46,819 nucleotides of DNA from IMG/VR virus record IMGVR_UViG_3300049172_000218, positions 1 through 46,819 of that record, one strand, 5' to 3'. Below the pieces are notes generated by a model that ran no database searches, was not told the origin of the DNA, and was given only the letters and a program-made list of their open reading frames with translations. This document shows positions 1-46,819 of this stretch, one piece after another. This DNA is from a virus. Taxonomy: Duplodnaviria > Caudoviricetes. The position numbers and the translations under genes were made by a program. How positions within the stretch are numbered: the first letter of the stretch is position 1; the number at the start of each line of letters is the position of its first letter.

Positions 1-1005
1 ATGACAACCTCCAGAAGACGGCTGAGAAGTTCACCAGCCATACGGAGGATCGACGTGGCTGAATTGGAAGTACTAGAGCAAGCGTATTTGAACCACCATG
101 TGGTGATGTCCTCATCGCCTAAGACCATCGAACACTACCGGAACACCTTCCTCTGCTTTCACCTGTTTCTCGATGAATCCGGCCACCCGCATGACAGCCA
201 GGCTCTCACAGCCGACATGATCGCCGAGTTTGCGGTTTGGCTCAAGCGGACACCGACCAAGGGATTTCGAGGAAAGACCGAACGGAGCATTGTCACCATT
301 CACGGGCAGCTCAAAGACCTGCGGGCTTTCACCCGCTGGCTGTTCGAGAACGACCGGCTGGAAACATTGCCGAAGATCTACCTGCCGAAGTTGCCACAGA
401 CGCTATTTCCCATCCTGTCCGACGAGGAGTTAATAAAAATCTTCTCGACCCAGCAGATGTCTACCGAAACCGAAATCGGCAAGCGAAACCGAGCCATCAT
501 TTCCTTCATGCTCGATACCGGCGTCAGGCTGGCCGAAGTCTCCTCGTTAAAACTGGAAGACATTCACCTGTCGGATGGCGTGGCGAAGGTATGGGGCAAG
601 GGTTCGAGAGAGCGAATGGTCTTCTTCTCGGCCACCACCGCTGATGCCATCAAACTGTGGCTGTCAGTCAGAGGTCAAGAACCTGGCCAACTGTTCTGGC
701 TCAATCCAGCAGGGGTGCGGATGATGATTGACCGAATTCAAAAGGAGGCGGGGCTCGAAGTCTTCCACGCTCACCAGATCAGGCATACCGCTTTCACCAT
801 CATGCTGCGCAACGACATGGACTCGCATAAGGTCAAACGTATCGCGGGCCACTCGTCCATACTCGTAACTGAGCGGTACCTATCTCTTTCAACCGGGGAT
901 CTCAAGGAAGCTCACCGAATCGCCTCCCCGGTAGAGAAGGTGGTTCGAGATATCAACCCACCAAATCGCACCAGGCGACGGTGGAGCAATAAGAAAGCAT
1001 CTTGA
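1..1005 (+). CDS. int: Tyrosine recombinase/integrase
   Basis: Catalytic motifs: RNRAIISFMLDTGVRLAEV (R), WGKGSRER (K), HQIRHTAF (HxxR), IAGHSSILVTERY (H/Y); N-terminal SAM-like region SPKTIEHY. Confidence 0.95.
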   Translation: MTTSRRRLRSSPAIRRIDVAELEVLEQAYLNHHVVMSSSPKTIEHYRNTFLCFHLFLDESGHPHDSQALTADMIAEFAVWLKRTPTKGFRGKTERSIVTIHGQLKDLRAFTRWLFENDRLETLPKIYLPKLPQTLFPILSDEELIKIFSTQQMSTETEIGKRNRAIISFMLDTGVRLAEVSSLKLEDIHLSDGVAKVWGKGSRERMVFFSATTADAIKLWLSVRGQEPGQLFWLNPAGVRMMIDRIQKEAGLEVFHAHQIRHTAFTIMLRNDMDSHKVKRIAGHSSILVTERYLSLSTGDLKEAHRIASPVEKVVRDINPPNRTRRRWSNKKAS

Positions 1006-1012
1006 GAGAGCA

Positions 1013-1045
1013 AAAAGGGAGGGGGTTCATCCCCTCCCTTTTCTT
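1013..1045. terminator. Bidirectional intrinsic terminator between int and convergent HTH gene
   Basis: AAAAGGGAGGGGG-TTCA-TCCCCTCCCTTTT hairpin with A/T tracts on both sides. Confidence 0.85.
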
Positions 1046-1109
1046 ATGCACCGCTGGCGAACTGGTTCCGGTGTGATCCGTGCAGCCGCGGCCGAGTGGG
1101 CCGAAACGC

Positions 1110-1385
1110 TTAACCCAGCATCTTTCGAGGTCCCATCGTCTTGACGACACTGCCTGCGAGCTCATTCAGGCCATAGAGCATCGTCAAATCCTTCTCCAGA
1201 ATCCGCCGATCGAAGATCAGGCCAATCCAGATTCTCATCACTATCTCTGGTGACGGATTCGACTTGTCTCCATGGTAGAGGCGGAAGAGATAGGCTCGGT
1301 CGACCCCACCGTCTTCTGCCACCTGGTTGAGGGTCTTGCCAGTGATCATCAACATTCGGTCGAGTGTGGTTTTGAAATCATCCAT
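1110..1385 (-). CDS. XRE/Cro-like helix-turn-helix regulator
   Basis: GKTLNQVAEDGGVDRAYLFRLYHGDKSNPSPE matches the XRE HTH pattern. Confidence 0.8.
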   Translation of the reverse strand: MDDFKTTLDRMLMITGKTLNQVAEDGGVDRAYLFRLYHGDKSNPSPEIVMRIWIGLIFDRRILEKDLTMLYGLNELAGSVVKTMGPRKMLG

Positions 1386-1876
1386 ATAACCTTTCCGTCG
1401 AACCCGAACTACTTCGACTCCGCCGTCTGGTTACTCACGCCCGACCTTATGCGCGATTGGGGCCAGCAGTGCATAGTCCCTATGCTAGCGGAAGTAGGTT
1501 GACAAAAATAGGGGTGGGAATAAGAATTTTGACCATTGGGTCCTACAGAGTAATCGTCACGGCCGAAACCGGCTTTACCACGACATCGGGCAGATTCCTC
1601 GTCGCTGGCTACACCTGTGGTTTGGCTCGTCAACTGTCAACGACCACAGCCGCCTCTCGTTGCGGGATTGCGGAGTTGTCCTTCACCCCATTAAGGGCAA
1701 GGAGCAGCCCTGCACCTTTGTCCGTGGTGGGGGAAGCGTCCGAGAGTGATGGCTTCCCCGTAATCTCGTCATCGTCTGTGTGGTGCCGTAATGCAGACGG
1801 GTGATCAAGCCTTATGACGACGCTGAACGTTTTGGTTGATCGACACAGGGGGTAGCCAGCAAATCCATTGTACCCC

Positions 1877-1906
1877 GCCGTAAGCCCGGCTGTAACGACC
1901 GCCGTA
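1877..1906 (+). repeat. Three GCYGTA hexamers at exact 12-bp period (left copy)
   Basis: GCCGTA 1877, GCTGTA 1889, GCCGTA 1901. Confidence 0.75.
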
Positions 1907-2044
1907 CCGCTAATACAAGCGCTACCGCGGCATTTCTCAGGAGTGTAGGAGGTTTCAAAGCAAGGTTCCAAATCACTAAGTTGTAGGGAGTTCCAACCCA
2001 AGGCTGTAAGTGAATGGGTACGAATTTTGCCAGGAGCGTGAAAG

Positions 2045-3040
2045 ATGCCACAAACAATCAAGGAACCGGTGACAGATGAGTGGGGCGGATCATTTTATCG
2101 AGACCGGACCGGCGAGTTTCTGGACGACAAATCCTCACCGTTCCTCGGGGCTGAGCCCATACCTTGGAAAACCATTACTGCCTCTCTTGGGGTGTTCCTG
2201 GGAATTTTCATAATTGGAATTTCTCTCTATTCCTTCGGACAAACTGCTACCTCCGAGTCTGCCGAAAACCAAGATGGCTCGTATAAATTCGGAGTGGTTT
2301 TGGCGACCCTAGTTTTCATGTCGCTCGCAGGACTTCTGATTTGGGGTTCTATCAAACTCTACCTCATGGGTAACGCAGAGAAGCAAATTCGCTTACAAAG
2401 TGACATCCGCTTGAAAGAGCTAAGGGAAGTGGCCCGACTGGGTGTGGCCCAGAACATGACCTTCGCAGATCTCCAGCGCATGGCACATGCGGCCAACCTT
2501 TCGATGGCTCAATACAGTGCCATCGTTCTCGGACACGTGGTTGAAAATGCCACTCAATTCGAAAAATACAAACGGGATCGAAAGGACGACAGGAGGAGGG
2601 AAGAGTTTCAGCGAGAGCACGAACGTGACCAGTGGCGGAGAGAAGAGAATCAGGCCGATCGACAGCACAAGGAGCGGATGCATAAAGCCACCCTTGAAAG
2701 TGAAGAGGCCAAATACTATATCAAGCTGAAGGAGCAGAAGCAGGATTGGGACTACCAGCTCCAGCGGCTCGAACGGCAACAAACGCACGATGAGCGCATC
2801 AAGACTGTCACCGAAATTAGCAACATCCGAGCGGCCATGATTGGTTCGTTAATGGAGTTGCGAGCAAACCCTGCCCTCGCAGGGCAAATCAATCAGATTG
2901 TCACAGCCCTCGATACCGTGCAGCAGGCGCTTGATCGGCCAGAATTCAACACACCGGATGGCGAGAGGAAGCGAGAAGTCTTTGACCAGCTGTTGACGCA
3001 GTTCCTGACCGACGCCTTCACCGGTAAAGCCAAAGCCTGA
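2045..3040 (+). CDS. Two-TM membrane protein with charged coiled-coil C-terminus; first gene of mobilisation operon
   Basis: Hydrophobic segments LGVFLGIFIIGISLY and FGVVLATLVFMSLAGLLIWG; R/E/Q-rich tail; AGGAG RBS; stop 2 nt before ATPase start. Confidence 0.8.
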   Translation: MPQTIKEPVTDEWGGSFYRDRTGEFLDDKSSPFLGAEPIPWKTITASLGVFLGIFIIGISLYSFGQTATSESAENQDGSYKFGVVLATLVFMSLAGLLIWGSIKLYLMGNAEKQIRLQSDIRLKELREVARLGVAQNMTFADLQRMAHAANLSMAQYSAIVLGHVVENATQFEKYKRDRKDDRRREEFQREHERDQWRREENQADRQHKERMHKATLESEEAKYYIKLKEQKQDWDYQLQRLERQQTHDERIKTVTEISNIRAAMIGSLMELRANPALAGQINQIVTALDTVQQALDRPEFNTPDGERKREVFDQLLTQFLTDAFTGKAKA

Positions 3041-3042
3041 AA

Positions 3043-4842
3043 ATGGAAACGCAGCTCATGAGTCTCGGGCATAAGGCTTTTGATCCCGCACGCCCGACCA
3101 TTGGCCGCTATCCACTCCGGATGGACCTGAAATCGCTCAGGTCCATTCACATTCTTGGTCAGCCGGGTTATGGCAAATCTACTCTGCTAGGCCGCCTGGC
3201 AGAGACTTTTGCCGATTTGGGTCACGGTGTCTTAGTGATCGACATTCGCGGGGACTTGGCCACCAACCTCGTCTGTCGAACCAAGCACGCGGATAGACTC
3301 ATTCTGGTCGATCCAGTTGAAGCTTCCACCACCGGCCACTACTGGTCGCTCAACCCCATGGATTTTGATCGCAAGAACCCGCAGCTGTTTGATCGCTACA
3401 CCGACCGGCTGCCGGATCTCTTCGCCCGGATTGGTATTCACGATCCAACTCTCATGCAGACCATCGAGAAACTGCTAACCGAAGGCGTCAGGTTGGCTCT
3501 GGCTACTCCAGACACATCCCTACTCGATGTCTACCTGGCCCTGCACGATGACCGGCATCGAGAACGACTGCTTCGCTCTCGACACGTTCCGCCGCTCACC
3601 AGAGACTACTTTCAGGAAGTGTTCACCAAGTCTGATCATCCACTGCGGAAGAACAACGCTGGTGGCATGACGCCTCGTGATCGCCGGATTGCCATCGACT
3701 CGACCGATTCCAGGCTTCGCCAAGTGCTGGGCGGAAACCTGCTCAACCGGATGCTGATCCAACCCCATACAACCCTCAACATCGCCCAGTGGCTAGACGA
3801 GGGCAAGCTCGTTGTCGTCAATCTCGATCAATCGAGGATGGGGGAACGTACTGCCCGCAAGATGGGCAACCTAATTCTCGGCGCCCTCTCCAATGACATC
3901 ATTCAGCGGCCGACTGGAGAGGTATCCCTTCCCTGGCGAATCATCGTCGATGAAGCGGCCGAACTAGCCAATCGCCCCTTTGCCGAGATGATCACCCAAA
4001 TGCGAACCCACTCGGTCTATCCCATCCTGGCCCATCAGAATCTCTCGCAACTCAAAGACGAAACCCTCGCCGACGCCGTATCGCAAGCCTCCTGCAAAAT
4101 CCGGTTCCGGCTTTCCGAAGTTGACGCCAAGACCATTGCCGATCGGTACTCTCCCGAATTCGCCGCTCATCTGATGAGTCTCCCTCCCTACCGAGCGCGG
4201 GTGATGTGGGACGCCTCCGACAATCGCCTGGTAGACAGTCGCCTTGGGGTCGATGTTGATCTACAAGATTGGTGGGGAGTTAGCGATACGGCCCAGCTTA
4301 CAGCGGCTCTTGCGGCGCAACGCTCCCTGGCCCAACACGAGTCGCATCAACGCCAGTTACTCCATCTTGAGCGGTTTAAGACTGCGTCAAAACATGGTGT
4401 AATGGAGGGAGCTTATGACGATGACCCAACCGACGACAAAACCTACCAACCCCCACCCCGGCCGGATGAACCGGGATCTGAAGAACTCCCGGAAACGCCC
4501 GATGGAGGGGATCCATCGTGGCTGGGACGCGTTGGAAGCCCTGTACCGGTACCGGGCGATGCAACCCAAGCACATGGCCCAGCTGTTGTTTCTGAAACTG
4601 CCGGATCCGACCGACCCGAGCCAGAGTCTGCCGAAAGCCCTCCGCTCAGCCCAGCAAGCGGCCAACCGCAACTGCCTCTACTGGCTGAAGAACCTGGGCT
4701 ACATCAAAGCGATCTCAATCGCGATTCAAAAAGGGGACTCGGCGACGGCGATGGAGATGTGCGCCCTGACGCCGAAGGGATTCGAGGTGCTCCAGGAGCA
4801 CCGACTGAACCACGGCCTGGAGGCCCACTCCAACCTAGTTAA
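3043..4842 (+). CDS. VirD4/TraG/TrwB-like coupling ATPase (HerA/FtsK superfamily)
   Basis: Walker A GQPGYGKST, VLVIDIRGDL, Walker B WRIIVDEAAE, ILAHQNLSQL, FRLSEVDA; acidic Pro-rich tail. Confidence 0.88.
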   Translation: METQLMSLGHKAFDPARPTIGRYPLRMDLKSLRSIHILGQPGYGKSTLLGRLAETFADLGHGVLVIDIRGDLATNLVCRTKHADRLILVDPVEASTTGHYWSLNPMDFDRKNPQLFDRYTDRLPDLFARIGIHDPTLMQTIEKLLTEGVRLALATPDTSLLDVYLALHDDRHRERLLRSRHVPPLTRDYFQEVFTKSDHPLRKNNAGGMTPRDRRIAIDSTDSRLRQVLGGNLLNRMLIQPHTTLNIAQWLDEGKLVVVNLDQSRMGERTARKMGNLILGALSNDIIQRPTGEVSLPWRIIVDEAAELANRPFAEMITQMRTHSVYPILAHQNLSQLKDETLADAVSQASCKIRFRLSEVDAKTIADRYSPEFAAHLMSLPPYRARVMWDASDNRLVDSRLGVDVDLQDWWGVSDTAQLTAALAAQRSLAQHESHQRQLLHLERFKTASKHGVMEGAYDDDPTDDKTYQPPPRPDEPGSEELPETPDGGDPSWLGRVGSPVPVPGDATQAHGPAVVSETAGSDRPEPESAESPPLSPASGQPQLPLLAEEPGLHQSDLNRDSKRGLGDGDGDVRPDAEGIRGAPGAPTEPRPGGPLQPS

Positions 4843-5404
4843 TCCAGTCCCGGTCATCTGCGACCAGTCGTTTGATCACTGGTTGCTGGGAATGGAGTCA
4901 GCCGTTTCCGCTGAAGCGGCTATCCGCTCAGTCGGTGGGAAGGTGACGACCTATTGGGACGAATATGAGATTCGCCAACGGTCCAAGAGACGCCGAGACG
5001 GCATCGATTGGGGCGGGCTCGAACCAGACGGCCTAATCATCGCCGAAATCAATGGCATCAAACACGCCATGTTGCCGGAAATCGATCGAGGCTTCCAACC
5101 GGTCGCCTCAAACGCTCCCAACTCCATTCGCACCAAGGGACACAAATACAAGAACTTTTTCATCCACTACCGGCAGTACGACCCCCTGCTGATGGATCTT
5201 AAGCAGCCGACGGTTCACTTCATTACCAAGTCAAAGCAACGTCTGGAAACGATACGGGAAGAGATCGAGAGCCAGGGCGGCAGGCAATCCTACTGGTACT
5301 CCACCTTCGAATGGATCCAGCCACCGTATTCCTTTCTGGGCCAGGTCTGGGAAGTGTCAGGACGGGAGGGGTACCACTCGCCACTCTCCATCTTTAAGCC
5401 GTAG
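4415..5404 (+). CDS. Replication-relaxation (Replic_Relax-type) relaxase
   Basis: N-terminal wHTH (LEALYRYRAMQPKHMAQLLF...ALTPKG), DHWLLG, PD-(D/E)xK-like core EPDGLI...EIDRG...KGHKY; GGAGG RBS; adjacent to coupling ATPase. Confidence 0.8.
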   Translation: MTMTQPTTKPTNPHPGRMNRDLKNSRKRPMEGIHRGWDALEALYRYRAMQPKHMAQLLFLKLPDPTDPSQSLPKALRSAQQAANRNCLYWLKNLGYIKAISIAIQKGDSATAMEMCALTPKGFEVLQEHRLNHGLEAHSNLVNPVPVICDQSFDHWLLGMESAVSAEAAIRSVGGKVTTYWDEYEIRQRSKRRRDGIDWGGLEPDGLIIAEINGIKHAMLPEIDRGFQPVASNAPNSIRTKGHKYKNFFIHYRQYDPLLMDLKQPTVHFITKSKQRLETIREEIESQGGRQSYWYSTFEWIQPPYSFLGQVWEVSGREGYHSPLSIFKP

Positions 5405-5463
5405 CAGCCGATGTAGCCCCGGCGCAACAAATGGAGAAGATCGAGCCCAATGGACCGATTTCA

Positions 5464-5493
5464 GCCGTAGGGCCAGCCGTATCCCCTGCTGTA
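5464..5493 (+). repeat. Three GCYGTA hexamers at exact 12-bp period (right copy)
   Basis: GCCGTA 5464, GCCGTA 5476, GCTGTA 5488; also GCCGTA 5398 and GATGTA 5410. Confidence 0.75.
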
Positions 5494-5527
5494 GGCGCCC
5501 GAGTCCTACAACTCATCTCATCGTGAG

Positions 5528-6004
5528 CTTTCTTCTTGGCCTTCGGCCATCTGACAGCTTCACTCTAGCAGATCAGTAAAATGTCCAGCTCCACTATGAT
5601 GCTATAGACCTTTCGACCGATCTGCCTGCTACTCGTCACTATAGATTGATCCTCAAGATTTCCCGATCACAATCGGCAGGGCCAGCCCTTGCCGATACCT
5701 CCTCTCCAGACACTCTCCTCCTCTCCGGATTGCTCCCTCTCTCCTTCCACTCCACTCATTTTTCATTTCATTGTCATGCCGCTACGCTCCAGTCGGTCAG
5801 TCGCACTCCTGCGCTCCGTTGACCGCCTTGCGCTCCAGCATCACCAAGCCCTGTCCGCCGATTGAACGGTCAATGGTGAGTCTCTACCTATAGCAACCAG
5901 CACCACGCCGATTTGCCGAAATGCCCATAGCATCTTCGTTCCCGCTTGAATTTGACAGACCTGCTACAGCAAATCTATCAGATGGCCGAAGGCCAAGAAG
6001 AAAG
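5528..6004. repeat. Long imperfect inverted repeat with perfect 27-bp outer arms; candidate single-strand origin or ssDNA promoter
   Basis: 5528-5554 CTTTCTTCTTGGCCTTCGGCCATCTGA is the exact reverse complement of 5978-6004; inner helices are in the same register. Confidence 0.85.
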
Positions 6005-6072
6005 GCAGGTCCTATGTAACAACACAGCCTCACTTTATTCATCAAGCGCACAAGCACACTAGTAGTCATGTT

Positions 6073-6537
6073 ATGGAGAACCACATGTTTATTATTCAAC
6101 TTACAGAAGAACAGATAGCGGCTATCCAGGTCAGAGACCGAAAATCGCTCAAGCGGCAGCCCAGACCCCAGATAAGGGAATCGAAAGACGCCTTTGAGCT
6201 GTTGAGGCATATGGGGCAGCTCAGCAAAGAGCATTGCATGGTGCTGACATTAGACTCTCGGAGCCAAGTTATAGGCAAGCATGAAATCAGCGTCGGTACC
6301 GTTGACGCTTCACTGCTTCATCCTCGCGAAGTGTTCAGGGTAGCAATCAAAGATGCGGCCAGATCACTAATTCTGGCTCACAATCACCCCAGCGGACAAT
6401 TAGATCCATCAGAAGATGATCTGCTCATAACCAAGCGGATAAAAACGGCTGGCCAGATAGTAGGCATTCCAGTTGTTGACCACCTGATCATCGGCCAGGG
6501 CGACTTCTACAGCTGGCGTGATAACGAGCGCATGTAG
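6073..6537 (+). CDS. radC: RadC-like JAB/MPN domain protein
   Basis: SVGTVDASLLHPREVF, AHNHPSG, S-x-DD, VVDHLIIG. Confidence 0.93.
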   Translation: MENHMFIIQLTEEQIAAIQVRDRKSLKRQPRPQIRESKDAFELLRHMGQLSKEHCMVLTLDSRSQVIGKHEISVGTVDASLLHPREVFRVAIKDAARSLILAHNHPSGQLDPSEDDLLITKRIKTAGQIVGIPVVDHLIIGQGDFYSWRDNERM

Positions 6538-6585
6538 GCTAGTGGGGAGAGAGACACCCCTATGACTTTACCAAGGAGACCTACT

Positions 6586-6837
6586 ATGAGATCAACACAA
6601 CGGATCGTACTCGCCCATCAAGAGGCTATGAGGCGCAAAGAATCAACCAAGTTCAGCGATGAATTCATCCGCATACAGGAGCGAAACGCAGAACGTAATG
6701 CCCTCCATTGGCTGCATCGTGCGGACATCGATGTCGACAGAGCAAAAGTCCTCGCTCTATTTGAACCTATCCTTCGCCGTTATTGGACACGGTGCGGATA
6801 CTCCCAAAGCTGGATCAATCGTCAATTTGCCCCTTGA
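6586..6837 (+). CDS. Hypothetical protein (start 6586 or 6562)
   Basis: AGGAG RBS before ATG 6586; follows radC. Confidence 0.55.
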   Translation: MRSTQRIVLAHQEAMRRKESTKFSDEFIRIQERNAERNALHWLHRADIDVDRAKVLALFEPILRRYWTRCGYSQSWINRQFAP

Positions 6838-6863
6838 CATTCTCAGCACTCACTAGATATTAT
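6834..6863 (+). promoter_or_regulatory. Sigma70-type promoter of the early small-gene operon
   Basis: TTGACA (6834-6839)-18 nt-TATTAT (6858-6863), followed by GTAGATGTTCAATCAC. Confidence 0.75.
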
Positions 6864-7048
6864 GTAGATGTTCAATCACCCAACAGCCTCGATACTTCCC
6901 CACCTATTTTGACTTTGAACACCATCCACTTGGACCGGTTCCACCTCCGGCCCAAGTGCGGTGGTTCTTGGCGTATGAGAGCACAACTATAGAGAGCAAA
7001 AGGCCTATCGACCGGCCTGTAATCGGTCGAATATGGAGAACCACAGTA

Positions 7049-7450
7049 ATGCTGCCAATGTTCAAACGAAGGAATCCACTAGAAGGGGCGAAGGTTTACC
7101 CGGTAGTTTCGCATCTCGACGCCGCCGCAAATCCTGAAGGGGGCGTGAATCTCACGATCCCAGTCAAGGTGTACGCTGGCCGACACTCCTGCGCGTCTCG
7201 ACTCGTCATCAACGTGGAGCGTGATGAGATAAAACAACTAGCCAGCATGACCGGCAGGATTCGCACACATACCCCGGTCGCAACGCGTAACGGTGCAGCG
7301 AAGAGACCAAAATTCTGCGTCAACAACCACCGACAGATATCCGAGAACGTCATCCACTGGCCTAAGGGTAATGAAGACTGTCGGATTTGTTATTTGGAGT
7401 GGAAGGTCAAGAAGGGCCTCAAGAAGTCCCAGAAGGCGGCTTCCGCATGA
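7049..7450 (+). CDS. Hypothetical protein with C-terminal C-x3-H...C-x2-C Zn motif
   Basis: GGAG RBS before ATG 7049; FCVNNHRQISENVIHWPKGNEDCRICY. Confidence 0.65.
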   Translation: MLPMFKRRNPLEGAKVYPVVSHLDAAANPEGGVNLTIPVKVYAGRHSCASRLVINVERDEIKQLASMTGRIRTHTPVATRNGAAKRPKFCVNNHRQISENVIHWPKGNEDCRICYLEWKVKKGLKKSQKAASA

Positions 7451-7641
7451 CCAAACTGATTATCAGCTCCCTCTTCCTCATGAGCTACCTAGCGCTCATC
7501 TATAAGGGTATTCCGCAATTCTTTCTTACCACTGTCTGGATGGACCTGCTATCGCTTGCCGTGAGCGTGATTGCCGGCGCCATCTTCATGGTTGGCTTTC
7601 TCGAAACCCTCGATCGATCCACCAGAAAGAGGCTGAAGTGA
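7447..7641 (+). CDS. Small two-TM membrane protein
   Basis: ATGA overlap with the previous stop; two hydrophobic stretches. Confidence 0.6.
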   Translation: MTKLIISSLFLMSYLALIYKGIPQFFLTTVWMDLLSLAVSVIAGAIFMVGFLETLDRSTRKRLK

Positions 7642-7820
7642 GCGGAGTTTTGACCGAACCACTTTTCCGCTATCTGAGCGCTTCACGGCTGACCAAACTC
7701 GCGTTGCTATTCTGCTCGCCAACCTTCACCTGGGACGGCCGCTACCGCATAACGACCAAGACTTGGCGAGGTCTGGATTATGTGACGGCGGTAGAAAACT
7801 TAGGCGGTGACGGTCGGTAG
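7638..7820 (+). CDS. Small hypothetical protein
   Basis: GTGA overlap coupling with the upstream gene. Confidence 0.5.
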   Translation: MSGVLTEPLFRYLSASRLTKLALLFCSPTFTWDGRYRITTKTWRGLDYVTAVENLGGDGR

Positions 7821-7896
7821 AAATCCTTGGGGCAATTTCCCGCCCCTATTCTGCCAGTCAGGATGTACCTGGACGGCAGAATGAAAGGCGGGAACC

Positions 7897-8121
7897 ATGA
7901 AGAGTCTGCGCTCCAGGCTGCAATCATTTAGTCGATTTCTAGCTACCGGTCCATTCCGGGGCCAACACAAACCCATTCGATTTGATGAGCACACCATTGC
8001 CACCACCGGCAATGACGCCATCACTCGGATGGAACACCTGGAAGATCGTGCGGACGTGTTCTCCTCGGCTGACGCCGACCGTGCGCGGGATATCGCCTAC
8101 TACGGTGATCGGGCATGGTAG
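7897..8121 (+). CDS. Small hypothetical protein
   Basis: ORF in operon orientation; next ORF overlaps its stop. Confidence 0.45.
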   Translation: MKSLRSRLQSFSRFLATGPFRGQHKPIRFDEHTIATTGNDAITRMEHLEDRADVFSSADADRARDIAYYGDRAW

Positions 8122-8264
8122 AGCGACTGATTGACCCAGCTTGGTGCCAGAGTGAGCCACCCGACTATGAAGACGGAACAGCCGTTTGCACCGAATGCGG
8201 CGCCATTCTCACCGAAGACGACGAGTTCGAGAGCGGCTTGTGCTGGGACTGCATGGAATTCTAG
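8115..8264 (+). CDS. 49-aa acidic Zn-finger protein (not in ORF track)
   Basis: Manual translation MVERLIDPAWCQSEPPDYEDGTAVCTECGAILTEDDEFESGLCWDCMEF; two CxxC pairs. Confidence 0.6.
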   Translation: MVERLIDPAWCQSEPPDYEDGTAVCTECGAILTEDDEFESGLCWDCMEF

Positions 8265-8316
8265 AGACACCGGCTTAGGGGAGCCAGCCGAATACAGGCT
8301 CCCACTACATATCACT

Positions 8317-8949
8317 ATGACGAATTGGAACAGAGACGAACTAGAACAAAAACTGGCTGAAACCAGATCGATGACAGAAACAGCCAAGCATTACAACGTC
8401 ACCAAAGAGCGAATCCGCCAGGTTGCTCATCGTGATATTGGCCGAGAGCGCCTTATTGAGCTTGGCGTCACTATCAAACACGCCTATACCGACTGTCGGG
8501 TCTGTCATCGGTCACTCGACAAATTCAAAGGATCGAAAGGTCGTTGTGCTCGCTGCTACGAGTTCTACCGGGCCCACGGCGTTGAGCGAACCGATGAGCT
8601 TGTGCGCCAGCACATCCTCGAATCTCGAACCGGCCTTCCCCACTCAGTTCCGTGGACTCATTGCAGTCGGGGCCATGAGATGAGTGGAGACAACCTCTAC
8701 GTCAGTCCTAAAGGCGATCGACAGTGTGTTGCCTGTCAACGAATACGGCGGGCGCATTATATGAAGGATCCTCAGCATGTTGAGCGTCAGCGGGAGGCCG
8801 TGCGCAGATATCAATCGAGAAATCGCAACCGGATTCGAGAAGTGCAACGCCACCGCTACGCCACTGATCCCGAGTTTAAAGCGCGAATGAAGGCGCATGA
8901 TCGAAAGCGACGAGAGAAAGATCGCCAGGCTAATGGAGCGGGAGCCTGA
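8317..8949 (+). CDS. DNA-binding protein: sigma70-region-4-like HTH, two Zn motifs and basic tail
   Basis: ETAKHYNVTKERIRQV; CRVC...CARC; THCSRGHEMSGDNLY...RQCVAC; start refined to ATG 8317. Confidence 0.7.
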   Translation: MTNWNRDELEQKLAETRSMTETAKHYNVTKERIRQVAHRDIGRERLIELGVTIKHAYTDCRVCHRSLDKFKGSKGRCARCYEFYRAHGVERTDELVRQHILESRTGLPHSVPWTHCSRGHEMSGDNLYVSPKGDRQCVACQRIRRAHYMKDPQHVERQREAVRRYQSRNRNRIREVQRHRYATDPEFKARMKAHDRKRREKDRQANGAGA

Positions 8950-8974
8950 ATCAATCCCCTCCACCCCTACTACC

Positions 8975-9559
8975 ATGACTGACGCCTATCCATTGGCGTG
9001 GCCTGCAGGTTGGCCACGTACTGAAAATCCAAAACGCTCCGCTTTCCAAACCCCTGGCGGGAAAGCCATCAATAATCTCCTAATGCAACTCAATCGAATG
9101 GGCGCAACCAATATCGTCATCTCTTCGAATGTGATGCTACGCCGTGACGGTTTGCCCTATGCCAACCAACGTCGTCCTGAAGATTCCGGGGTCGCAGTGT
9201 ATTTCACCCTAAAAGGACTACAGCAGTGCATCCCGTGCGATCGGTGGAACTCAGTCGACGACAACATCCACGCTATTGGCTTGACGGTTGAAGCACTTCG
9301 AGGGTTGGAACGGTGGGGCGCCAAAGAGATGGTAGACGCGGCCTTTCAAGGCTTCAGAGCGCTTCCAGCACCATCTACGGAGTCACTCAGTAGCGGATGG
9401 TGGACTGTTCTTGGCATAAGCCCAACCGCTTCAAGGTCGGAGATTGAATCTGCCTATCGACTCTTGGTGAAGAAGCATCATCCCGATATGGGCGGTGACC
9501 CGGAACTTTTCAAGCGTTTGAATGCTGCCTATCAATCAGGGCTTGACGCCACAGCTTAA
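8975..9559 (+). CDS. Phage protein with C-terminal DnaJ (J) domain
   Basis: WWTVLGI...AYRLLVKKHHPDMGGDPELFKRLNAAY (HPD motif); N-terminus AYPLAWPAGWPRT typical of this phage family. Confidence 0.85.
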   Translation: MTDAYPLAWPAGWPRTENPKRSAFQTPGGKAINNLLMQLNRMGATNIVISSNVMLRRDGLPYANQRRPEDSGVAVYFTLKGLQQCIPCDRWNSVDDNIHAIGLTVEALRGLERWGAKEMVDAAFQGFRALPAPSTESLSSGWWTVLGISPTASRSEIESAYRLLVKKHHPDMGGDPELFKRLNAAYQSGLDATA

Positions 9560-9625
9560 CCCCTTGCCGGCCTGAAGGAGCGCCCAACCTTGGACGCTGC
9601 AAAGGCTCAGGCAAGGAAAGACACA

Positions 9626-10453
9626 ATGGGAAAGGTAGAGCGGGCAGAGTTACTCACGTCGCAGATCGATGAAGCCTTGGAGGATCTGGAATACCAACTC
9701 TCACAAGGCCACACGCAAGAGTTTCTGGACATCCTCGACTACTACGCCAAGCACTTCCACGCCTACTCCATCACCAACCTGATGCTCATCCGCGCCCAGA
9801 AGCCGACAGCCACCAGATGTGCCGGGTACAAGCAATGGGAGAAGCTCGGATGCCAGGTCAGGCAGGGTGAGAAGGCGATTTACGTTCGCGCCCCGTGGCT
9901 TCGTAAGGAAGTGGACCAGGAGACCGGTGAAAAGACCGAGAAGCTCATAGGCTACCTCGCGGTTCCAGTGTTCGACGCCTCACAGGTCGATGGAACCGAC
10001 AAGCTCCCCTCCCCCAGACATCCGCTAGAGGGCGACTTCGTACCGCTGTACATGATGGCCCAGCTGGCCACCATCGGGGCGGGAATTGCCTTTGAGGAAT
10101 GTCAGCTGCCCTTCGGGGTGCATGGACTCTCATCCGGTAGGCGGATAGCCATATCCAGCACCCTGTCCACGGCCGAGAAGTTCGTCACCCTGTTGCACGA
10201 GGCTTGTCACGAGGTTCTCCATAAGGGAGAAGACCGGGTGAAGCTCTCACAACGGGAGTTAGAGGCCGAGTCTGCCAGCTACTGCCTCGCCAGGTACTTC
10301 GGGACTGACAATCCCTTCAGCAGGGACTACATCCTGAACTACCGAGGAACGGTCGAAGGGCTGCAAGCCAGCTTCTCCCGCATCCACAGAGCGGTGAAGG
10401 AAATCGTCTCCTGGTTCGAGCTAGAGGAAGAACCGGCCATCGCCGCCGACTAA
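9626..10453 (+). CDS. ardC: ArdC-like ssDNA-binding/antirestriction protein with zincin (HExxH) domain
   Basis: FHAYSITNLMLIRAQKP...AGYKQWEKLGCQVRQGEKAI, VFDASQV, HEACHE, ELEAESASY. Confidence 0.88.
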   Translation: MGKVERAELLTSQIDEALEDLEYQLSQGHTQEFLDILDYYAKHFHAYSITNLMLIRAQKPTATRCAGYKQWEKLGCQVRQGEKAIYVRAPWLRKEVDQETGEKTEKLIGYLAVPVFDASQVDGTDKLPSPRHPLEGDFVPLYMMAQLATIGAGIAFEECQLPFGVHGLSSGRRIAISSTLSTAEKFVTLLHEACHEVLHKGEDRVKLSQRELEAESASYCLARYFGTDNPFSRDYILNYRGTVEGLQASFSRIHRAVKEIVSWFELEEEPAIAAD

Positions 10454-10539
10454 TGCCCACCAGGCAATAGAGGGTAGAGACTCAAAACTCTACTCTCAAC
10501 CTATCTGCACTTCGGCAGAGAACCAAAAAGGAGTCAGCA

Positions 10540-10908
10540 GTGCAAGGCTACTATATGTACATCGTGGACCTGAAGGGCGTACCGTATGAGCCGATCTGGT
10601 ACTACCTGGCCACCACAGAATGGTTTGAGGAATCCAAGCCGTTCCGCAAGATGAGGAAGCGGATGCTCAAGACCCCAGGCGGGGGCTACATGGTGGAAGT
10701 CACCACCATCCCCCCGACGGACTTCGTCAATGATGTGGGAGACGAGGTCTTCTACCAGCTGTTCGCCGGGAGGACTCGCAAGGGGCAGATGCTCCGGGTC
10801 ACCCACGACGACCAGCGCCCTAATATGGTTCGATTCTTCGTCTACACGGTGCCCGTGGAGGAAGGGGGACTAAAAATCGCGGACCCCAACGAAGTCGAGA
10901 TGACCTGA
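10540..10908 (+). CDS. Hypothetical protein
   Basis: AAGGAG RBS before GTG; followed by terminator. Confidence 0.65.
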   Translation: MQGYYMYIVDLKGVPYEPIWYYLATTEWFEESKPFRKMRKRMLKTPGGGYMVEVTTIPPTDFVNDVGDEVFYQLFAGRTRKGQMLRVTHDDQRPNMVRFFVYTVPVEEGGLKIADPNEVEMT

Positions 10909-10934
10909 GAACCTAGAGAGACATACCACACTAT

Positions 10935-10963
10935 AAAGGGGGCTTCGGCCCTCTTTTTATTTT
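10935..10963 (+). terminator. Intrinsic terminator
   Basis: AAAGGGGGC-TTCG-GCCCTCTTT followed by T tract. Confidence 0.85.
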
Positions 10964-10990
10964 GCCCGTGATGACGGTAAAAACATCCCC

Positions 10991-11019
10991 TTTACATATG
11001 AGATAAATCTCAGTATTAT
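10991..11019 (+). promoter_or_regulatory. Sigma70-type promoter with palindromic operator in the spacer; probably leaderless
   Basis: TTTACA-17 nt-TATTAT; spacer contains TGAGAT-AA-ATCTCA (10999-11012); ATG 6 nt after the -10. Confidence 0.75.
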
Positions 11020-11025
11020 GTATAC

Positions 11026-11451
11026 ATGGAAAAGAAAGTAAAGCTCAACACAGTTCGGTGCAAGCAATGTGGCCACCAATGGCCTCCTAGAGCTCGATTT
11101 GTTGACCGGTGTGCTAACCGTAAGTGTCAGAGTAAGAGGTGGAATCAACCTAAGGAGGAAACAATGATTGAAGTATATATGTGGGAGTATCCGGTAGGTG
11201 ATGAAATTGAGCGATGTTTTCAGAAGGTCGACAAGAGCGACCCAGACCAAAATCCATTCCTAGATGATGAGACTTCTAACCCTACGGATATTGTGATGAT
11301 GTCAGAAAGCCTTTACCAAGCATATGTCAACGCAGCTATGACAAAGTCAGCCCTAGAGGAATCCATGTTGGCTGAGGGTAAACGTTGGAAATCTCTCACT
11401 GACAGGACCTATTCAGAGATGTCCGCTGCCGCAGAGGAGGCCAATGAATAA
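11026..11451 (+). CDS. Zn-ribbon protein fused in frame to an acidic domain (second start at 11164)
   Basis: CKQCGHQWPPR...CANRKC...W; AAGGAGG RBS before in-frame ATG 11164. Confidence 0.65.
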   Translation: MEKKVKLNTVRCKQCGHQWPPRARFVDRCANRKCQSKRWNQPKEETMIEVYMWEYPVGDEIERCFQKVDKSDPDQNPFLDDETSNPTDIVMMSESLYQAYVNAAMTKSALEESMLAEGKRWKSLTDRTYSEMSAAAEEANE

Positions 11452-11698
11452 CTTTACACCCAAACAAAACGGTCAGACGATTGACGAGATTGTCGACTAC
11501 TTGCTGGCGGTTGATGTAGCAAAGATTGACCCACGACCTATAGCCAAGCAAGCTATCAAAGTCTATTGTACTGAACGTGAACGAGACATACTTATATGGG
11601 CAACAGGGGGAATCAAGGAGTTCACCGCCGAGGGCAAGATTGCCATTCCCGCGAAGATATCTGAACTCCAGAAGAAATCCAGCAGTCAGGAGGTTTAG
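11444..11698 (+). CDS. Hypothetical protein
   Basis: GAGGAGG RBS; overlaps upstream stop. Confidence 0.65.
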   Translation: MNNFTPKQNGQTIDEIVDYLLAVDVAKIDPRPIAKQAIKVYCTERERDILIWATGGIKEFTAEGKIAIPAKISELQKKSSSQEV

Positions 11699-11699
11699 G

Positions 11700-11903
11700 A
11701 TGACTAGAGATATGATGTTGGACTCAAGACTAAATATAACCGTAGGAAAGTTACAAACAATCCGAACTCAATTCGAGAGATTTGATGCTCGAATACCTGC
11801 AATAGCCAAGCGATATAACCTAAATCCGTTACTCGTGAAGTCGATCAAAGAGTACAAAGTTTGGCCTGATGTCCTGCCGATTGGATATGAGGAGGCCAAA
11901 TGA
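11700..11903 (+). CDS. Small HTH-like protein
   Basis: GGAGG RBS; IPAIAKRYNLNPLLVKSIKEYKVW resembles a small HTH ending in W. Confidence 0.55.
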   Translation: MTRDMMLDSRLNITVGKLQTIRTQFERFDARIPAIAKRYNLNPLLVKSIKEYKVWPDVLPIGYEEAK

Positions 11904-12019
11904 TCCGCTTCTTCCTCCACCCCATCTGCCTATTCCTCGGCCACAACCCCCTTCCAATGGTGGACTGTGAGGGTGAAGTCTTTGGCAAGGCGTGTGGGCG
12001 ATGTGGGGTGAGAGTATGA
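11900..12019 (+). CDS. 39-aa Cys/His peptide (C-x3-GH...CxRCG phage motif)
   Basis: GAGGAGG RBS, ATGA coupling; MIRFFLHPICLFLGHNPLPMVDCEGEVFGKACGRCGVRV. Confidence 0.55.
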   Translation: MIRFFLHPICLFLGHNPLPMVDCEGEVFGKACGRCGVRV

Positions 12020-12123
12020 CGAATTACGACCGCTCTCCAATCAGCAACGGTAAGCCCTCACTCGCAGCCTGGGTACTACTGCTAGGCATCCTCCTTCTAA
12101 GCGTTTCGATATGGATTAGCTGA
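12016..12123 (+). CDS. 35-aa single-TM peptide
   Basis: ATGA coupling; MTNYDRSPISNGKPSLAAWVLLLGILLLSVSIWIS. Confidence 0.5.
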   Translation: MTNYDRSPISNGKPSLAAWVLLLGILLLSVSIWIS

Positions 12124-12169
12124 TTCATCCCAGCTCTGTGCATAGGGGCAGTGTGCACAGGGTTGAGAC

Positions 12170-12281
12170 GAGCCAGTTAGCTCAAGGTAGAGTTCTGAAC
12201 GGTAGACGACAGAGTGTAAATCCGTGAATAGCGGTCTCTCGCTGTATTCAGAGGACGCAGGTTCAAATCCTGCCCTGGCTC
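12170..12281 (+). tRNA. tRNA-like gene with about 40 nt of extra sequence in the anticodon loop; identity undetermined
   Basis: Acceptor (G)AGCCAG/CTGGCT(C); TA-GCTC-AAGGTA-GAGT D arm; CTGAA/TTCAG anticodon stem enclosing 47 nt; AGGAC variable loop; GCAGG-TTCAAAT-CCTGC T arm; no encoded CCA. Confidence 0.7.
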
Positions 12282-12283
12282 GA

Positions 12284-12390
12284 TAAGTGTTTGAGTTTTC
12301 GGTCGCGCACCAGTTGGCAGCAGAATACTAGTCAGCTGTCGGACTAGATCTGGTGCGCCACTGAGGGCTCAACCCCTCTAAGCACCTTAC
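12284..12390 (+). ncRNA. Candidate structured RNA downstream of the tRNA-like gene
   Basis: TTGAGTTTTCGGT/ACTGAGGGCTCAA (13 bp, G-U rich) stacked on GCGCACCAG/CTGGTGCGC. Confidence 0.45.
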
Positions 12391-12461
12391 CAACCACAAC
12401 CCAATGCCCGCTGGGCAATATCCAATCCGCTTGGTTCATTCCAAGCTAGGAAGGCATCACC

Positions 12462-12686
12462 GTGTCCACGATTCGCTACATGGGGAAAGGCAAAGACTCG
12501 GATGGCTTCGCAGTTGAAGTGCTTGAAGACTCAATCACCGGCCAGCAGTACCTCGCCTACTCCCCCGAAACATATCAGGAACGAGTGGCGTATTACCGAA
12601 CTTTGGCGCAAGAGAGACCAAGGCCAGGACACTCGCTTCTGGAACTACCCCAGGCCACGACCGGAGAGACACTCCGAGGTCAGTAA
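12462..12686 (+). CDS. Hypothetical protein
   Basis: AGGAAGG RBS before GTG. Confidence 0.55.
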   Translation: MSTIRYMGKGKDSDGFAVEVLEDSITGQQYLAYSPETYQERVAYYRTLAQERPRPGHSLLELPQATTGETLRGQ

Positions 12687-12781
12687 CCGCGCGGCTGACT
12701 GAGTAGTCGCCAGTCCGGCATGGAAGGGGAGCCGTCTACTGCGTTCAGTGCGGCCCTGAATCCATCCAAGGAGAATACCAA

Positions 12782-13162
12782 GTGAACGACACCGAGCGAG
12801 TTCTTGAACTACTCAGGCGTGCTGTGGCTATCCTGGAGGATGAGATTGAGGAGCGGCCGGCCAAGCCTCTGACGATCCAACCCTCAGATGATGAGGTATT
12901 GCTAGAAGGCGTGGTTGGAAAATGCACCCTTCGGCAAGTTGGAGAAGGTGCTATACCCGTCTACAACGGTTCGATGAAGGTCAGAACACCGGAAGGCCAG
13001 GAACGATGGGTCGAGCTCACCGCCTGGCGTAAGGTGGCGCTGTGGGCAGAGAAGAACCTCGCAGAAGGGGAAGTGGTACAAGCGGTTGGACGGTGGGAAA
13101 CCAACCATTACAACGGAGAAGACAGACCATACTTCAGTGTCCGGCTATTCAGTTCGGCCTGA
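12782..13162 (+). CDS. ssb: Single-stranded DNA-binding (OB-fold) protein lacking an acidic tail
   Basis: VLLEGVVGK...ERWVELTAWRKVALWAEKNLAEGEVVQAVGRWETNHYNGEDR; AAGGAG RBS. Confidence 0.78.
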   Translation: MNDTERVLELLRRAVAILEDEIEERPAKPLTIQPSDDEVLLEGVVGKCTLRQVGEGAIPVYNGSMKVRTPEGQERWVELTAWRKVALWAEKNLAEGEVVQAVGRWETNHYNGEDRPYFSVRLFSSA

Positions 13163-13175
13163 TATAGGCGAGTTC

Positions 13176-13207
13176 AGGGGATCTGTCAAACGACGGTCCC
13201 CTTTTTC
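13176..13207 (+). terminator. Intrinsic terminator
   Basis: AGGGGATCTGTC-AAAC-GACGGTCCCCT followed by TTTT. Confidence 0.8.
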
Positions 13208-13258
13208 ATAGGTATACTTGTTGATAGTGCCGCGATTTAGATATCAGAGGATGGATTA

Positions 13259-13504
13259 ATGCCCAAGTTTGAAGTCATCAAAGCCTCCGAGGCCCCGGGT
13301 ATTGCCAGGAAGCAATCACCGATAGCTCACGAGTTGCTCGCAGCGCTCAGCAGCCTCAAGAAGGACGAAGTGTTGAAGCTGTCGCCCGATGAGGGAAAAT
13401 CAGTTCGGGGAGTCAAGACTAGTGTCGGCCGTATTGCCGCCAATGCTGGTGTCAAGATTACTTCTTGGGATGACGGCCAAGCGGTTTACGTCTCCAAGGG
13501 TTAG
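13259..13504 (+). CDS. Small basic hypothetical protein (possible DNA binder)
   Basis: GAGG RBS; standalone unit between two terminators. Confidence 0.7.
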   Translation: MPKFEVIKASEAPGIARKQSPIAHELLAALSSLKKDEVLKLSPDEGKSVRGVKTSVGRIAANAGVKITSWDDGQAVYVSKG

Positions 13505-13520
13505 TCTCGGCACCAAACTG

Positions 13521-13556
13521 AAAGAGGGCCCTGCATTGTGCAGCGCCCTCTTTTTC
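13521..13556 (+). terminator. Intrinsic terminator
   Basis: AAAGAGGGC-CCTGCA-TTG-TGCAGC-GCCCTCTTT followed by T tract. Confidence 0.75.
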
Positions 13557-13570
13557 TCTATGCTGGAAGA

Positions 13571-13981
13571 GTGGAAACATTCTTAATCGCTATTTTGATC
13601 CTCGCCATTGTGTATTTGGTGGTCGCGCTCCGGTTTGCCACAAAGAAGAATGCTCATCTCCAAGAGGTCATCACTCGGGCCAGGAGAGGCTATAACCGCC
13701 ACTTGCGCTCTTACTATTGGAAGGTGGTATCGGAACTCTCTAAACGGCGCGACAGATACACCTGTCGTATTTGCGGGCGCAAACGCCCGCATGTTCAGTT
13801 GCAGAGTCACCATCCGAAGAACTACGACGAGGTGCTCTACGACGAGAAGCCCGAAGATCTGACGACGCTGTGCGCTGAATGTCATCACGCGATCACCGTA
13901 ATGCTCCGGCTACGCAGGCTAGGCATTCGCTTTGATCAGGCTATTTTGCCTCAGTATCAGATCGAGTCTTCCATCAACTGA
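13571..13981 (+). CDS. HNH endonuclease with N-terminal transmembrane anchor
   Basis: TFLIAILILAIVYLVVAL TM; RRDRYTCRICG...LQSHH...EDLTTLCAECHH. Confidence 0.8.
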   Translation: METFLIAILILAIVYLVVALRFATKKNAHLQEVITRARRGYNRHLRSYYWKVVSELSKRRDRYTCRICGRKRPHVQLQSHHPKNYDEVLYDEKPEDLTTLCAECHHAITVMLRLRRLGIRFDQAILPQYQIESSIN

Positions 13982-14054
13982 TAGGCGCCCTTTGCCCTTC
14001 CCCAGTGGTGATCACCCGCGGTCATCACTGGCAGAGAGACAAAGGAGGTAGCCG

Positions 14055-14378
14055 GTGGAATCGGTCCTTCCGTTTGATGGAGAAATCATCGCTGAGAACA
14101 TTGGAATTCCAGGCCGGGCCAGGAATGATGGATCGTATGAAGTCATATTTCCTAACCGAAACCTCGATGTGCGACTGGTGCTGCACCTTCGTTCAAATTC
14201 CAAGTCAGTCAGCTTGTTCGTCGACCGTGGCAAGCGCCGTCGCTTCATCGGCGGAGTGGCGCTGAGGACAATCGATCAAGTAGCTGTGTGCCGAGACACC
14301 AAACAATTGACCTTCAGGTCGGCGGCCACCGACACTACTCTGACGATTTGGGCAGATGGCCGATTTGACTTGAGATAG
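14055..14378 (+). CDS. Hypothetical protein
   Basis: AAGGAGGT RBS before GTG. Confidence 0.65.
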   Translation: MESVLPFDGEIIAENIGIPGRARNDGSYEVIFPNRNLDVRLVLHLRSNSKSVSLFVDRGKRRRFIGGVALRTIDQVAVCRDTKQLTFRSAATDTTLTIWADGRFDLR

Positions 14379-14445
14379 CAGAAATTGGGGCGGGGAGTTT
14401 TCCCCGCCCGTATCATCACCTATACTATGGACAGAGTGAACGTAT

Positions 14446-14459
14446 AGAACAAGAGTTCG
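14446..14459 (+). promoter_or_regulatory. Candidate LexA (GAAC-N4-GTTC) box upstream of the MTase
   Basis: AGAACAAGAGTTCG, downstream of TATACT (14421-14426) and just upstream of the start codon. Confidence 0.5.
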
Positions 14460-14466
14460 GAGATGT

Positions 14467-15294
14467 TTGCAACCTATGGCCTCATCCATCGAAACGTCGA
14501 TTCAACCAATTGCCCAGATAGGCCATGGTGCCCTCTACAACGCCGACTGTCTTGACGTACTACCCACTATCGAGAGCGAGTCGGTGGACTTGGTCTTTGC
14601 AGATCCTCCTTTCAACCTTGATAAAAATTACGGGGCTCACTTTCGGGACAAGATCTCCGAAGCAGACTATCTGGACTGGTGCTACCAGTGGCTAGATGAA
14701 TGTATCCGCATCTTGAGCCCGGGAGGCGCACTATTCGTCTACAACCTTCCCAAGTGGAATGTGCTACTGGGCGCGCACATACAGAAACAGTTGGAGTTCC
14801 GGCACTGGATCGCAGTGGATATCAAGCTCTCCCTGCCGATCCCTGGCCGACTCTATCCCTCCCACTATTCGCTCCTCTACTACACCAAGGGCAAGCCACG
14901 AGCATTTACCCGGCCGCGGGTCCCCATTCCCGTCTGCCGTCATTGTGGTGGAGAGATCAAGGATTATGGCGGGCATCGCAACAAGCTCAACCCAGAGGGT
15001 CTTAATCTCACCGACGTTTGGACTGACATCCCTCCAGTCCGCCATCGATCCACCAAGAATCGCGGAGCCAATGAGCTTTCAATTAAGTTGCTCAACCGGG
15101 TCGTAGAGATTGCCTCAAACCCGGGCGACACGATCCTCGACCCATTCGGCGGCGGTGGTTCGACGTTCGAAGCCGCAGAGCGTGGACATCGATCCTGGAT
15201 TGGTATTGAATTGGGCGACTGTCAACCAATCATTGATCGTCTGACACGAGTGGCCTCTGAACCAGTGCCCACCCGTCTGTTCCCTTTGGAATAA
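14467..15294 (+). CDS. Beta-class amino (N4-C/N6-A) DNA methyltransferase, M.BamHI-like
   Basis: VDLVFADPPFN precedes ILDPFGGGGST (beta order); LYPSHYSLLYYTKG. Confidence 0.93.
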   Translation: MQPMASSIETSIQPIAQIGHGALYNADCLDVLPTIESESVDLVFADPPFNLDKNYGAHFRDKISEADYLDWCYQWLDECIRILSPGGALFVYNLPKWNVLLGAHIQKQLEFRHWIAVDIKLSLPIPGRLYPSHYSLLYYTKGKPRAFTRPRVPIPVCRHCGGEIKDYGGHRNKLNPEGLNLTDVWTDIPPVRHRSTKNRGANELSIKLLNRVVEIASNPGDTILDPFGGGGSTFEAAERGHRSWIGIELGDCQPIIDRLTRVASEPVPTRLFPLE

Positions 15295-15838
15295 AAGGGA
15301 CAGACAGATCGACAGAATCATGTTCCACTTCAATCACATGAAAGAGGTGATTGGGTAAAGGGAGATAGCTGTACAATTCAAAGAACCTCTCCACCTCTTG
15401 AAAGTTGCCAATCCGATCCGTGAGATACCGATACAACGCCCTGGACGGCAGCACCAATACGCCAGCCACGATGGTGCCGTGGATTAAGCCGAGCGACAGT
15501 CGATTTAGGGAACGATAGCTGGATGTGACGTTTCCAGTCTCCCACTCGACTCCGAATGTGCCTATGGCTGTCTCCAATGAAGCGTCCACCCTCCCCAGTT
15601 TGCCCGGGAATTCCACCTCCATTTTCCAGCCGTATCGATTGAGCGTTTCAACGAAGGCGTGCTTGATAGGCACCACTCCATTGCCCGTTTTGACTGGGTT
15701 TATACGAAAGTCGGAGGCGTCGGGGGGCCATACTATCGCCCCGATAGCTTCATAAATTTGATCTTGAGCTCGCTGCCATTCTGAAGATTCCGATATCGAT
15801 GAGGCATCCTGGATCTTCTCAGTACGCAGTCGCTTCAT
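15230..15838 (-). CDS. BamHI-like type II restriction endonuclease
   Basis: NGVVPIK, GRVDA, VEWETGNVTSSYRSLNRL, YLTDRIGNFQE resemble R.BamHI motifs; convergent and overlapping with the MTase. Confidence 0.88.
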   Translation of the reverse strand: MKRLRTEKIQDASSISESSEWQRAQDQIYEAIGAIVWPPDASDFRINPVKTGNGVVPIKHAFVETLNRYGWKMEVEFPGKLGRVDASLETAIGTFGVEWETGNVTSSYRSLNRLSLGLIHGTIVAGVLVLPSRALYRYLTDRIGNFQEVERFFELYSYLPLPNHLFHVIEVEHDSVDLSVPFIPKGTDGWALVQRPLVSDDQ

Positions 15839-16035
15839 TGGGCCATTCCAGCCTTCTATTCAGAGTCGGCCATTCCGGCCGACTATTCGAAGGATTCAGC
15901 TCGCTCGCCCGCTCTCAAAGTCAATTATCTACCACCGTACCAGGATGTGGATCGCCGCAGACGAGCCTGTATACCGCTTCGAGGAACTCATCAGTCAGAT
16001 TCGATCGACTATGTATGCAAAGTACACCCACCTCG

Positions 16036-17751
16036 TTACAGTCGGCTCATCTGCGCAGGAACGTTGTAGCAATGTTGAAACACTAGATCGGCGAATTCCG
16101 GAGACTTCGCAGCTCGATCGGCGTCGAATTGGTAGTCGTGCTGGATCGTTACCAAGTCGTTCATCACTGTGGTGAGCGAATCAGCTAGTCGCTGGTCACT
16201 GATTGAGGCAACGTCGAAGTCGACTAGCATGACCGGCCGTATCTTAGCCCGTCCGATTGACATGCTTGCAACATGCATGGCAACGTGAAAACGCACGTTG
16301 TTTCTTTGACCGGCAGCAGCAGCCGCACCAGGCCCCTTCAAAAATCCCTCTATACGGCGCATCAGCTTTGCCGCCACAACATAGCTGTCAACCGGATTAT
16401 TCTGATCAAATATCCGCCGATACAGTAAGTCGTCCTTTAGCAGCGATGAAGGCCGAGCGCGAGCATCATCAGGACGCTGCAACACTATTGACATGTAGGC
16501 CTGTGCCAAATACTTCACCTCAACAATAAGATCTCTCGGCCGTCCTTCATTTTTATAATAGTTCCTTCTTCTGTCGTAATACAATCCGTTGTTTAGAAAA
16601 TGATCCTCAATGTCTCGCTGCATCGTATCCGTCGCACGCAGGGATGCATCCGATATTTTAGCTTGAAAATTCGTCGCCTTGATTATCCTGTCTCGACTGT
16701 CTCCGCTCACCGGTTTTAGCGCTCTAACCAAGACCTTTCGATCATCTACTACCTGACTATTCCGCACGAAATAGTTAAAAATCTCCGTTGATGTCTGCAT
16801 CCCGTTCACGATCTGAGGACGCTCTAGCGCTACTCGTCTCCCTTGTTGTCCAACGTCCGTACACAGGATTGTAATTCCATTGTTGAGCCACCAGAAGTCC
16901 TCATCTTGTTGTCCATGTTCTAGCGTATTCTTTATGTCATCGTTTACTTCATTTCTGCCTTGATAGTCTCGGACATTAGATTCAAATAAGCTCTTCCTCA
17001 TATTGCCATTGTCGTCCCTTATCATTTCATATAGATCTCCTATTTTGACCAGAAATATTAGCCCCCCATCATCTGTCGACAGCGGTCCATCAGCGGCGAC
17101 AAGTTGTAAATTATTCGTTGGGTTCTCGCGTGCGATGGCCAGTAATCTCACTGCACCTAAAAAATTGAACGTTGCGGTGCTCCCCGGAAAGCTATTGGCC
17201 ACCGTGCTCCGAAGCTGTTCTGCAAGGGTCCTAATCTCAGTACTGGGTTCATCCCCTCGACCGGCTGCATAGATGTCAATCGATAAGTCTGGAATGGTAT
17301 GTATTACCTGCTGATGGACCGTTCGAAATCTTTCCATAATCGCAATAACATCAGCATTATACAGGTGGGCGAATTCATGTAATTCTACATTGAGGTTGAA
17401 CAAATTAGCTAGCGAAGCTCTCATCCTGTGGATAGGATCTTCCCCAAATCCTGTCGTATACTTTGATTGAATAATAACTAATCTAAGGTTTACTCTTTGA
17501 GTTCGATCACTGTAATCCACACCCTCCTCGGCAAGGTTGCTGTCCACAAACAGATATATTGAGTCGATTCCACCATCATGAGTTCCATCGACAATGCCAT
17601 CTTTTATTTCATCATAGGACATTTCATAGCTTTTTAGAATTTGCTCTGCACTGAACTCTTCAAAGAAATCGCTTATTTCAGTTGCCCCACCACGTCGCGC
17701 GTGTTCGGCTTCTATCAAATTCTGGAAAATGACTCTGTGGTTTTGTTCCAT
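16036..17751 (-). CDS. AIPR family (abortive infection phage resistance, ParB-like) protein
   Basis: DGGIDSIY, FESNVRDYQG, FWWLNNGITI, QIVNGMQTS, ATNFQ; lower GC than flanks; start refined to MEQNH. Confidence 0.9.
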   Translation of the reverse strand: MEQNHRVIFQNLIEAEHARRGGATEISDFFEEFSAEQILKSYEMSYDEIKDGIVDGTHDGGIDSIYLFVDSNLAEEGVDYSDRTQRVNLRLVIIQSKYTTGFGEDPIHRMRASLANLFNLNVELHEFAHLYNADVIAIMERFRTVHQQVIHTIPDLSIDIYAAGRGDEPSTEIRTLAEQLRSTVANSFPGSTATFNFLGAVRLLAIARENPTNNLQLVAADGPLSTDDGGLIFLVKIGDLYEMIRDDNGNMRKSLFESNVRDYQGRNEVNDDIKNTLEHGQQDEDFWWLNNGITILCTDVGQQGRRVALERPQIVNGMQTSTEIFNYFVRNSQVVDDRKVLVRALKPVSGDSRDRIIKATNFQAKISDASLRATDTMQRDIEDHFLNNGLYYDRRRNYYKNEGRPRDLIVEVKYLAQAYMSIVLQRPDDARARPSSLLKDDLLYRRIFDQNNPVDSYVVAAKLMRRIEGFLKGPGAAAAAGQRNNVRFHVAMHVASMSIGRAKIRPVMLVDFDVASISDQRLADSLTTVMNDLVTIQHDYQFDADRAAKSPEFADLVFQHCYNVPAQMSRL

Positions 17752-17961
17752 GCCTTTATTCCCCAATGGTGGTTCTATATTGCGGAGAGACGGATTGCAG
17801 CGACTCAACCGCGTTGCGTAATTTGCTTGGACCCTTTCCGGGCAATATAGCAAATCACGGTCTAACGGCCAACCGTCGTGCTTGCGTCAAGATTTGGAAA
17901 GTTCTGGGTTGACGTTTGAGTTTAATATTTGATACTTTGTATCAAACACCTACGCACCCCT

Positions 17962-18282
17962 ATGGCCAATATCAACAAAGTTTGCGAAAAATGCGGCAAA
18001 CGCTTCGACTTCACCACATCTGAACAAAACTACTATCGCGACAAAGGCTTTGCTGATCCCAAGAAATGCCCTACCTGCATTCGTGCAGCCAAACTCCGCG
18101 CGCGCTCAACCAACCCGACCACTGAATCCATATCCTGTCTTGAATGCAACGAACGACTCGTTCGAGGCGTCATTGTCGATTCGGAATCCAACTGCTACCA
18201 ATGCGGCCGGCACATCGAGAAGTCGGTAAAGCAATACCCTGTACTACACCACTCACTGCGAGGCCAGGATGGCCGCGCCTAA
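17962..18282 (+). CDS. Zinc-ribbon protein (CxxC-x-F-x-EQ-xx-Y-x-KGF-x-PKKCxxC plus second CxxC pair)
   Basis: CEKCGKRFDFTTSEQNYYRDKGFADPKKCPTC; CLEC...CYQC. Confidence 0.75.
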   Translation: MANINKVCEKCGKRFDFTTSEQNYYRDKGFADPKKCPTCIRAAKLRARSTNPTTESISCLECNERLVRGVIVDSESNCYQCGRHIEKSVKQYPVLHHSLRGQDGRA

Positions 18283-18676
18283 TCAGAAGAAGGCCGCTTC
18301 TGCGGTCGCTGTAAAACAAAAGAAAAACAAAGCTCCGCCTCACGCCTGGAAAAAAGGCCAGTCAGGCAATCCTAATGGACGCCCACCGAAGGGCCACTCC
18401 ATAACGGACGCCATGAAGGCTGTGCTCGAAGGGAATCCAAAGACTAAGCAAGATTTCGTCAAGAAGATTTTGGGCTTTGCCATGCAAGGCGACATGACCG
18501 CCGCCAAGATGATCTGGAACTACATGGACGGCATGCCAGTCCAACGAAATGAACTGACTGGAAAGGACGGCGATCCAATTAAATACGACGTAAAGAATCC
18601 CGATGCCCTCACCAACCTCATTGACCAATCAGGAATTGTACGACCTGCTCCGGGAGATCATTCAGAAGAAGGATAA
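18269..18676 (+). CDS. terS: Putative terminase small subunit
   Basis: WKKGQSGNPNGRP N-terminal motif, ELTGKDGDPI C-terminal motif, directly upstream of TerL. Confidence 0.78.
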   Translation: MAAPNQKKAASAVAVKQKKNKAPPHAWKKGQSGNPNGRPPKGHSITDAMKAVLEGNPKTKQDFVKKILGFAMQGDMTAAKMIWNYMDGMPVQRNELTGKDGDPIKYDVKNPDALTNLIDQSGIVRPAPGDHSEEG

Positions 18677-20192
18677 AGACCGCCTCCACCTTTGGATCAA
18701 AGCCACCACCGGCTACCACATCCCCCGAGTTTCCATCTGCGCCCACCACTGCGCCCCTTTCGACTTCATCGCTGATGCCATCTTTGACGAGTTTCGCCAA
18801 TGCATCGCCCATGCCAACCGCTCTGGCGGCAAGACTCAAGGCGTAGCCATCATCGAAGCAGTCAAGACCTTCGCCACCTCCAATCTGGAAGCTGCCAACG
18901 TTGGCGCCATCCAGGCGCAGGCTGACCGCTGCTACGGCTATATAAAGGAAATCAACGAGGCTCGGCCATTCTCCGCCAACGCCAAATCTCTGACAGCCAC
19001 CAAAGGACTCTTTGAAAATGGCTCTTACCTGCAGATCCTCCCGGGCACACCCAAGGCAGTCAACTCGCCGCACCCACAGCTCTTGGTCCTCGATGAGCTG
19101 GAGCTGATGCCCTTCTTCGTAGTGCAGCAAGCCCTCTCCATGGCTCAGTCGAAGGCTGGTATCCCAGCAATCACCATCATCACCTCCACGGTGAAATTCG
19201 CCACCGGTCTGATGATGCGGATGATTGGGGAGTTCAAGGAGCGACACCTGCCGGTCTACTCCTGGTGCTGCTGGGAAGTGATGCAGCCTCTTCCCACCGA
19301 CAACCCAAAGCTGCTGGCCACGATCCGCGAGGTGTTTGGCGATGAACTGCCACCAAACATGGATGAAGCGGATGGCTACTACGATTGGCAGGACCTGATC
19401 AATAAGAAGCAGACACTCGATCCAGAAACGTGGAGCGTCGAATGGGTCTGTAACGAGCCAGAGCGATCAGGTCTGGTCTATCCCCAGTTCTCACTGGATG
19501 CCAATGTCATCAATCCTGATCATCCTAAGAAGCGCTACCGCGCCGACTACACCCCCAACCCGTTTCTTCCTATCTACATCCTGGAAGACTTTGGATTTGG
19601 CAAGAACAACCCCAACGTCAACCTGTTTGCTCAGGTGGTGCAGGATGAGCTCGTCATCTTCGATGAGATTTACAACCGGCAGAAGATCAGTCGCGAGAAT
19701 GTAGCTGACGCGGTAGAAAAGCTGGAGCACGACTATGGCTTGACGGTCGTCCGCACACTCCAAGCCGATGGCACGTTTCTCTACTCCTTCCCCAAGCGGG
19801 AAGTCATCTGGATCTGCGACCCAGCCGGATTGACAGAAATCGAAGAGCGCAAGCAAATGGGCCTGACAGTACTTGAAGCAGTGCTCGATCGATCGTTCTA
19901 CCAGCTTAAGCAAGGCATTCCTGTATTGCGCAAGAAGATTACGGACAGGAGCTTACAAATAGGGGCCAAGTGTGTTAATTTGATTGAGGAATACCTATCG
20001 TATCGAAATAAGAAAGACAAAGACGGGCAGTACACCGACGAGCCCGAGAAGAAGTCAGACCACGGTCCTGACGCAACCCGCTACGGCGTGCTTCGCCTCT
20101 TCTCCGTACTAGCTCAAGCTCAATTTGAATCCACACCTTCCACACCGGAGGATAAACCGCTGACAGCGGGACTCAGAAACAAAACCTTCTAG
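18603..20192 (+). CDS. terL: Terminase large subunit
   Basis: Walker A-like ANRSGGKT, Walker B LLVLDE, nuclease EDFGFG, ICDPAG, DHGPDATRY. Confidence 0.9.
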   Translation: MPSPTSLTNQELYDLLREIIQKKDKDRLHLWIKATTGYHIPRVSICAHHCAPFDFIADAIFDEFRQCIAHANRSGGKTQGVAIIEAVKTFATSNLEAANVGAIQAQADRCYGYIKEINEARPFSANAKSLTATKGLFENGSYLQILPGTPKAVNSPHPQLLVLDELELMPFFVVQQALSMAQSKAGIPAITIITSTVKFATGLMMRMIGEFKERHLPVYSWCCWEVMQPLPTDNPKLLATIREVFGDELPPNMDEADGYYDWQDLINKKQTLDPETWSVEWVCNEPERSGLVYPQFSLDANVINPDHPKKRYRADYTPNPFLPIYILEDFGFGKNNPNVNLFAQVVQDELVIFDEIYNRQKISRENVADAVEKLEHDYGLTVVRTLQADGTFLYSFPKREVIWICDPAGLTEIEERKQMGLTVLEAVLDRSFYQLKQGIPVLRKKITDRSLQIGAKCVNLIEEYLSYRNKKDKDGQYTDEPEKKSDHGPDATRYGVLRLFSVLAQAQFESTPSTPEDKPLTAGLRNKTF

Positions 20193-20195
20193 CCT

Positions 20196-21575
20196 ATGCC
20201 TACCTCTAGCAAATCACTCAAACCAAACGTCGCCATTCGAGAGCTCGGCGTTTCAGGAACGATCGTTTATCAAGGCCAAATCGAATCTCCCGATCCGAAT
20301 CGGGATCTAGTTGGACACCGAGCCATTGAAACCTATGACAAGATGCGGCTGGGCGATGGCACGATCAAAGCTCTGCTCCGGGCCATCATGCTGCCCATCC
20401 TCTCCTCGACGCTCCGCGTCGACCCGGCCTCAGAATCCGCCCAGGACAAGGAAGTCGCTGAGTTTGTTGAGCGTCAGCTGACCGGCATGACGCGCACTTT
20501 TGAAGACACCATCCGAGAAGCGCTGCTGGTTCTGCCCTACGGCCACTACGTCTTTGAAATCGTCTATCGCTTGGATGCTGACGGCCGCATCGGCCTCAAG
20601 AAGCTGGCTCCTCGCCTGCCCTCCACCATTCGTGCCTGGCAAACCGAAGATGGCCAGGACGGCATAACCCAGTACACCCAGAGCGGCCAGCTGGTCTCGA
20701 TTCCGATCGAGAAGCTCGTCATCTTCACCAATGAGAAGGAAGGTGACAACTGGCAAGGCATCTCAATCCTGCGCAATGCATACAAAGCTTGGTACATGAA
20801 GGAGAACCTGGAGAAGATCGACGCCATCTCGCATGAGCGCCACGGTGTTGGAATCCCCTACGTCAAGCCATCTGGCAATCCGCAGGAAAGAGACAAACAA
20901 GAAGCCATCACCACGGCCAAGAACATGCGTGCCAGTGAGGAGGGATTCGCCTACATCCCTTCAGGTTGGGAGTACGGCTTCTTTGATATGCACCTAGCCG
21001 CTGGCCGCTCTCCGCTTGAATCCATCCAGTACCACCGCTTTGAGATTTTGTTGTCAGTGCTCGCTTCCTTCTTAACGCTTGGCTCCACCGACTCAGGATC
21101 CCGCGCGCTCTCCTCCGACCTATCCGAATTCTTTGAGATGTCGCTGAAGTTCCTGGCCAATACGGTCCTCGCCGCCCCACTCAACAAATTCCTGGTTCAG
21201 CGCCTAGTCGATCTCAACTTTTCAGTCACTGACTATCCCAAGATCCGCTTCGACGGCATTGGCAAGGTCGACTTTGCCACCATCACCAAGAGCCTGGTCG
21301 AGATGAACACCATTGGCACGTTTACCCCGCAGCTGGATGTTGAGAACTACCTGCGCCGAGCCATGGGCGTGCCAGAGGCACCAGAGGATGCCTACTATCC
21401 TGAGGCTGACAAACCTCGCACACCAGTCGCCAAGACGCTGCCAGATGACGAGCCAGAGGATCAGGAAGGCTCGAAGGAAATCAAATCGTCGCAGGCTGCC
21501 TTCCTGGATTCCTATATCAAGCAGGAGGCTGAAGCCATCAGACAGGCCTTGGGGAAGCCTCACCATGACGCCTGA
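20196..21575 (+). CDS. Portal protein (Mu gp29/DUF935-like)
   Basis: Follows TerL; YDKMRLGDG, PYGHYVFEIVY, GISILRNAY, ERHGVGIP, GSRALS. Confidence 0.88.
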   Translation: MPTSSKSLKPNVAIRELGVSGTIVYQGQIESPDPNRDLVGHRAIETYDKMRLGDGTIKALLRAIMLPILSSTLRVDPASESAQDKEVAEFVERQLTGMTRTFEDTIREALLVLPYGHYVFEIVYRLDADGRIGLKKLAPRLPSTIRAWQTEDGQDGITQYTQSGQLVSIPIEKLVIFTNEKEGDNWQGISILRNAYKAWYMKENLEKIDAISHERHGVGIPYVKPSGNPQERDKQEAITTAKNMRASEEGFAYIPSGWEYGFFDMHLAAGRSPLESIQYHRFEILLSVLASFLTLGSTDSGSRALSSDLSEFFEMSLKFLANTVLAAPLNKFLVQRLVDLNFSVTDYPKIRFDGIGKVDFATITKSLVEMNTIGTFTPQLDVENYLRRAMGVPEAPEDAYYPEADKPRTPVAKTLPDDEPEDQEGSKEIKSSQAAFLDSYIKQEAEAIRQALGKPHHDA

Positions 21576-22437
21576 ACGACTTTTGAGCCAACGCCATGCA
21601 ACTGCCGGCCGTGTCTTTCAATTAGCCACCGGCGAGGAGGGCAACGACTTCGCGCCGAATTATTACAAATACCCAGAATCCCTAGCCCTGCTGCTCAAAG
21701 CGATCGTCGGCCTGGAGAGGAAAATCAAAGCCTTTCAGCGAGTCCAATGGGACGGCATAGAGCAGCGCTTCAACCTGGCTTTGATTTCTCAGCTCAAGTT
21801 CGACCAGTTCGATGACCTGGGAATATTTGTCGACTTCTACTGGCAGCAGGATGAGGACAATCTGGCAGCACTCTTCGTCCAGGGGCTCTCCGATGCCATC
21901 GAGGCAGGTGGGGTGATGAGTCAGTTGGAGCTGGGCTTCAATATCGACTTCTCGCCCAATGACCTGCCAGCCGTGCGTTACTTGGAGGAGCATGTGCCAA
22001 AGCTGGCCAACTCCATTGCGCTCAATACGCAGAAGCGAATCAAGCACTCCATCCGCAAGTCTCTCCTGGCCGGTGAGGACCGGGATCAGCTGGTCAAGCG
22101 GCTTGAGCCGATAGTCAAGAATACTAAACGGGCAGAATCCATCGCCCAGACCGAGAGCATCCGTGCCTTCTCTGAAGGCCGCATCCAGGCGGGAATAGAA
22201 ATGGGCGCCACAGAAAAGCGATGGCGGGCTCAGATTCGACGTTGTCCGATCTGCGACGGTCTGCATGGTGAGACGGTTGGTATCACCGCCAGTTTCTCGA
22301 CTGGCCACTTTGGGGCTCCGGCCCACGCCAACTGCCGCTGTGGTGTTGAACTATCATTTGGTGAGAACCGGGACACCGAGAATATAGAGCAGTACCGCAA
22401 GGACTACATCAAGGGGCTGCGAAGCCGTAGCTGGTAG
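21565..22437 (+). CDS. Head morphogenesis protein (Mu gpF/SPP1 gp7-like)
   Basis: RAESIAQTESIRA, KRW...CPICDGLHG, PAHANCRC; start refined to ATG 21565. Confidence 0.88.
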   Translation: MTPERLLSQRHATAGRVFQLATGEEGNDFAPNYYKYPESLALLLKAIVGLERKIKAFQRVQWDGIEQRFNLALISQLKFDQFDDLGIFVDFYWQQDEDNLAALFVQGLSDAIEAGGVMSQLELGFNIDFSPNDLPAVRYLEEHVPKLANSIALNTQKRIKHSIRKSLLAGEDRDQLVKRLEPIVKNTKRAESIAQTESIRAFSEGRIQAGIEMGATEKRWRAQIRRCPICDGLHGETVGITASFSTGHFGAPAHANCRCGVELSFGENRDTENIEQYRKDYIKGLRSRSW

Positions 22438-22451
22438 AGGAACAATCACCG

Positions 22452-23183
22452 ATGAGTGATCCTGCTGAGAGCCTACTAAATCGACGGAATCTAATCGCAT
22501 GGACCGGCGGCGCAATCTTTGGGTTTCTAGGTGGTCAACTGTCCTACGTTGGCGAGAAGTTGATAGATGAGAAATTTGAAGATAAGCATCGAATCGACGT
22601 AGCCATAAATCCTGGACCCAGTCCCTATGAATTTGCAAGTCAAATGAGCTGGGCCGTATTGGTCAGGTTGGATGAGGATTCCGGATCAGCCGACACTCCT
22701 TCGACTCCAATTGCCGAGTCTCCAGTAGGTGTGGCGACCCCGGTTCCAGGAGAGAATGAAACCCCGTGGCAAGGCTCCTCGTGGAGCGAGATCAGCTCAA
22801 TTATGATCCAAATAACAAATTCGGGATCATTCACTGAGGAAAATATCGAGGCAGTTGTAGATTTTGATGTGGATTTCAGTTCTTACGACCGTTTCCAGAG
22901 TTCAGATAGCAGCGAGAGGGACTTCGAGGCGAATCCCTTTAGCTTCTCTGTGAGCGCATCGAACGAGTCATTGTCGGACAGTGTCGTGATTGTTCCTGGA
23001 CTGTCGTTTCCCAACTCGGTTCCGCAGGAGTGGCGGATTACAATTCCAAAGCTTGTGGCGGGAAGCTATGTGACTTTCTTCTACTCGTTCATGGGACTAG
23101 TTCTGTCTGCATCAATCAGTGGAGATAGCGATAGTCAGGAGATTGAGGCTTTCTGGCGAGGGTCTTCTGAACCCGCCTTCTAG
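22452..23183 (+). CDS. Moron: exported/membrane-anchored acidic Ser-rich protein with twin-arginine-like N-terminus
   Basis: LLNRRNLIAWTGGAIFGFLGG; TPIAESPVGVATPVP linker; own GAGG RBS; interrupts head operon. Confidence 0.65.
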   Translation: MSDPAESLLNRRNLIAWTGGAIFGFLGGQLSYVGEKLIDEKFEDKHRIDVAINPGPSPYEFASQMSWAVLVRLDEDSGSADTPSTPIAESPVGVATPVPGENETPWQGSSWSEISSIMIQITNSGSFTEENIEAVVDFDVDFSSYDRFQSSDSSERDFEANPFSFSVSASNESLSDSVVIVPGLSFPNSVPQEWRITIPKLVAGSYVTFFYSFMGLVLSASISGDSDSQEIEAFWRGSSEPAF

Positions 23184-23214
23184 TCGCTATGCGTCGCAGT
23201 GCAATGTCATCTTA

Positions 23215-23244
23215 TTGACAACACATAAGCATTCTGTGTACTCT
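23215..23244 (+). promoter_or_regulatory. Internal promoter upstream of protease/scaffold gene (likely leaderless)
   Basis: TTGACA-18 nt-TACTCT; ATG 23252 is 7 nt downstream with no SD. Confidence 0.6.
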
Positions 23245-23251
23245 CAATTCA

Positions 23252-24499
23252 ATGCCACAAGCCAATCAAGTAACAGTCGGGAATATTCCAGTCGTACTCA
23301 GTCAGGGAAATAAGATCCCCGACGAGTTTCCAGTGTTGTTGGTCAACAACTACAACACCTGGGCCGGAAACATCGATATCACCGACGGCATCCTTGATCA
23401 CATGGAGCACAACTTCAATCAGGCAATCCCTCACGACAAATTGCCGATCGATGAAGAACACGTCTCCGGCAAAGCTCCTGGCTGGATCGAGAAAGTCATG
23501 CACAAGGTGGGGAGTGCGGGCAACGGGCTCTACGTCAAGGTCAAATGGACCAAGTACGGCAAGAGCATGCTCGATGACGAACTTTACCGCTACGTCTCCG
23601 CCGACTTCTGGCTCAATTACGTTGATTCAGAGTTTGGCCAAGAGCATGGTCCCACACTCACCGCAGTCGCACTCACCAACCGGCCAATGCTGGAAAGCCT
23701 ACCCGCCTTGTTCTCCAAGGACGGCAAAGCCCCCGACAAGAACATCCAACCAACCATAATTAATTTCTCTCAGAAAGGGGAATCAATGGATCTAGAACAG
23801 ATTCTCTCAAAGGCCCCTGCTGATGTGACTGAGGAAGAGAAGACTTTCCTTCAGGAGCACCAAGCAGAATTGACCGATGAACAACGCACGAATTTCGGCC
23901 TGGAATCAGGCGCAGATGACGCTGGCGACGGCAACGACGCCGGTGATGGCTCTGACGCAGACGGCGCAGGCGCTGATGCAGATGGCGACGGTGCCGACAA
24001 CGGCGCTGGAAGCGACGCACCAACCGATCAGGGCACCCAGCTCAACAAGAGGAAGACCGAAACAGTCGCCATTCCTCGCGCGGAACTAGAAGCCTTGAAG
24101 TTCTCCGCCAACCAGGGCGCAGCTGCCAAGCTGGAATTGGACCAGAATCGTATGGACCGCATGGCAGAAGGCTTTGTCTTCAGTCAGTCCAACCAAGACG
24201 GCATGTTCCTGCCCAAGAGCCAGTCAAAACTATCCAAGTTCCTCTTTAGCCTGAGCGATGCTCAGCGAAAGGACTTCTCGGCTCTGATGGCTGAGGCTCC
24301 TAAAGGCGGCTTGGTCAAGCTGACTCAGGAATCCGGAGACGGCGGTCAGTATGTCACATCCGGCAACAAGCTGACTGATCTAGCTTACGCAAAGATGACC
24401 TCCTCTGCCAAAGACGGGACTAAAATCAACTTCTCCCAGGCGCTGGAAGTCGTTAGTCGGGAAAACCCCGACCTAGTAAAGGCCGAATACGGCTTATAA
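23252..24499 (+). CDS. Prohead protease/scaffold (Mu gpI-like)
   Basis: LPIDEEH, APGWI, VKWT, YRYVSADF, VALTNRPM; D/G/A-rich linker and scaffold-like C-terminus. Confidence 0.88.
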   Translation: MPQANQVTVGNIPVVLSQGNKIPDEFPVLLVNNYNTWAGNIDITDGILDHMEHNFNQAIPHDKLPIDEEHVSGKAPGWIEKVMHKVGSAGNGLYVKVKWTKYGKSMLDDELYRYVSADFWLNYVDSEFGQEHGPTLTAVALTNRPMLESLPALFSKDGKAPDKNIQPTIINFSQKGESMDLEQILSKAPADVTEEEKTFLQEHQAELTDEQRTNFGLESGADDAGDGNDAGDGSDADGAGADADGDGADNGAGSDAPTDQGTQLNKRKTETVAIPRAELEALKFSANQGAAAKLELDQNRMDRMAEGFVFSQSNQDGMFLPKSQSKLSKFLFSLSDAQRKDFSALMAEAPKGGLVKLTQESGDGGQYVTSGNKLTDLAYAKMTSSAKDGTKINFSQALEVVSRENPDLVKAEYGL

Positions 24500-24514
24500 G
24501 GAAGATCGAGAACT

Positions 24515-24895
24515 ATGGCTGTTGCAGCTAATCGACAACTAATTACTCTCAAAGCCGGCGCCGATCTGTCCGCTGCCACGAACCAGTACACCCTGCTCAA
24601 GATGTCTGACGACAATACCGTCGTTCAGGCCACCGCAGGCGCTGACAACATCGTTGGCATCCTTCAGAACTGCCCCGCAAATGGCGCTGCCGCCAGTGTA
24701 TGTATCGGCGGTCGCTCCAAACTGCGCGCAAGCGCCGCCATCGCTGATGGTGCGGCAGTTACCGCCACCACAGGCGGTAAAGGTGTTACCACTACCACCG
24801 CAGGCAACTGCATCGCGGGACGTGCGGTCACAACCGTCGCTAATGCCGACGAAATCGTTGAAGTATTGATTGACATCACTAGGGTTCCTGCCTAA
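24515..24895 (+). CDS. Capsid decoration/cement protein (DUF2190-like)
   Basis: Small Ala/Thr/Gly-rich protein between protease and MCP; VGILQN, AAIADGAAV...GKGV. Confidence 0.75.
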   Translation: MAVAANRQLITLKAGADLSAATNQYTLLKMSDDNTVVQATAGADNIVGILQNCPANGAAASVCIGGRSKLRASAAIADGAAVTATTGGKGVTTTTAGNCIAGRAVTTVANADEIVEVLIDITRVPA

Positions 24896-24913
24896 GGCGG
24901 AAAATTACTTACT

Positions 24914-25837
24914 ATGCCACTAGAACAGCAATATACAAGAGACCAACTCTTAACTAATTTATCGATCGCTCAAAAGAATGCTCCTTCGAAATTCATCGCA
25001 GACCAGGCATTCCCGGTTGCCCCAGTAGAGTCAGATCAAGGCACCTACTACGAATGGGGAACAGAGAACCTCAGCCCTGAATTCGACCTTCGTGCTCCTG
25101 GTACGCCAGCCAACGAAATCGACTACAGCATGACTGAGAAGCCCTTTGGACCGCTAGCTGACCACTCGCTCAAAGTGAAGGTCACTGACCACAACGTCAA
25201 ACACGCGCCAAACCCTCTGAATCCGTTCAAGGCTGCCACTCGCATCCTGACCGAGAAGAACATGCTCTCCAAAGAGGTGGACGCCGCGGCTAAATATGCT
25301 GCAGCTGCCAATGGCGCCACTGTCAGCGATTCCGCTGATCGTTGGGACAGCACTGACACGTCAGACCCAATCGGCATGTTGAAAGACGCGGTTGACGCCT
25401 TCTCTCTCAACGCCATGCAGGAGCCAAACACCCTGATCCTGGGTGCACAGGTTGTTCGACCATTGCTAGACCACCCTGATGTCTTGTCTCGCCTGCCTGA
25501 TAACTCACTTCGCTCTGCTGCCTTGCAGCACATCTCCGAATTGATCGGCGTCGAGCGGATCTTAGTTGGTGCTGCCATTCGCAACACCGCTGTAGAAGGC
25601 GCAGCACTGTCCAAGTCCTACATCTGGGGCAAGAACGTCTTCTTCGCTTATCTCACAGCTTCTCCAGAGCTAGAGTCAGTTTCCGCTGCCTTCACTCTAG
25701 AGCAGGTCGACGGCGACACCATCGAGCGATACCGCGATGAAGACATATCGTCCACTTGGGTGCGCAAGTCTCGCTACTACGAGCACAAGATCACCTTCGA
25801 AAACGGTATCTACAAATTATTGAATGTTGTCAACTAA
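24914..25837 (+). CDS. Major capsid protein
   Basis: DQLLTNLSI...FIADQAFPVAPV, SDPIG, PNTLILG, LLDHPDV, YIWGK; size and position. Confidence 0.85.
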   Translation: MPLEQQYTRDQLLTNLSIAQKNAPSKFIADQAFPVAPVESDQGTYYEWGTENLSPEFDLRAPGTPANEIDYSMTEKPFGPLADHSLKVKVTDHNVKHAPNPLNPFKAATRILTEKNMLSKEVDAAAKYAAAANGATVSDSADRWDSTDTSDPIGMLKDAVDAFSLNAMQEPNTLILGAQVVRPLLDHPDVLSRLPDNSLRSAALQHISELIGVERILVGAAIRNTAVEGAALSKSYIWGKNVFFAYLTASPELESVSAAFTLEQVDGDTIERYRDEDISSTWVRKSRYYEHKITFENGIYKLLNVVN

Positions 25838-25845
25838 GGAACACT

Positions 25846-26241
25846 ATGGCTATACGAGATTTAACCCGCCGTTTACTCCGTGGTCAGCCTAAGGGCCTCA
25901 AAGGACTCGTCACCGTCCCCATGTCTTTCGAGACTGGGGAACTGGGGGCGGTCAAGGTGAACTTTCCCTTTGCGGTCAGAATAACCGGCATTGCCTCAGA
26001 GGTCACTAAGGCGCTCGCTGCAACCAACGCCGGCACTATCACTGGAGCCAACGCCACCGGCGCCTCGGCGAACGGTGTCGTCACCCACGCAGCAAGTGCC
26101 GCCATCGGCACCGCTGGAGACGGCCCAGTCGCCCCTACCACTAACAGCACCGTAAACGCAGGCAGCTTTTATCAGCTGACCTCTGCCAAGGCTGCTGCTG
26201 GTGGCAAGACACTGGTCACCCTGGAGTACGTAACCATTTAG
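25846..26241 (+). CDS. Small virion (head-associated) protein
   Basis: AAGGA RBS before ATG 25846; Ala/Thr/Gly-rich beta-type sequence after MCP. Confidence 0.65.
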   Translation: MAIRDLTRRLLRGQPKGLKGLVTVPMSFETGELGAVKVNFPFAVRITGIASEVTKALAATNAGTITGANATGASANGVVTHAASAAIGTAGDGPVAPTTNSTVNAGSFYQLTSAKAAAGGKTLVTLEYVTI

Positions 26242-26244
26242 AGG

Positions 26245-26280
26245 ATTGAGGGGCTTCGGCCCCTTCCCTCAATTATTTTG
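26245..26280 (+). terminator. Terminator-like hairpin after capsid genes
   Basis: GAGGGGC-TTCG-GCCCCTT; ATTGAG/CTCAAT outer pairing; then TATTTT. Confidence 0.6.
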
Positions 26281-26290
26281 GAGAATTTCT

Positions 26291-26725
26291 ATGAACGTAA
26301 TCACCACCACGAACATTATTCGCCAGGGCCGATGGTACCCCGAAGGCACCAAGTTCAACTTGTCTGAAGATGACGCCAAGTCGTTGATCGATCAAGGCGT
26401 GGCCCGCAGGGCCACCAGAACCGTTGAAGTTGAGTATGACGAGCCACAGGAGACTAGGCAAACCAAAGTCCCTGCAAAGTCGTCTCCAGCAGCTCAGACG
26501 GCTGCTACAGACTCAGATCCCGCCAATCCTCCAGCTGCCGAAGGCGAAACCTCGCAAGGTGAGGTTCCCAAGTTCAACAAAGACATGAGCCGGGACAAGC
26601 TCGATCAGATCGCGGTCAACCTTGGTATGGACGAGAAGAGCCTGGAACAGTATGAGAAGAAAGCTGAACTGGTTGAGGCTATGAAGGCTCACGTTGCCTC
26701 CCAACAGAACAAAGCCAATAGTTAA
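26291..26725 (+). CDS. Head-associated protein with C-terminal Rho-N/HeH-like helical motif
   Basis: WYPEGTKFNLSEDDAKSLIDQG; MSRDKLDQIAVNLG...KKAELVEAM; start refined to ATG 26291. Confidence 0.65.
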   Translation: MNVITTTNIIRQGRWYPEGTKFNLSEDDAKSLIDQGVARRATRTVEVEYDEPQETRQTKVPAKSSPAAQTAATDSDPANPPAAEGETSQGEVPKFNKDMSRDKLDQIAVNLGMDEKSLEQYEKKAELVEAMKAHVASQQNKANS

Positions 26726-26808
26726 TCCTTCTACTCGTTGAGTGAGAATGGCACTACCACTACAGAAATTTCCAGCTGTGATGATCAGCTGGGCATAAGG
26801 AACTACCA

Positions 26809-26970
26809 ATGAAAGCAGTCAAATTTATCAAAGTATGGCAACCGTACGAACCAGGTCAGGTTGTAGATCTGGACGACAAATTGGCTGACAAGCTGATCGA
26901 GGACGGTGTCTGCAAAGAATATCGGTCTGGATTGCGCTCGATCGCTGTCAAGACAGGGAGCAATAGTTAA
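26809..26970 (+). CDS. 53-aa virion-module protein (not in ORF track)
   Basis: AAGGA RBS; MKAVKFIKVWQPYEPGQVVDLDDKLADKLIEDGVCKEY...; TAATG coupling to next gene. Confidence 0.65.
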   Translation: MKAVKFIKVWQPYEPGQVVDLDDKLADKLIEDGVCKEYRSGLRSIAVKTGSNS

Positions 26971-27395
26971 TGGCCAATGCTCTCTACAATGTTGGCAAAG
27001 GGGCGCTGCTACGCGGTGATATTGATCTTGAGAATGACACCATCATGATTGCCCTGGTTACCAGTTCGTATACGCCTAACATCGACACTCACGAAGACTT
27101 CGCCGATGTAACCAACGAAGTCTCAGCCACCGGGTATACCTCAGGAGGCGCTACTCTCTCTGGCAAGTCGGTCACCGTTGACACTACCAATGATTGCGCC
27201 GAGTTCGATGCGACTGATCCCGTCTGGACCATCACCGGCTCTGTGACCGCCCGTGGCGCCATTCTTTACAAATCCACTGGCACGCCTTCGACCAGCCCAC
27301 TTCTTGCTTACTTTGACTTTGGCGGCGACGAGACAGCCACCGACGGCGACTTTACGATTCAGTTCAACGCCGAAGGAGCCCTCCAGCTGGGCTAA
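26970..27395 (+). CDS. Acidic virion structural protein
   Basis: IDLENDTIMIALVTSSYTPN...NEVSATGYTSGG...ARGAILY, a widespread phage structural family. Confidence 0.75.
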   Translation: MANALYNVGKGALLRGDIDLENDTIMIALVTSSYTPNIDTHEDFADVTNEVSATGYTSGGATLSGKSVTVDTTNDCAEFDATDPVWTITGSVTARGAILYKSTGTPSTSPLLAYFDFGGDETATDGDFTIQFNAEGALQLG

Positions 27396-27458
27396 TTAAT
27401 TCATTAGTACTACGAAAGGCGGCGGCAGGTCTGAACAGCCTGACCGACGTTTTGATTT

Positions 27459-29453
27459 ATGGCACGACTATGGAGCAGTGGCTTTGAATTAAATAGCATC
27501 ACAGCCGGGATGGAGTTCTCCAGCCTTACGGTCGGCGTCAATGCCACTGCGTCTATAGTGACAAGTCCGGTTCACAGTGGCATCTACGCGCTCCGAGCGT
27601 TGAACTCATCAATCGTCAACAATAGCTCCTGCCAATTCAGTCAATTCTTTGCAGCAGCTGACCAGGACGGCCCGTACTTTGCCAGAGCGTATGTCTACTT
27701 TGCTGATTGGCCCACCGTGGGCGGGTCACAGATTTTTGCGTTCTACCAAAATGGCGGTGCGTCGAGAGCCAACTTCCGCTTGGGAGTGACGGGCACATTA
27801 GCCTTCAATAATGGAAGTGTTCCAATTGGTTCAAGTACTTTGCTTTCCCTAAACACGTGGTATAGGTTGGAGATGTCTTACAACAACAATACATTGACCG
27901 GTTTCGCTGAAATGGAAGGTCGAGTATACGAGGGTGAAAGCACCACTCCCGTTGCAACCTGGTCGAGCATCACAGAGACAGACAACGGAGGAATTCGTCG
28001 CCTAACGTGGGGGATGGTGTCTACTGACCGCAGCTATGACATCTACTGGGACGATTTAGCCGTCAACGACGCGTTGGGAGCATCGCAAAAGAGTTGGATC
28101 GGCCCAGGAAAGCTCATTGTCTTGCGTCCTGACGGGAATGTAGGGACTCCCGGATTTGTGCGTCAAGGGACAGATAGCGGCGCGAACTGGAGTCAGGTCA
28201 ATGAGGTTACACCCAACGATCTCACTCAATACGTCAATAGCACCACGCTCAACGCTGAAGACGTGTACACGCTTTCACCGTCAGGAATCGACTCGTCAGA
28301 TACCGTCAATATGGTCTCGCTCAACCTTCGCTACCGAGGCAACAACGCCACCGGATGCCCCACCTTCGTCCCCCGGATCCTAAAAACAGGCGGAGGAACG
28401 GTTGCGACAGGCAATGCAATCACTCCGGTTTCAACAACCTGGATCACCAACTTGGCGTCCCTCCTGACTTCGCCGCTTACTCTCTATAGCGATCCTGATG
28501 GCAGTCCATGGACTCAAACGACATTGGACAGCATGCAGGCGGGATTCAGGATTACCGTGGACGGGGCAAACCGAGACGATATCACAGCCCTCTGGGTTTA
28601 TGTGGATTACACCATGGTCACTTCTTCTGCCCCGGCCGTCATTGCTGCAGATGCTCTTGCACTTGGTCTTGCATTGACGTCGATCAGCGTCACAGCACAG
28701 CAGCAGCTCACCATCTCTCCACCACCTCTTGGACTATCGGGCGCAAATCCATCAGTGGCCGTGACCGCTCAGATACAGCCAGTCACCGACGTGGAGGCTC
28801 AATTACTCTCCGTTTCGGCTCCGTCTGCAATCGCGCTAGCCGAAATTCATGCACTGCCCGAAGCAAGCTCTCAAGCACTCACGTTCCAAGCTCCTCCCGT
28901 CTCGATCACAGCACAGCAGCAATCAATCGTTTCTCTCAATGCGCCAAGTTGCGGCCTATCCGCCCCTCTGGCTCTGGTCGTCGCCGACGCACTTACGACA
29001 GCTGACGTCGATGCCTCCGTCCTCCTAATCTCGGCACAATCAGTCACCGTGATTGGCCAAATCCAGGCAACAGCCAACTTGAATGAAATATTGTTCGCAC
29101 TAGGGGCACCTGTGGCCAATGCTGTCACACAGAATCAAGTAGTTCAAAAACTAGACGCCATCAGCTACATGGTAGCCATTTCGAGCTCTTCAGTCATCGC
29201 TCAAAGGCAACCAACCGCTGCACTCGAAGCGCTTCGCTGGCTGCTCGGTGCTGCACCCGCAACGATCGATTTTTCTGCAGCCTCTGCTTCATCAATCGGA
29301 CCGGGGTCGTTATTGGGCGGAACTAGGCGCGGATCTGCGGTTGGCGGTCAGGGACGCTCAGTCCTACTGGTAGATAGTCTCGGTGATGATCTTGACGGAT
29401 CAGCCTTGCATGGAGCCCGCCGATATACGGTAGTCGGCGGTCGCCGCCGCTAG
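27459..29453 (+). CDS. Fibre/adhesin-like virion protein (LamG/lectin-like N-terminus, approximately 24-aa repeats in C-terminus)
   Basis: SGFE...VHSGIYALR, LSLNTWYRLEM, IYWDDLAV; repeated L-x-x-x-AP-x-V-S/A-V/I-T-AQ units. Confidence 0.65.
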   Translation: MARLWSSGFELNSITAGMEFSSLTVGVNATASIVTSPVHSGIYALRALNSSIVNNSSCQFSQFFAAADQDGPYFARAYVYFADWPTVGGSQIFAFYQNGGASRANFRLGVTGTLAFNNGSVPIGSSTLLSLNTWYRLEMSYNNNTLTGFAEMEGRVYEGESTTPVATWSSITETDNGGIRRLTWGMVSTDRSYDIYWDDLAVNDALGASQKSWIGPGKLIVLRPDGNVGTPGFVRQGTDSGANWSQVNEVTPNDLTQYVNSTTLNAEDVYTLSPSGIDSSDTVNMVSLNLRYRGNNATGCPTFVPRILKTGGGTVATGNAITPVSTTWITNLASLLTSPLTLYSDPDGSPWTQTTLDSMQAGFRITVDGANRDDITALWVYVDYTMVTSSAPAVIAADALALGLALTSISVTAQQQLTISPPPLGLSGANPSVAVTAQIQPVTDVEAQLLSVSAPSAIALAEIHALPEASSQALTFQAPPVSITAQQQSIVSLNAPSCGLSAPLALVVADALTTADVDASVLLISAQSVTVIGQIQATANLNEILFALGAPVANAVTQNQVVQKLDAISYMVAISSSSVIAQRQPTAALEALRWLLGAAPATIDFSAASASSIGPGSLLGGTRRGSAVGGQGRSVLLVDSLGDDLDGSALHGARRYTVVGGRRR

Positions 29454-29546
29454 GTTGCCAGAGAGTGTACCTACAGTCCTTACATAAAGGTGCGGCTCCA
29501 GCTATACTTTGATGATCGGACTCACCAAGAGCAGGACGGGGTGGCA

Positions 29547-30803
29547 ATGGCTGTTGAGACGTGGGTTACTCAGTACCGCAATGACCAGGTCTGGGCGTAC
29601 CTGCAGGAAATCGTCACCTCGATAAGCGAATATGAGATCGTAGACCCTACTCACCGCGATCAAGCCTCGGAAGTTCGAAGAGTAGCAGCTGCAGCTCTCG
29701 CTTTGAGCAGTGCAGATCCTCACTTTGTTTCACCGTCTCGTATGAGTGACTTCCGGACTCACACCGAGCATGTGCGGAACTACATTAGCCAGTGGCTTTC
29801 CACAGGCAGTGAGTCCTATATTTCGACCGCCTATGAGAACTTGGTTCAGTTACAGGACACCTTATTCGGCTGGACTTCAGGGAAGTCTGATTCTCTTCGC
29901 AGCGCGGCTAAGGTCTTGCAGAATACGACTGAGGAGCTTCAGTCGGCTCAGGATACGTTTTCCAAGACAGTCAGCCGACAGCAGAAAACGCTGGATGCCC
30001 TATTTGAACAAAAGAAGCAGGATTCCGAGAACTTCCTTGAAGAAGCTCGTACAAGCCTAGCCGAGAGTGCCGATCAGATTCAGCAACAGGTAGCGGCCAC
30101 CAGCGAAAGGTTGGTTACCCTCACAAACCAGCTGGCAAGCATAGAAAGGCGAAATACCCAGCTCGTCGAGAGCCTCCAGAAGCAATTCAACAATGCAGAA
30201 GAGTCACGAAGTAGTTCGCACGAGGAACTACTCAGAAACCACCGATCGTCACTTACGTCCGCGCTATCGGAAACCAAAACCAATCTCGATTCCTATGCCA
30301 CCAACCAGACGCAGGAACTCAACAAACATCGAGATCGTGTCGTGGAACTCAAAGAGGAAATCGAACAGATTGTCGGCGCTATGGGGGTGCTGGCTACCGC
30401 TGAGTGGTACAAGAACAATGCTGACGCGCAGCAGAAATCAGCCAATATATGGAGGCTGGTCGCCATAGGAGGGTTCATCCTGGCCTTTGTGGTGGTCGCC
30501 TACTCTGTGTTCTTTGTCGACCATGCGGAAGAGACCTGGAAATCTACCATCATTAAGACCACGGCAAGCGCCACGTTGGCTGCCGGAGCGGTATATGCAT
30601 CAAGAGAGTCGTCTAAACATCGCACTCAAGAATTTGCCGACCGGAAGACTGAGCTCACGCTTCGAGCCCTTGACCCGTTCATCGCGAACCTGGACGAAAA
30701 GCCTCGGAGGAGGTTGAAGGCGGATGCGACCAGGAAAGTATTTGATCTAGGGCTTGAGGAGGACGAAGAAATTGAGGAAGACGAGGAGTCGCAACTACAA
30801 TAG
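29547..30803 (+). CDS. Moron: coiled-coil protein with two C-terminal TM helices
   Basis: Long Q/E/S-rich coiled coil, WRLVAIGGFILAFVVVAYSVFF, ASRESSKHR...ELTLRALDPFI, acidic tail; upstream TATACT at 29503. Confidence 0.75.
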   Translation: MAVETWVTQYRNDQVWAYLQEIVTSISEYEIVDPTHRDQASEVRRVAAAALALSSADPHFVSPSRMSDFRTHTEHVRNYISQWLSTGSESYISTAYENLVQLQDTLFGWTSGKSDSLRSAAKVLQNTTEELQSAQDTFSKTVSRQQKTLDALFEQKKQDSENFLEEARTSLAESADQIQQQVAATSERLVTLTNQLASIERRNTQLVESLQKQFNNAEESRSSSHEELLRNHRSSLTSALSETKTNLDSYATNQTQELNKHRDRVVELKEEIEQIVGAMGVLATAEWYKNNADAQQKSANIWRLVAIGGFILAFVVVAYSVFFVDHAEETWKSTIIKTTASATLAAGAVYASRESSKHRTQEFADRKTELTLRALDPFIANLDEKPRRRLKADATRKVFDLGLEEDEEIEEDEESQLQ

Positions 30804-30818
30804 CGGGATATCGAATTG

Positions 30819-30827
30819 TGATATTAT
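30819..30827 (+). promoter_or_regulatory. Extended -10 promoter upstream of neck genes
   Basis: TGaTATTAT; ATG 30836 is 8 nt downstream, no SD. Confidence 0.55.
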
Positions 30828-30835
30828 GACAACAT

Positions 30836-31774
30836 ATGTCCGCCGAAATTCTACGCCTATCTAACTTTGACTCCGTCAACCAATCCGCACGCTCGGAAGT
30901 AGCCTCCTCGGCTTCCGCAACCCAAACAATTGTGACACTGCAGAGCGTGGGAGGGTTTGTCGATGAAGGATTTATCGTCATCGCGCCCGCAACCGAATGC
31001 GCCGAGATCAGGCAGATCGACGCAATCAACGGCAACGCCCTCACTTTGAAGACTGCCCTTACCTTTTCCCACCAGCCCGGCACGACTGTCCTGCAGCTAA
31101 TGGGCGACCAACTGAAGGTCAACCGCGCTTCCAATATCGACGGATCTGAGCCGGTCGATTTCACTGCCCACCCTGAAACCTCTCCTAGCAATCCAGTCAC
31201 AATCCAGCCAGACCAGCGGTTCACCGCCGTAACCGATCCTGACGGCGGCTCTGGATATTGGTATAAGGTCACCTATCTCAACTCCGTAACCTCAACTGAG
31301 ACCGACCTGTCGCTGTCACTGGCTGTACGCGGTGGCGACTATGGCCACTACGCCTCACTTGAAGAGATTCGAGATGAAGCCGGATTCTCTCTTTTCGACA
31401 ACGTCACTGACCAACAAGTGTCTCTCGCCCGCGCCAAGGCTGAGAGCGAAATAAACTCCGTCATCGCTTCCATCGGCTACACCATGCCAATCTCAGTCGA
31501 AGTTCCCCTCCTGGCCTCCATCACCCATCTGCTGGCTGCAGGACACCTGCTCAACCGCTCATATGGCTCAGGCGCTGAAGGCACCACCAAAGACGGCGCC
31601 AGACTGCTTAAGGACGGTCGGGATCTCCTCAAGCAACTGATGGCAGGCACCCTCCAGCTGGTCGATACCGCCGGCAACGTCCTGCCCAACACCGCTAACT
31701 CTTCCGGCCAATCGAGCGGCTCAGTCGAAGGATCCTGCCGCGAGCCGGTCTTCCGCATGAGGGATGTCTTCTAA
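30836..31774 (+). CDS. Head-tail adaptor (Mu gp36-like C-terminal domain) with N-terminal beta extension
   Basis: YASLEEIRDEAG...AESEINSVIASIGYTMPI...LAAGHL...LLKQLMAG. Confidence 0.7.
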   Translation: MSAEILRLSNFDSVNQSARSEVASSASATQTIVTLQSVGGFVDEGFIVIAPATECAEIRQIDAINGNALTLKTALTFSHQPGTTVLQLMGDQLKVNRASNIDGSEPVDFTAHPETSPSNPVTIQPDQRFTAVTDPDGGSGYWYKVTYLNSVTSTETDLSLSLAVRGGDYGHYASLEEIRDEAGFSLFDNVTDQQVSLARAKAESEINSVIASIGYTMPISVEVPLLASITHLLAAGHLLNRSYGSGAEGTTKDGARLLKDGRDLLKQLMAGTLQLVDTAGNVLPNTANSSGQSSGSVEGSCREPVFRMRDVF

Positions 31775-32223
31775 TGCTCACCATGTCGATTCGAATTGAA
31801 GGAATCGACCAGAGCCGAGCCATGCTGGGTCGGGTTAGGAAAGTCATCACCAAGATGGAGCCGGGCTACAAGTCGGTTGGCGAGTATCTGCTCGAACTCT
31901 TCACCAGAGACGTCTTTGAGTCAGAAGGTGCCGTCTACGGCAGGCGCTGGGCTCCGCTCGATCCAGAGTATTCACTGTGGAAATCCACAAACTATCCAGG
32001 GCGCGGCATCTTAGAGGCAACAGGAACGATGCGCCGAGGATTTAGGGGGATATCCACAAACGAGTATCTGCTTATCAGGAACCCGGTCGACTATTTGAAG
32101 AACCATCAGAACGGTATCGGCGTGCCGCAGCGTATCGTGGTCGATCTTCAGCGCAAACAGCGACAAAAGGTCGAGGAGATTCTGACGACTGACATCATGA
32201 CCCGCCTGCGAAAGGCCATCTAA
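31774..32223 (+). CDS. Virion morphogenesis/tail completion protein (Mu gpG-like)
   Basis: FESEG...RWAPL...GILEATGTMRRG...YLKNHQNG.GVPQR. Confidence 0.8.
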   Translation: MLTMSIRIEGIDQSRAMLGRVRKVITKMEPGYKSVGEYLLELFTRDVFESEGAVYGRRWAPLDPEYSLWKSTNYPGRGILEATGTMRRGFRGISTNEYLLIRNPVDYLKNHQNGIGVPQRIVVDLQRKQRQKVEEILTTDIMTRLRKAI

Positions 32224-32224
32224 T

Positions 32225-32731
32225 ATGATTGAAACCTATCTGCGCCCTATATCCACCACGATCATTGAACTGATGCAAGCGGCCTTCGGCCCGGCCGGCG
32301 CGCTATTTCAGCACTACTACGATGGCGATCCAGTCCACATTCCCGCCCAGAATCTGCCCTGCATGATCATTGAGAAGCAGTCGACCGTATTGCCCGGCCA
32401 GGCTCCGACCGGCATGATGCGGCTGGATCACACCATTACCATCCAAGCTGAGTTCGACAAGCGGCCTGAATTCAACAAGAACCCCAAACAGGTCTACCTA
32501 CGAGCCAAGCTGGAGCAGATTGCCGAAGGCATTGATCCTAATACAGGTGAGGTCGGCCTCCAAACCATCGTCGGCGTCTTGCAACGCAATTTCACGCTCC
32601 GCCAACAAGCCAACGGCCAGACACTGGAAATCAACTACGCACTGTTCCCACGCGGCCGAGATGTGCTGACCCAGGGAGTTACAGTCACAGCCACCATCCG
32701 CGAAGATCGAATCCTGACCGGCCGGATTTAA
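32225..32731 (+). CDS. Putative tail terminator
   Basis: Position before tail tube; YYDGDP...LPCMII. Confidence 0.6.
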   Translation: MIETYLRPISTTIIELMQAAFGPAGALFQHYYDGDPVHIPAQNLPCMIIEKQSTVLPGQAPTGMMRLDHTITIQAEFDKRPEFNKNPKQVYLRAKLEQIAEGIDPNTGEVGLQTIVGVLQRNFTLRQQANGQTLEINYALFPRGRDVLTQGVTVTATIREDRILTGRI

Positions 32732-32779
32732 ACTGCGGATTGACTTGTAGGCCAATTATTGTATAGATTGAAGGTATCT

Positions 32780-32935
32780 ATGTTTACTTATCGCAACACC
32801 GCCCCGCATACGTTGTACGTTATCAACGTAGGCAGCGCCGATCCTAACAAGACGATTGACTCGCCTGTCGAACTCAACCACCCCAACCTTGAATTGGTCA
32901 AAGCCAAAAAGGAGAATGCCAAACCGCAAGCATAA
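32780..32935 (+). CDS. 51-aa protein upstream of tail tube (not in ORF track)
   Basis: MFTYRNTAPHTLYVINVGSADPNKTIDSPVELNHPNLELVKAKKENAKPQA; downstream of TTGACT-18-TAGATT (32740-32769). Confidence 0.55.
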   Translation: MFTYRNTAPHTLYVINVGSADPNKTIDSPVELNHPNLELVKAKKENAKPQA

Positions 32936-32937
32936 CT

Positions 32938-34107
32938 ATGGAATATTTAGCTAATTACGGCTCAGCAATAATCAAGAAAGAGACCACCAAAGGCACCGCC
33001 GTCATCCCTGACTTCACCCTTCCTTTGATCGGCGAAACGCTCACCACCGACATCCACTCATCCGAAACCAAGCTGATCGTGGGCCATGGCTTTGCCAGGC
33101 ACCTCAATAGCTACGGACAGCAGTCCAACATGGGGGACTTGACCGTTCTGGCAGAGCCAAACTCCTTCGCCTACCTGGCCGACATGACACTCACTCGAAC
33201 CGCCACCTCAGGCTCTGGCCCCTATACCCATACTTTTGCCAAGTCCAGTACCATCAATCCAAACTCTTACACCGTCCAAATCCAGCGAGGCCCAATCCCC
33301 TATCGATACTTCGGCGTTGAGGGCCGTGGCCTGCCTATGAATTTCCAAGACGGCGTCGGCCAGACGGTTGTACCAGTTAGTGCTCGGGGAGTCTTCTCAG
33401 TGGCAGAAATCGCCGCAGTAGACAGCACTACTCTCACCTTGGTCTCTACCTACAACGAAGCCCCGACTCGCGGCCTAGTGGCCACAGACACTGTCCGGAT
33501 CTATAAGGCGGCTGGTGGCGTGGTCGATACCACCGTCTCTTCCATAGACTCAGATGGACTAAATATCACCGTCGCCTCAGCTACTGGGGTGACCGCGGGC
33601 GACATGATCTCCCTACGAGCCATCACCCCAAGCCTGTCACTCTCAAGTGAAGTGCTGTGGGCTCGCTCTGCCTATCACTTCTCCAGCACCAGCGCTGCAG
33701 ACGCTCTAACAAATGACCACACACCCATTGAGCCGGATTCAGGCACCTGGAACATCACTCATGGCATGGTGACCGATGAAGGTGAGGGCCGGTCAGGCTC
33801 CTTCCTTCGCGCCTCCCTGGCTCGAACCGTGGCTGATTTTGAAGTAACCATCCGCAAAGTGTTCGACGGGCCAACTGCCGAGCGCGACTACCTGCTGTTC
33901 AAGAAGCAGGCCATGGTGGCCCGCCACTACTGCGGAACAAATCATGAAATCCGCGCCACCCTCAATCACGCCAAGACCATCACCAAACCAAACACCTTGA
34001 CGGTTGACGGCGTTATTTATGATGAATCCACGCTTCGACCACAATATGACGCTTCAGACGGCACCGTCTTCGGACTCACTGTCATCAACGGTATAGCAAC
34101 TATCTAA
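32938..34107 (+). CDS. Major tail (tube) protein with internal inserted domain
   Basis: KKETTKGTAV, GPYTHTF, SYTVQIQRG...YRYFG; position before chaperone and tape measure. Confidence 0.8.
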   Translation: MEYLANYGSAIIKKETTKGTAVIPDFTLPLIGETLTTDIHSSETKLIVGHGFARHLNSYGQQSNMGDLTVLAEPNSFAYLADMTLTRTATSGSGPYTHTFAKSSTINPNSYTVQIQRGPIPYRYFGVEGRGLPMNFQDGVGQTVVPVSARGVFSVAEIAAVDSTTLTLVSTYNEAPTRGLVATDTVRIYKAAGGVVDTTVSSIDSDGLNITVASATGVTAGDMISLRAITPSLSLSSEVLWARSAYHFSSTSAADALTNDHTPIEPDSGTWNITHGMVTDEGEGRSGSFLRASLARTVADFEVTIRKVFDGPTAERDYLLFKKQAMVARHYCGTNHEIRATLNHAKTITKPNTLTVDGVIYDESTLRPQYDASDGTVFGLTVINGIATI

Positions 34108-34111
34108 CCCT

Positions 34112-34444
34112 ATGGCACACTTTCCTACACGCACTACAGTCAAACACCAACTATCCAGTTACAAACCAGAAGAAGGCGGCTGGGTCGAACTCTATACCGA
34201 TCCTGACGTCGCGGAAGTCGAGCAAGTGTTCTCCGATGAGAATGCCAGCAACTTCACCAAGGGGCTAATAATGCTGACCGCCATGATTCAGTCCTGGGGG
34301 TTCGATGAAGCAGATGGCACGCCTTCAGCGATTACCATCGACAACGTCCGCAAGCTGGGAATGACTAACATCAACGAGCTTCTGGAACTAGTTAATCTAC
34401 CAGGCTCCAAAGAACCGCTAAGCCCAAAAGCAAGCGACAGCTAA
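34112..34444 (+). CDS. Tail assembly chaperone (gpG-like)
   Basis: MIQSWGF...ITIDNVRKL; between tube and TMP; ends just after slippery site. Confidence 0.8.
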   Translation: MAHFPTRTTVKHQLSSYKPEEGGWVELYTDPDVAEVEQVFSDENASNFTKGLIMLTAMIQSWGFDEADGTPSAITIDNVRKLGMTNINELLELVNLPGSKEPLSPKASDS

Positions 34445-34686
34445 TCTGGTTCTTCCAGGCCGAAGCTGACCGAGCTGCCGGCCGAACCGTAACGCTCCCG
34501 CAAATACCGATGGAACTTGTCATCCTTCGGTATCGGGAGCGTTTCCATTTAAGTTACCAAGATGTGGCTCATATGCCGTATTCAAAATTGATGCAAGATC
34601 TCGCTATTCTGCAACTAGAGCGTAAGGTGGTAGAATCAAAACACCAAGACAACAACCAATCAACTCATGGCTCTACTCGGCAATAA
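34423..34686 (+). CDS. -1 frameshift extension of tail chaperone (gpGT-like)
   Basis: C CCA AAA (34423-34429) in the 0 frame; -1 frame open for 87 codons to TAA 34684-34686 (…RYRERFHLSYQDVAHMPY…). Confidence 0.75.
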   Translation, partial: PKSKRQLIWFFQAEADRAAGRTVTLPQIPMELVILRYRERFHLSYQDVAHMPYSKLMQDLAILQLERKVVESKHQDNNQSTHGSTRQ

Positions 34687-36364
34687 TTCTGATATCCAAT
34701 TAAAGGTCACCACCAAAGCTGATAACTCCGGTCTAGATGAAACCGAATCTCGGCTAGGCAGGCTAGGCAACGCTGGCTCGAAACTCGCCACCGCAGGCAA
34801 GGTGGCTGCTGTTGGTCTGGGCGTCATCGGTAGCGCAGCAATAGCTGCCGGTGGATTCGCACTTAACGCCGCCTCTCAATTTGAAACCATGAATGTGGCC
34901 CTGGAAACGGCCTTCCAAGGCAATACCAAGGCGGCTAAGGATGCAGGAGAGGCGATCACTGCCTTCGCCGCTAAGACGCCCTACGAGCTCGGTGAAGTCA
35001 TGCGTGGCTTTATCAAGCTCAAGAACATGGGTCTTGATCCTTCTCAGAAAGCTCTGACTGCCTACGGCGACACTGCTTCGGCAATGGGCAAGTCCCTCAA
35101 TGACATGGTCGAAGCGGTCGCTGACGCTGCCACTGGCGAATTTGAACGACTCAAAGAGTTCGGTATCCGTGCATCGTCCCAAGGCGATCGAGTCAGATTC
35201 ACCTTCCAAGGGGTCACAACTGAAGTCGGCAAAAACTCAAAAGAGATCGAGCAATATCTGATCAAACTCGGACAAACGAAATTCTCAGGCGGTATGGAAG
35301 CCCAAAGTCAAACCCTGGCTGGAAAGCTATCCACTCTCGGCGACACTTTCTCGCTGACCATGGCCAAGTTCGCTGAGGATTCCGGCCTGATGGAGGTGGC
35401 CAAGCAAGCGCTCGATTTAGCTTCAGAAACGATCGAGAATCTGCCACAGCATCTTGAAACGCTGGGAAGTGCGATCCAGACAGTCGGCGAGCATATAAAC
35501 GACTTCACCGGCTGGGTCAACACCAATCGCCAGGCAATTGAAGCGACTGCGGCCGTTATTGGGTTTGCGCTGCTTCCTCAAATGGTTGCGATGGCTGGTC
35601 GGCTGGTTGCTAACACCGCCCTGTGGATTACCCACAACGCCGTGGCCTTGGCAGGCGCGATCGCCCAGAGCTACCTCTTTATTACTTCGGGCTGGCAGAC
35701 GGTCGGGGTATTGGCCGCCCAGGGAGTGCAGCTAGGTATTTCCACTGCTGCCTGGATTGCTAATAACGTGGCGACCGGAGCCGCCTTTGTCCTCTCCGGG
35801 CGAATGACGGCTGCCTTTGTCGCCAGTCGCCTTGCCATGTTGGCTGGAGGCACGGCAATGGGCATCCTGACTGCCGCCCAATGGGCACTCAATGTGGCGC
35901 TTAGCGCAAACCCCATTGGATTGATCGTCATCGCCGTTGCGGCACTGTCTGCAGGGCTCATCGTCATGGCTGGCAACTGGGACAAATTCAAGACTGCCGC
36001 CGTCAATGCCATCAAACCGGTGATCGACTGGATTTCCAACCTGGTTGGTTGGCTCGGTAAAGTCACTGGCCTCAGCGGCACGGTAGACACATTTAAAAAC
36101 ATCGGCAAACAGCTCAAGATTCCAGGCTTCGCTCAGGGCACCTCCTATGCGCCCGGAGGCATGGCGGTGCTTGGTGAGCGCGGTCCTGAGCTAGTCAACC
36201 TGCCAAGAGGCAGCCAGGTGGTACCGGCCGGACAAACTCAGACCATGCTCTCCCAGGCTCGCGGACTCGTCATTGAGAACTTCAATATGGTGGTCAATGA
36301 CCAGACCGATTGGACGTTTGGCCTGGAGCGACTAGATAGCACACTATCAGCGAGGCTCGGCTAA
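34667..36364 (+). CDS. Tape measure protein
   Basis: FAAKTPYEL, AVADAATGEFERLKEFG, AQWALNVALSANPIGL, GFAQG...GERGPELV.LPRGSQV. Confidence 0.9.
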   Translation: MALLGNNSDIQLKVTTKADNSGLDETESRLGRLGNAGSKLATAGKVAAVGLGVIGSAAIAAGGFALNAASQFETMNVALETAFQGNTKAAKDAGEAITAFAAKTPYELGEVMRGFIKLKNMGLDPSQKALTAYGDTASAMGKSLNDMVEAVADAATGEFERLKEFGIRASSQGDRVRFTFQGVTTEVGKNSKEIEQYLIKLGQTKFSGGMEAQSQTLAGKLSTLGDTFSLTMAKFAEDSGLMEVAKQALDLASETIENLPQHLETLGSAIQTVGEHINDFTGWVNTNRQAIEATAAVIGFALLPQMVAMAGRLVANTALWITHNAVALAGAIAQSYLFITSGWQTVGVLAAQGVQLGISTAAWIANNVATGAAFVLSGRMTAAFVASRLAMLAGGTAMGILTAAQWALNVALSANPIGLIVIAVAALSAGLIVMAGNWDKFKTAAVNAIKPVIDWISNLVGWLGKVTGLSGTVDTFKNIGKQLKIPGFAQGTSYAPGGMAVLGERGPELVNLPRGSQVVPAGQTQTMLSQARGLVIENFNMVVNDQTDWTFGLERLDSTLSARLG

Positions 36365-37254
36365 TGCGGCAACTCTTTCTCTCAAAATCAAGCAACCCGG
36401 AGGTCGAAGTCCAGATCCACGACTATCAGCACAACCCACTCGGTCTGTATGCCAGAACGCCGCTCAAAGGGTTCTTCAGTCCCTCAATTCGCTATGCGGG
36501 CCAGGATCGATCCGGCGCCCATGGCCATATCACCACAGGACAGAAGTACGGCGCCCGAGCGCTGCCCATTCGAGGCTTTATCAACTCTGACAGCTTGACT
36601 GCCTTTAGCCAAGCGGTAGAGACACTGAGCAACATCCTCACCCTTGAGCAAGACAGGTACGGTCGACCCATTCCCATGATCCTGCGCTGCGTCTCCGACA
36701 CCGGCGTCGAGTACACCATTAACGTGGTGCTCAAAGAGGAACCAGAACTGCCAGAGGAATATATGCTGAGTGGCGAGTTCTACTTGCCGCTCCAAGCCTC
36801 AGCCCCTCTCTTTCGGCAACTCCCCAAAATCACCAGCAGTCAGCTCACCATCAGCCAGAATCTAGGAGCACTGCTGCCGGCATGGGTCCCGTTTCGCTTA
36901 GGCACCGTCCATGGCTCGCAGCTCAATCTCTACAACAATGGCAATGTGCCCGCTCCTCCCCTTCTGACCCTTGTCGGACAGCTGACTAACCCAGTCATCA
37001 TCAATAACACCACCAACGAGTACTTCAAGCTCAACTACACGCTCACCTCCGGCCAGACCGCAACGATCGACATGGAACAGTCCGGAGAAGCCAGGCTTGG
37101 CAATGTGGCCTCGATCAACAACTTCCGTGCTGCAGGATCCGTGGCTTGGTCATTGGCGATGGGTATCAACAACATCGCCCTGCAGACCAGCAACTCCTCA
37201 GACGACGGCTATGTTCAGATCGACTATTACAACCTACGGACCAATCTACGCTAA
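36364..37254 (+). CDS. Distal tail protein (Dit-like)
   Basis: Follows TMP; YGARALPIRG, NNGNVPAPP, GQLTNPVI, GINNI. Confidence 0.75.
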   Translation: MRQLFLSKSSNPEVEVQIHDYQHNPLGLYARTPLKGFFSPSIRYAGQDRSGAHGHITTGQKYGARALPIRGFINSDSLTAFSQAVETLSNILTLEQDRYGRPIPMILRCVSDTGVEYTINVVLKEEPELPEEYMLSGEFYLPLQASAPLFRQLPKITSSQLTISQNLGALLPAWVPFRLGTVHGSQLNLYNNGNVPAPPLLTLVGQLTNPVIINNTTNEYFKLNYTLTSGQTATIDMEQSGEARLGNVASINNFRAAGSVAWSLAMGINNIALQTSNSSDDGYVQIDYYNLRTNLR

Positions 37255-38306
37255 TGGGACTCTACAGACTTGAACTCTATGACCGATACGGAAACTTCCT
37301 CTTCGACATCTCGGACAAGGTGGGCAAACGCCGCTGGGTGCGATCGAGAAACGCCTATGAGGAATTGGAATGGACCATTCCACTCAGCGAATTCAATGGA
37401 TTGTGCGGGGACAATGGCAAGAGCCCCAAGGAGGTAATGAAAAGGCACGTCACCCAGGTTGTGCTCAGGCGAGGCGATCACAAGCGCCTGCGAACCTTCG
37501 TCCTGGATTTTGACGTCGATGTGGTGAATAACTCGATCCAAGTCACCTGCCCGGGCATGTTGGCCAAGTTTGACCGCAGGATAGTGACTGATTATTTCCA
37601 GGAATCCATTAACCCGGCTCTGGCCGCCAAACAGCTCATTGACGCCAGCCAGCTCAAGCCAAACGGCAATCTCTACCTCACCACACTCACTCCGGCCAAT
37701 GCCCCGACTCGGCAAGTGACCTTCAATGACAACCGAATATCCGATGCAGTGCTGTCTTTGGCCAATGACGGCGACAAAGGCTTTGACTTCGAGTTCACGG
37801 TCGACAATGAGTTTCGCACCGTGCTCAATATGGGATCTGACCGCACCAACCTGGTGCTGCAGTATGGCTCTCCCAACGCTGTCATCGACGGTCTGGTGAT
37901 CTCCCACCGAGGCTCACTCATGGCCAACGAAATCACCGCCAAGGGATCCGGCAGTGGTGAAACCGAAGAAGTGATTCGGGCCGTCAAGCAGAACGATGTC
38001 AGTCAGACAGAGTATGGTCTGCTACAGAAAACCATCACTCCCAACGATGTGACCGAGACGCCAACCCTGGAGCGCCACGCCGTTTCCGAGCTGGAAGTTG
38101 CCAAAGACGGCTTGGAGATTCAGGTCATCACTGTCAGGAACGATCCCGTGATCAGTCTCGACCGGATAGACATCGGCGATCGCTTCCGGCTGATCATTCC
38201 AGGTAGCGGACTGGAGTCGATCAACCAGGTTGTCAGACTAGAGAAGTTCGAGTGCACCATCACACCCGAGGACGAGGAGGTTCTAAAACTCTATGTCAGC
38301 AAATAA
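37254..38306 (+). CDS. Baseplate hub/Tal-like minor tail protein
   Basis: Follows Dit with TAATG coupling; GFDFEF, MANEITAKG, SQTEYGL, DIGDR. Confidence 0.7.
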   Translation: MGLYRLELYDRYGNFLFDISDKVGKRRWVRSRNAYEELEWTIPLSEFNGLCGDNGKSPKEVMKRHVTQVVLRRGDHKRLRTFVLDFDVDVVNNSIQVTCPGMLAKFDRRIVTDYFQESINPALAAKQLIDASQLKPNGNLYLTTLTPANAPTRQVTFNDNRISDAVLSLANDGDKGFDFEFTVDNEFRTVLNMGSDRTNLVLQYGSPNAVIDGLVISHRGSLMANEITAKGSGSGETEEVIRAVKQNDVSQTEYGLLQKTITPNDVTETPTLERHAVSELEVAKDGLEIQVITVRNDPVISLDRIDIGDRFRLIIPGSGLESINQVVRLEKFECTITPEDEEVLKLYVSK

Positions 38307-38799
38307 AGCAGAACTGCTCGGTAGCACCACTGAGCGAAAAATTATCGAGCACGATAAGGCACTCAAAGGGCTCAAGGTGAGGCAGTACATCTCATCTGAC
38401 TCACTCGACTTGAAAGCCACCCAGCGCTATTTGGTTCATCTCCAAAACGGCCTTGGTAGCTTCACGATTGCCGCCGGGGAGACCATTTATGGCAGCTTTG
38501 GTGGCGCGGTGCCTGCTGATGGCAAGCTCGGTATCCCGTTCCCCATGTTCAACTTCTACGTTGATGTTCCGGATGATCCAGACTATTACTGGTTGAACGG
38601 GGCACAAATAGCAGGATCGGGAAGGAGAAAGCTCATTTACGGCTGGAAATACAGCAGCATCAATTTTAATGGCCAAGATACTGACGAGCCAGGACGAATC
38701 CAGATCGACTGGTGGATTAAAAACGAAGACACATCGTCTCATGAGTATTGGATAGAGTTGTATTGGATGACAACGTTTGTTATCGACCACTTCTCCTAA
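38293..38799 (+). CDS. Minor tail protein
   Basis: Overlaps Tal stop; short N-terminal coil followed by aromatic-rich beta domain. Confidence 0.6.
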   Translation: MSANKAELLGSTTERKIIEHDKALKGLKVRQYISSDSLDLKATQRYLVHLQNGLGSFTIAAGETIYGSFGGAVPADGKLGIPFPMFNFYVDVPDDPDYYWLNGAQIAGSGRRKLIYGWKYSSINFNGQDTDEPGRIQIDWWIKNEDTSSHEYWIELYWMTTFVIDHFS

Positions 38800-38851
38800 A
38801 GAATATACAAACCGTCAACAAGCTGCTATGCTAAAACCATAACTACTTATT

Positions 38852-39886
38852 ATGTCTCGATTAGTCCATGCCCTTACAAGTAACTATGTTTCTGCCGTTG
38901 GATTAGGCCAATTGTCAGGCCGTCTCCTCTCGGAAGGTGTCCTTGGTCTCACCGATATGGTGACGACCGAAAAAGGCACCGGCTCCAACATGTCTGTTGA
39001 TGTGTCACCGGGCGCCTTGATCCTGCACAATCCAGCCGGCTACGGCCACATCCTCTTCTCCACGGCCACCGAGAACGTCCCTATCGCTACAGCCGATGCA
39101 CTCAATCCTCGCATCTCCTTGATCGCAGCCGTACTTGACATCGACTTTACCAACCCCTCAGCGGACGACGCCGAAGGCGGCTGGGAGTTTATCGAGGTGC
39201 CAGGGTCCGCAGCTGCTGTCCCTGCTGCCCCAGACGACACCGCCATCCAGACTGCTGCCGGAGCGGGCAATCTTTATCAGGTAGTCGCCAGCATTCTGGT
39301 TCCCGCCAACACGCCCGATATTGAAGACGCGGACATCACCGATGCGCGCGTCTTCTCCTCTATCAGTCAGCACTTAATCGCCAACAGCTCGATCACCACT
39401 GACAAACTAGATGACAACGCGGTGATACCGAGTAAGATCGCGAATCGCACAAGAACGGTCTACGCGTGGCTCAACGTATCGGCAGGTGGCGTGGATGGAG
39501 CCTACACTGGAGCAGTGTCGCTTCTCGCCGATGAGACAACCAGGCAAGCGAACTTCACGGCGATCATGCCTAAGGACTGCGTCACCGGAAGCGGAACGCT
39601 AAAAGTCTGGTATTCCGTCGGTTCAACCGGAACAGTCAATATCTCCCTCTATGTGGGAACAAAAGATCCAAACACCGGATCTGGTCACGTAACGGACGAA
39701 TTCAACGGTACCTCTTTAACCATTCCGGCTGCAGCAGCAAACTCACTCTATACCGCTGATTTTGCGCTGACCGACGTAGCCGCCGACAAATACGTAGGTG
39801 GCTCTATCGCGCGACGAGTTGGTGACGCAAATACAGGAGAGCTTCGTATTCACGCGGTCGGCGTCGAGTACACAGCGGACAGCTAA
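38852..39886 (+). CDS. Minor tail/receptor-binding protein
   Basis: MSVDVSPG, VPIATADALNPRI, ITDAR baseplate-anchor-like N-terminus; SITTDKLDDNAVIPSKIA; upstream TGcTATGCT at 38824. Confidence 0.65.
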   Translation: MSRLVHALTSNYVSAVGLGQLSGRLLSEGVLGLTDMVTTEKGTGSNMSVDVSPGALILHNPAGYGHILFSTATENVPIATADALNPRISLIAAVLDIDFTNPSADDAEGGWEFIEVPGSAAAVPAAPDDTAIQTAAGAGNLYQVVASILVPANTPDIEDADITDARVFSSISQHLIANSSITTDKLDDNAVIPSKIANRTRTVYAWLNVSAGGVDGAYTGAVSLLADETTRQANFTAIMPKDCVTGSGTLKVWYSVGSTGTVNISLYVGTKDPNTGSGHVTDEFNGTSLTIPAAAANSLYTADFALTDVAADKYVGGSIARRVGDANTGELRIHAVGVEYTADS

Positions 39887-39889
39887 TAT

Positions 39890-40396
39890 ATGCCTAAGTC
39901 ATCTGCCTCACCATCCACTCTAGACCGCCTCGATGAGAGGATCGCCAATCTTACAGACCTAGTGGCTGAGTTCCGGACGGAATACAAGGAAACCACCAAA
40001 GACATCCGCCTTCGCCAGGACGCGAACTTTGGCGAAGTCAGCCGGAAGCAGGATGAGCAGTTTGCTGTCGTCATCAAACGAATCTCGGATATCGAAACCT
40101 GGAAGGCGACCGAGATCCAGCCTACCCGGATCATGAAGTGGGATTCCGCCGCCAAGAAAGTTGACGACTACCTGGACGACCAACACGTCGTCAGACGGGA
40201 AAAGGTATTTAAGGCCGTTGAGGCCCATATGGATGACAACGGCAGGATTGAGAATCTCTACTGGCTGACGCGCTCCAGGGATCGGCTCGGTTTCCTGCTT
40301 GCCGTCGTCAGCACCGTGCTTGGTGTCATATCGGGATTGTTTTACTGGCTTCTGGACAATGTCATTCTGCCATTTTTCAATCAGAAAGGAGGGTAA
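39890..40396 (+). CDS. Lysis-cassette membrane protein (coiled coil plus C-terminal TM)
   Basis: RLDERIANL...; LGFLLAVVSTVLGVISGLFYWLL; coupled to endolysin. Confidence 0.6.
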   Translation: MPKSSASPSTLDRLDERIANLTDLVAEFRTEYKETTKDIRLRQDANFGEVSRKQDEQFAVVIKRISDIETWKATEIQPTRIMKWDSAAKKVDDYLDDQHVVRREKVFKAVEAHMDDNGRIENLYWLTRSRDRLGFLLAVVSTVLGVISGLFYWLLDNVILPFFNQKGG

Positions 40397-41244
40397 TGTC
40401 ATTACCTGTCACATGGGTGGGAGCTTCAGACAACTACACGCCAGGCCGAACACAGCCGGTCGACATGATCGTCATGCACTGGATGGTCGGCACCCTTCAA
40501 TCGGCTGACGCTACCTTCACTAACCCCGCCCGGGATGGTTCAGCTCACTACGGCGTCAATGGCCAATCTATCCACCAGTACGTCAAAGAATCTGATACTG
40601 CCTGGGCCAATGGCCACCGAGATCCTAAGAAAAACACCAATCCTCGGTCTATCTCCATCGAGCATGAAGGCGGCTGGTCCATACCTGGTGGACGATTCAA
40701 GCCGTCGCCCGAGACCCATGAGATGTCGGCCAGGCTGATCGCTGACATCGTCTCACGCCGACCGAATATCAAACTCGACCGTAACCATATCAAGAAGCAC
40801 AACGAGGTCTCAGACACGGGTACGGAGTGCCCTGGCTCGCTTGATGTGGATTGGATCATTAATCGCGCAAAACAATTACTAGGAGGACAGGATATGGTCA
40901 TTATTGTCAAACCAATTCAACCAATCATCGCCGAGGTCAAAAAGGGAATTCCCCTCTTTGACATTACCACCGGCAAAGAAATTACCAAGAGTGGCAACTG
41001 GATGAGACTGACCCAGAAAACCAACATCGTGAACGGCTCGACCTACTACATTCCGCATGATCGAGCAGATAAGGGTGAAGTGTTTGGCTTCAAAGAGGAA
41101 GAGGTGTGGGCCAAAGGCAACACTGTCAACGTCGAGCCATCCCCTGCCAATCCGACTCCGGCCGATCCAGTGATCGTCGAGAAGGCACGTAAATTCGATG
41201 AAATTGTCAACCTGTCCCGCTCTCTTCGCGGCCTGACAGAGTAA
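40396..41244 (+). CDS. Endolysin, N-acetylmuramoyl-L-alanine amidase (Amidase_2)
   Basis: IVMHW, SAHYGV, QYVKESDTAW, SISIEHEG, KHNEV...TECPG. Confidence 0.92.
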   Translation: MSLPVTWVGASDNYTPGRTQPVDMIVMHWMVGTLQSADATFTNPARDGSAHYGVNGQSIHQYVKESDTAWANGHRDPKKNTNPRSISIEHEGGWSIPGGRFKPSPETHEMSARLIADIVSRRPNIKLDRNHIKKHNEVSDTGTECPGSLDVDWIINRAKQLLGGQDMVIIVKPIQPIIAEVKKGIPLFDITTGKEITKSGNWMRLTQKTNIVNGSTYYIPHDRADKGEVFGFKEEEVWAKGNTVNVEPSPANPTPADPVIVEKARKFDEIVNLSRSLRGLTE

Positions 41245-41259
41245 GGAGGTGATTAATCA

Positions 41260-41523
41260 ATGGACATAAATCCACTTTTTGTGTTTGCGCTCGCTGGCAT
41301 AGCTGAACTATATCGGCGCTTGGTACACCGCGACTTTGAAGCAGCCGGTCTCATAACCGTCTGCGCGATCGCAGGCGCCATCCTTGGCCACTTCGTCACA
41401 ACACTCGGCATGGATTGGTTCACGGGTCTGTTAGGAGGCTTTACCGCCTCTGGCCTGATAACCGTCGTTGGTGCTGTACGAGGCAAGAGCGCCCCTACCC
41501 CGACAACGCTGACAGAGCGCTAA
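41260..41523 (+). CDS. Putative holin
   Basis: 87 aa, 2-3 hydrophobic helices, AAGGAGGT RBS, follows endolysin. Confidence 0.7.
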   Translation: MDINPLFVFALAGIAELYRRLVHRDFEAAGLITVCAIAGAILGHFVTTLGMDWFTGLLGGFTASGLITVVGAVRGKSAPTPTTLTER

Positions 41524-41525
41524 AC

Positions 41526-41561
41526 AAAAAAGCCCCCGGTTACATTCGGGGGCTTTTCTTT
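41526..41561. terminator. Bidirectional terminator ending late operon and leftward operon
   Basis: AAAAGCCCCCGG-TTACAT-TCGGGGGCTTTT. Confidence 0.88.
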
Positions 41562-41594
41562 ATCCCAGATCTTTTGAAGGTAGGGGATCACATG

Positions 41595-41747
41595 CTACTC
41601 ACCTCCTTTCGGTTCCCGTCTTTTGTAGGGGAACCAGACGATCAGCGATCGAACGTATCCGACCACCCCGATGATGCCAAAGACTGCGCATACCCAGAGA
41701 AACCATAGCGGACCAGTTTCCAGCTCTCCCCCGTCTAGTTTGATCAT
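41595..41747 (-). CDS. 50-aa single-TM protein
   Basis: AGGAGGAGG RBS; MIKLDGG...WFLWVCAVFGIIGVVGYV. Confidence 0.55.
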   Translation of the reverse strand: MIKLDGGELETGPLWFLWVCAVFGIIGVVGYVRSLIVWFPYKRREPKGGE

Positions 41748-41895
41748 CGTCCTCCTCCTGACCCAGAAATGCTGGAATCGGTAGTAGTAATCCCCACACA
41801 ATGCACACTCCGCCAAATACCAGAAGCTGATTAACTGACGGCGGGATGTTGACGAACATCCAATCCACTGCAGTTGCAATCCATAGCTCGATCAT
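41599..41895 (-). CDS. Small membrane protein (C-terminus overlaps next gene)
   Basis: ATGA coupling to upstream gene; LLVFGGVCIVWGLLLPIPAFL. Confidence 0.5.
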   Translation of the reverse strand: MIELWIATAVDWMFVNIPPSVNQLLVFGGVCIVWGLLLPIPAFLGQEEDDDQTRRGRAGNWSAMVSLGMRSLWHHRGGRIRSIADRLVPLQKTGTERR

Positions 41896-42224
41896 GGCGT
41901 TGACCGAATCCTTTTCAGTGCCACGGAATAGAATCCCTGGGCCTGAGTGCAGGTATCAAATGGCAAGTGATGGGGGCGATCCGTCACGCCGTCGCTCTTG
42001 GTCAGAATGACGATCCATTTCTTGGTAAAGGGATCAAGGTAGGGTCGTCTCACCGCTTTATCGCTGAACTCGCGCCTTTGTGGTATTTGGTGCGAGATCT
42101 TCTGGCGCCGGACTCTTTGACCCACCTCTTTGCGATCCTGATCTTGCCTTGCCTCTACCGCGGCCCGCAGGCGGCCTAGAGCCGCCTGCAAGTCATCAAA
42201 TGCCTGTTGTGTGTTCTGGTCCAT
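41892..42224 (-). CDS. Hypothetical protein
   Basis: GAGGAG RBS before ATG 42224 (MDQNTQQAF...). Confidence 0.6.
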   Translation of the reverse strand: MDQNTQQAFDDLQAALGRLRAAVEARQDQDRKEVGQRVRRQKISHQIPQRREFSDKAVRRPYLDPFTKKWIVILTKSDGVTDRPHHLPFDTCTQAQGFYSVALKRIRSTP

Positions 42225-42357
42225 AGCTCTTACTCCTCGTGTGCAATCCATTAAGTTGCTGACTGGCTCTGCGCTGCCGCAGGGCCCATGCCCCATAGAC
42301 GCCGAGACCGATTAGGTGAAGCACGATTATTCCGAGAAACAAATGCAAGATGTTCAT
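42196..42357 (-). CDS. 53-aa single-TM protein (not in ORF track)
   Basis: MNILHLFLGIIVLHLIGLGVYGAWALRQRR...; starts 3 nt after the upstream stop. Confidence 0.55.
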   Translation of the reverse strand: MNILHLFLGIIVLHLIGLGVYGAWALRQRRASQQLNGLHTRSKSYGPEHTTGI

Positions 42358-42360
42358 GGC

Positions 42361-42993
42361 TTAGAAGGGGATATCGCTTGGACTCACATCCTTGGTGTGC
42401 TTGGCTGGATCGACCGGCTCGTCATCTACCTGATCTGCTGCTTCTGGGAAAGATGCAGTGACGGCGTCTTTGGTTTCTGGGGTGACTGCGGGGGCTGTGG
42501 CAGGCTGAGATGAGGAGGCAACGGCCAGGTTTCCAGCGGCTTGGAGGAAGTAGAGTTCAGACAGAGCAAACACTTTCTGTGGCTTGAGGAACTCTTTGGC
42601 TTCTGCTAGACCCTTTTGCTTGTCTTCGGCAGCATCATAGGTCATACGAGCGACGGCGATCATGATGTCTGTGGCGTGGCCGAGCGAGTTCTGGCGAATG
42701 ATTGAGGCTGTTTCTTCGGGACTGCGTTGGTAGCCACCACGCCCGCCTCCACCCTGTCGGTCTTCCTTCAGTTCGATACCAAACTTCTCACTCTGCGTGA
42801 TCGTTCCATTGATCTCGTCGCCTACAACTGGTGCTGGCTTTTTTGCCGATCGAGACATCTTGGCGAGGGTTTGGGTACCGGCCTCATCGGTGACGGCCAC
42901 CTGGTACTCGACCATTGCGACTTCTTCTCCGTCGCGTCCGTTGAATGTGTAGTCGCGAGCTTTGCTTGCGAGGGTTACTTTATACTTTGCCAT
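42361..42993 (-). CDS. SSB-like/ssDNA-annealing protein with acidic DIPF tail
   Basis: OB-like N-terminus, Gly-rich linker, SIIRQNSL helix, C-terminal SDIPF; AAGGAG RBS. Confidence 0.65.
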   Translation of the reverse strand: MAKYKVTLASKARDYTFNGRDGEEVAMVEYQVAVTDEAGTQTLAKMSRSAKKPAPVVGDEINGTITQSEKFGIELKEDRQGGGGRGGYQRSPEETASIIRQNSLGHATDIMIAVARMTYDAAEDKQKGLAEAKEFLKPQKVFALSELYFLQAAGNLAVASSSQPATAPAVTPETKDAVTASFPEAADQVDDEPVDPAKHTKDVSPSDIPF

Positions 42994-43038
42994 AATGATT
43001 AAACTCCTTAGAAATATAGTAATTAATGCTGGAAAAAT

Positions 43039-43215
43039 TTACCCAAGTGGGATCCAGTAGTGCACCAAGACATAGGCGGTTGCGATACCGACCAAAGTCA
43101 GGACACCGACAACGCCTTCTGTATCTTTCTTGATTCGCTGCCATCGCGACAATTTCTTGTGCTTTTTAGCATTGAATAGTACTGGTTGGGGTAAACGAGA
43201 AGATCGTGACCTCAT
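43039..43215 (-). CDS. Small basic protein with C-terminal TM
   Basis: AAGGAGGT RBS before ATG 43215; VVGVLTLVGIATAYVLV. Confidence 0.6.
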   Translation of the reverse strand: MRSRSSRLPQPVLFNAKKHKKLSRWQRIKKDTEGVVGVLTLVGIATAYVLVHYWIPLG

Positions 43216-43258
43216 AGCTGACACCTCCTTTAGGGGTTATTAGTGATTGAACATATAC

Positions 43259-43287
43259 ATAATATACAGCATATATTTAATTGTCAA
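43259..43287 (-). promoter_or_regulatory. Near-consensus leftward sigma70 promoter
   Basis: Minus strand TTGACA-17 nt-TATTAT followed by GTATATGTTCAATCACT. Confidence 0.85.
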
Positions 43288-43375
43288 TAGACTAGTTTAG
43301 GAATTGGGGTATTGCCATATATACTGATTCTATGCTTTGATTAATCCATAACCTACTTGCCGTCAGGTGTATAAT

Positions 43376-43461
43376 TTGAAATAGGTCGAAAGACCGAGTC
43401 TAATCTCAGACTATTCGAAGACCCCTCCACCTGGCGGCAAACCAAAGGAGGGGTCTTCTTT
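43376..43461 (+). promoter_or_regulatory. Structured 5' leader sequestering the RBS
   Basis: TATAAT 43370-43375; GGTC-GAAA-GACC; GAAGACCCCTCC/GGAGGGGTCTTC 12-bp stem covering GGAGG, then TTT-ATG. Confidence 0.65.
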
Positions 43462-43827
43462 ATGGACCAATCTCAGCCGCTACAACCAGACCACACTAGA
43501 GCAAGGCAGGGAGAGCCGTTCGTGCCCTCCAATTACGAGAAATTCCGCTACGTCACCCGCGCCGGCTGCGGGTGCGACGAAGAGATCTACTTCGACCAAC
43601 CACCACCCGACAAGTGCGATCACCGCAACCTCTACTACCTCGATAAAGACTATGAGGCGGCCAAGCGGATAACCGCAGAATCGGTGGCAGCCAAACTTGA
43701 TGCCAGATCAGCCAGATCACTGGAATCAGAAGTCGGCACAAGACCCGTGCCGGTGCTCATCTACAACCCCTCATCCCAAACAAAAACCGATATCGATCGC
43801 ATCTTCTCCTCTGGGGCGGATTTGTAG
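43462..43827 (+). CDS. Hypothetical protein with CxC...CxH motif
   Basis: ATG directly after the SD-containing stem; GCGCDEE...KCDHRN. Confidence 0.6.
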   Translation: MDQSQPLQPDHTRARQGEPFVPSNYEKFRYVTRAGCGCDEEIYFDQPPPDKCDHRNLYYLDKDYEAAKRITAESVAAKLDARSARSLESEVGTRPVPVLIYNPSSQTKTDIDRIFSSGADL

Positions 43828-44271
43828 TGGCTTGAGACCAGGCGGGACTTGCCACACGTACGGCGACCGCTTGATCTCAGGTTTCTACCTGACACAACGC
43901 TTCGGCTCGGGCAGTCTTGGTGATCTGCCACATATCAAACCGCCATCGTTTGCGGTCTTCTTCAAAGTCCCTGCTCTGCTGAGCCCAGCAACAGGGGACT
44001 TCCAGAAGCCCGTAAGCGACCAACCGTTTACGTTCGGAATCCAGGAGAAGGAGGCGCCACTGACCGAAAGGCGCCAGGGTTGGCAGGGATGCATCAGCCG
44101 CCTGAGAGGATACGTAAAAGCCGCCGCTTTATAGAGCGTCCCAAGTTTCCTGCCTATCCGCAGCCCCTGGATGGAAGGAGATAAGGGCGGTCAATGTCAA
44201 AAACGGCCGCTGACTAAAAAACGGGAAAACTCGAGAATTGGACAGAATAGCCGTTCGTGATATTATGTGAA

Positions 44272-44451
44272 TGCTTCTCCATAGCAAAAACGCAGGAATG
44301 AGTAGCGGTCTACGTGATCGACGCTGAGAGTGATTGAACACTTCTCTCCGACCCTCTCGTTCCTGCTTTTTTGGTCTTGAGAGGTGGTTAACGGCGCAAG
44401 CGAATTAATACTCAGGTCAGAAGGCGGGGCGGCACCTACCCCGCCTTCTTT
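44272..44451 (+). ncRNA. Candidate small regulatory RNA (about 180 nt)
   Basis: Upstream TGGACA-16-(TGa)TATTAT (44239-44266); GCAGGAATGAG/CTCGTTCCTGC closing stem around two hairpins; terminator at 44419-44451. Confidence 0.6.
44419..44451 (+). terminator. Intrinsic terminator
   Basis: AGAAGGCGGGG...CCCCGCCTTCT followed by TT. Confidence 0.7.
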
Positions 44452-44756
44452 GCGTTTGTGCCACATTGCAGCATCGTGATATTATGTAAATGGTTCCGGA
44501 CGAACTACGTGTTTCCTTCATCCATCCCACTACTGGGCAGCTCAGGCTCCTGCCTGGGCTGGTGTCCATTTCACCAAGAAGTGGTTGCCAGCTTGAGTAG
44601 AAGTTGCACTTCGGCCTCCCAACTTCGGTTGGGGATTTACTTTTCCCTCTCAGTTCTTCGGAATTGGGGGGTTGGAGCGCAACAGCTCACCTATTCGTAG
44701 ATAGTGGAAATCATTTCTACGTTTGGAGACTTCAGCCGTTGATAACCGGCGCCTCT

Positions 44757-45314
44757 ATGAGACGAATCCTCATCATCCCCGCCCTGGCCATCCTCGGACT
44801 GTCAGCGGCTCCATCTTTTCCAACTCATTCATCAGAAACCTTTCGATCCTTTCCTCCAAAGCAAGTCATGGCCTCACCGAAGGTCGAAGCTCCACAAGCC
44901 ACACAAACGGCTATAGAGCCTCTCTACGTTGAGCCAACACCCGAACCTCCTCCTATCCCTACTCCATACCCCACAAGCGCTCCTAGGCCCCAAATCGGCT
45001 CAATCGCTGCCATGCTGTGGCACAAAACCGCTGCCATGCTGTGGCACAAAACCGCTGCCAGGTTTGGATCGGCCCAAGTGCCGTTCATGCAGGATCTCGT
45101 TGGTCGAGAATCTGAGCTCAATCCCTACGCCATCAATACATCATCCGGTGCCTGTGGTATTCCCCAGGCTTACCCCTGCTCGAAGCTGCTGGCTGTCATC
45201 GGTTCACTGGATAACGTCGAAGGTCAGCTCGACTGGATGGTCGATTACATCGCCAACCGGTATGGCACTCCCGCCAAGACGATCGATCACCACAACGCCA
45301 AAGGCTGGTACTGA
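44757..45314 (+). CDS. Secreted lytic transglycosylase (SLT/lysozyme-like fold)
   Basis: Signal peptide MRRILIIPALAILGLSAA, Pro-rich linker, GRESELNPYAINTSSGACGIPQA...YIANRYGTP...GWY. Confidence 0.85.
   Translation: MRRILIIPALAILGLSAAPSFPTHSSETFRSFPPKQVMASPKVEAPQATQTAIEPLYVEPTPEPPPIPTPYPTSAPRPQIGSIAAMLWHKTAAMLWHKTAARFGSAQVPFMQDLVGRESELNPYAINTSSGACGIPQAYPCSKLLAVIGSLDNVEGQLDWMVDYIANRYGTPAKTIDHHNAKGWY
45005..45060 (+). repeat. 24-bp in-frame tandem duplication (2.3 copies)
   Basis: CGCTGCCATGCTGTGGCACAAAAC x2 plus CGCTGCCA, giving AAMLWHKT x2. Confidence 0.95.
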
Positions 45315-45323
45315 TTTGGTATT

Positions 45324-45686
45324 ATGGAAACATCACCAAGGAGGCTTGTGCGACAAGAAAGCGAACTGGAAGCCGCGTTCAGATTAGCTATCAGAGCCTG
45401 GGGAGATGGACTGCCGGCACCAATACAGGAATACGAATTCCACCTTGAACGAAAATGGCGTGTCGACTTCGCCTGGCCAGACCAAAAGGTGGCCGTCGAG
45501 ATTGAAGGCGGCGTCTACAGTGGCGGTCGCCACAACTCCGTCAGAGGCTTCTTGGGAGACATCGAGAAATACAACGCGCTGGCCGAAGACGGCTGGCGCA
45601 TCCTGAGATTCGCTAACCCACACGTCGAAGAACAACCATTTGACATGATTGAGCAGATTCGCCGCACCCTCTTCCCTTCCCCATGA
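45324..45686 (+). CDS. PD-(D/E)xK endonuclease (DUF559/Vsr-like)
   Basis: WRVDFAWPDQKVAVEIEGG...RH...DIEKYN...GWRILRF; alternative start GTG 45348 after AGGAGG. Confidence 0.85.
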   Translation: METSPRRLVRQESELEAAFRLAIRAWGDGLPAPIQEYEFHLERKWRVDFAWPDQKVAVEIEGGVYSGGRHNSVRGFLGDIEKYNALAEDGWRILRFANPHVEEQPFDMIEQIRRTLFPSP

Positions 45687-45940
45687 CTCTTCCCAACATC
45701 CCAACCTATTACTTGCTGGATACCTGGTCTGAGATTCCGCCCTCCATGGGCTGGAGATTCGCCGTGGCCAGATTGCGCCTCCGAGGTTGCGAGACCAACG
45801 AGCGAGAAGTGAAACAGGCCGTCTACGAGCGGCTGGTCAACATCGGTCTGCTCGCCCCAAACACCAAACCGACTCCCAAGGATTGGAAGCGTGCCAAGCG
45901 CAGGTGGAAGTCGGGCTACTCCGGAAGCCTGATGCAATAA
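45683..45940 (+). CDS. Hypothetical basic protein
   Basis: ATGA coupling with the nuclease gene. Confidence 0.55.
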   Translation: MTLPNIPTYYLLDTWSEIPPSMGWRFAVARLRLRGCETNEREVKQAVYERLVNIGLLAPNTKPTPKDWKRAKRRWKSGYSGSLMQ

Positions 45941-45970
45941 AAAACCCCCCGGCATTTCTGCCAGGGGGTG
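45938..45970 (-). terminator. Terminator between convergent genes
   Basis: AAAAA-CCCCCCGGCA-TTTC-TGCCAGGGGG; U tract on minus strand. Confidence 0.65.
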
Positions 45971-45977
45971 TGAATTA

Positions 45978-46160
45978 TTAGAACCGGGCGTTTTTCGTTC
46001 GCTTGGCGTGTTCCGGTCGGAGGTCTACCTCCTTCCGGTATTGGTTGTAGACCCGCTCGCTGGGGAATCCAGCCTTTTCCGAAAGTTCCTTGGTGCTCAG
46101 TGGCTTCTTGCCGTAGAGCTCCTTCGGGGTCTTGGTCTTGTCGTCCTTTTTGCCAAACAT
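45978..46160 (-). CDS. Small Lys-rich protein, possibly HTH
   Basis: GAGGAG RBS before ATG 46160; LSTKELSEKAGFPSERVY. Confidence 0.55.
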   Translation of the reverse strand: MFGKKDDKTKTPKELYGKKPLSTKELSEKAGFPSERVYNQYRKEVDLRPEHAKRTKNARF

Positions 46161-46351
46161 CGTTTGCTCCTCGACTTTCAGCAAAATCGCTGTATGGCTA
46201 CTCTAGGGATATGTCGTGCTGCTCGCGGTGTCCACTAGACAACTGATTTATGTAAATGCGACAATGTGTTTGACGTTCGAGGCAACCCTATTTGAAACTG
46301 ACAAACGCCCCCTTGCCTCGAACTTGGGGGCTTTGTCATATCCGGAGGTTG

Positions 46352-46819
46352 ATGAAGCCATGCACAAAATGTGGGGAATCCAAGAACGAGGCTGAATTCA
46401 GCCACAATCAGACCAAGCGGGACGGGCTACACCAGTCATGCAAGTCGTGTCATTCCCGGTACCTGAAAGGCCACTACGCGAAGTACAAGGCCTATTACGT
46501 ATCCAAGGCCAAAGTCTCCAAACTAAAGGCGTACAGGGCAAACAGGAGCCTTGTAGACGACTACCTCTCCACTCATCCCTGCGCCGATTGCGGCGAACCT
46601 GATCCTATCGTCCTAGAGTTTGACCATGTTCGCGGCGTCAAAGAGAAATCCGTGTCTGTCCTAGCCTTCTCACTCGGATCCTCTGCCAAGCGAATCATGG
46701 AGGAGATAGCGAAGTGTGAGGTCCGCTGCGCCAACTGCCATCGTCGGAAGACCGCCATTCAGCTTGACTGGGGAGCGCCTTACAGACGGTATAATGCTTC
46801 GGATGAGACGAGTGCGTAG
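46352..46819 (+). CDS. HNH endonuclease with N-terminal Zn ribbon
   Basis: CTKCGESK...F...DGLHQSCKSC; CADCG...LEFDHV...KCEVRCANCHRRKT; GGAGG upstream. Confidence 0.88.
   Translation: MKPCTKCGESKNEAEFSHNQTKRDGLHQSCKSCHSRYLKGHYAKYKAYYVSKAKVSKLKAYRANRSLVDDYLSTHPCADCGEPDPIVLEFDHVRGVKEKSVSVLAFSLGSSAKRIMEEIAKCEVRCANCHRRKTAIQLDWGAPYRRYNASDETSA

Follow-up and report, generated by a model that had tools for sequence, protein, structure and literature searches.

The stretch of DNA analyzed here (the window; 46,819 nucleotides [nt], record IMGVR_UViG_3300049172_000218) is a soil provirus excised from a contig of 165,248 nt. At its left end, a tyrosine integrase (positions 1 to 1005, plus strand; PF00589, E = 4e-28), the sole one of the element, is 36 to 38% identical to the integrases of two other proviruses, G001 and G004, and no second integrase occurs among the 62 open reading frames (ORFs) of the window. 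It is followed by a minus-strand helix-turn-helix (HTH) regulator (1110 to 1385; HTH_3, E = 6e-4), a gene overlooked in the original prediction, which occupies the same position in G001, G004, and locus L032 and shares 32 to 47% identity with their regulators. The next three genes, all on the plus strand and referred to below as the cassette, encode a membrane protein with a long charged tail (2045 to 3040), a soluble VirD4/TrwB-like ATPase (3043 to 4842; DUF87, 9e-6; TrwB_AAD_bind, 1.8e-4), and a Replic_Relax (PF13814, MOBC-like) nuclease (4415 to 5404). The original prediction had named this set of an integrase, a transmembrane protein, a VirD4-like ATPase, and a relaxase, and it is borne out by the PF00589 and TrwB_AAD_bind matches, by hydropathy, and by PF13814 matches within the nuclease family. 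Also as predicted, VirB4 and the mating-pair families were not found among the 62 ORFs scanned.

The ATPase most closely resembles the coupling proteins of conjugation. In the PDB, its family profile hits DotL, TrwB, and YjgR; the coupling proteins DotL and TrwB score best, and the listed matches include no FtsK or TraB chain. The protein contains a TrwB-like domain with Walker A and B motifs, and its structural neighbors in the Atlas carry TrwB_AAD_bind (TM of about 0.83). No hydrophobic segment that could form an N-terminal membrane anchor was found within the chain, and the ATPase was therefore filed as coupling protein-like; anchorless VirD4-like members are common (PMC3357382). The anchor is probably supplied by the membrane protein, in which a crude hydropathy scan gives two hydrophobic segments and whose gene lies just before that of the ATPase in the window, G001, and G004. 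Searches identified no family for this protein, and the Atlas yielded no usable match (best, 0.75).

The nuclease is recognizable mainly through its relatives. Alone, the ORF matches no Pfam family, PF13814 included, but 21 of the 24 members of its family alignment match PF13814, one of them being 50% identical to the window protein. In its predicted model (pLDDT 89.9), residues 28 to 136 resemble the winged-HTH folds of MarR and PadR (Z up to 10.6), and the nickase N.BspD6I aligns over 144 residues with a middling score (Z of 8.7, rmsd of 3.4). The window protein retains P204-D205, E222-x-D224, K241, and Y245; across the alignment, the PD, ExD, and Y positions are invariant and the K is near-invariant. 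Besides the winged HTH, a catalytic domain of the PD-(D/E)XK type is predicted. The nuclease profile matched only a MarR chain among PDB sequences (E = 0.31), GenBank phages gave no match at an E of 0.1, and scans of viral contigs with the single nuclease and large terminase (TerL) proteins returned nothing. CONJscan counts PF13814 as MobC (PMC5357655), and MOBC relaxases consist of a winged HTH joined to a restriction-like active site (PMC12857230); PF13814 has also been linked to plasmid replication (PMC3424549).

Beyond the nuclease gene lies a long imperfect inverted repeat (5528 to 6004), a candidate oriT or single-strand signal. Its 55-nt arms (5528 to 5582 and 5950 to 6004) are 85% complementary, with a single-stranded fold z score of -5.0, confirming that the predicted hairpin is real; Rfam has no match there. 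To its right, on the plus strand, are genes for an accessory RadC-like JAB protein (6073 to 6537; PF04002, E = 6e-42), a DnaJ-domain phage protein (8897 to 9559; phrog_9210; 57% identical to the copy in provirus G005), an ArdC-like antirestriction protein (9590 to 10453; PF08401, E = 8e-14; also in G001, G004, and G005), and a weakly SSB-like OB-fold protein (12782 to 13162; PF00436, E = 0.005, under the Pfam cutoff). The original prediction had joined radC, ardC, ssb, and the hairpin into a conjugative leading region. Pfam matches uphold radC and ardC, but as a unit the leading region is unsupported and that reading is weak, since radC is not found in the loci of G001 or G004 (the two relatives closest in organization), ssb is weakly matched, and neither G001 nor G005 has a long hairpin following the relaxase. 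Such a repeat stands clearly above shuffled sequences in only 5 of 11 regions following a relaxase gene. The same part of the window holds a previously overlooked tRNA-like element (12171 to 12281, plus strand; Rfam tRNA, 42.5 bits) in which a 46-nt stretch replaces the anticodon loop and which ARAGORN does not call as a tRNA.

An early promoter (6833 to 6879, plus strand) and a leftward promoter in the right arm (43243 to 43290, minus strand) have a 23-nt motif in common (6857 to 6879 and 43243 to 43265), identical at 22 of 23 nt, whose core occurs 4 times versus 0.21 expected. The proposed sharing between 6.8 and 43.3 kb stands; in both places the motif looks like a standard phage promoter of the sigma70 type, and the two have an operator-like tail in common.

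A defense island (14467 to 17853; type II methyltransferase, BamHI-like endonuclease, and AIPR/AbiU), with a G+C content of 49.5% versus 53 to 54% elsewhere, precedes the plus-strand packaging, head, siphovirus-type tail, and lysis genes (18269 to 41523). The predicted siphovirus module at 18.3 to 41.5 kb is substantiated by gene matches from TerL to the amidase, with a Mu-like portal, F protein, protease, major head protein (MCP), adaptor, neck, tape measure, and Dit between them; capsid homologues carry PF03864. The right arm ends with a transglycosylase-like gene, a DUF559 nuclease, and an HNH gene (44604 to 46819, plus strand), the last being 53% identical to the G004 gene immediately before tRNA-Arg. 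Terminase, portal, HK97-fold capsid, tail, and lysis genes mark the window as a temperate tailed prophage, while an integrase, relaxase, and coupling protein without mating-pair genes are the makeup of an integrative mobilizable element (IME). The Rep and Par genes of a phage-plasmid are unrecognized among its ORFs. The host may be a member of the Chloroflexota, a guess from protein style; the Atlas rows span several phyla.

The virion module and the integrase arm very probably constitute a single temperate prophage. In G004 (CheckV 100%), which has an HK97-type head, a 38-nt tRNA-Arg 5' repeat occurs 176 nt before the integrase ORF and again 65 nt past the terminal HNH gene, such that a single att pair, read directly only in this provirus, encloses both the cassette and the virion modules. 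Gene order in G004 is as in G001, running from the integrase through HTH, two transmembrane proteins, ATPase, and Replic_Relax to ArdC and the terminase. The window fits the same geometry: contigs of run X1 stop 205 nt to its left and 107 nt to its right, distances that become 175 and 77 nt once the 30-nt overlap that other contig breaks show is subtracted (175 versus 176 nt on the left). From this fit, we infer that the att site is the 5' half of a tRNA just beyond the window, with the right att about 77 nt outside. The X1 contigs also tile the window at even depth (53.2x, 54.5x, 54.6x, 49.9x, and 52.8x), although X1 is a possible source of the window and therefore not independent, and positions 11981 to 12007 are bridged by no single contig (27-nt overlap, 54.6x versus 49.9x), which counts against the reading of one element. 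The two blocks have no exact direct repeat of at least 16 nt between them inside the window, and the G004 att core has no match in the window interior (best, 22 of 38). Given the tiling, the single integrase, the order in G001 and G004, and the G004 att pair, the original caveat that the 1- to 6.5-kb block is a separate tandem insertion is now unlikely, and the gene order of the relatives together with the G004 att supports placing the virion module and the IME-type set on one element. A circular free genome was rejected, there being no terminal repeat, no mapping of the overhanging contigs to the opposite end, and a parent contig of 165 kb. An exact search of metagenome contigs with the left end of the window gave 0 matches. 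In run X2, both blocks have relatives, but these are scattered, low in depth (share, 0.07), and cannot be linked.

The ATPase-nuclease pair recurs in three other proviruses, whose head genes are of two kinds. G001, located through its capsid protein, is 66% identical to the window in TerL and 60% in MCP, and G005, located through ArdC, carries the pair together with head genes. Five more distant virion relatives lack the nuclease (two of these are at least 96% complete). In 11 of 12 metagenome loci the nuclease follows the ATPase, and the twelfth stops within the ATPase. The cassette also occurs in three loci of 15 to 21 kb whose scanned ORFs include no virion family. In G005 and in loci L025 and L032, the latter two without detected virion genes, it sits beside a Phage_rep_O-like initiator and ParA (partial in G005). 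Because the phage-borne copies are not monophyletic and the cassette is present in loci without virion genes, it has likely been exchanged between phages and integrative elements. Scanning GTDB genomes for the capsid protein gave only two loci (28% identity); an integrase scan found seven, of which two are alignment members with the cassette and the other five, all distant, show no cassette within their available stretch.

The combination is not new. Pathria et al. (2012) described a "DNA translocation operon" in Bacillus phages 0305phi8-36 (orf200/201) and SPO1 (gp27.3/27.4) and their relatives (PMC3357382), lytic SPO1 included. As in the window, a tailed phage carries a MobC-related nuclease adjoining a VirD4-like ATPase; the ATPase lacks a transmembrane helix, and the membrane proteins are separate chains. 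The ATPases of CP-51 and the window share 24% identity, and the CP-51 nuclease matches PF13814 and aligns to the window nuclease family at 96% probability. In SPO1 and CP-51, a partition gene accompanies the pair and the ATPases are about 900 amino acids long, whereas the window cassette forms the integrase arm of a provirus from a different host group and is shared with nonvirion integrative elements. Streptococcal IMEs of class 8 share the integrase, VirD4-type coupling protein, PF13814 relaxase, and lack of mating-pair genes but have a serine rather than a tyrosine integrase and no virion genes in the published description (PMC5357655). CloDF13 MobC and pAD1 TraX likewise have an N-terminal winged HTH, a restriction-like domain, and an adjacent coupling ATPase gene (PMC12857230, PMC3424549); they are plasmid borne, with demonstrated transfer, and the likeness is one of domain layout rather than direct alignment. 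A Bacillus siphovirus cassette also joins a membrane protein (TrbC/VirB2), an ATPase, and Replic_Relax, but its motor is of the FtsK/SpoIIIE type rather than VirD4/TrwB (PMC9658697, PMC11526630). P1-like plasmids with a relaxase or oriT combine a phage-derived backbone with mobilization genes and are described as lacking essential phage genes (bioRxiv 10.1101/2025.08.29.673033), whereas the virion module of the window looks complete.

We tentatively favor, at somewhat less than an even chance, helper-dependent conjugative mobilization of the excised phage circle as the role of the cassette. The winged HTH would bind close to the inverted repeat that follows the nuclease gene, and the PD-(D/E)XK-type domain would cut in that region; the membrane protein would anchor the soluble ATPase, and the nicked circle would be passed to the mating channel of another element, supplied in trans, as a second and nonessential route alongside virions. 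This reading is preferred on account of the PF13814/MobC and VirD4 set, the conserved order of the pair, and the retention of the pair despite resident Rep and ParA genes; that an integrase, MobC, and VirD4 define IME class 8 (PMC5357655) also counts for it. Against it are the like pair beside a partition gene in lytic SPO1 and CP-51, where no prophage state exists, the inconsistent inverted repeat (above shuffles in 5 of 11 regions and not found in G005), the five distant virion relatives without the nuclease, and the failure of the window nuclease alone to match PF13814.

Its main rival, which we consider rather unlikely, is a channel-free pump in which the membrane protein and ATPase move nuclease-processed DNA across a septum or into a spore or touching cell without a T4SS. 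SPO1 (gp27.4/27.3) and CP-51 keep the pair in the same run of genes as a partition protein, an actin-like one in CP-51; the CP-51 nuclease is matched by 67 Bacillus phage records, mating-pair families were found in no locus scanned, and a membrane gene comes before the ATPase in the window, G001, and G004. Yet the ATPase profile fits DotL and TrwB best, and no coupling protein is known to export DNA without a channel. Also on the side of a pump, Pathria et al. report no further relaxase family in phages and suspected a phage-specific fit (PMC3357382). Distinctly less likely is that the nuclease initiates phage DNA replication by nicking, in rolling-circle fashion, with the ATPase assisting inside the cell. 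No initiator, primase, helicase, or polymerase was recognized among the 62 ORFs, PF13814 is linked to plasmid replication (PMC3424549), and RefSeq labels SPO1 gp27.3 "replication initiation by nicking," an annotation only. The rolling-circle role, raised in the original prediction, is nonetheless disfavored by the initiator and ParA that G005 and two nonvirion loci possess themselves and by the dispensability of the 0305phi8-36 operon, deletion of which is reported to cause no laboratory growth defect (PMC3357382); moreover, no covalent DNA intermediate is reported for TraX (PMC12857230), and the membrane partner would be left unexplained.

It is improbable that the 1- to 6.5-kb block represents an independent integrative element placed in tandem to the prophage, or inert cargo carried along with it. 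Provirus callers may extend a record to the nearest integrase, and both the three cassette loci without virion families and the nonmonophyly of phage-borne copies would suit this explanation, but it would leave the prophage without its own integrase, and it conflicts with the G004 att pair and matching window geometry, with gene order conserved in three proviruses, and with catalytic-type residues intact at 23 to 28% identity. Most improbable is an antiphage defense pair of the HerA-nuclease kind: the ATPase has its DUF87/HerA match and matches PADLOC mad8 at an E of 8e-12, but the nuclease and membrane protein have no PADLOC match, the cassette holds a fixed place beside the integrase, outside the variable defense island, and the winged-HTH fusion suits site-specific binding.

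To a specialist who knows the 2012 paper, the pairing itself will be no surprise; that paper left open why this single relaxase family associates with phages (PMC3357382). A literature search found no paper on a Chloroflexi prophage with a relaxase and VirD4 and none that tests a cassette of this type in a phage, which does not establish absence from print, and PMC2147016 holds no passage on the operon. The window adds a group outside Bacillus, one member of which has an att pair that was read directly, and evidence that the cassette has been exchanged repeatedly with nonvirion elements. SPO1 in laboratory B. subtilis offers a tractable place for testing cassette function. Phages are normally classed apart from conjugative hitchers, but if the cassette transfers DNA, one element uses both routes. 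More broadly, tailed phages may, though we lean against it, repeatedly recruit the MOBC-VirD4-membrane cassette from integrative elements as a minimal virion-free exporter that delivers the whole genome to an adjacent cell or compartment, with or without a borrowed mating channel. If so, these soil proviruses would be true dual-route elements, free of the limits that receptors set on host range.

The window spans the entire G000 record (46,819 nt), starting with the ATG of an integrase and stopping at the stop codon of an HNH gene. The capsid protein and the ATPase of the window are each on record on a 165,248-nt contig, so the window is a provirus trimmed to its genes. From left to right it contains a tyrosine integrase, a divergent HTH gene, a cassette consisting of a membrane protein (2045-3040), a VirD4/TrwB-like ATPase (3043-4842) and a Replic_Relax-type nuclease (4415-5404), a 55-nt inverted repeat 3' of the nuclease gene (fold z -5.0), and radC. 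The early genes that follow encode DnaJ-domain and ArdC proteins and a weakly matching SSB, and a tRNA-like element lies among them. After a lower-GC defence island comes the complete set of head, tail and lysis genes, and the HNH gene closes the right arm. Among 62 scanned ORFs of the window, no VirB4 or mating-pair gene was recognised, as originally noted, nor was a second integrase or a replication initiator.

The feature is real, and the window is very likely one element uniting a virion module with mobilisation genes, as the original prediction proposed. Contigs of X1, a soil metagenome run and possible source of the window, tile it at 50-55x with zero differences; no single X1 contig crosses the junction at 11981-12007, and contigs at the other breaks overlap by 30 nt. 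The closest virion relative, G001 (TerL 66% and capsid 60% identical to those of the window), was retrieved via its capsid and shares the left arm. The provirus G004, retrieved via its nuclease, keeps the order integrase-HTH-membrane-ATPase-nuclease...ArdC...terminase but has an HK97-type head. In its parent contig (L029), the first 38 nt of a tRNA-Arg(TCG) lie 176 nt 5' of the integrase ORF, and the entire tRNA-Arg(TCG) lies 65 nt beyond the terminal HNH gene; with this repeat on both sides, a single att pair therefore encloses both modules. Since the tRNA is intact at the right end (L011 2326-2401) and represented by its 5' part at the left (L029 6320-6357), the phage would supply the 5' half and promoter of the tRNA. 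The integrase of another element sits just past the tRNA-Arg end. The window's end contigs extend 205 nt leftward and 107 nt rightward and then stop; allowing for the 30-nt overlap, a repeat is predicted 175 nt to the left and 77 nt to the right, which would match the G004 geometry.

An ArdC scan returned three records, G005 plus the alignment members G001 and G004, all with the ATPase-nuclease pair. G005 also has head genes, preceded by Rep and a partial ParA; the parts compared gave no match to an integrase, and its terminal gene encodes a CD-NTase (CBASS-type cyclase; L047 502-1557). The nuclease is absent from G002 and G003 (capsid 30-34%, completeness of 96% or above), from G006 and G007 (TerL 29%, ~55% complete) and from the fragment G008, and these five relatives count against the generality of the arrangement.

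Several local features accompany this layout. The tRNA-like element (12171-12281, +) scores 42.5 bits in Rfam, above gathering, has a 46-nt stretch replacing the anticodon loop, and was missed by ARAGORN. In the defence island (14467-17853), methyltransferase and BamHI-like endonuclease genes are convergent and overlapping, with AIPR/AbiU next; the methyltransferase genes in this slot of G001 and G004 differ from the window's. Two inserted genes interrupt the virion module (22452-23183 and 29490-30803), the latter encoding a coiled coil whose end is weakly SLATT-like with two helices. The product of 42361-42993 (-) matches no family and ends in an acidic tail with Pro-Phe, resembling an SSB C-terminus. 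A 24-nt tandem repeat (45002-45058) inside a transglycosylase-like gene also occurs in X1 contigs.

The window nuclease by itself has no Pfam match, a profile built on its four close relatives retrieves 153 proteins, and 21 of 24 rows of the nuclease alignment match Replic_Relax. Residues P204, D205, E222, D224 and Y245 are invariant across these 24 rows. A structure model (pLDDT 89.9) predicts an N-terminal winged HTH and gives a long match of middling score (Z 8.7) to the nickase N.BspD6I. This architecture fits the MOBC relaxase description in PMC12857230, and PF13814 is counted as MobC in PMC5357655. For the ATPase, DUF87 and TrwB_AAD_bind are weak matches, and its family profile retrieves DotL, TrwB and YjgR; no membrane segment was found in it, and the gene directly 5' encodes two.

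The reading of the early region as a conjugative leading region with an ssDNA hairpin promoter is weak. No radC was found in G001 or G004. In the 650 nt 3' of the nuclease, a long inverted repeat clearly outscored 15 shuffles in 5 of 11 regions, did so marginally in one and failed to do so in five; none was found in G005. The motif shared by the 6.8- and 43.3-kb loci is a promoter of sigma70 type, followed at both by the same tail, and G004 has its own motif, judged by eye, at the same two positions. The motif thus connects the early region with the right arm, as had been suggested, without thereby establishing ssDNA promoters. Two further copies lie in the largely non-coding 43.8-44.7 kb, where a freshwater-1 RNA is weakly matched (43960-44017, +; 30 bits, below the gathering value of 72).

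The ATPase-nuclease pairing is already known in phages, though unexplained. The window ATPase matches seven Bacillus phage records (~24% identity). In CP-51 the gene after the ATPase is PF13814, and its product is matched by 67 Bacillus phage records, including SPO1. In lytic SPO1, genes 27.9-27.3 (L048 330-5840) form one run of a partition protein, four small genes, the ATPase and a Replic_Relax-like gene. Pathria et al. (2012; PMC3357382) describe a CloDF13 MobC-related "DNA translocation operon" with a VirD4-like ATPase, present in lytic and lysogenic phages and near integration genes in the latter; its deletion caused no growth defect, and the authors left the reason for the operon open. 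FtsK-type versions are noted in PMC9658697 and PMC11526630, and excerpts of PMC11389934 and PMC12282955 mention no dual virion/mobilisation element of this sort.

From its gene content, we tentatively favour a role in which the cassette would mobilise phage DNA with the help of another element's conjugation machinery, because the gene set is the signature of integrative mobilisable elements and persists even in relatives that encode their own Rep. A pump working without a channel is a less probable but serious alternative, since the lytic phages SPO1 and CP-51 retain the cassette next to a partition gene. Initiation of replication appears unlikely, a separate or inert block unlikelier still, and a role in defence very improbable.

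Scanning metagenome contigs with the ATPase turned up 12 loci, in 11 of which the nuclease comes immediately 3'; the parent of G004 is one of these. Three loci (L023, L025 and L032; 15-21 kb seen, possibly extending further) carry a second Replic_Relax gene a few kilobases downstream (14388-15527, 12017-12973 and 13709-14722, respectively), which forms a separate clade (100/98). Rep and ParA occur in L025 and L032, and Pfam recognised no virion family in the three (78 of the 125 ORFs from these loci together with L026, and a further 22). L023 also encodes, adjoining integrase fragments, a GTPase like Otr(A)/Tet ribosome-protection proteins, under curated cut-offs (4695-6671). Identity among the window, G001 and G004 is 26-33% for ATPases and 23-28% for nucleases, and the ATPase tree groups the window with L023 (support 100/99). 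A single clade for the three phage-borne copies was rejected by AU tests (P values of 1e-7 and 5e-13), which used quick trees with long branches, excluded G005 (and P0199 from the ATPase test) and followed inspection of the first trees. The simplest reading is that the arm has been repeatedly exchanged between prophages and non-virion integrative elements.

Follow-up and report, generated by a model that had tools for sequence, protein, structure and literature searches.

A strand-biased fold-back element beside a predicted MOBC relaxase gene in a tailed prophage: a candidate single-strand origin

A non-coding inverted repeat of 477 nt (5528..6004) lies directly 3' of a predicted relaxase gene in the window, the 46,819-nt stretch of DNA analysed here, which is a provirus record with a CheckV completeness of 99% and holds a single copy of the fold-back. 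We conclude that this element is a real, maintained and strand-biased fold-back of a MOBC module in a prophage. The reading that we prefer, at a probability of roughly 0.4, is that it is a single-strand origin (sso) acting on a displaced minus strand; this reading is favoured because it fits the strand bias, the position of the element and a structure that is better conserved than its sequence. The parts of the element are as follows.

5528..6004, minus strand (strand of the stable fold): whole fold-back, from inverted-repeat search, DNA folding and shuffles
5528..5554: left outer arm, perfect complement of 5978-6004, containing GGCCTTCGGCC (5538-5548)
5555..5698: left inner arm, with CTATAG boxes (5602, 5639) and CAATCGGC (5670-5677)
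5672..5696: local hairpin ATCGGCA...TGCCGAT, a competitor of the CAATCGGC/GCCGATTG helix
5699..5837: apex, about 140 nt, a CTCC-rich tract, branched and partly unpaired
5781-5787, minus strand: single GCGTAGC mini-hairpin motif in the apex, from a motif scan
5783-5790, 5810-5817 and 5829-5836, minus strand: three GGAGCGYA direct repeats in the apex, from sequence
5794-5799 / 5820-5825: CGGTCA/TGACCG stem in the apex, from sequence
5838..5977: right inner arm, with GCCGATTG (5857-5864), CTATAG (5888), CCATAGCATC and TTGACA (5952)
5978..6004: right outer arm, containing GGCCGAAGGCC (5984-5994)

The fold-back is the longest inverted repeat of the window. It scored 118 in a scan of the whole window in which nothing else reached 36, and 12 shuffles of the region gave a maximum of 30. 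A preliminary description, made from the letters alone, had reported a perfect 27-bp inverted repeat (5528-5554 with 5978-6004), which we found as the outermost base of the fold-back. Its inner helices TAGCAG/CTGCTA, GATGCTAT/ATAGCATC and CTATAG/CTATAG were verified in register 11532, the helix CAATCGGC/GCCGATTG lies where it was placed (register 11534), and TATGAT at 5595, TTGACA at 5952 and the other listed motifs are all at their reported positions. In the single fixed register 11532, 96 of the 137 positions of 5528-5664 are Watson-Crick pairs. The description of the whole as a rod of about 480 nt stood in part: the fold-back is real, but under a stricter alignment the arms pair, imperfectly, over only about 170 bp (5528-5698 with 5838-6004), and the 140-nt apex is branched and partly unpaired. 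Its shape is that of a rod topped by a complex structure and falls short of a 240-bp helix. On the minus strand, GGCCTTCGGCC (5538-5548) reads as a C-GAA-G mini-hairpin. The CCGAAGG mini-hairpin, which is present in RSF1010 ssiA as described (PMC13037366), occurs once on each strand of the fold-back; because the outer arm is a perfect repeat, it is uninformative on strand.

Both strands, folded as single-stranded DNA as the preliminary description had proposed, beat their shuffles, and the strong fold is that of the minus strand. Its minimum free energy was -108.4 kcal/mol (z -12.2), against -74.4 kcal/mol (z -5.1) for the plus strand, with 0 of 100 shuffles as low in either case. Compared with 97 tiles of 480 nt, the minus strand was the window's best (-108.0; best tile -92.4), whereas the plus strand was ordinary (-73.5; tile mean -68.8). 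The difference between strands was about -35 at the element and at most -15 in the other 480-nt tiles. This bias was overlooked in the first reading. It is visible in the mismatches of the rod: among the 41 in 5555-5664, read on the plus strand, 31 involve C (13 C-T, 12 A-C and 6 C-C), 7 involve G and 3 neither. C in 31 of 38 informative mismatches departs from 0.5 (p 1e-4) and from the window's own skews (p 2e-4 to 2e-3). The minus strand folds more stably because these 31 mismatches read G-T, G-A or G-G there; its DNA fold contains 14 G-T pairs, and G-A or G-G make up 22 of its 29 symmetric loop mismatches. The C skew could also come from strand-biased mutation. In integron attC sites a G and purine skew of this kind distinguishes the active strand, G-T pairs and purine-rich unpaired parts selecting the folding strand as they may here; attC is a short integrase substrate, unlike the fold-back, and the likeness is an analogy only (PMC5027507).

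RNA parameters gave the same asymmetry (z -13.3 for the minus strand and -5.6 for the plus strand), so folding energy does not separate DNA from RNA. The element might then act as RNA, either as an antisense minus-strand transcript forming a long G-U-rich rod or as a deliberately weakened plus-strand leader. We regard this as improbable, although the strength of the minus-strand RNA fold, the 12 A-C against 2 G-T mismatches on the plus strand (p 0.013) and the 13 minus-strand GGAG motifs within 450 nt, the window maximum, would all suit it. Rfam covariance models of known families, which we take to include the radC motif, gave no match at the gathering threshold or at E values up to 1; a consensus scan found neither a minus-strand promoter nor a terminator at the element's ends; and the position of the element is tied to the relaxase. 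In addition, G-A and G-G mismatches together exceed G-T. By the ranking of mismatch stabilities, G-A as frequent as G-T fits DNA better than RNA, and the high share of G-A and G-G leans towards DNA as the active form.

We found a single metagenome locus related to this region, L014, with a relaxase 57% identical to that of the window. It carries a homologous left arm and apex at the same position and stops before the right arm. L014 keeps 67 of 96 paired positions against 17 of 41 unpaired ones (Fisher p 0.002; one homologue, one alignment). Variants of the rod are present in two runs, X2 and X3, at about 95% and 80-85% identity; a third run, X1, may be the source. The CTATAG boxes of the left inner arm and their 25-nt spacing are retained in L014 and in the run variants, and an equivalent of the 5672..5696 hairpin, with its pairs changed, is found in L014 and in the 80-85% variants. 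In X3, T5550C and A5982G form a compensatory pair, seen on two different contigs. Nine arm variants were classified among the listed rows of a table with 20 more; besides this pair, three fall at unpaired sites, a minus-strand pair is kept or improved by two and weakened by another two. X3 also has loose ends, at the same spacing as in the window, with CTATGG on the left and CCATAG on the right, which would be a second compensation if both lay on one molecule. A profile built from the two left arms (window and L014) found nothing significant in the other loci.

These comparisons bear on whether the element is a MITE or another fold-back transposon relic with no role, which we consider very improbable. 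The perfect 27-bp termini, the lack of coding capacity and the presence of rod variants in X2 and X3 are what such a relic might show. However, the element is single-copy in the provirus and has no target-site duplication (its flanks are GTGAG and GCAGG), and 192 genomes of the related order gave only four weak matches of 24-44 nt; these copy counts cover the provirus and those genomes, not the host chromosome. By blastn at E 0.1 the fold-back matched nothing in 72,556 plasmids or 50,697 phages. It also occupies the same position in L014, where 8 of the 27 outer-arm bases differ; since the two arms of the window are a perfect match, this suggests that the arms have been kept in step. By these tests a MITE, which the preliminary description had asked to exclude, is unlikely.

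Other searches returned chance matches or none. A 17-nt arm motif gave ten matches in viral contigs, all of them lone copies in unrelated contexts, and a spaced motif gave one, inside a tape-measure-like gene; both results were set down to chance. Protein scans of the viral contigs found no relative, and tblastn with the relaxase found no match in the plasmids and phages; near relatives may be absent from these sets. Two further structures were set aside: a hairpin telomere, since the element has no spacer-free palindrome, and a CTXphi-like folded attachment site, since the rod is far from the integrase end. The pMEA hairpin origin was rejected as a parallel because it sits inside an unrelated rep gene (PMC2440964).

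The genes around the element are as follows.

1..1005, plus strand: tyrosine integrase (Pfam)
2045..3040, plus strand: membrane and coiled-coil protein in the same operon as the ATPase and relaxase, with no family (Pfam, PHROGs)
3043..4842, plus strand: TrwB/VirD4-like ATPase of the HerA/FtsK superfamily (DUF87 and TrwB_AAD_bind at or above cut-off)
4415..5404, plus strand: MOBC / Replic_Relax relaxase homologue, 329 aa (predicted winged helix plus PD-(D/E)XK; homologues)
6073..6537, plus strand: radC (JAB domain), for which the minus strand is the template
9590..10453, plus strand: ArdC-like single-strand DNA-binding anti-restriction protein (family searches)

The product of 4415..5404 is a predicted MOBC relaxase homologue, assigned through homologues and a motif and not by a direct Pfam match, the ORF itself having none. 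A protein 51% identical to it (P0004) matches PF13814, as do related genome copies, and the PD, ExD and K residues are invariant across 20 aligned homologues. The model of the relaxase (pLDDT 89) resembles FokI-type nucleases and PadR-type winged helices, both as weak matches (TM about 0.26). PF13814 has been described as the MobC family (PMC5357655) and placed in the PD-(D/E)XK group (PMC3424549). The ATPase and relaxase ORFs share 428 nt, and the ATPase tail is proline-rich; a like overlap occurs in L016, L054 and L064. The likely start of radC is at 6085, with GGAG at 6075 before it, and the rod ends 80 nt upstream of that start.

Elsewhere the window encodes methylase, restriction, terminase, portal, capsid, tape-measure, tail and amidase proteins. 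In scans of 58 ORFs with Pfam, of 45 and a further 11 with PHROGs and of 24 with NCBIfam we recognised no replication initiator, helicase, primase or mating-channel gene; many ORFs are without a family, and the last runs off the end. In this complete-looking tailed prophage the relaxase and ATPase are the sole replication candidates seen. There is a weak SSB match at 12782-13162, and 42361-42993 (minus strand) encodes a 210-aa protein without a family, with an OB-fold hint from structural neighbours that lies below any bar; its DIPF end resembles an SSB tail. The ESM Atlas gave no family for this product or for that of 2045-3040. A methylase opposite a BamHI-family endonuclease, followed by an AIPR gene, makes up a defence cassette at 14467-17853. 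An Rfam tRNA match at 12171-12281 spans 111 nt, beyond standard tRNA length, and possibly bears an insertion. Two strong sigma-70-type promoters, at 6834-6879 (plus) and 43243-43288 (minus), serve different gene sets, the first driving the rightward early genes and the second the leftward genes 43224-41253; they are identical at 22 of 23 positions from the -10 onward, and this common stretch is probably a common operator or promoter class.

The integrase, coupling-ATPase and relaxase module has its nearest genome relatives in Chloroflexia elements. An alignment of the ATPase matched two genome loci titled Thermomicrobiales and Chloroflexia, and from these sequence matches the host of the prophage is likely a member of Chloroflexia. 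Of 401 genomes of the class, 40 had a match to a relaxase profile; a narrower profile matched 7 of 192 genomes of the order, and at a stricter cut-off 12 of 401 genomes of the phylum were matched. The full order of integrase, ATPase and overlapping relaxase, with sequence beyond, was found in five other loci (L016, L017, L054, L057 and L060).

In two of these five modules the relaxase gene is followed by a fold-back, unrelated in sequence, that stops shortly before the next gene. That of L017 is 486 nt long (score 59) and has no minus-strand preference (z -3.3 plus, -2.4 minus), whereas that of L016, from the unpublished genome G001, is 253 nt long (score 44) and folds better on the minus strand (z -9.7) than on the plus strand (-4.5). 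L054, L057 and L060, which include the genome locus with the best profile match, have no post-relaxase fold-back above shuffles. A permissive fold-back score was abandoned because it was high everywhere, and a stricter, shuffle-controlled score was used. With it, 8 of 31 downstream regions reached at least 37, the window included and L069 and L070 being near-identical; L014 and L064 (contig ends), L036, L041, L043, L044, L047, L052 and L074-L104 stood outside the scored set. The background was 11 comparable fold-backs in about 197 kb of 11 loci, or about 0.05 per 900 nt. Minus-strand preference was absent at L054:16613-16831, L040 and L070.

Several of these loci have features of their own. 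In L016 (14474-15442), L017 (13552-14601) and L060 a second Replic_Relax gene lies further on, with no fold-back behind it, and L016 also carries a phage O-type rep and parA on the opposite strand. A 219-nt fold-back follows tRNAs at L054:16613-16831, and one of 217 nt lies upstream of an ATPase-relaxase pair at L061:4333-4549 (z -11.1 antisense against -7.7). In contig 2 of genome G078 (L054-L056, about 609800-663000) the module is joined to ardC, four tRNAs, terminase, portal, protease and capsid genes; an intein-bearing portal fusion and then lanthipeptide and CBASS clusters are present, and no tail gene was seen among the scanned ORFs. Distant Replic_Relax genes in L040 (1170-1970), L069, L070 (8063-8860), L071 and L072 are followed by a different structured region, with inverted repeats of 21-46 bp and repeated GCGNAGC on the antisense strand, which looks like a second family of such elements. 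Across 32 regions after relaxases, GCGNAGC mini-hairpins numbered 41 on the minus strand against about 15 expected and 21 on the plus strand against 14 (post hoc). We dropped this enrichment as support because it is driven by five distant, partly near-identical loci; the window has one such motif.

The preliminary proposal of a structure acting on single-stranded nucleic acid beside a relaxase is supported. As expected of an sso, the element is a non-coding, stable, strand-specific structure beside a nicking initiator, the initiator being recognised by homology. The fold, its strand preference and the relaxase family are predictions, and nicking, the choice of the displaced strand, DNA (not RNA) as the active form and priming are inferences beyond them. 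In this reading the excised element would be nicked by the relaxase; the minus strand, once displaced, would adopt the rod structure, at which a host enzyme would prime the complementary strand. If RNA polymerase were to prime, the simplest run would be from apex to base along the 5838-6004 arm and on into radC, and, as in Frpo, primer synthesis and radC expression could both use the rod. On the minus strand, a TATAGT hexamer (5643-5638) is correctly oriented for an apex-to-base run and has no good -35.

The ssoA class of origins has RSB at the stem base and CS-6 (TAGCG T/A) in the terminal loop. The likeness to ssoA drawn in the preliminary description failed on these motifs: RSB (TTTATGCCG, GCCGTGAAA) is absent on either strand of 5401-6100, and CS-6 has no exact match, the closest being TAGCGG (5/6) in the apex on the minus strand. 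Primosome motifs are also absent, save one AAGCGG, a hexamer with 36 occurrences in the window. P2-like phages replicate via a nicking Rep. The view that a single-stranded DNA stage is unusual for a tailed phage was too strong, since Bacillus temperate phages have been described that carry an operon of FtsK plus replication-relaxation genes (PMC11526630).

The closest parallel in position is sso1 of ICEBs1, which is described as lying immediately 3' of the relaxase gene, orientation-specific and redundant in the intact element (PMC4595007). Like it and the sso elements of rolling-circle plasmids, the fold-back is a non-coding structured region, here just 3' of an integrating element's relaxase gene, and, as for them (PMC4595007), strand specificity is expected of it. 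In the same account, sso1 is about 200 bp with three stem-loops and plasmid-sso-like sequence beside a MOBT relaxase (PMC4595007), whereas the fold-back is one long imperfect rod of 477 nt with a perfect 27-bp base, has no sequence match in the searched collections, and stands beside a MOBC homologue in a tailed prophage. Several findings count against the sso reading: three of the five other modules lack a post-relaxase fold-back and L017 lacks the minus-strand preference, two of the nine arm variants classified among the listed rows weaken a minus-strand pair, and the element has neither a canonical promoter pair nor an RSB or CS-6 motif. The redundancy of sso1 in intact ICEBs1 would fit the patchy presence of rods across modules.

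The preliminary description had also likened the element to Frpo, and its main job could be that of a single-strand promoter through which radC and the genes after it are expressed early in a new host. The part of this likeness that stood is that radC and ardC, downstream, are templated by the folding strand; the part that did not is the promoter, no good -35/-10 pair occurring at promoter spacing. TATGAT and TTGACA, taken earlier as promoter elements, lie one on each arm and have opposite orientations in the fold, and TATGAT is changed at three of six positions in the X2 and X3 variants and missing in L014. A consensus promoter scan (at least 9/12, usual -10 constraints) found no site inside the rod. 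Looser scans gave TTGACA-18-TATCAG on the plus strand, where the partner strand in the minus fold reads TTTACT, and TCGGGA-17-TATAGT (8/12) in the minus-strand 3' arm. Similarity to known Frpo sequences was likewise not borne out by the blastn searches of plasmids and phages.

We hold the single-strand promoter role to be improbable, slightly more so than action as RNA. The end of the rod 80 nt before the likely radC start and the ardC or methylase genes that also follow the module in L054, L057 and L060 speak for it. However, a strong double-strand promoter of their own (6834-6863) serves the genes behind radC, and with a nick nearby the genes would run, relative to the relaxase, in the opposite order to those of a leading region. 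The geometry would be awkward, since minus-strand transfer starting from a nick here would bring radC and ardC into a recipient last. Frpo/ssi elements of F and ColIb-P9 are described as imperfect fold-backs on the template strand upstream of establishment-type genes, as here, and the screen for them covered regions of 50-350 bp; unlike them, our element has no consensus -35/-10 in the fold, is longer and lies 3' of the relaxase (PMC11541004). EGeRS1 of the pLS20 family shares a length of 420-750 bp, richness in inverted repeats, lack of a constitutive promoter, a place directly upstream of ardC-type operons and DNA fold energies of similar size (PMC8708921). It is described as branched, in several copies per plasmid and with the transferred strand as the non-template, whereas the element is single-copy, rod-like and stable on the template strand (PMC8708921).

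A reading missed in the preliminary description is that the element is the relaxase's own origin (an oriT or double-strand origin). The winged-helix domain would bind the apex direct repeats and the nick would fall in an arm; after one round of displacement the long arms would pair the minus-strand ends, and host ligase would close them with no covalent relaxase. With a nick in one arm, both ends would pair on the other arm, giving a ligase substrate. The origin and sso roles could share the element. By homologues and motif the cognate relaxase is of the PF13814 / PD-(D/E)XK winged-helix type expected at a MOBC oriT, its fold matches being weak. The oriT2 of pAD1 reportedly contains a large inverted repeat of about 140 bp that holds nic. 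The repeat of our element is about three times that length, and the window has no mating-channel genes. A 2025 review describes TraX of pAD1 as having an N-terminal winged helix and binding five direct repeats 70-120 bp from nic; in that account no covalent intermediate was detected and religation without a covalent relaxase is still open (PMC12857230). CloDF13 is described as having a free 5' end (PMC6736028). MOBC origins of this kind share with the element the relaxase family and an adjacent coupling ATPase (PMC12857230, PMC6736028, PMC5357655), as well as direct repeats at a distance from inverted repeats (PMC12857230, PMC6736028).

In the window the apex direct repeats lie about 70-170 nt from the conserved CTATAG helices. 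Long inverted repeats also stand behind the distant PF13814-like genes of L040, L069, L070, L071 and L072, and CTCC exceeds GGAG on the relaxase strand in five of seven modules (13/1, 15/1, 6/0, 6/1 and 9/1, with about 2 expected; post hoc), two of them without a rod. The remaining modules are even (L016, 5/7) or reversed (L054, 1/7). Against an origin, an essential site would be expected in every module and the rod is missing in three of the five others, no nick site was identified, and a VirB4-type ATPase (PF19044) was found in none of the five module-bearing genomes, which may be incomplete. Minus-strand transfer from here would also send the relaxase in first, contrary to the usual order as described (PMC11541004). 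On balance we consider the origin reading, the closest rival of the sso reading, somewhat unlikely. A more specific proposal is that the prophage replicates or is mobilised from a MOBC nick within the rod, whose 170-bp arms would serve as a splint, pairing the ends of the displaced strand for ligation and then priming its second strand; we hold this to be unlikely.

The literature that we searched in full text, with most subscription journals outside its scope, gave no paper on a prophage or Chloroflexota fold-back located 3' of a Replic_Relax gene. IMEs of class 8 (MobC + VirD4 + integrase) are described as having an integrase, a coupling protein and a MOBC relaxase with no channel, like the module (PMC5357655), and phage-ICE tandems combine phage and conjugation-type genes in one unit, like the prophage, but as two separate elements (PMC13651849). 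The prophage differs from both in that one integrase fronts the module and a full siphovirus-type gene set, with no ICE channel.

Very few plasmids have known cis sites for MOBC / Replic_Relax modules. The element offers a compact substrate that combines direct repeats and conserved boxes with a predicted strand, its cognate enzyme being encoded next to it. If it is merely an sso 3' of a relaxase gene, it would be a new sequence family in a known arrangement. If the splint reading were true, it would explain strand closure by MOBC relaxases without a covalent bond and would define a relaxase-driven replicon in Chloroflexota phages. The element also marks a module that occurs in Chloroflexia on its own as well as in combination with phage head genes.

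What the first reader, a model, noticed from the sequence alone, without database searches (positions are those of the whole stretch)
44239..44451. Candidate trans-acting antisense sRNA complementary to the 5' ends of two distant early transcripts (RNA-based immunity switch)
Seen: a promoter (TGGACA-16-TGaTATTAT) and terminator (44419-44451) delimit about 180 nt. It folds as a long closing stem (CAAAAA.GCAGGAATGAG/CTCGTTCCTGC.TTTTTG) around two hairpins, one being GAGAGTG-ATTGAA-CACTTCTC. Its AGTGATTGAACA (44329-44340) is the exact complement of TGTTCAATCACT at the predicted +1 of the leftward promoter (43253-43242, 12 nt) and of TGTTCAATCAC at the predicted +1 of the 6834 promoter (6869-6879, 11 nt), with the seed exposed in the loop. 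Known: P1 c4 and P4 CI are multi-stem RNAs whose loops pair with early leaders to enforce lysogeny. No classical cI with a peptidase domain is visible here. Inference: an undescribed sRNA silencing both early operons 37 kb apart. Alternative: the 11-mer is a DNA operator present three times.
Basis: partly seen in the sequence, partly recalled or inferred. Interest (0 to 1): 0.82.

Follow-up and report, generated by a model that had tools for sequence, protein, structure and literature searches.

The report
Prophage RNA mirroring two transcript starts
A soil prophage, likely of a Chloroflexota bacterium, carries a predicted small RNA gene whose predicted hairpin is the exact complement of the predicted first ten bases of its two strongest-looking early transcripts, so one RNA likely turns both operons down by base pairing, although no transcript has been seen and a stabilising RNA or a protein operator is not excluded.

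Summary
TGTTCAATCAC occurs exactly three times in this 46.8-kb provirus. Two copies sit at the predicted -1..+10 of the only two 11/12 consensus promoters (6834 right, 43287 left). The third is reversed, in the apical hairpin of a promoter- and terminator-bounded, strongly folded RNA (z about -4.9). The match ends at the predicted +1 G, so the usable duplex is 10-11 bp, net about -8 to -10 kcal/mol. None of 133 unrelated control loci showed this layout. Rfam has no match, C4 included.

Best reading: a trans-encoded RNA whose loop captures the free 5' tails of both early transcripts (IS10 RNA-OUT geometry, c4/CI-like role) and likely dampens them.

The 'immunity switch' is not shown. An XRE repressor candidate lies beside the integrase, only 2 of 8 promoter-like sites carry the tag, and 5'-end pairing can also stabilise mRNA (FasX, RoxS). 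After excision the two promoters would be back to back, about 10 kb apart rather than 37. No diverged relative covering the RNA was found, so covariation is untested and a DNA operator remains possible.

The parts
44239..44266 (+). Predicted promoter of the RNA: TGGACA-16-TATTAT with extended TG; predicted +1 at G44273
   Evidence: one of 8 promoter-like sites in the genome at the threshold
44273..44452 (+). Predicted ~180-nt non-coding RNA; a ~100-nt form ending at the U run 44367-44372 is possible
   Evidence: fold z -4.95; no Rfam match; only an 18-codon frame from the ATG at -2 on the sense strand
44284..44374 (+). Core domain: ~23-bp interrupted stalk closing a 3-bp minor hairpin (44313-44323) and the major hairpin (44326-44346)
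   Evidence: z -4.82
44329..44339 (+). Seed (A)GUGAUUGAAC, the complement of predicted +1..+10/+11 of both targets; loop AUUGAA at 44333-44338 unpaired
44419..44452 (+). Intrinsic-terminator-like hairpin with a U-rich tail
43242..43287 (-). Leftward promoter TTGACA-17-TATTAT (11/12) and target 1, predicted +1..+11 at 43252-43242; GGAGG at +25, AUG at +38 (43215)
41522..43215 (-). Leftward operon: small ORF, 210-aa protein ending in DIPF (SSB-like tail, recalled; no family hit), two unknown ORFs, then a bidirectional terminator-like hairpin near 41522-41562
6834..6879 (+). Rightward promoter TTGACA-18-TATTAT (11/12) and target 2, predicted +1..+10 at 6870-6879
6870..6966 (+). C-rich, G-poor leader (23 C, 5 G in 61 nt), an internal UUGAAC (6915-6920) that can pair with its own 5' end, and a strong hairpin at 6921-6965
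6870..10956 (+). Rightward early operon: unknown ORFs, HNH-like, DnaJ-domain and ArdC-like anti-restriction proteins, ending at a terminator-like hairpin (10935-10956)
1110..1385 (-). XRE/HTH_3 protein (91 aa, no peptidase domain) tail to tail with the integrase; repressor candidate for the operator rival
   Evidence: Pfam HTH_3 E 6e-4, below cut-off; Atlas HTH clusters, commonest Chloroflexota; G001 homologue 38% identical and over the HTH_3 cut-off
44458..44485 (+). Next promoter, directly behind the terminator; shares CGTGATATTATGTRAATG with the RNA's promoter but diverges after +1 and lacks the tag

Best explanation
The locus is likely a trans-acting antisense RNA gene whose predicted hairpin loop is the exact complement of the predicted first 10-11 bases of two early transcripts, and it would likely reduce expression of both operons. 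Shown in the sequence: the promoter and terminator consensus sites, the three copies of the motif, and the match ending at the predicted +1. Computed: the fold, the open loop, the open target tails, and a favourable net pairing energy. Inferred steps: (1) The RNA is made constitutively from its own promoter. (2) The free 5' tail GUUCAA of each nascent transcript pairs with the loop AUUGAA and then displaces the 3-bp GUG/CAC stem, giving 10-11 bp while the long stalk holds the RNA together. A free 5' end can thread a closed loop, which would explain why the tag sits at +1, as in IS10 RNA-IN/RNA-OUT. (3) On the left message, the bound ~100-nt RNA covers the only open stretch in front of a weakly self-paired Shine-Dalgarno hairpin and hinders ribosome loading. 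On the right message, whose leader is C-rich and followed by a hairpin, it likely favours premature (Rho-type) termination, as P4 CI does. If transcription starts two bases earlier, both messages open with leaderless AUG-UUC-AAU-CAC mini-ORFs (4 and 14 codons), and the RNA would block their initiation. It is more likely a second lock on two accessory early operons beside the XRE protein than the phage's sole immunity factor.
For: Three exact copies only. The two tagged promoters are the only 11/12 sites among 8 promoter-like sites, and the RNA's own promoter is one of those 8. Five promoters share TATTAT-GT-R-N-A-Y-R, but only these two stay identical from +2 to +10, so the tag goes beyond the promoter consensus. 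Chance of the complement in 180 nt is 1.4e-4. In the control, 12 of 863 promoter-like sites in 133 loci (1.8 Mb) had such a complement behind another promoter, and none of these also shared its start with a second promoter. All 11 positions are identical in three copies with unrelated downstream flanks, as Watson-Crick pairing demands. Loop unpaired 0.95-0.99; left target +1..+9 unpaired 0.90-0.98 (0.75 at +10); net energies about -8.3 (left) and -10.3 (right, with a second site) kcal/mol. Close relatives in runs X2 and X3 cover the RNA with 7 of 240 and 3 of 151 differences, and the four listed changes lie in the promoter spacer, at a stalk mismatch, or are energy-neutral. Precedent for the geometry: PMC4737173. 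Precedent for the role: PMC4825925 and PMC12197685.
Against: No transcript or start-site data. No covariation: no diverged relative covering the RNA was found. Seed invariance in two 97-98% identical relatives is expected anyway, and 4 of their differences were not listed. The duplex is short, does not reach the left Shine-Dalgarno (+25) and lies about 180 nt from the first long right-operon ORF start (7049). The second pairing site is weak: p 0.03 and 0.09 against shuffles, and whole-duplex p 0.23-1.0 against random genomic sequence. Blocking +1..+10 does not change the predicted leader hairpins. The right target's 5' end is partly self-paired (unpaired 0.23-0.59 at +1..+9). Pairing at the extreme 5' end is known to stabilise mRNA. 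The control loci are partly redundant and not matched in composition.
Confidence: 0.48

Rival explanations
1. The same RNA and the same pairing, with the opposite sign: binding +1..+10 shields the 5' ends from pyrophosphohydrolase or RNase J-type attack and stabilises both early transcripts, as RoxS does for yflS and FasX for ska.
For: The match stops at the predicted +1 G and covers no ribosome-binding site. PMC5419742 shows that duplexing the extreme 5' end blocks RNase J1 and cites FasX-ska (passages). On the right leader the sRNA would also displace the cis 5'-end pairing with 6915-6920.
Against: The phage RNAs of this layout that I read about repress (c4, CI). Two near-consensus promoters in a provirus need dampening more than boosting (inference). 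The host's RNase set is unknown.
Confidence: 0.18
2. The 11-mer is a DNA operator for a phage protein (the XRE HTH at 1110-1385 or another DNA binder) that represses both promoters at -1..+10. The third copy is an auxiliary site, and its dyad creates the hairpin.
For: The position over +1 is a classic repressor position. All copies share a weak dyad TGnTnnAnCA (6 of 10; 8 of 12 in the RNA copy). An XRE protein is present and conserved in G001. Asymmetric phage operators exist (mycobacteriophage L5 stoperators, recalled).
Against: There are no degenerate copies (none with 1 mismatch), and none upstream of the HTH gene or the integrase. The asymmetric centre is identical in all three copies. The third copy is reversed, lies at +58 of a non-coding unit with no -10 box on its own strand, and sits at the tip of a z -4.8 structure. 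At the promoters the best dyad is centred about 5 bp away from the one in the RNA copy.
Confidence: 0.2
3. The direction is reversed or the action is at initiation: abundant 5' fragments or abortive products GUUCAAUCAC from the two promoters bind the loop and remodel or titrate the structured RNA, or the RNA pairs with the melted non-template strand of initiating complexes.
For: The match equals the first 10 transcribed bases, the length range of abortive products (general knowledge). The inner domain is only marginally stable: opening the seed costs 4.9 kcal/mol.
Against: The genes behind the terminator have their own promoter at 44458, so read-through control looks unnecessary. Nothing in the data points to action on DNA.
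Confidence: 0.07
4. A promoter duplication explains the two tagged copies, and the third, reversed copy is chance or a relic inside an unrelated structured RNA.
For: The promoters share 22 of 23 bp, and a second promoter pair also shares about 18 bp. A third 11-mer anywhere in the genome has an expectation of 0.018, and the finding was selected from a very large scan.
Against: The copy falls within one of few promoter-headed non-coding units (1.4e-4), in its apical loop, and ends at the predicted +1. None of 133 control loci shows the layout.
Confidence: 0.07

Closest known systems
P1/P7 c4 antisense RNA (Rfam RF01695) and P4 CI RNA
   Same: Small multi-stem phage RNA with a closing stalk; complementary bases placed in loops; acts in trans on early phage transcripts (PMC12197685, PMC4825925, passages).
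   Different: No match to RF01695 at E <= 10. c4 and CI are processed out of the very leader they control (RNase P substrates, PMC5499578) and pair with two internal sites. This RNA has its own promoter and terminator and matches one site at the extreme 5' end of each of two separate operons. Probable host phylum differs (Chloroflexota versus Proteobacteria).
IS10 RNA-OUT / RNA-IN
   Same: [quoted passage not shown]
   Different: RNA-OUT is cis-encoded, has one target, and its duplex extends over the ribosome-binding site. Here the RNA is trans-encoded, has two targets, and the perfect match is only 10-11 nt.
RoxS-yflS (Bacillus subtilis) and FasX-ska (Streptococcus pyogenes)
   Same: [quoted passage not shown]
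   Different: These are chromosomal sRNAs with C-rich seeds, and the outcome is stabilisation. Here the RNA is phage-borne, the seed is not C-rich, both targets are the phage's own, and the sign is unknown.

Membership tests
C4 antisense RNA (RF01695) | Match to the family covariance model | tested here: not met
   0 matches at E <= 10 in G000; none in Rfam scans
c4 / CI immunity RNAs | Multi-stem RNA with the antisense bases in a loop | tested here: met
   Predicted fold only; 6 of 10 seed bases unpaired
c4 / CI immunity RNAs | Encoded within, and processed from, the leader of the operon it controls | tested here: not met
   Separate promoter-terminator unit about 1 kb from the left target on the other strand and far from the right target
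c4 / CI immunity RNAs | Two separate pairing sites per target transcript | tested here: inconclusive
   Second-site p 0.03 and 0.09 against shuffles; not better than random genomic sequence
c4 / CI immunity RNAs | RNase P maturation | not testable with these tools
   No RNA data; the stalk is followed by a U run, with no CCA
c4 / CI immunity RNAs | Causes translation block or premature termination and confers immunity | not testable with these tools
   Needs reporter and superinfection assays
IS10 RNA-OUT type | Loop pairs with the 5'-terminal bases of the target | tested here: met
   Predicted only: the match ends at the 7th base after the -10 box in both promoters
IS10 RNA-OUT type | Cis-encoded, with a long duplex over the ribosome-binding site | tested here: not met
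   Longest perfect match is 12 nt of DNA; the Shine-Dalgarno lies at +25
5'-end-protecting sRNAs (RoxS, FasX) | Raises target half-life by blocking 5'-dependent decay | not testable with these tools
   Geometry fits; no stability data
Protein operator (XRE repressor) | Common dyad, with degenerate copies near regulated promoters including the repressor's own | tested here: inconclusive
   Weak shared dyad of 6 of 10; no 1-mismatch copies and none near the HTH gene

The most novel reading that the evidence does not exclude
The RNA is this prophage's main lysogeny lock: it recognises promoters by a 10-base address written at the very start of their transcripts and shuts down both back-to-back early operons co-transcriptionally. 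This would be an RNA taking the place of a lambda-type repressor at PL- and PR-like promoters, and a first RNA-based phage switch in Chloroflexota, with the tag defining immunity groups.
Probability: 0.17. Interest if true: 0.8.

Novelty: new variant of a known kind. Interest (0 to 1): 0.5.

Why it matters
Phage immunity RNAs described so far (c4, CI) come from enterobacterial phages and act on their own leader. A stand-alone RNA that addresses two separate operons through a tag at +1 would extend RNA control of phage early genes to a phylum with almost no phage genetics. It also gives a minimal, swappable module (a 10-base tag plus a loop) for asking whether pairing at a transcript's extreme 5' end silences or stabilises it. 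The module can be tested in a laboratory E. coli strain because both target promoters are near the sigma-70 consensus.

Tried and rejected
Relatives. IMG/VR pattern scans found 0 for the promoter plus tag, 1 chance hit in an unrelated gene for the loop hairpin and 0 for the stalk. The one metagenome scan (promoter plus stalk) returned 120 loci from 56 of 64 parts of the collection. None has blastn similarity to the window at 1e-4, and the matches I could view were chance or coding hits (part of the output was cut). Single-protein scans found no relative, or only distant low-GC phages. The capsid alignment gave G001-G003 and two Phycisphaerae loci. G001 shares the gene order but its record ends in the tail genes, so its lack of the RNA says nothing. 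GenBank phages gave three DUF559-region hits only, and plasmids none. The ORF at 43462 has one relative without context, and the 210-aa ORF none.

Expression. No RNA holder was listed.

Anchoring on the freshwater-1-like hairpin gave 65 loci with no homology to the window beyond about 30 bp.

Rejected ideas. Two-site pairing as support: not significant. The T>A variant at 44355 as a compensatory change: energy -38.8 versus -38.6, neutral. The motif as a shared inverted -35 box: a -10 box follows only at the left promoter. A LexA-type GAAC-N4-GTTC box (recalled motif): the second half does not match. A conformational switch in the right leader: the hairpin is unchanged when +1..+10 is blocked. 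A YUNR motif (UUGA) is in the loop, but it is too likely by chance to count.

Literature. Four searches bear on prior description and listed no paper on such an RNA in Chloroflexota phages, judged from listings and abstract starts only. The supplement of PMC5737381, which may describe freshwater-1, could not be read.

Full report
Setting. The window is a whole IMG/VR provirus record, 99% complete by CheckV, 53% G+C, held in full by one soil metagenome run that may be its source. The gene order is: integrase, XRE-like HTH, coupling-protein-like ATPase, RadC, an early operon with HNH-like, DnaJ-domain and ArdC-like proteins, restriction-modification cargo, terminase, Mu-like head genes, tail, amidase, a leftward operon, the region in question, transglycosylase, DUF559 and HNH. 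The only integrase relatives with an organism name are Thermomicrobiales (52% identity) and Chloroflexi (32%), and the top HTH look-alike clusters are commonest in Chloroflexota. The host is therefore likely Chloroflexota; this is inference.

Observation. TGTTCAATCAC has three perfect copies and no one-mismatch copy. A script inventory (sigma-70 score of at least 10 of 12, or 9 with extended TG) gives 8 promoter-like sites. Five share TATTAT-GT-R-N-A-Y-R, and one of them puts the ATG of ORF 11026 at the 7th base, which fits +1 at that position. On that rule the two 11/12 promoters (6834 rightward, 43287 leftward) both start GUUCAAUCAC, and the RNA starts at G44273. The RNA folds far better than shuffles (z -4.95 and -4.82) into a long stalk closing two hairpins, and it ends in a terminator-like hairpin directly before the next promoter. 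The seed is 44330-44339; six of its bases form the apical loop (unpaired 0.95-0.99) and four lie in a 3-bp stem. Rfam has no match at gathering score except a tRNA elsewhere, nothing over this RNA at E <= 10, and no C4 match.

Is it chance? The complement of the 10-mer is expected 1.4e-4 times in 180 nt. As an empirical control I ran the same rule on 133 held loci of at least 5 kb (1.8 Mb, 863 promoter-like sites; shorter loci and G001-G003 were left out of that tally). Twelve sites had an exact complement within 200 nt behind another promoter, two start 10-mers were shared, and none had both; the G001-G003 pieces had none. These loci are partly redundant and differ in composition, so this is a rough control. 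The other look-alike promoter pair (44239 and 44458) diverges right after +1, so the shared +2..+10 is more than promoter consensus.

Pairing. Opening the seed costs 4.9 kcal/mol, and opening the left and right tails 0.25 and 0.9. The best net values are about -8.3 for the left target (10 bp) and -10.3 for the right target, the latter using a further 4+5+2 bp. That extension, and a 7+5 bp site around the left AUG, are not convincing: p 0.03 and 0.09 against shuffles, and no better than random genomic sequence. Blocking +1..+10 leaves the predicted leader hairpins as they are. The left leader has an open first 15 nt followed by a weak hairpin over GGAGG. The right leader is C-rich (23 C, 5 G in 61 nt), can fold its own UUGAAC back on the 5' end, and has a strong hairpin at 6921-6965. 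Both tags follow an ATG at -2, which would give MFNH-stop and a 14-codon peptide if transcription began there. The same ATG stands in two untagged promoters, so it may be only consensus.

Relatives. Short contigs in runs X2 and X3 cover the RNA with 7 of 240 and 3 of 151 differences. The four listed positions are in the promoter spacer (44247, 44254), at a stalk mismatch (44367) and at 44355, where the change is energy-neutral; four differences were not listed. No listed change hits the seed, but at this divergence that is expected. X2 contigs over the neighbouring ORF differ more (17 of 151), though they may come from other strains. The closest genome, G001 (capsid 60%, same gene order, HTH homologue 38% identical), ends in the tail genes and lacks the region. 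All other searches were empty or chance (see Tried and rejected). Covariation, the decisive comparative test, could not be done.

Mechanism. I favour a trans-acting RNA that captures both 5' tails with its loop and lowers expression (0.48). The geometry is that of IS10, where the RNA-OUT loop initiates on the unstructured 5' tail of RNA-IN and 5'-end contact may hinder ribosomes without covering the binding site (PMC4737173, passages). The role resembles P4 CI, which pairs with seqA and seqC to cause premature termination (PMC4825925, passages), and P1 c4, which blocks ant translation through loop sequences (PMC12197685, passages; PMC10695390, table row). The sign is open, because RoxS and FasX bind the extreme 5' end and stabilise their targets (PMC5419742, passages); I give this 0.18. 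An operator for the XRE protein keeps 0.2: the position fits and there is a weak dyad, but the three copies are identical across their asymmetric centre, have no degenerate siblings, and the third is reversed in the tip of a stable RNA structure. Taken together, the readings in which the RNA pairs with these 5' ends add up to about 0.7.

On 'immunity switch'. No Peptidase_S24 cI was found among the 50 ORFs scanned, but a peptidase-less XRE protein sits beside the integrase in both this genome and G001. Six of eight promoter-like sites lack the tag, and the scanned ORFs of the tagged operons are accessory or unknown. If the ends join on excision, the two promoters face outward across about 10.4 kb (plus the att spacer) holding the RNA, the integrase and the HTH gene, a PL/PR-like layout (inference). 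A second lock on these operons is more likely than sole immunity.

Known families and novelty. It is not a C4 member (model not met; not embedded in its target leader). c4 and CI are RNase P-type substrates (PMC5499578, passages), and the c4 motif is listed for Proteobacteria and phages (PMC2864571, table row). It works like a c4/CI RNA with RNA-OUT geometry, so I class it as a new variant of a known kind. Searches listed no description of such an RNA; I saw listings and abstract starts only, and subscription journals are mostly missing. Earlier notes of this scan report similar start-mirroring RNAs in unrelated phages, and none resembles this sequence. They are unchecked here and are not counted as support, but they suggest that the layout recurs, which lowers its uniqueness and raises its value as a class.

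Verdict. The feature is real and probably an RNA-pairing element; its sign and role are untested. Interest 0.5.

Noticed in passing
window 43960-44017 (+), within the ORF-poor stretch 43830-44230: Sub-threshold match to Rfam freshwater-1 (30 bits, E 2.4e-4, cut-off 72). The same hairpin core occurs in most of 65 IMG/VR loci with longer conserved flanks. The stretch is 97-99% conserved in X2-X4 and has diverged copies in other X1 contigs; it may be a second, larger structured RNA or origin.
   Followed up: partly
window 43409-43462 (+): A strong hairpin (GAAGACCCCTCC...GGAGGGGTCTTC) holds the GGAGG directly before the ATG of the 121-aa ORF; window fold z -5.9. Possible translational control.
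   Followed up: no
window 6915-6922 (+): The right leader carries its own TTGAACAC, identical to 8 bases of the sRNA loop region, and is predicted to pair with its own 5' end; a cis mimic of the seed.
   Followed up: partly
window 11014-11028 (+): Leaderless gene: TATTAT, 6 bases, then the ATG of a zinc-ribbon-like ORF.
   Followed up: partly
window 2045-5404 (+) and L132 14755-17445 (-): A coupling-protein-like ATPase (TrwB/TraD, HerA hits below or near cut-off) and a conserved partner ORF follow the integrase and HTH in both this provirus and G001; an unusual module for a tailed prophage.
   Followed up: no
window 5528-6004: A 55-bp inverted repeat (85% complementary), 367 bp apart, upstream of radC.
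   Followed up: no
window 14467-17853: Defence cargo: N6/N4 methylase, BamHI-family endonuclease and AIPR protein just before the terminase genes. G001 has a different restriction cassette in the same position.
   Followed up: no
window 12171-12281 (+): A tRNA match spanning 111 nt, longer than the 71-position model, so it may have an insertion or intron.
   Followed up: no
window 45002-45049: A 24-bp tandem duplication inside the transglycosylase gene; the X1 contigs break here.
   Followed up: no
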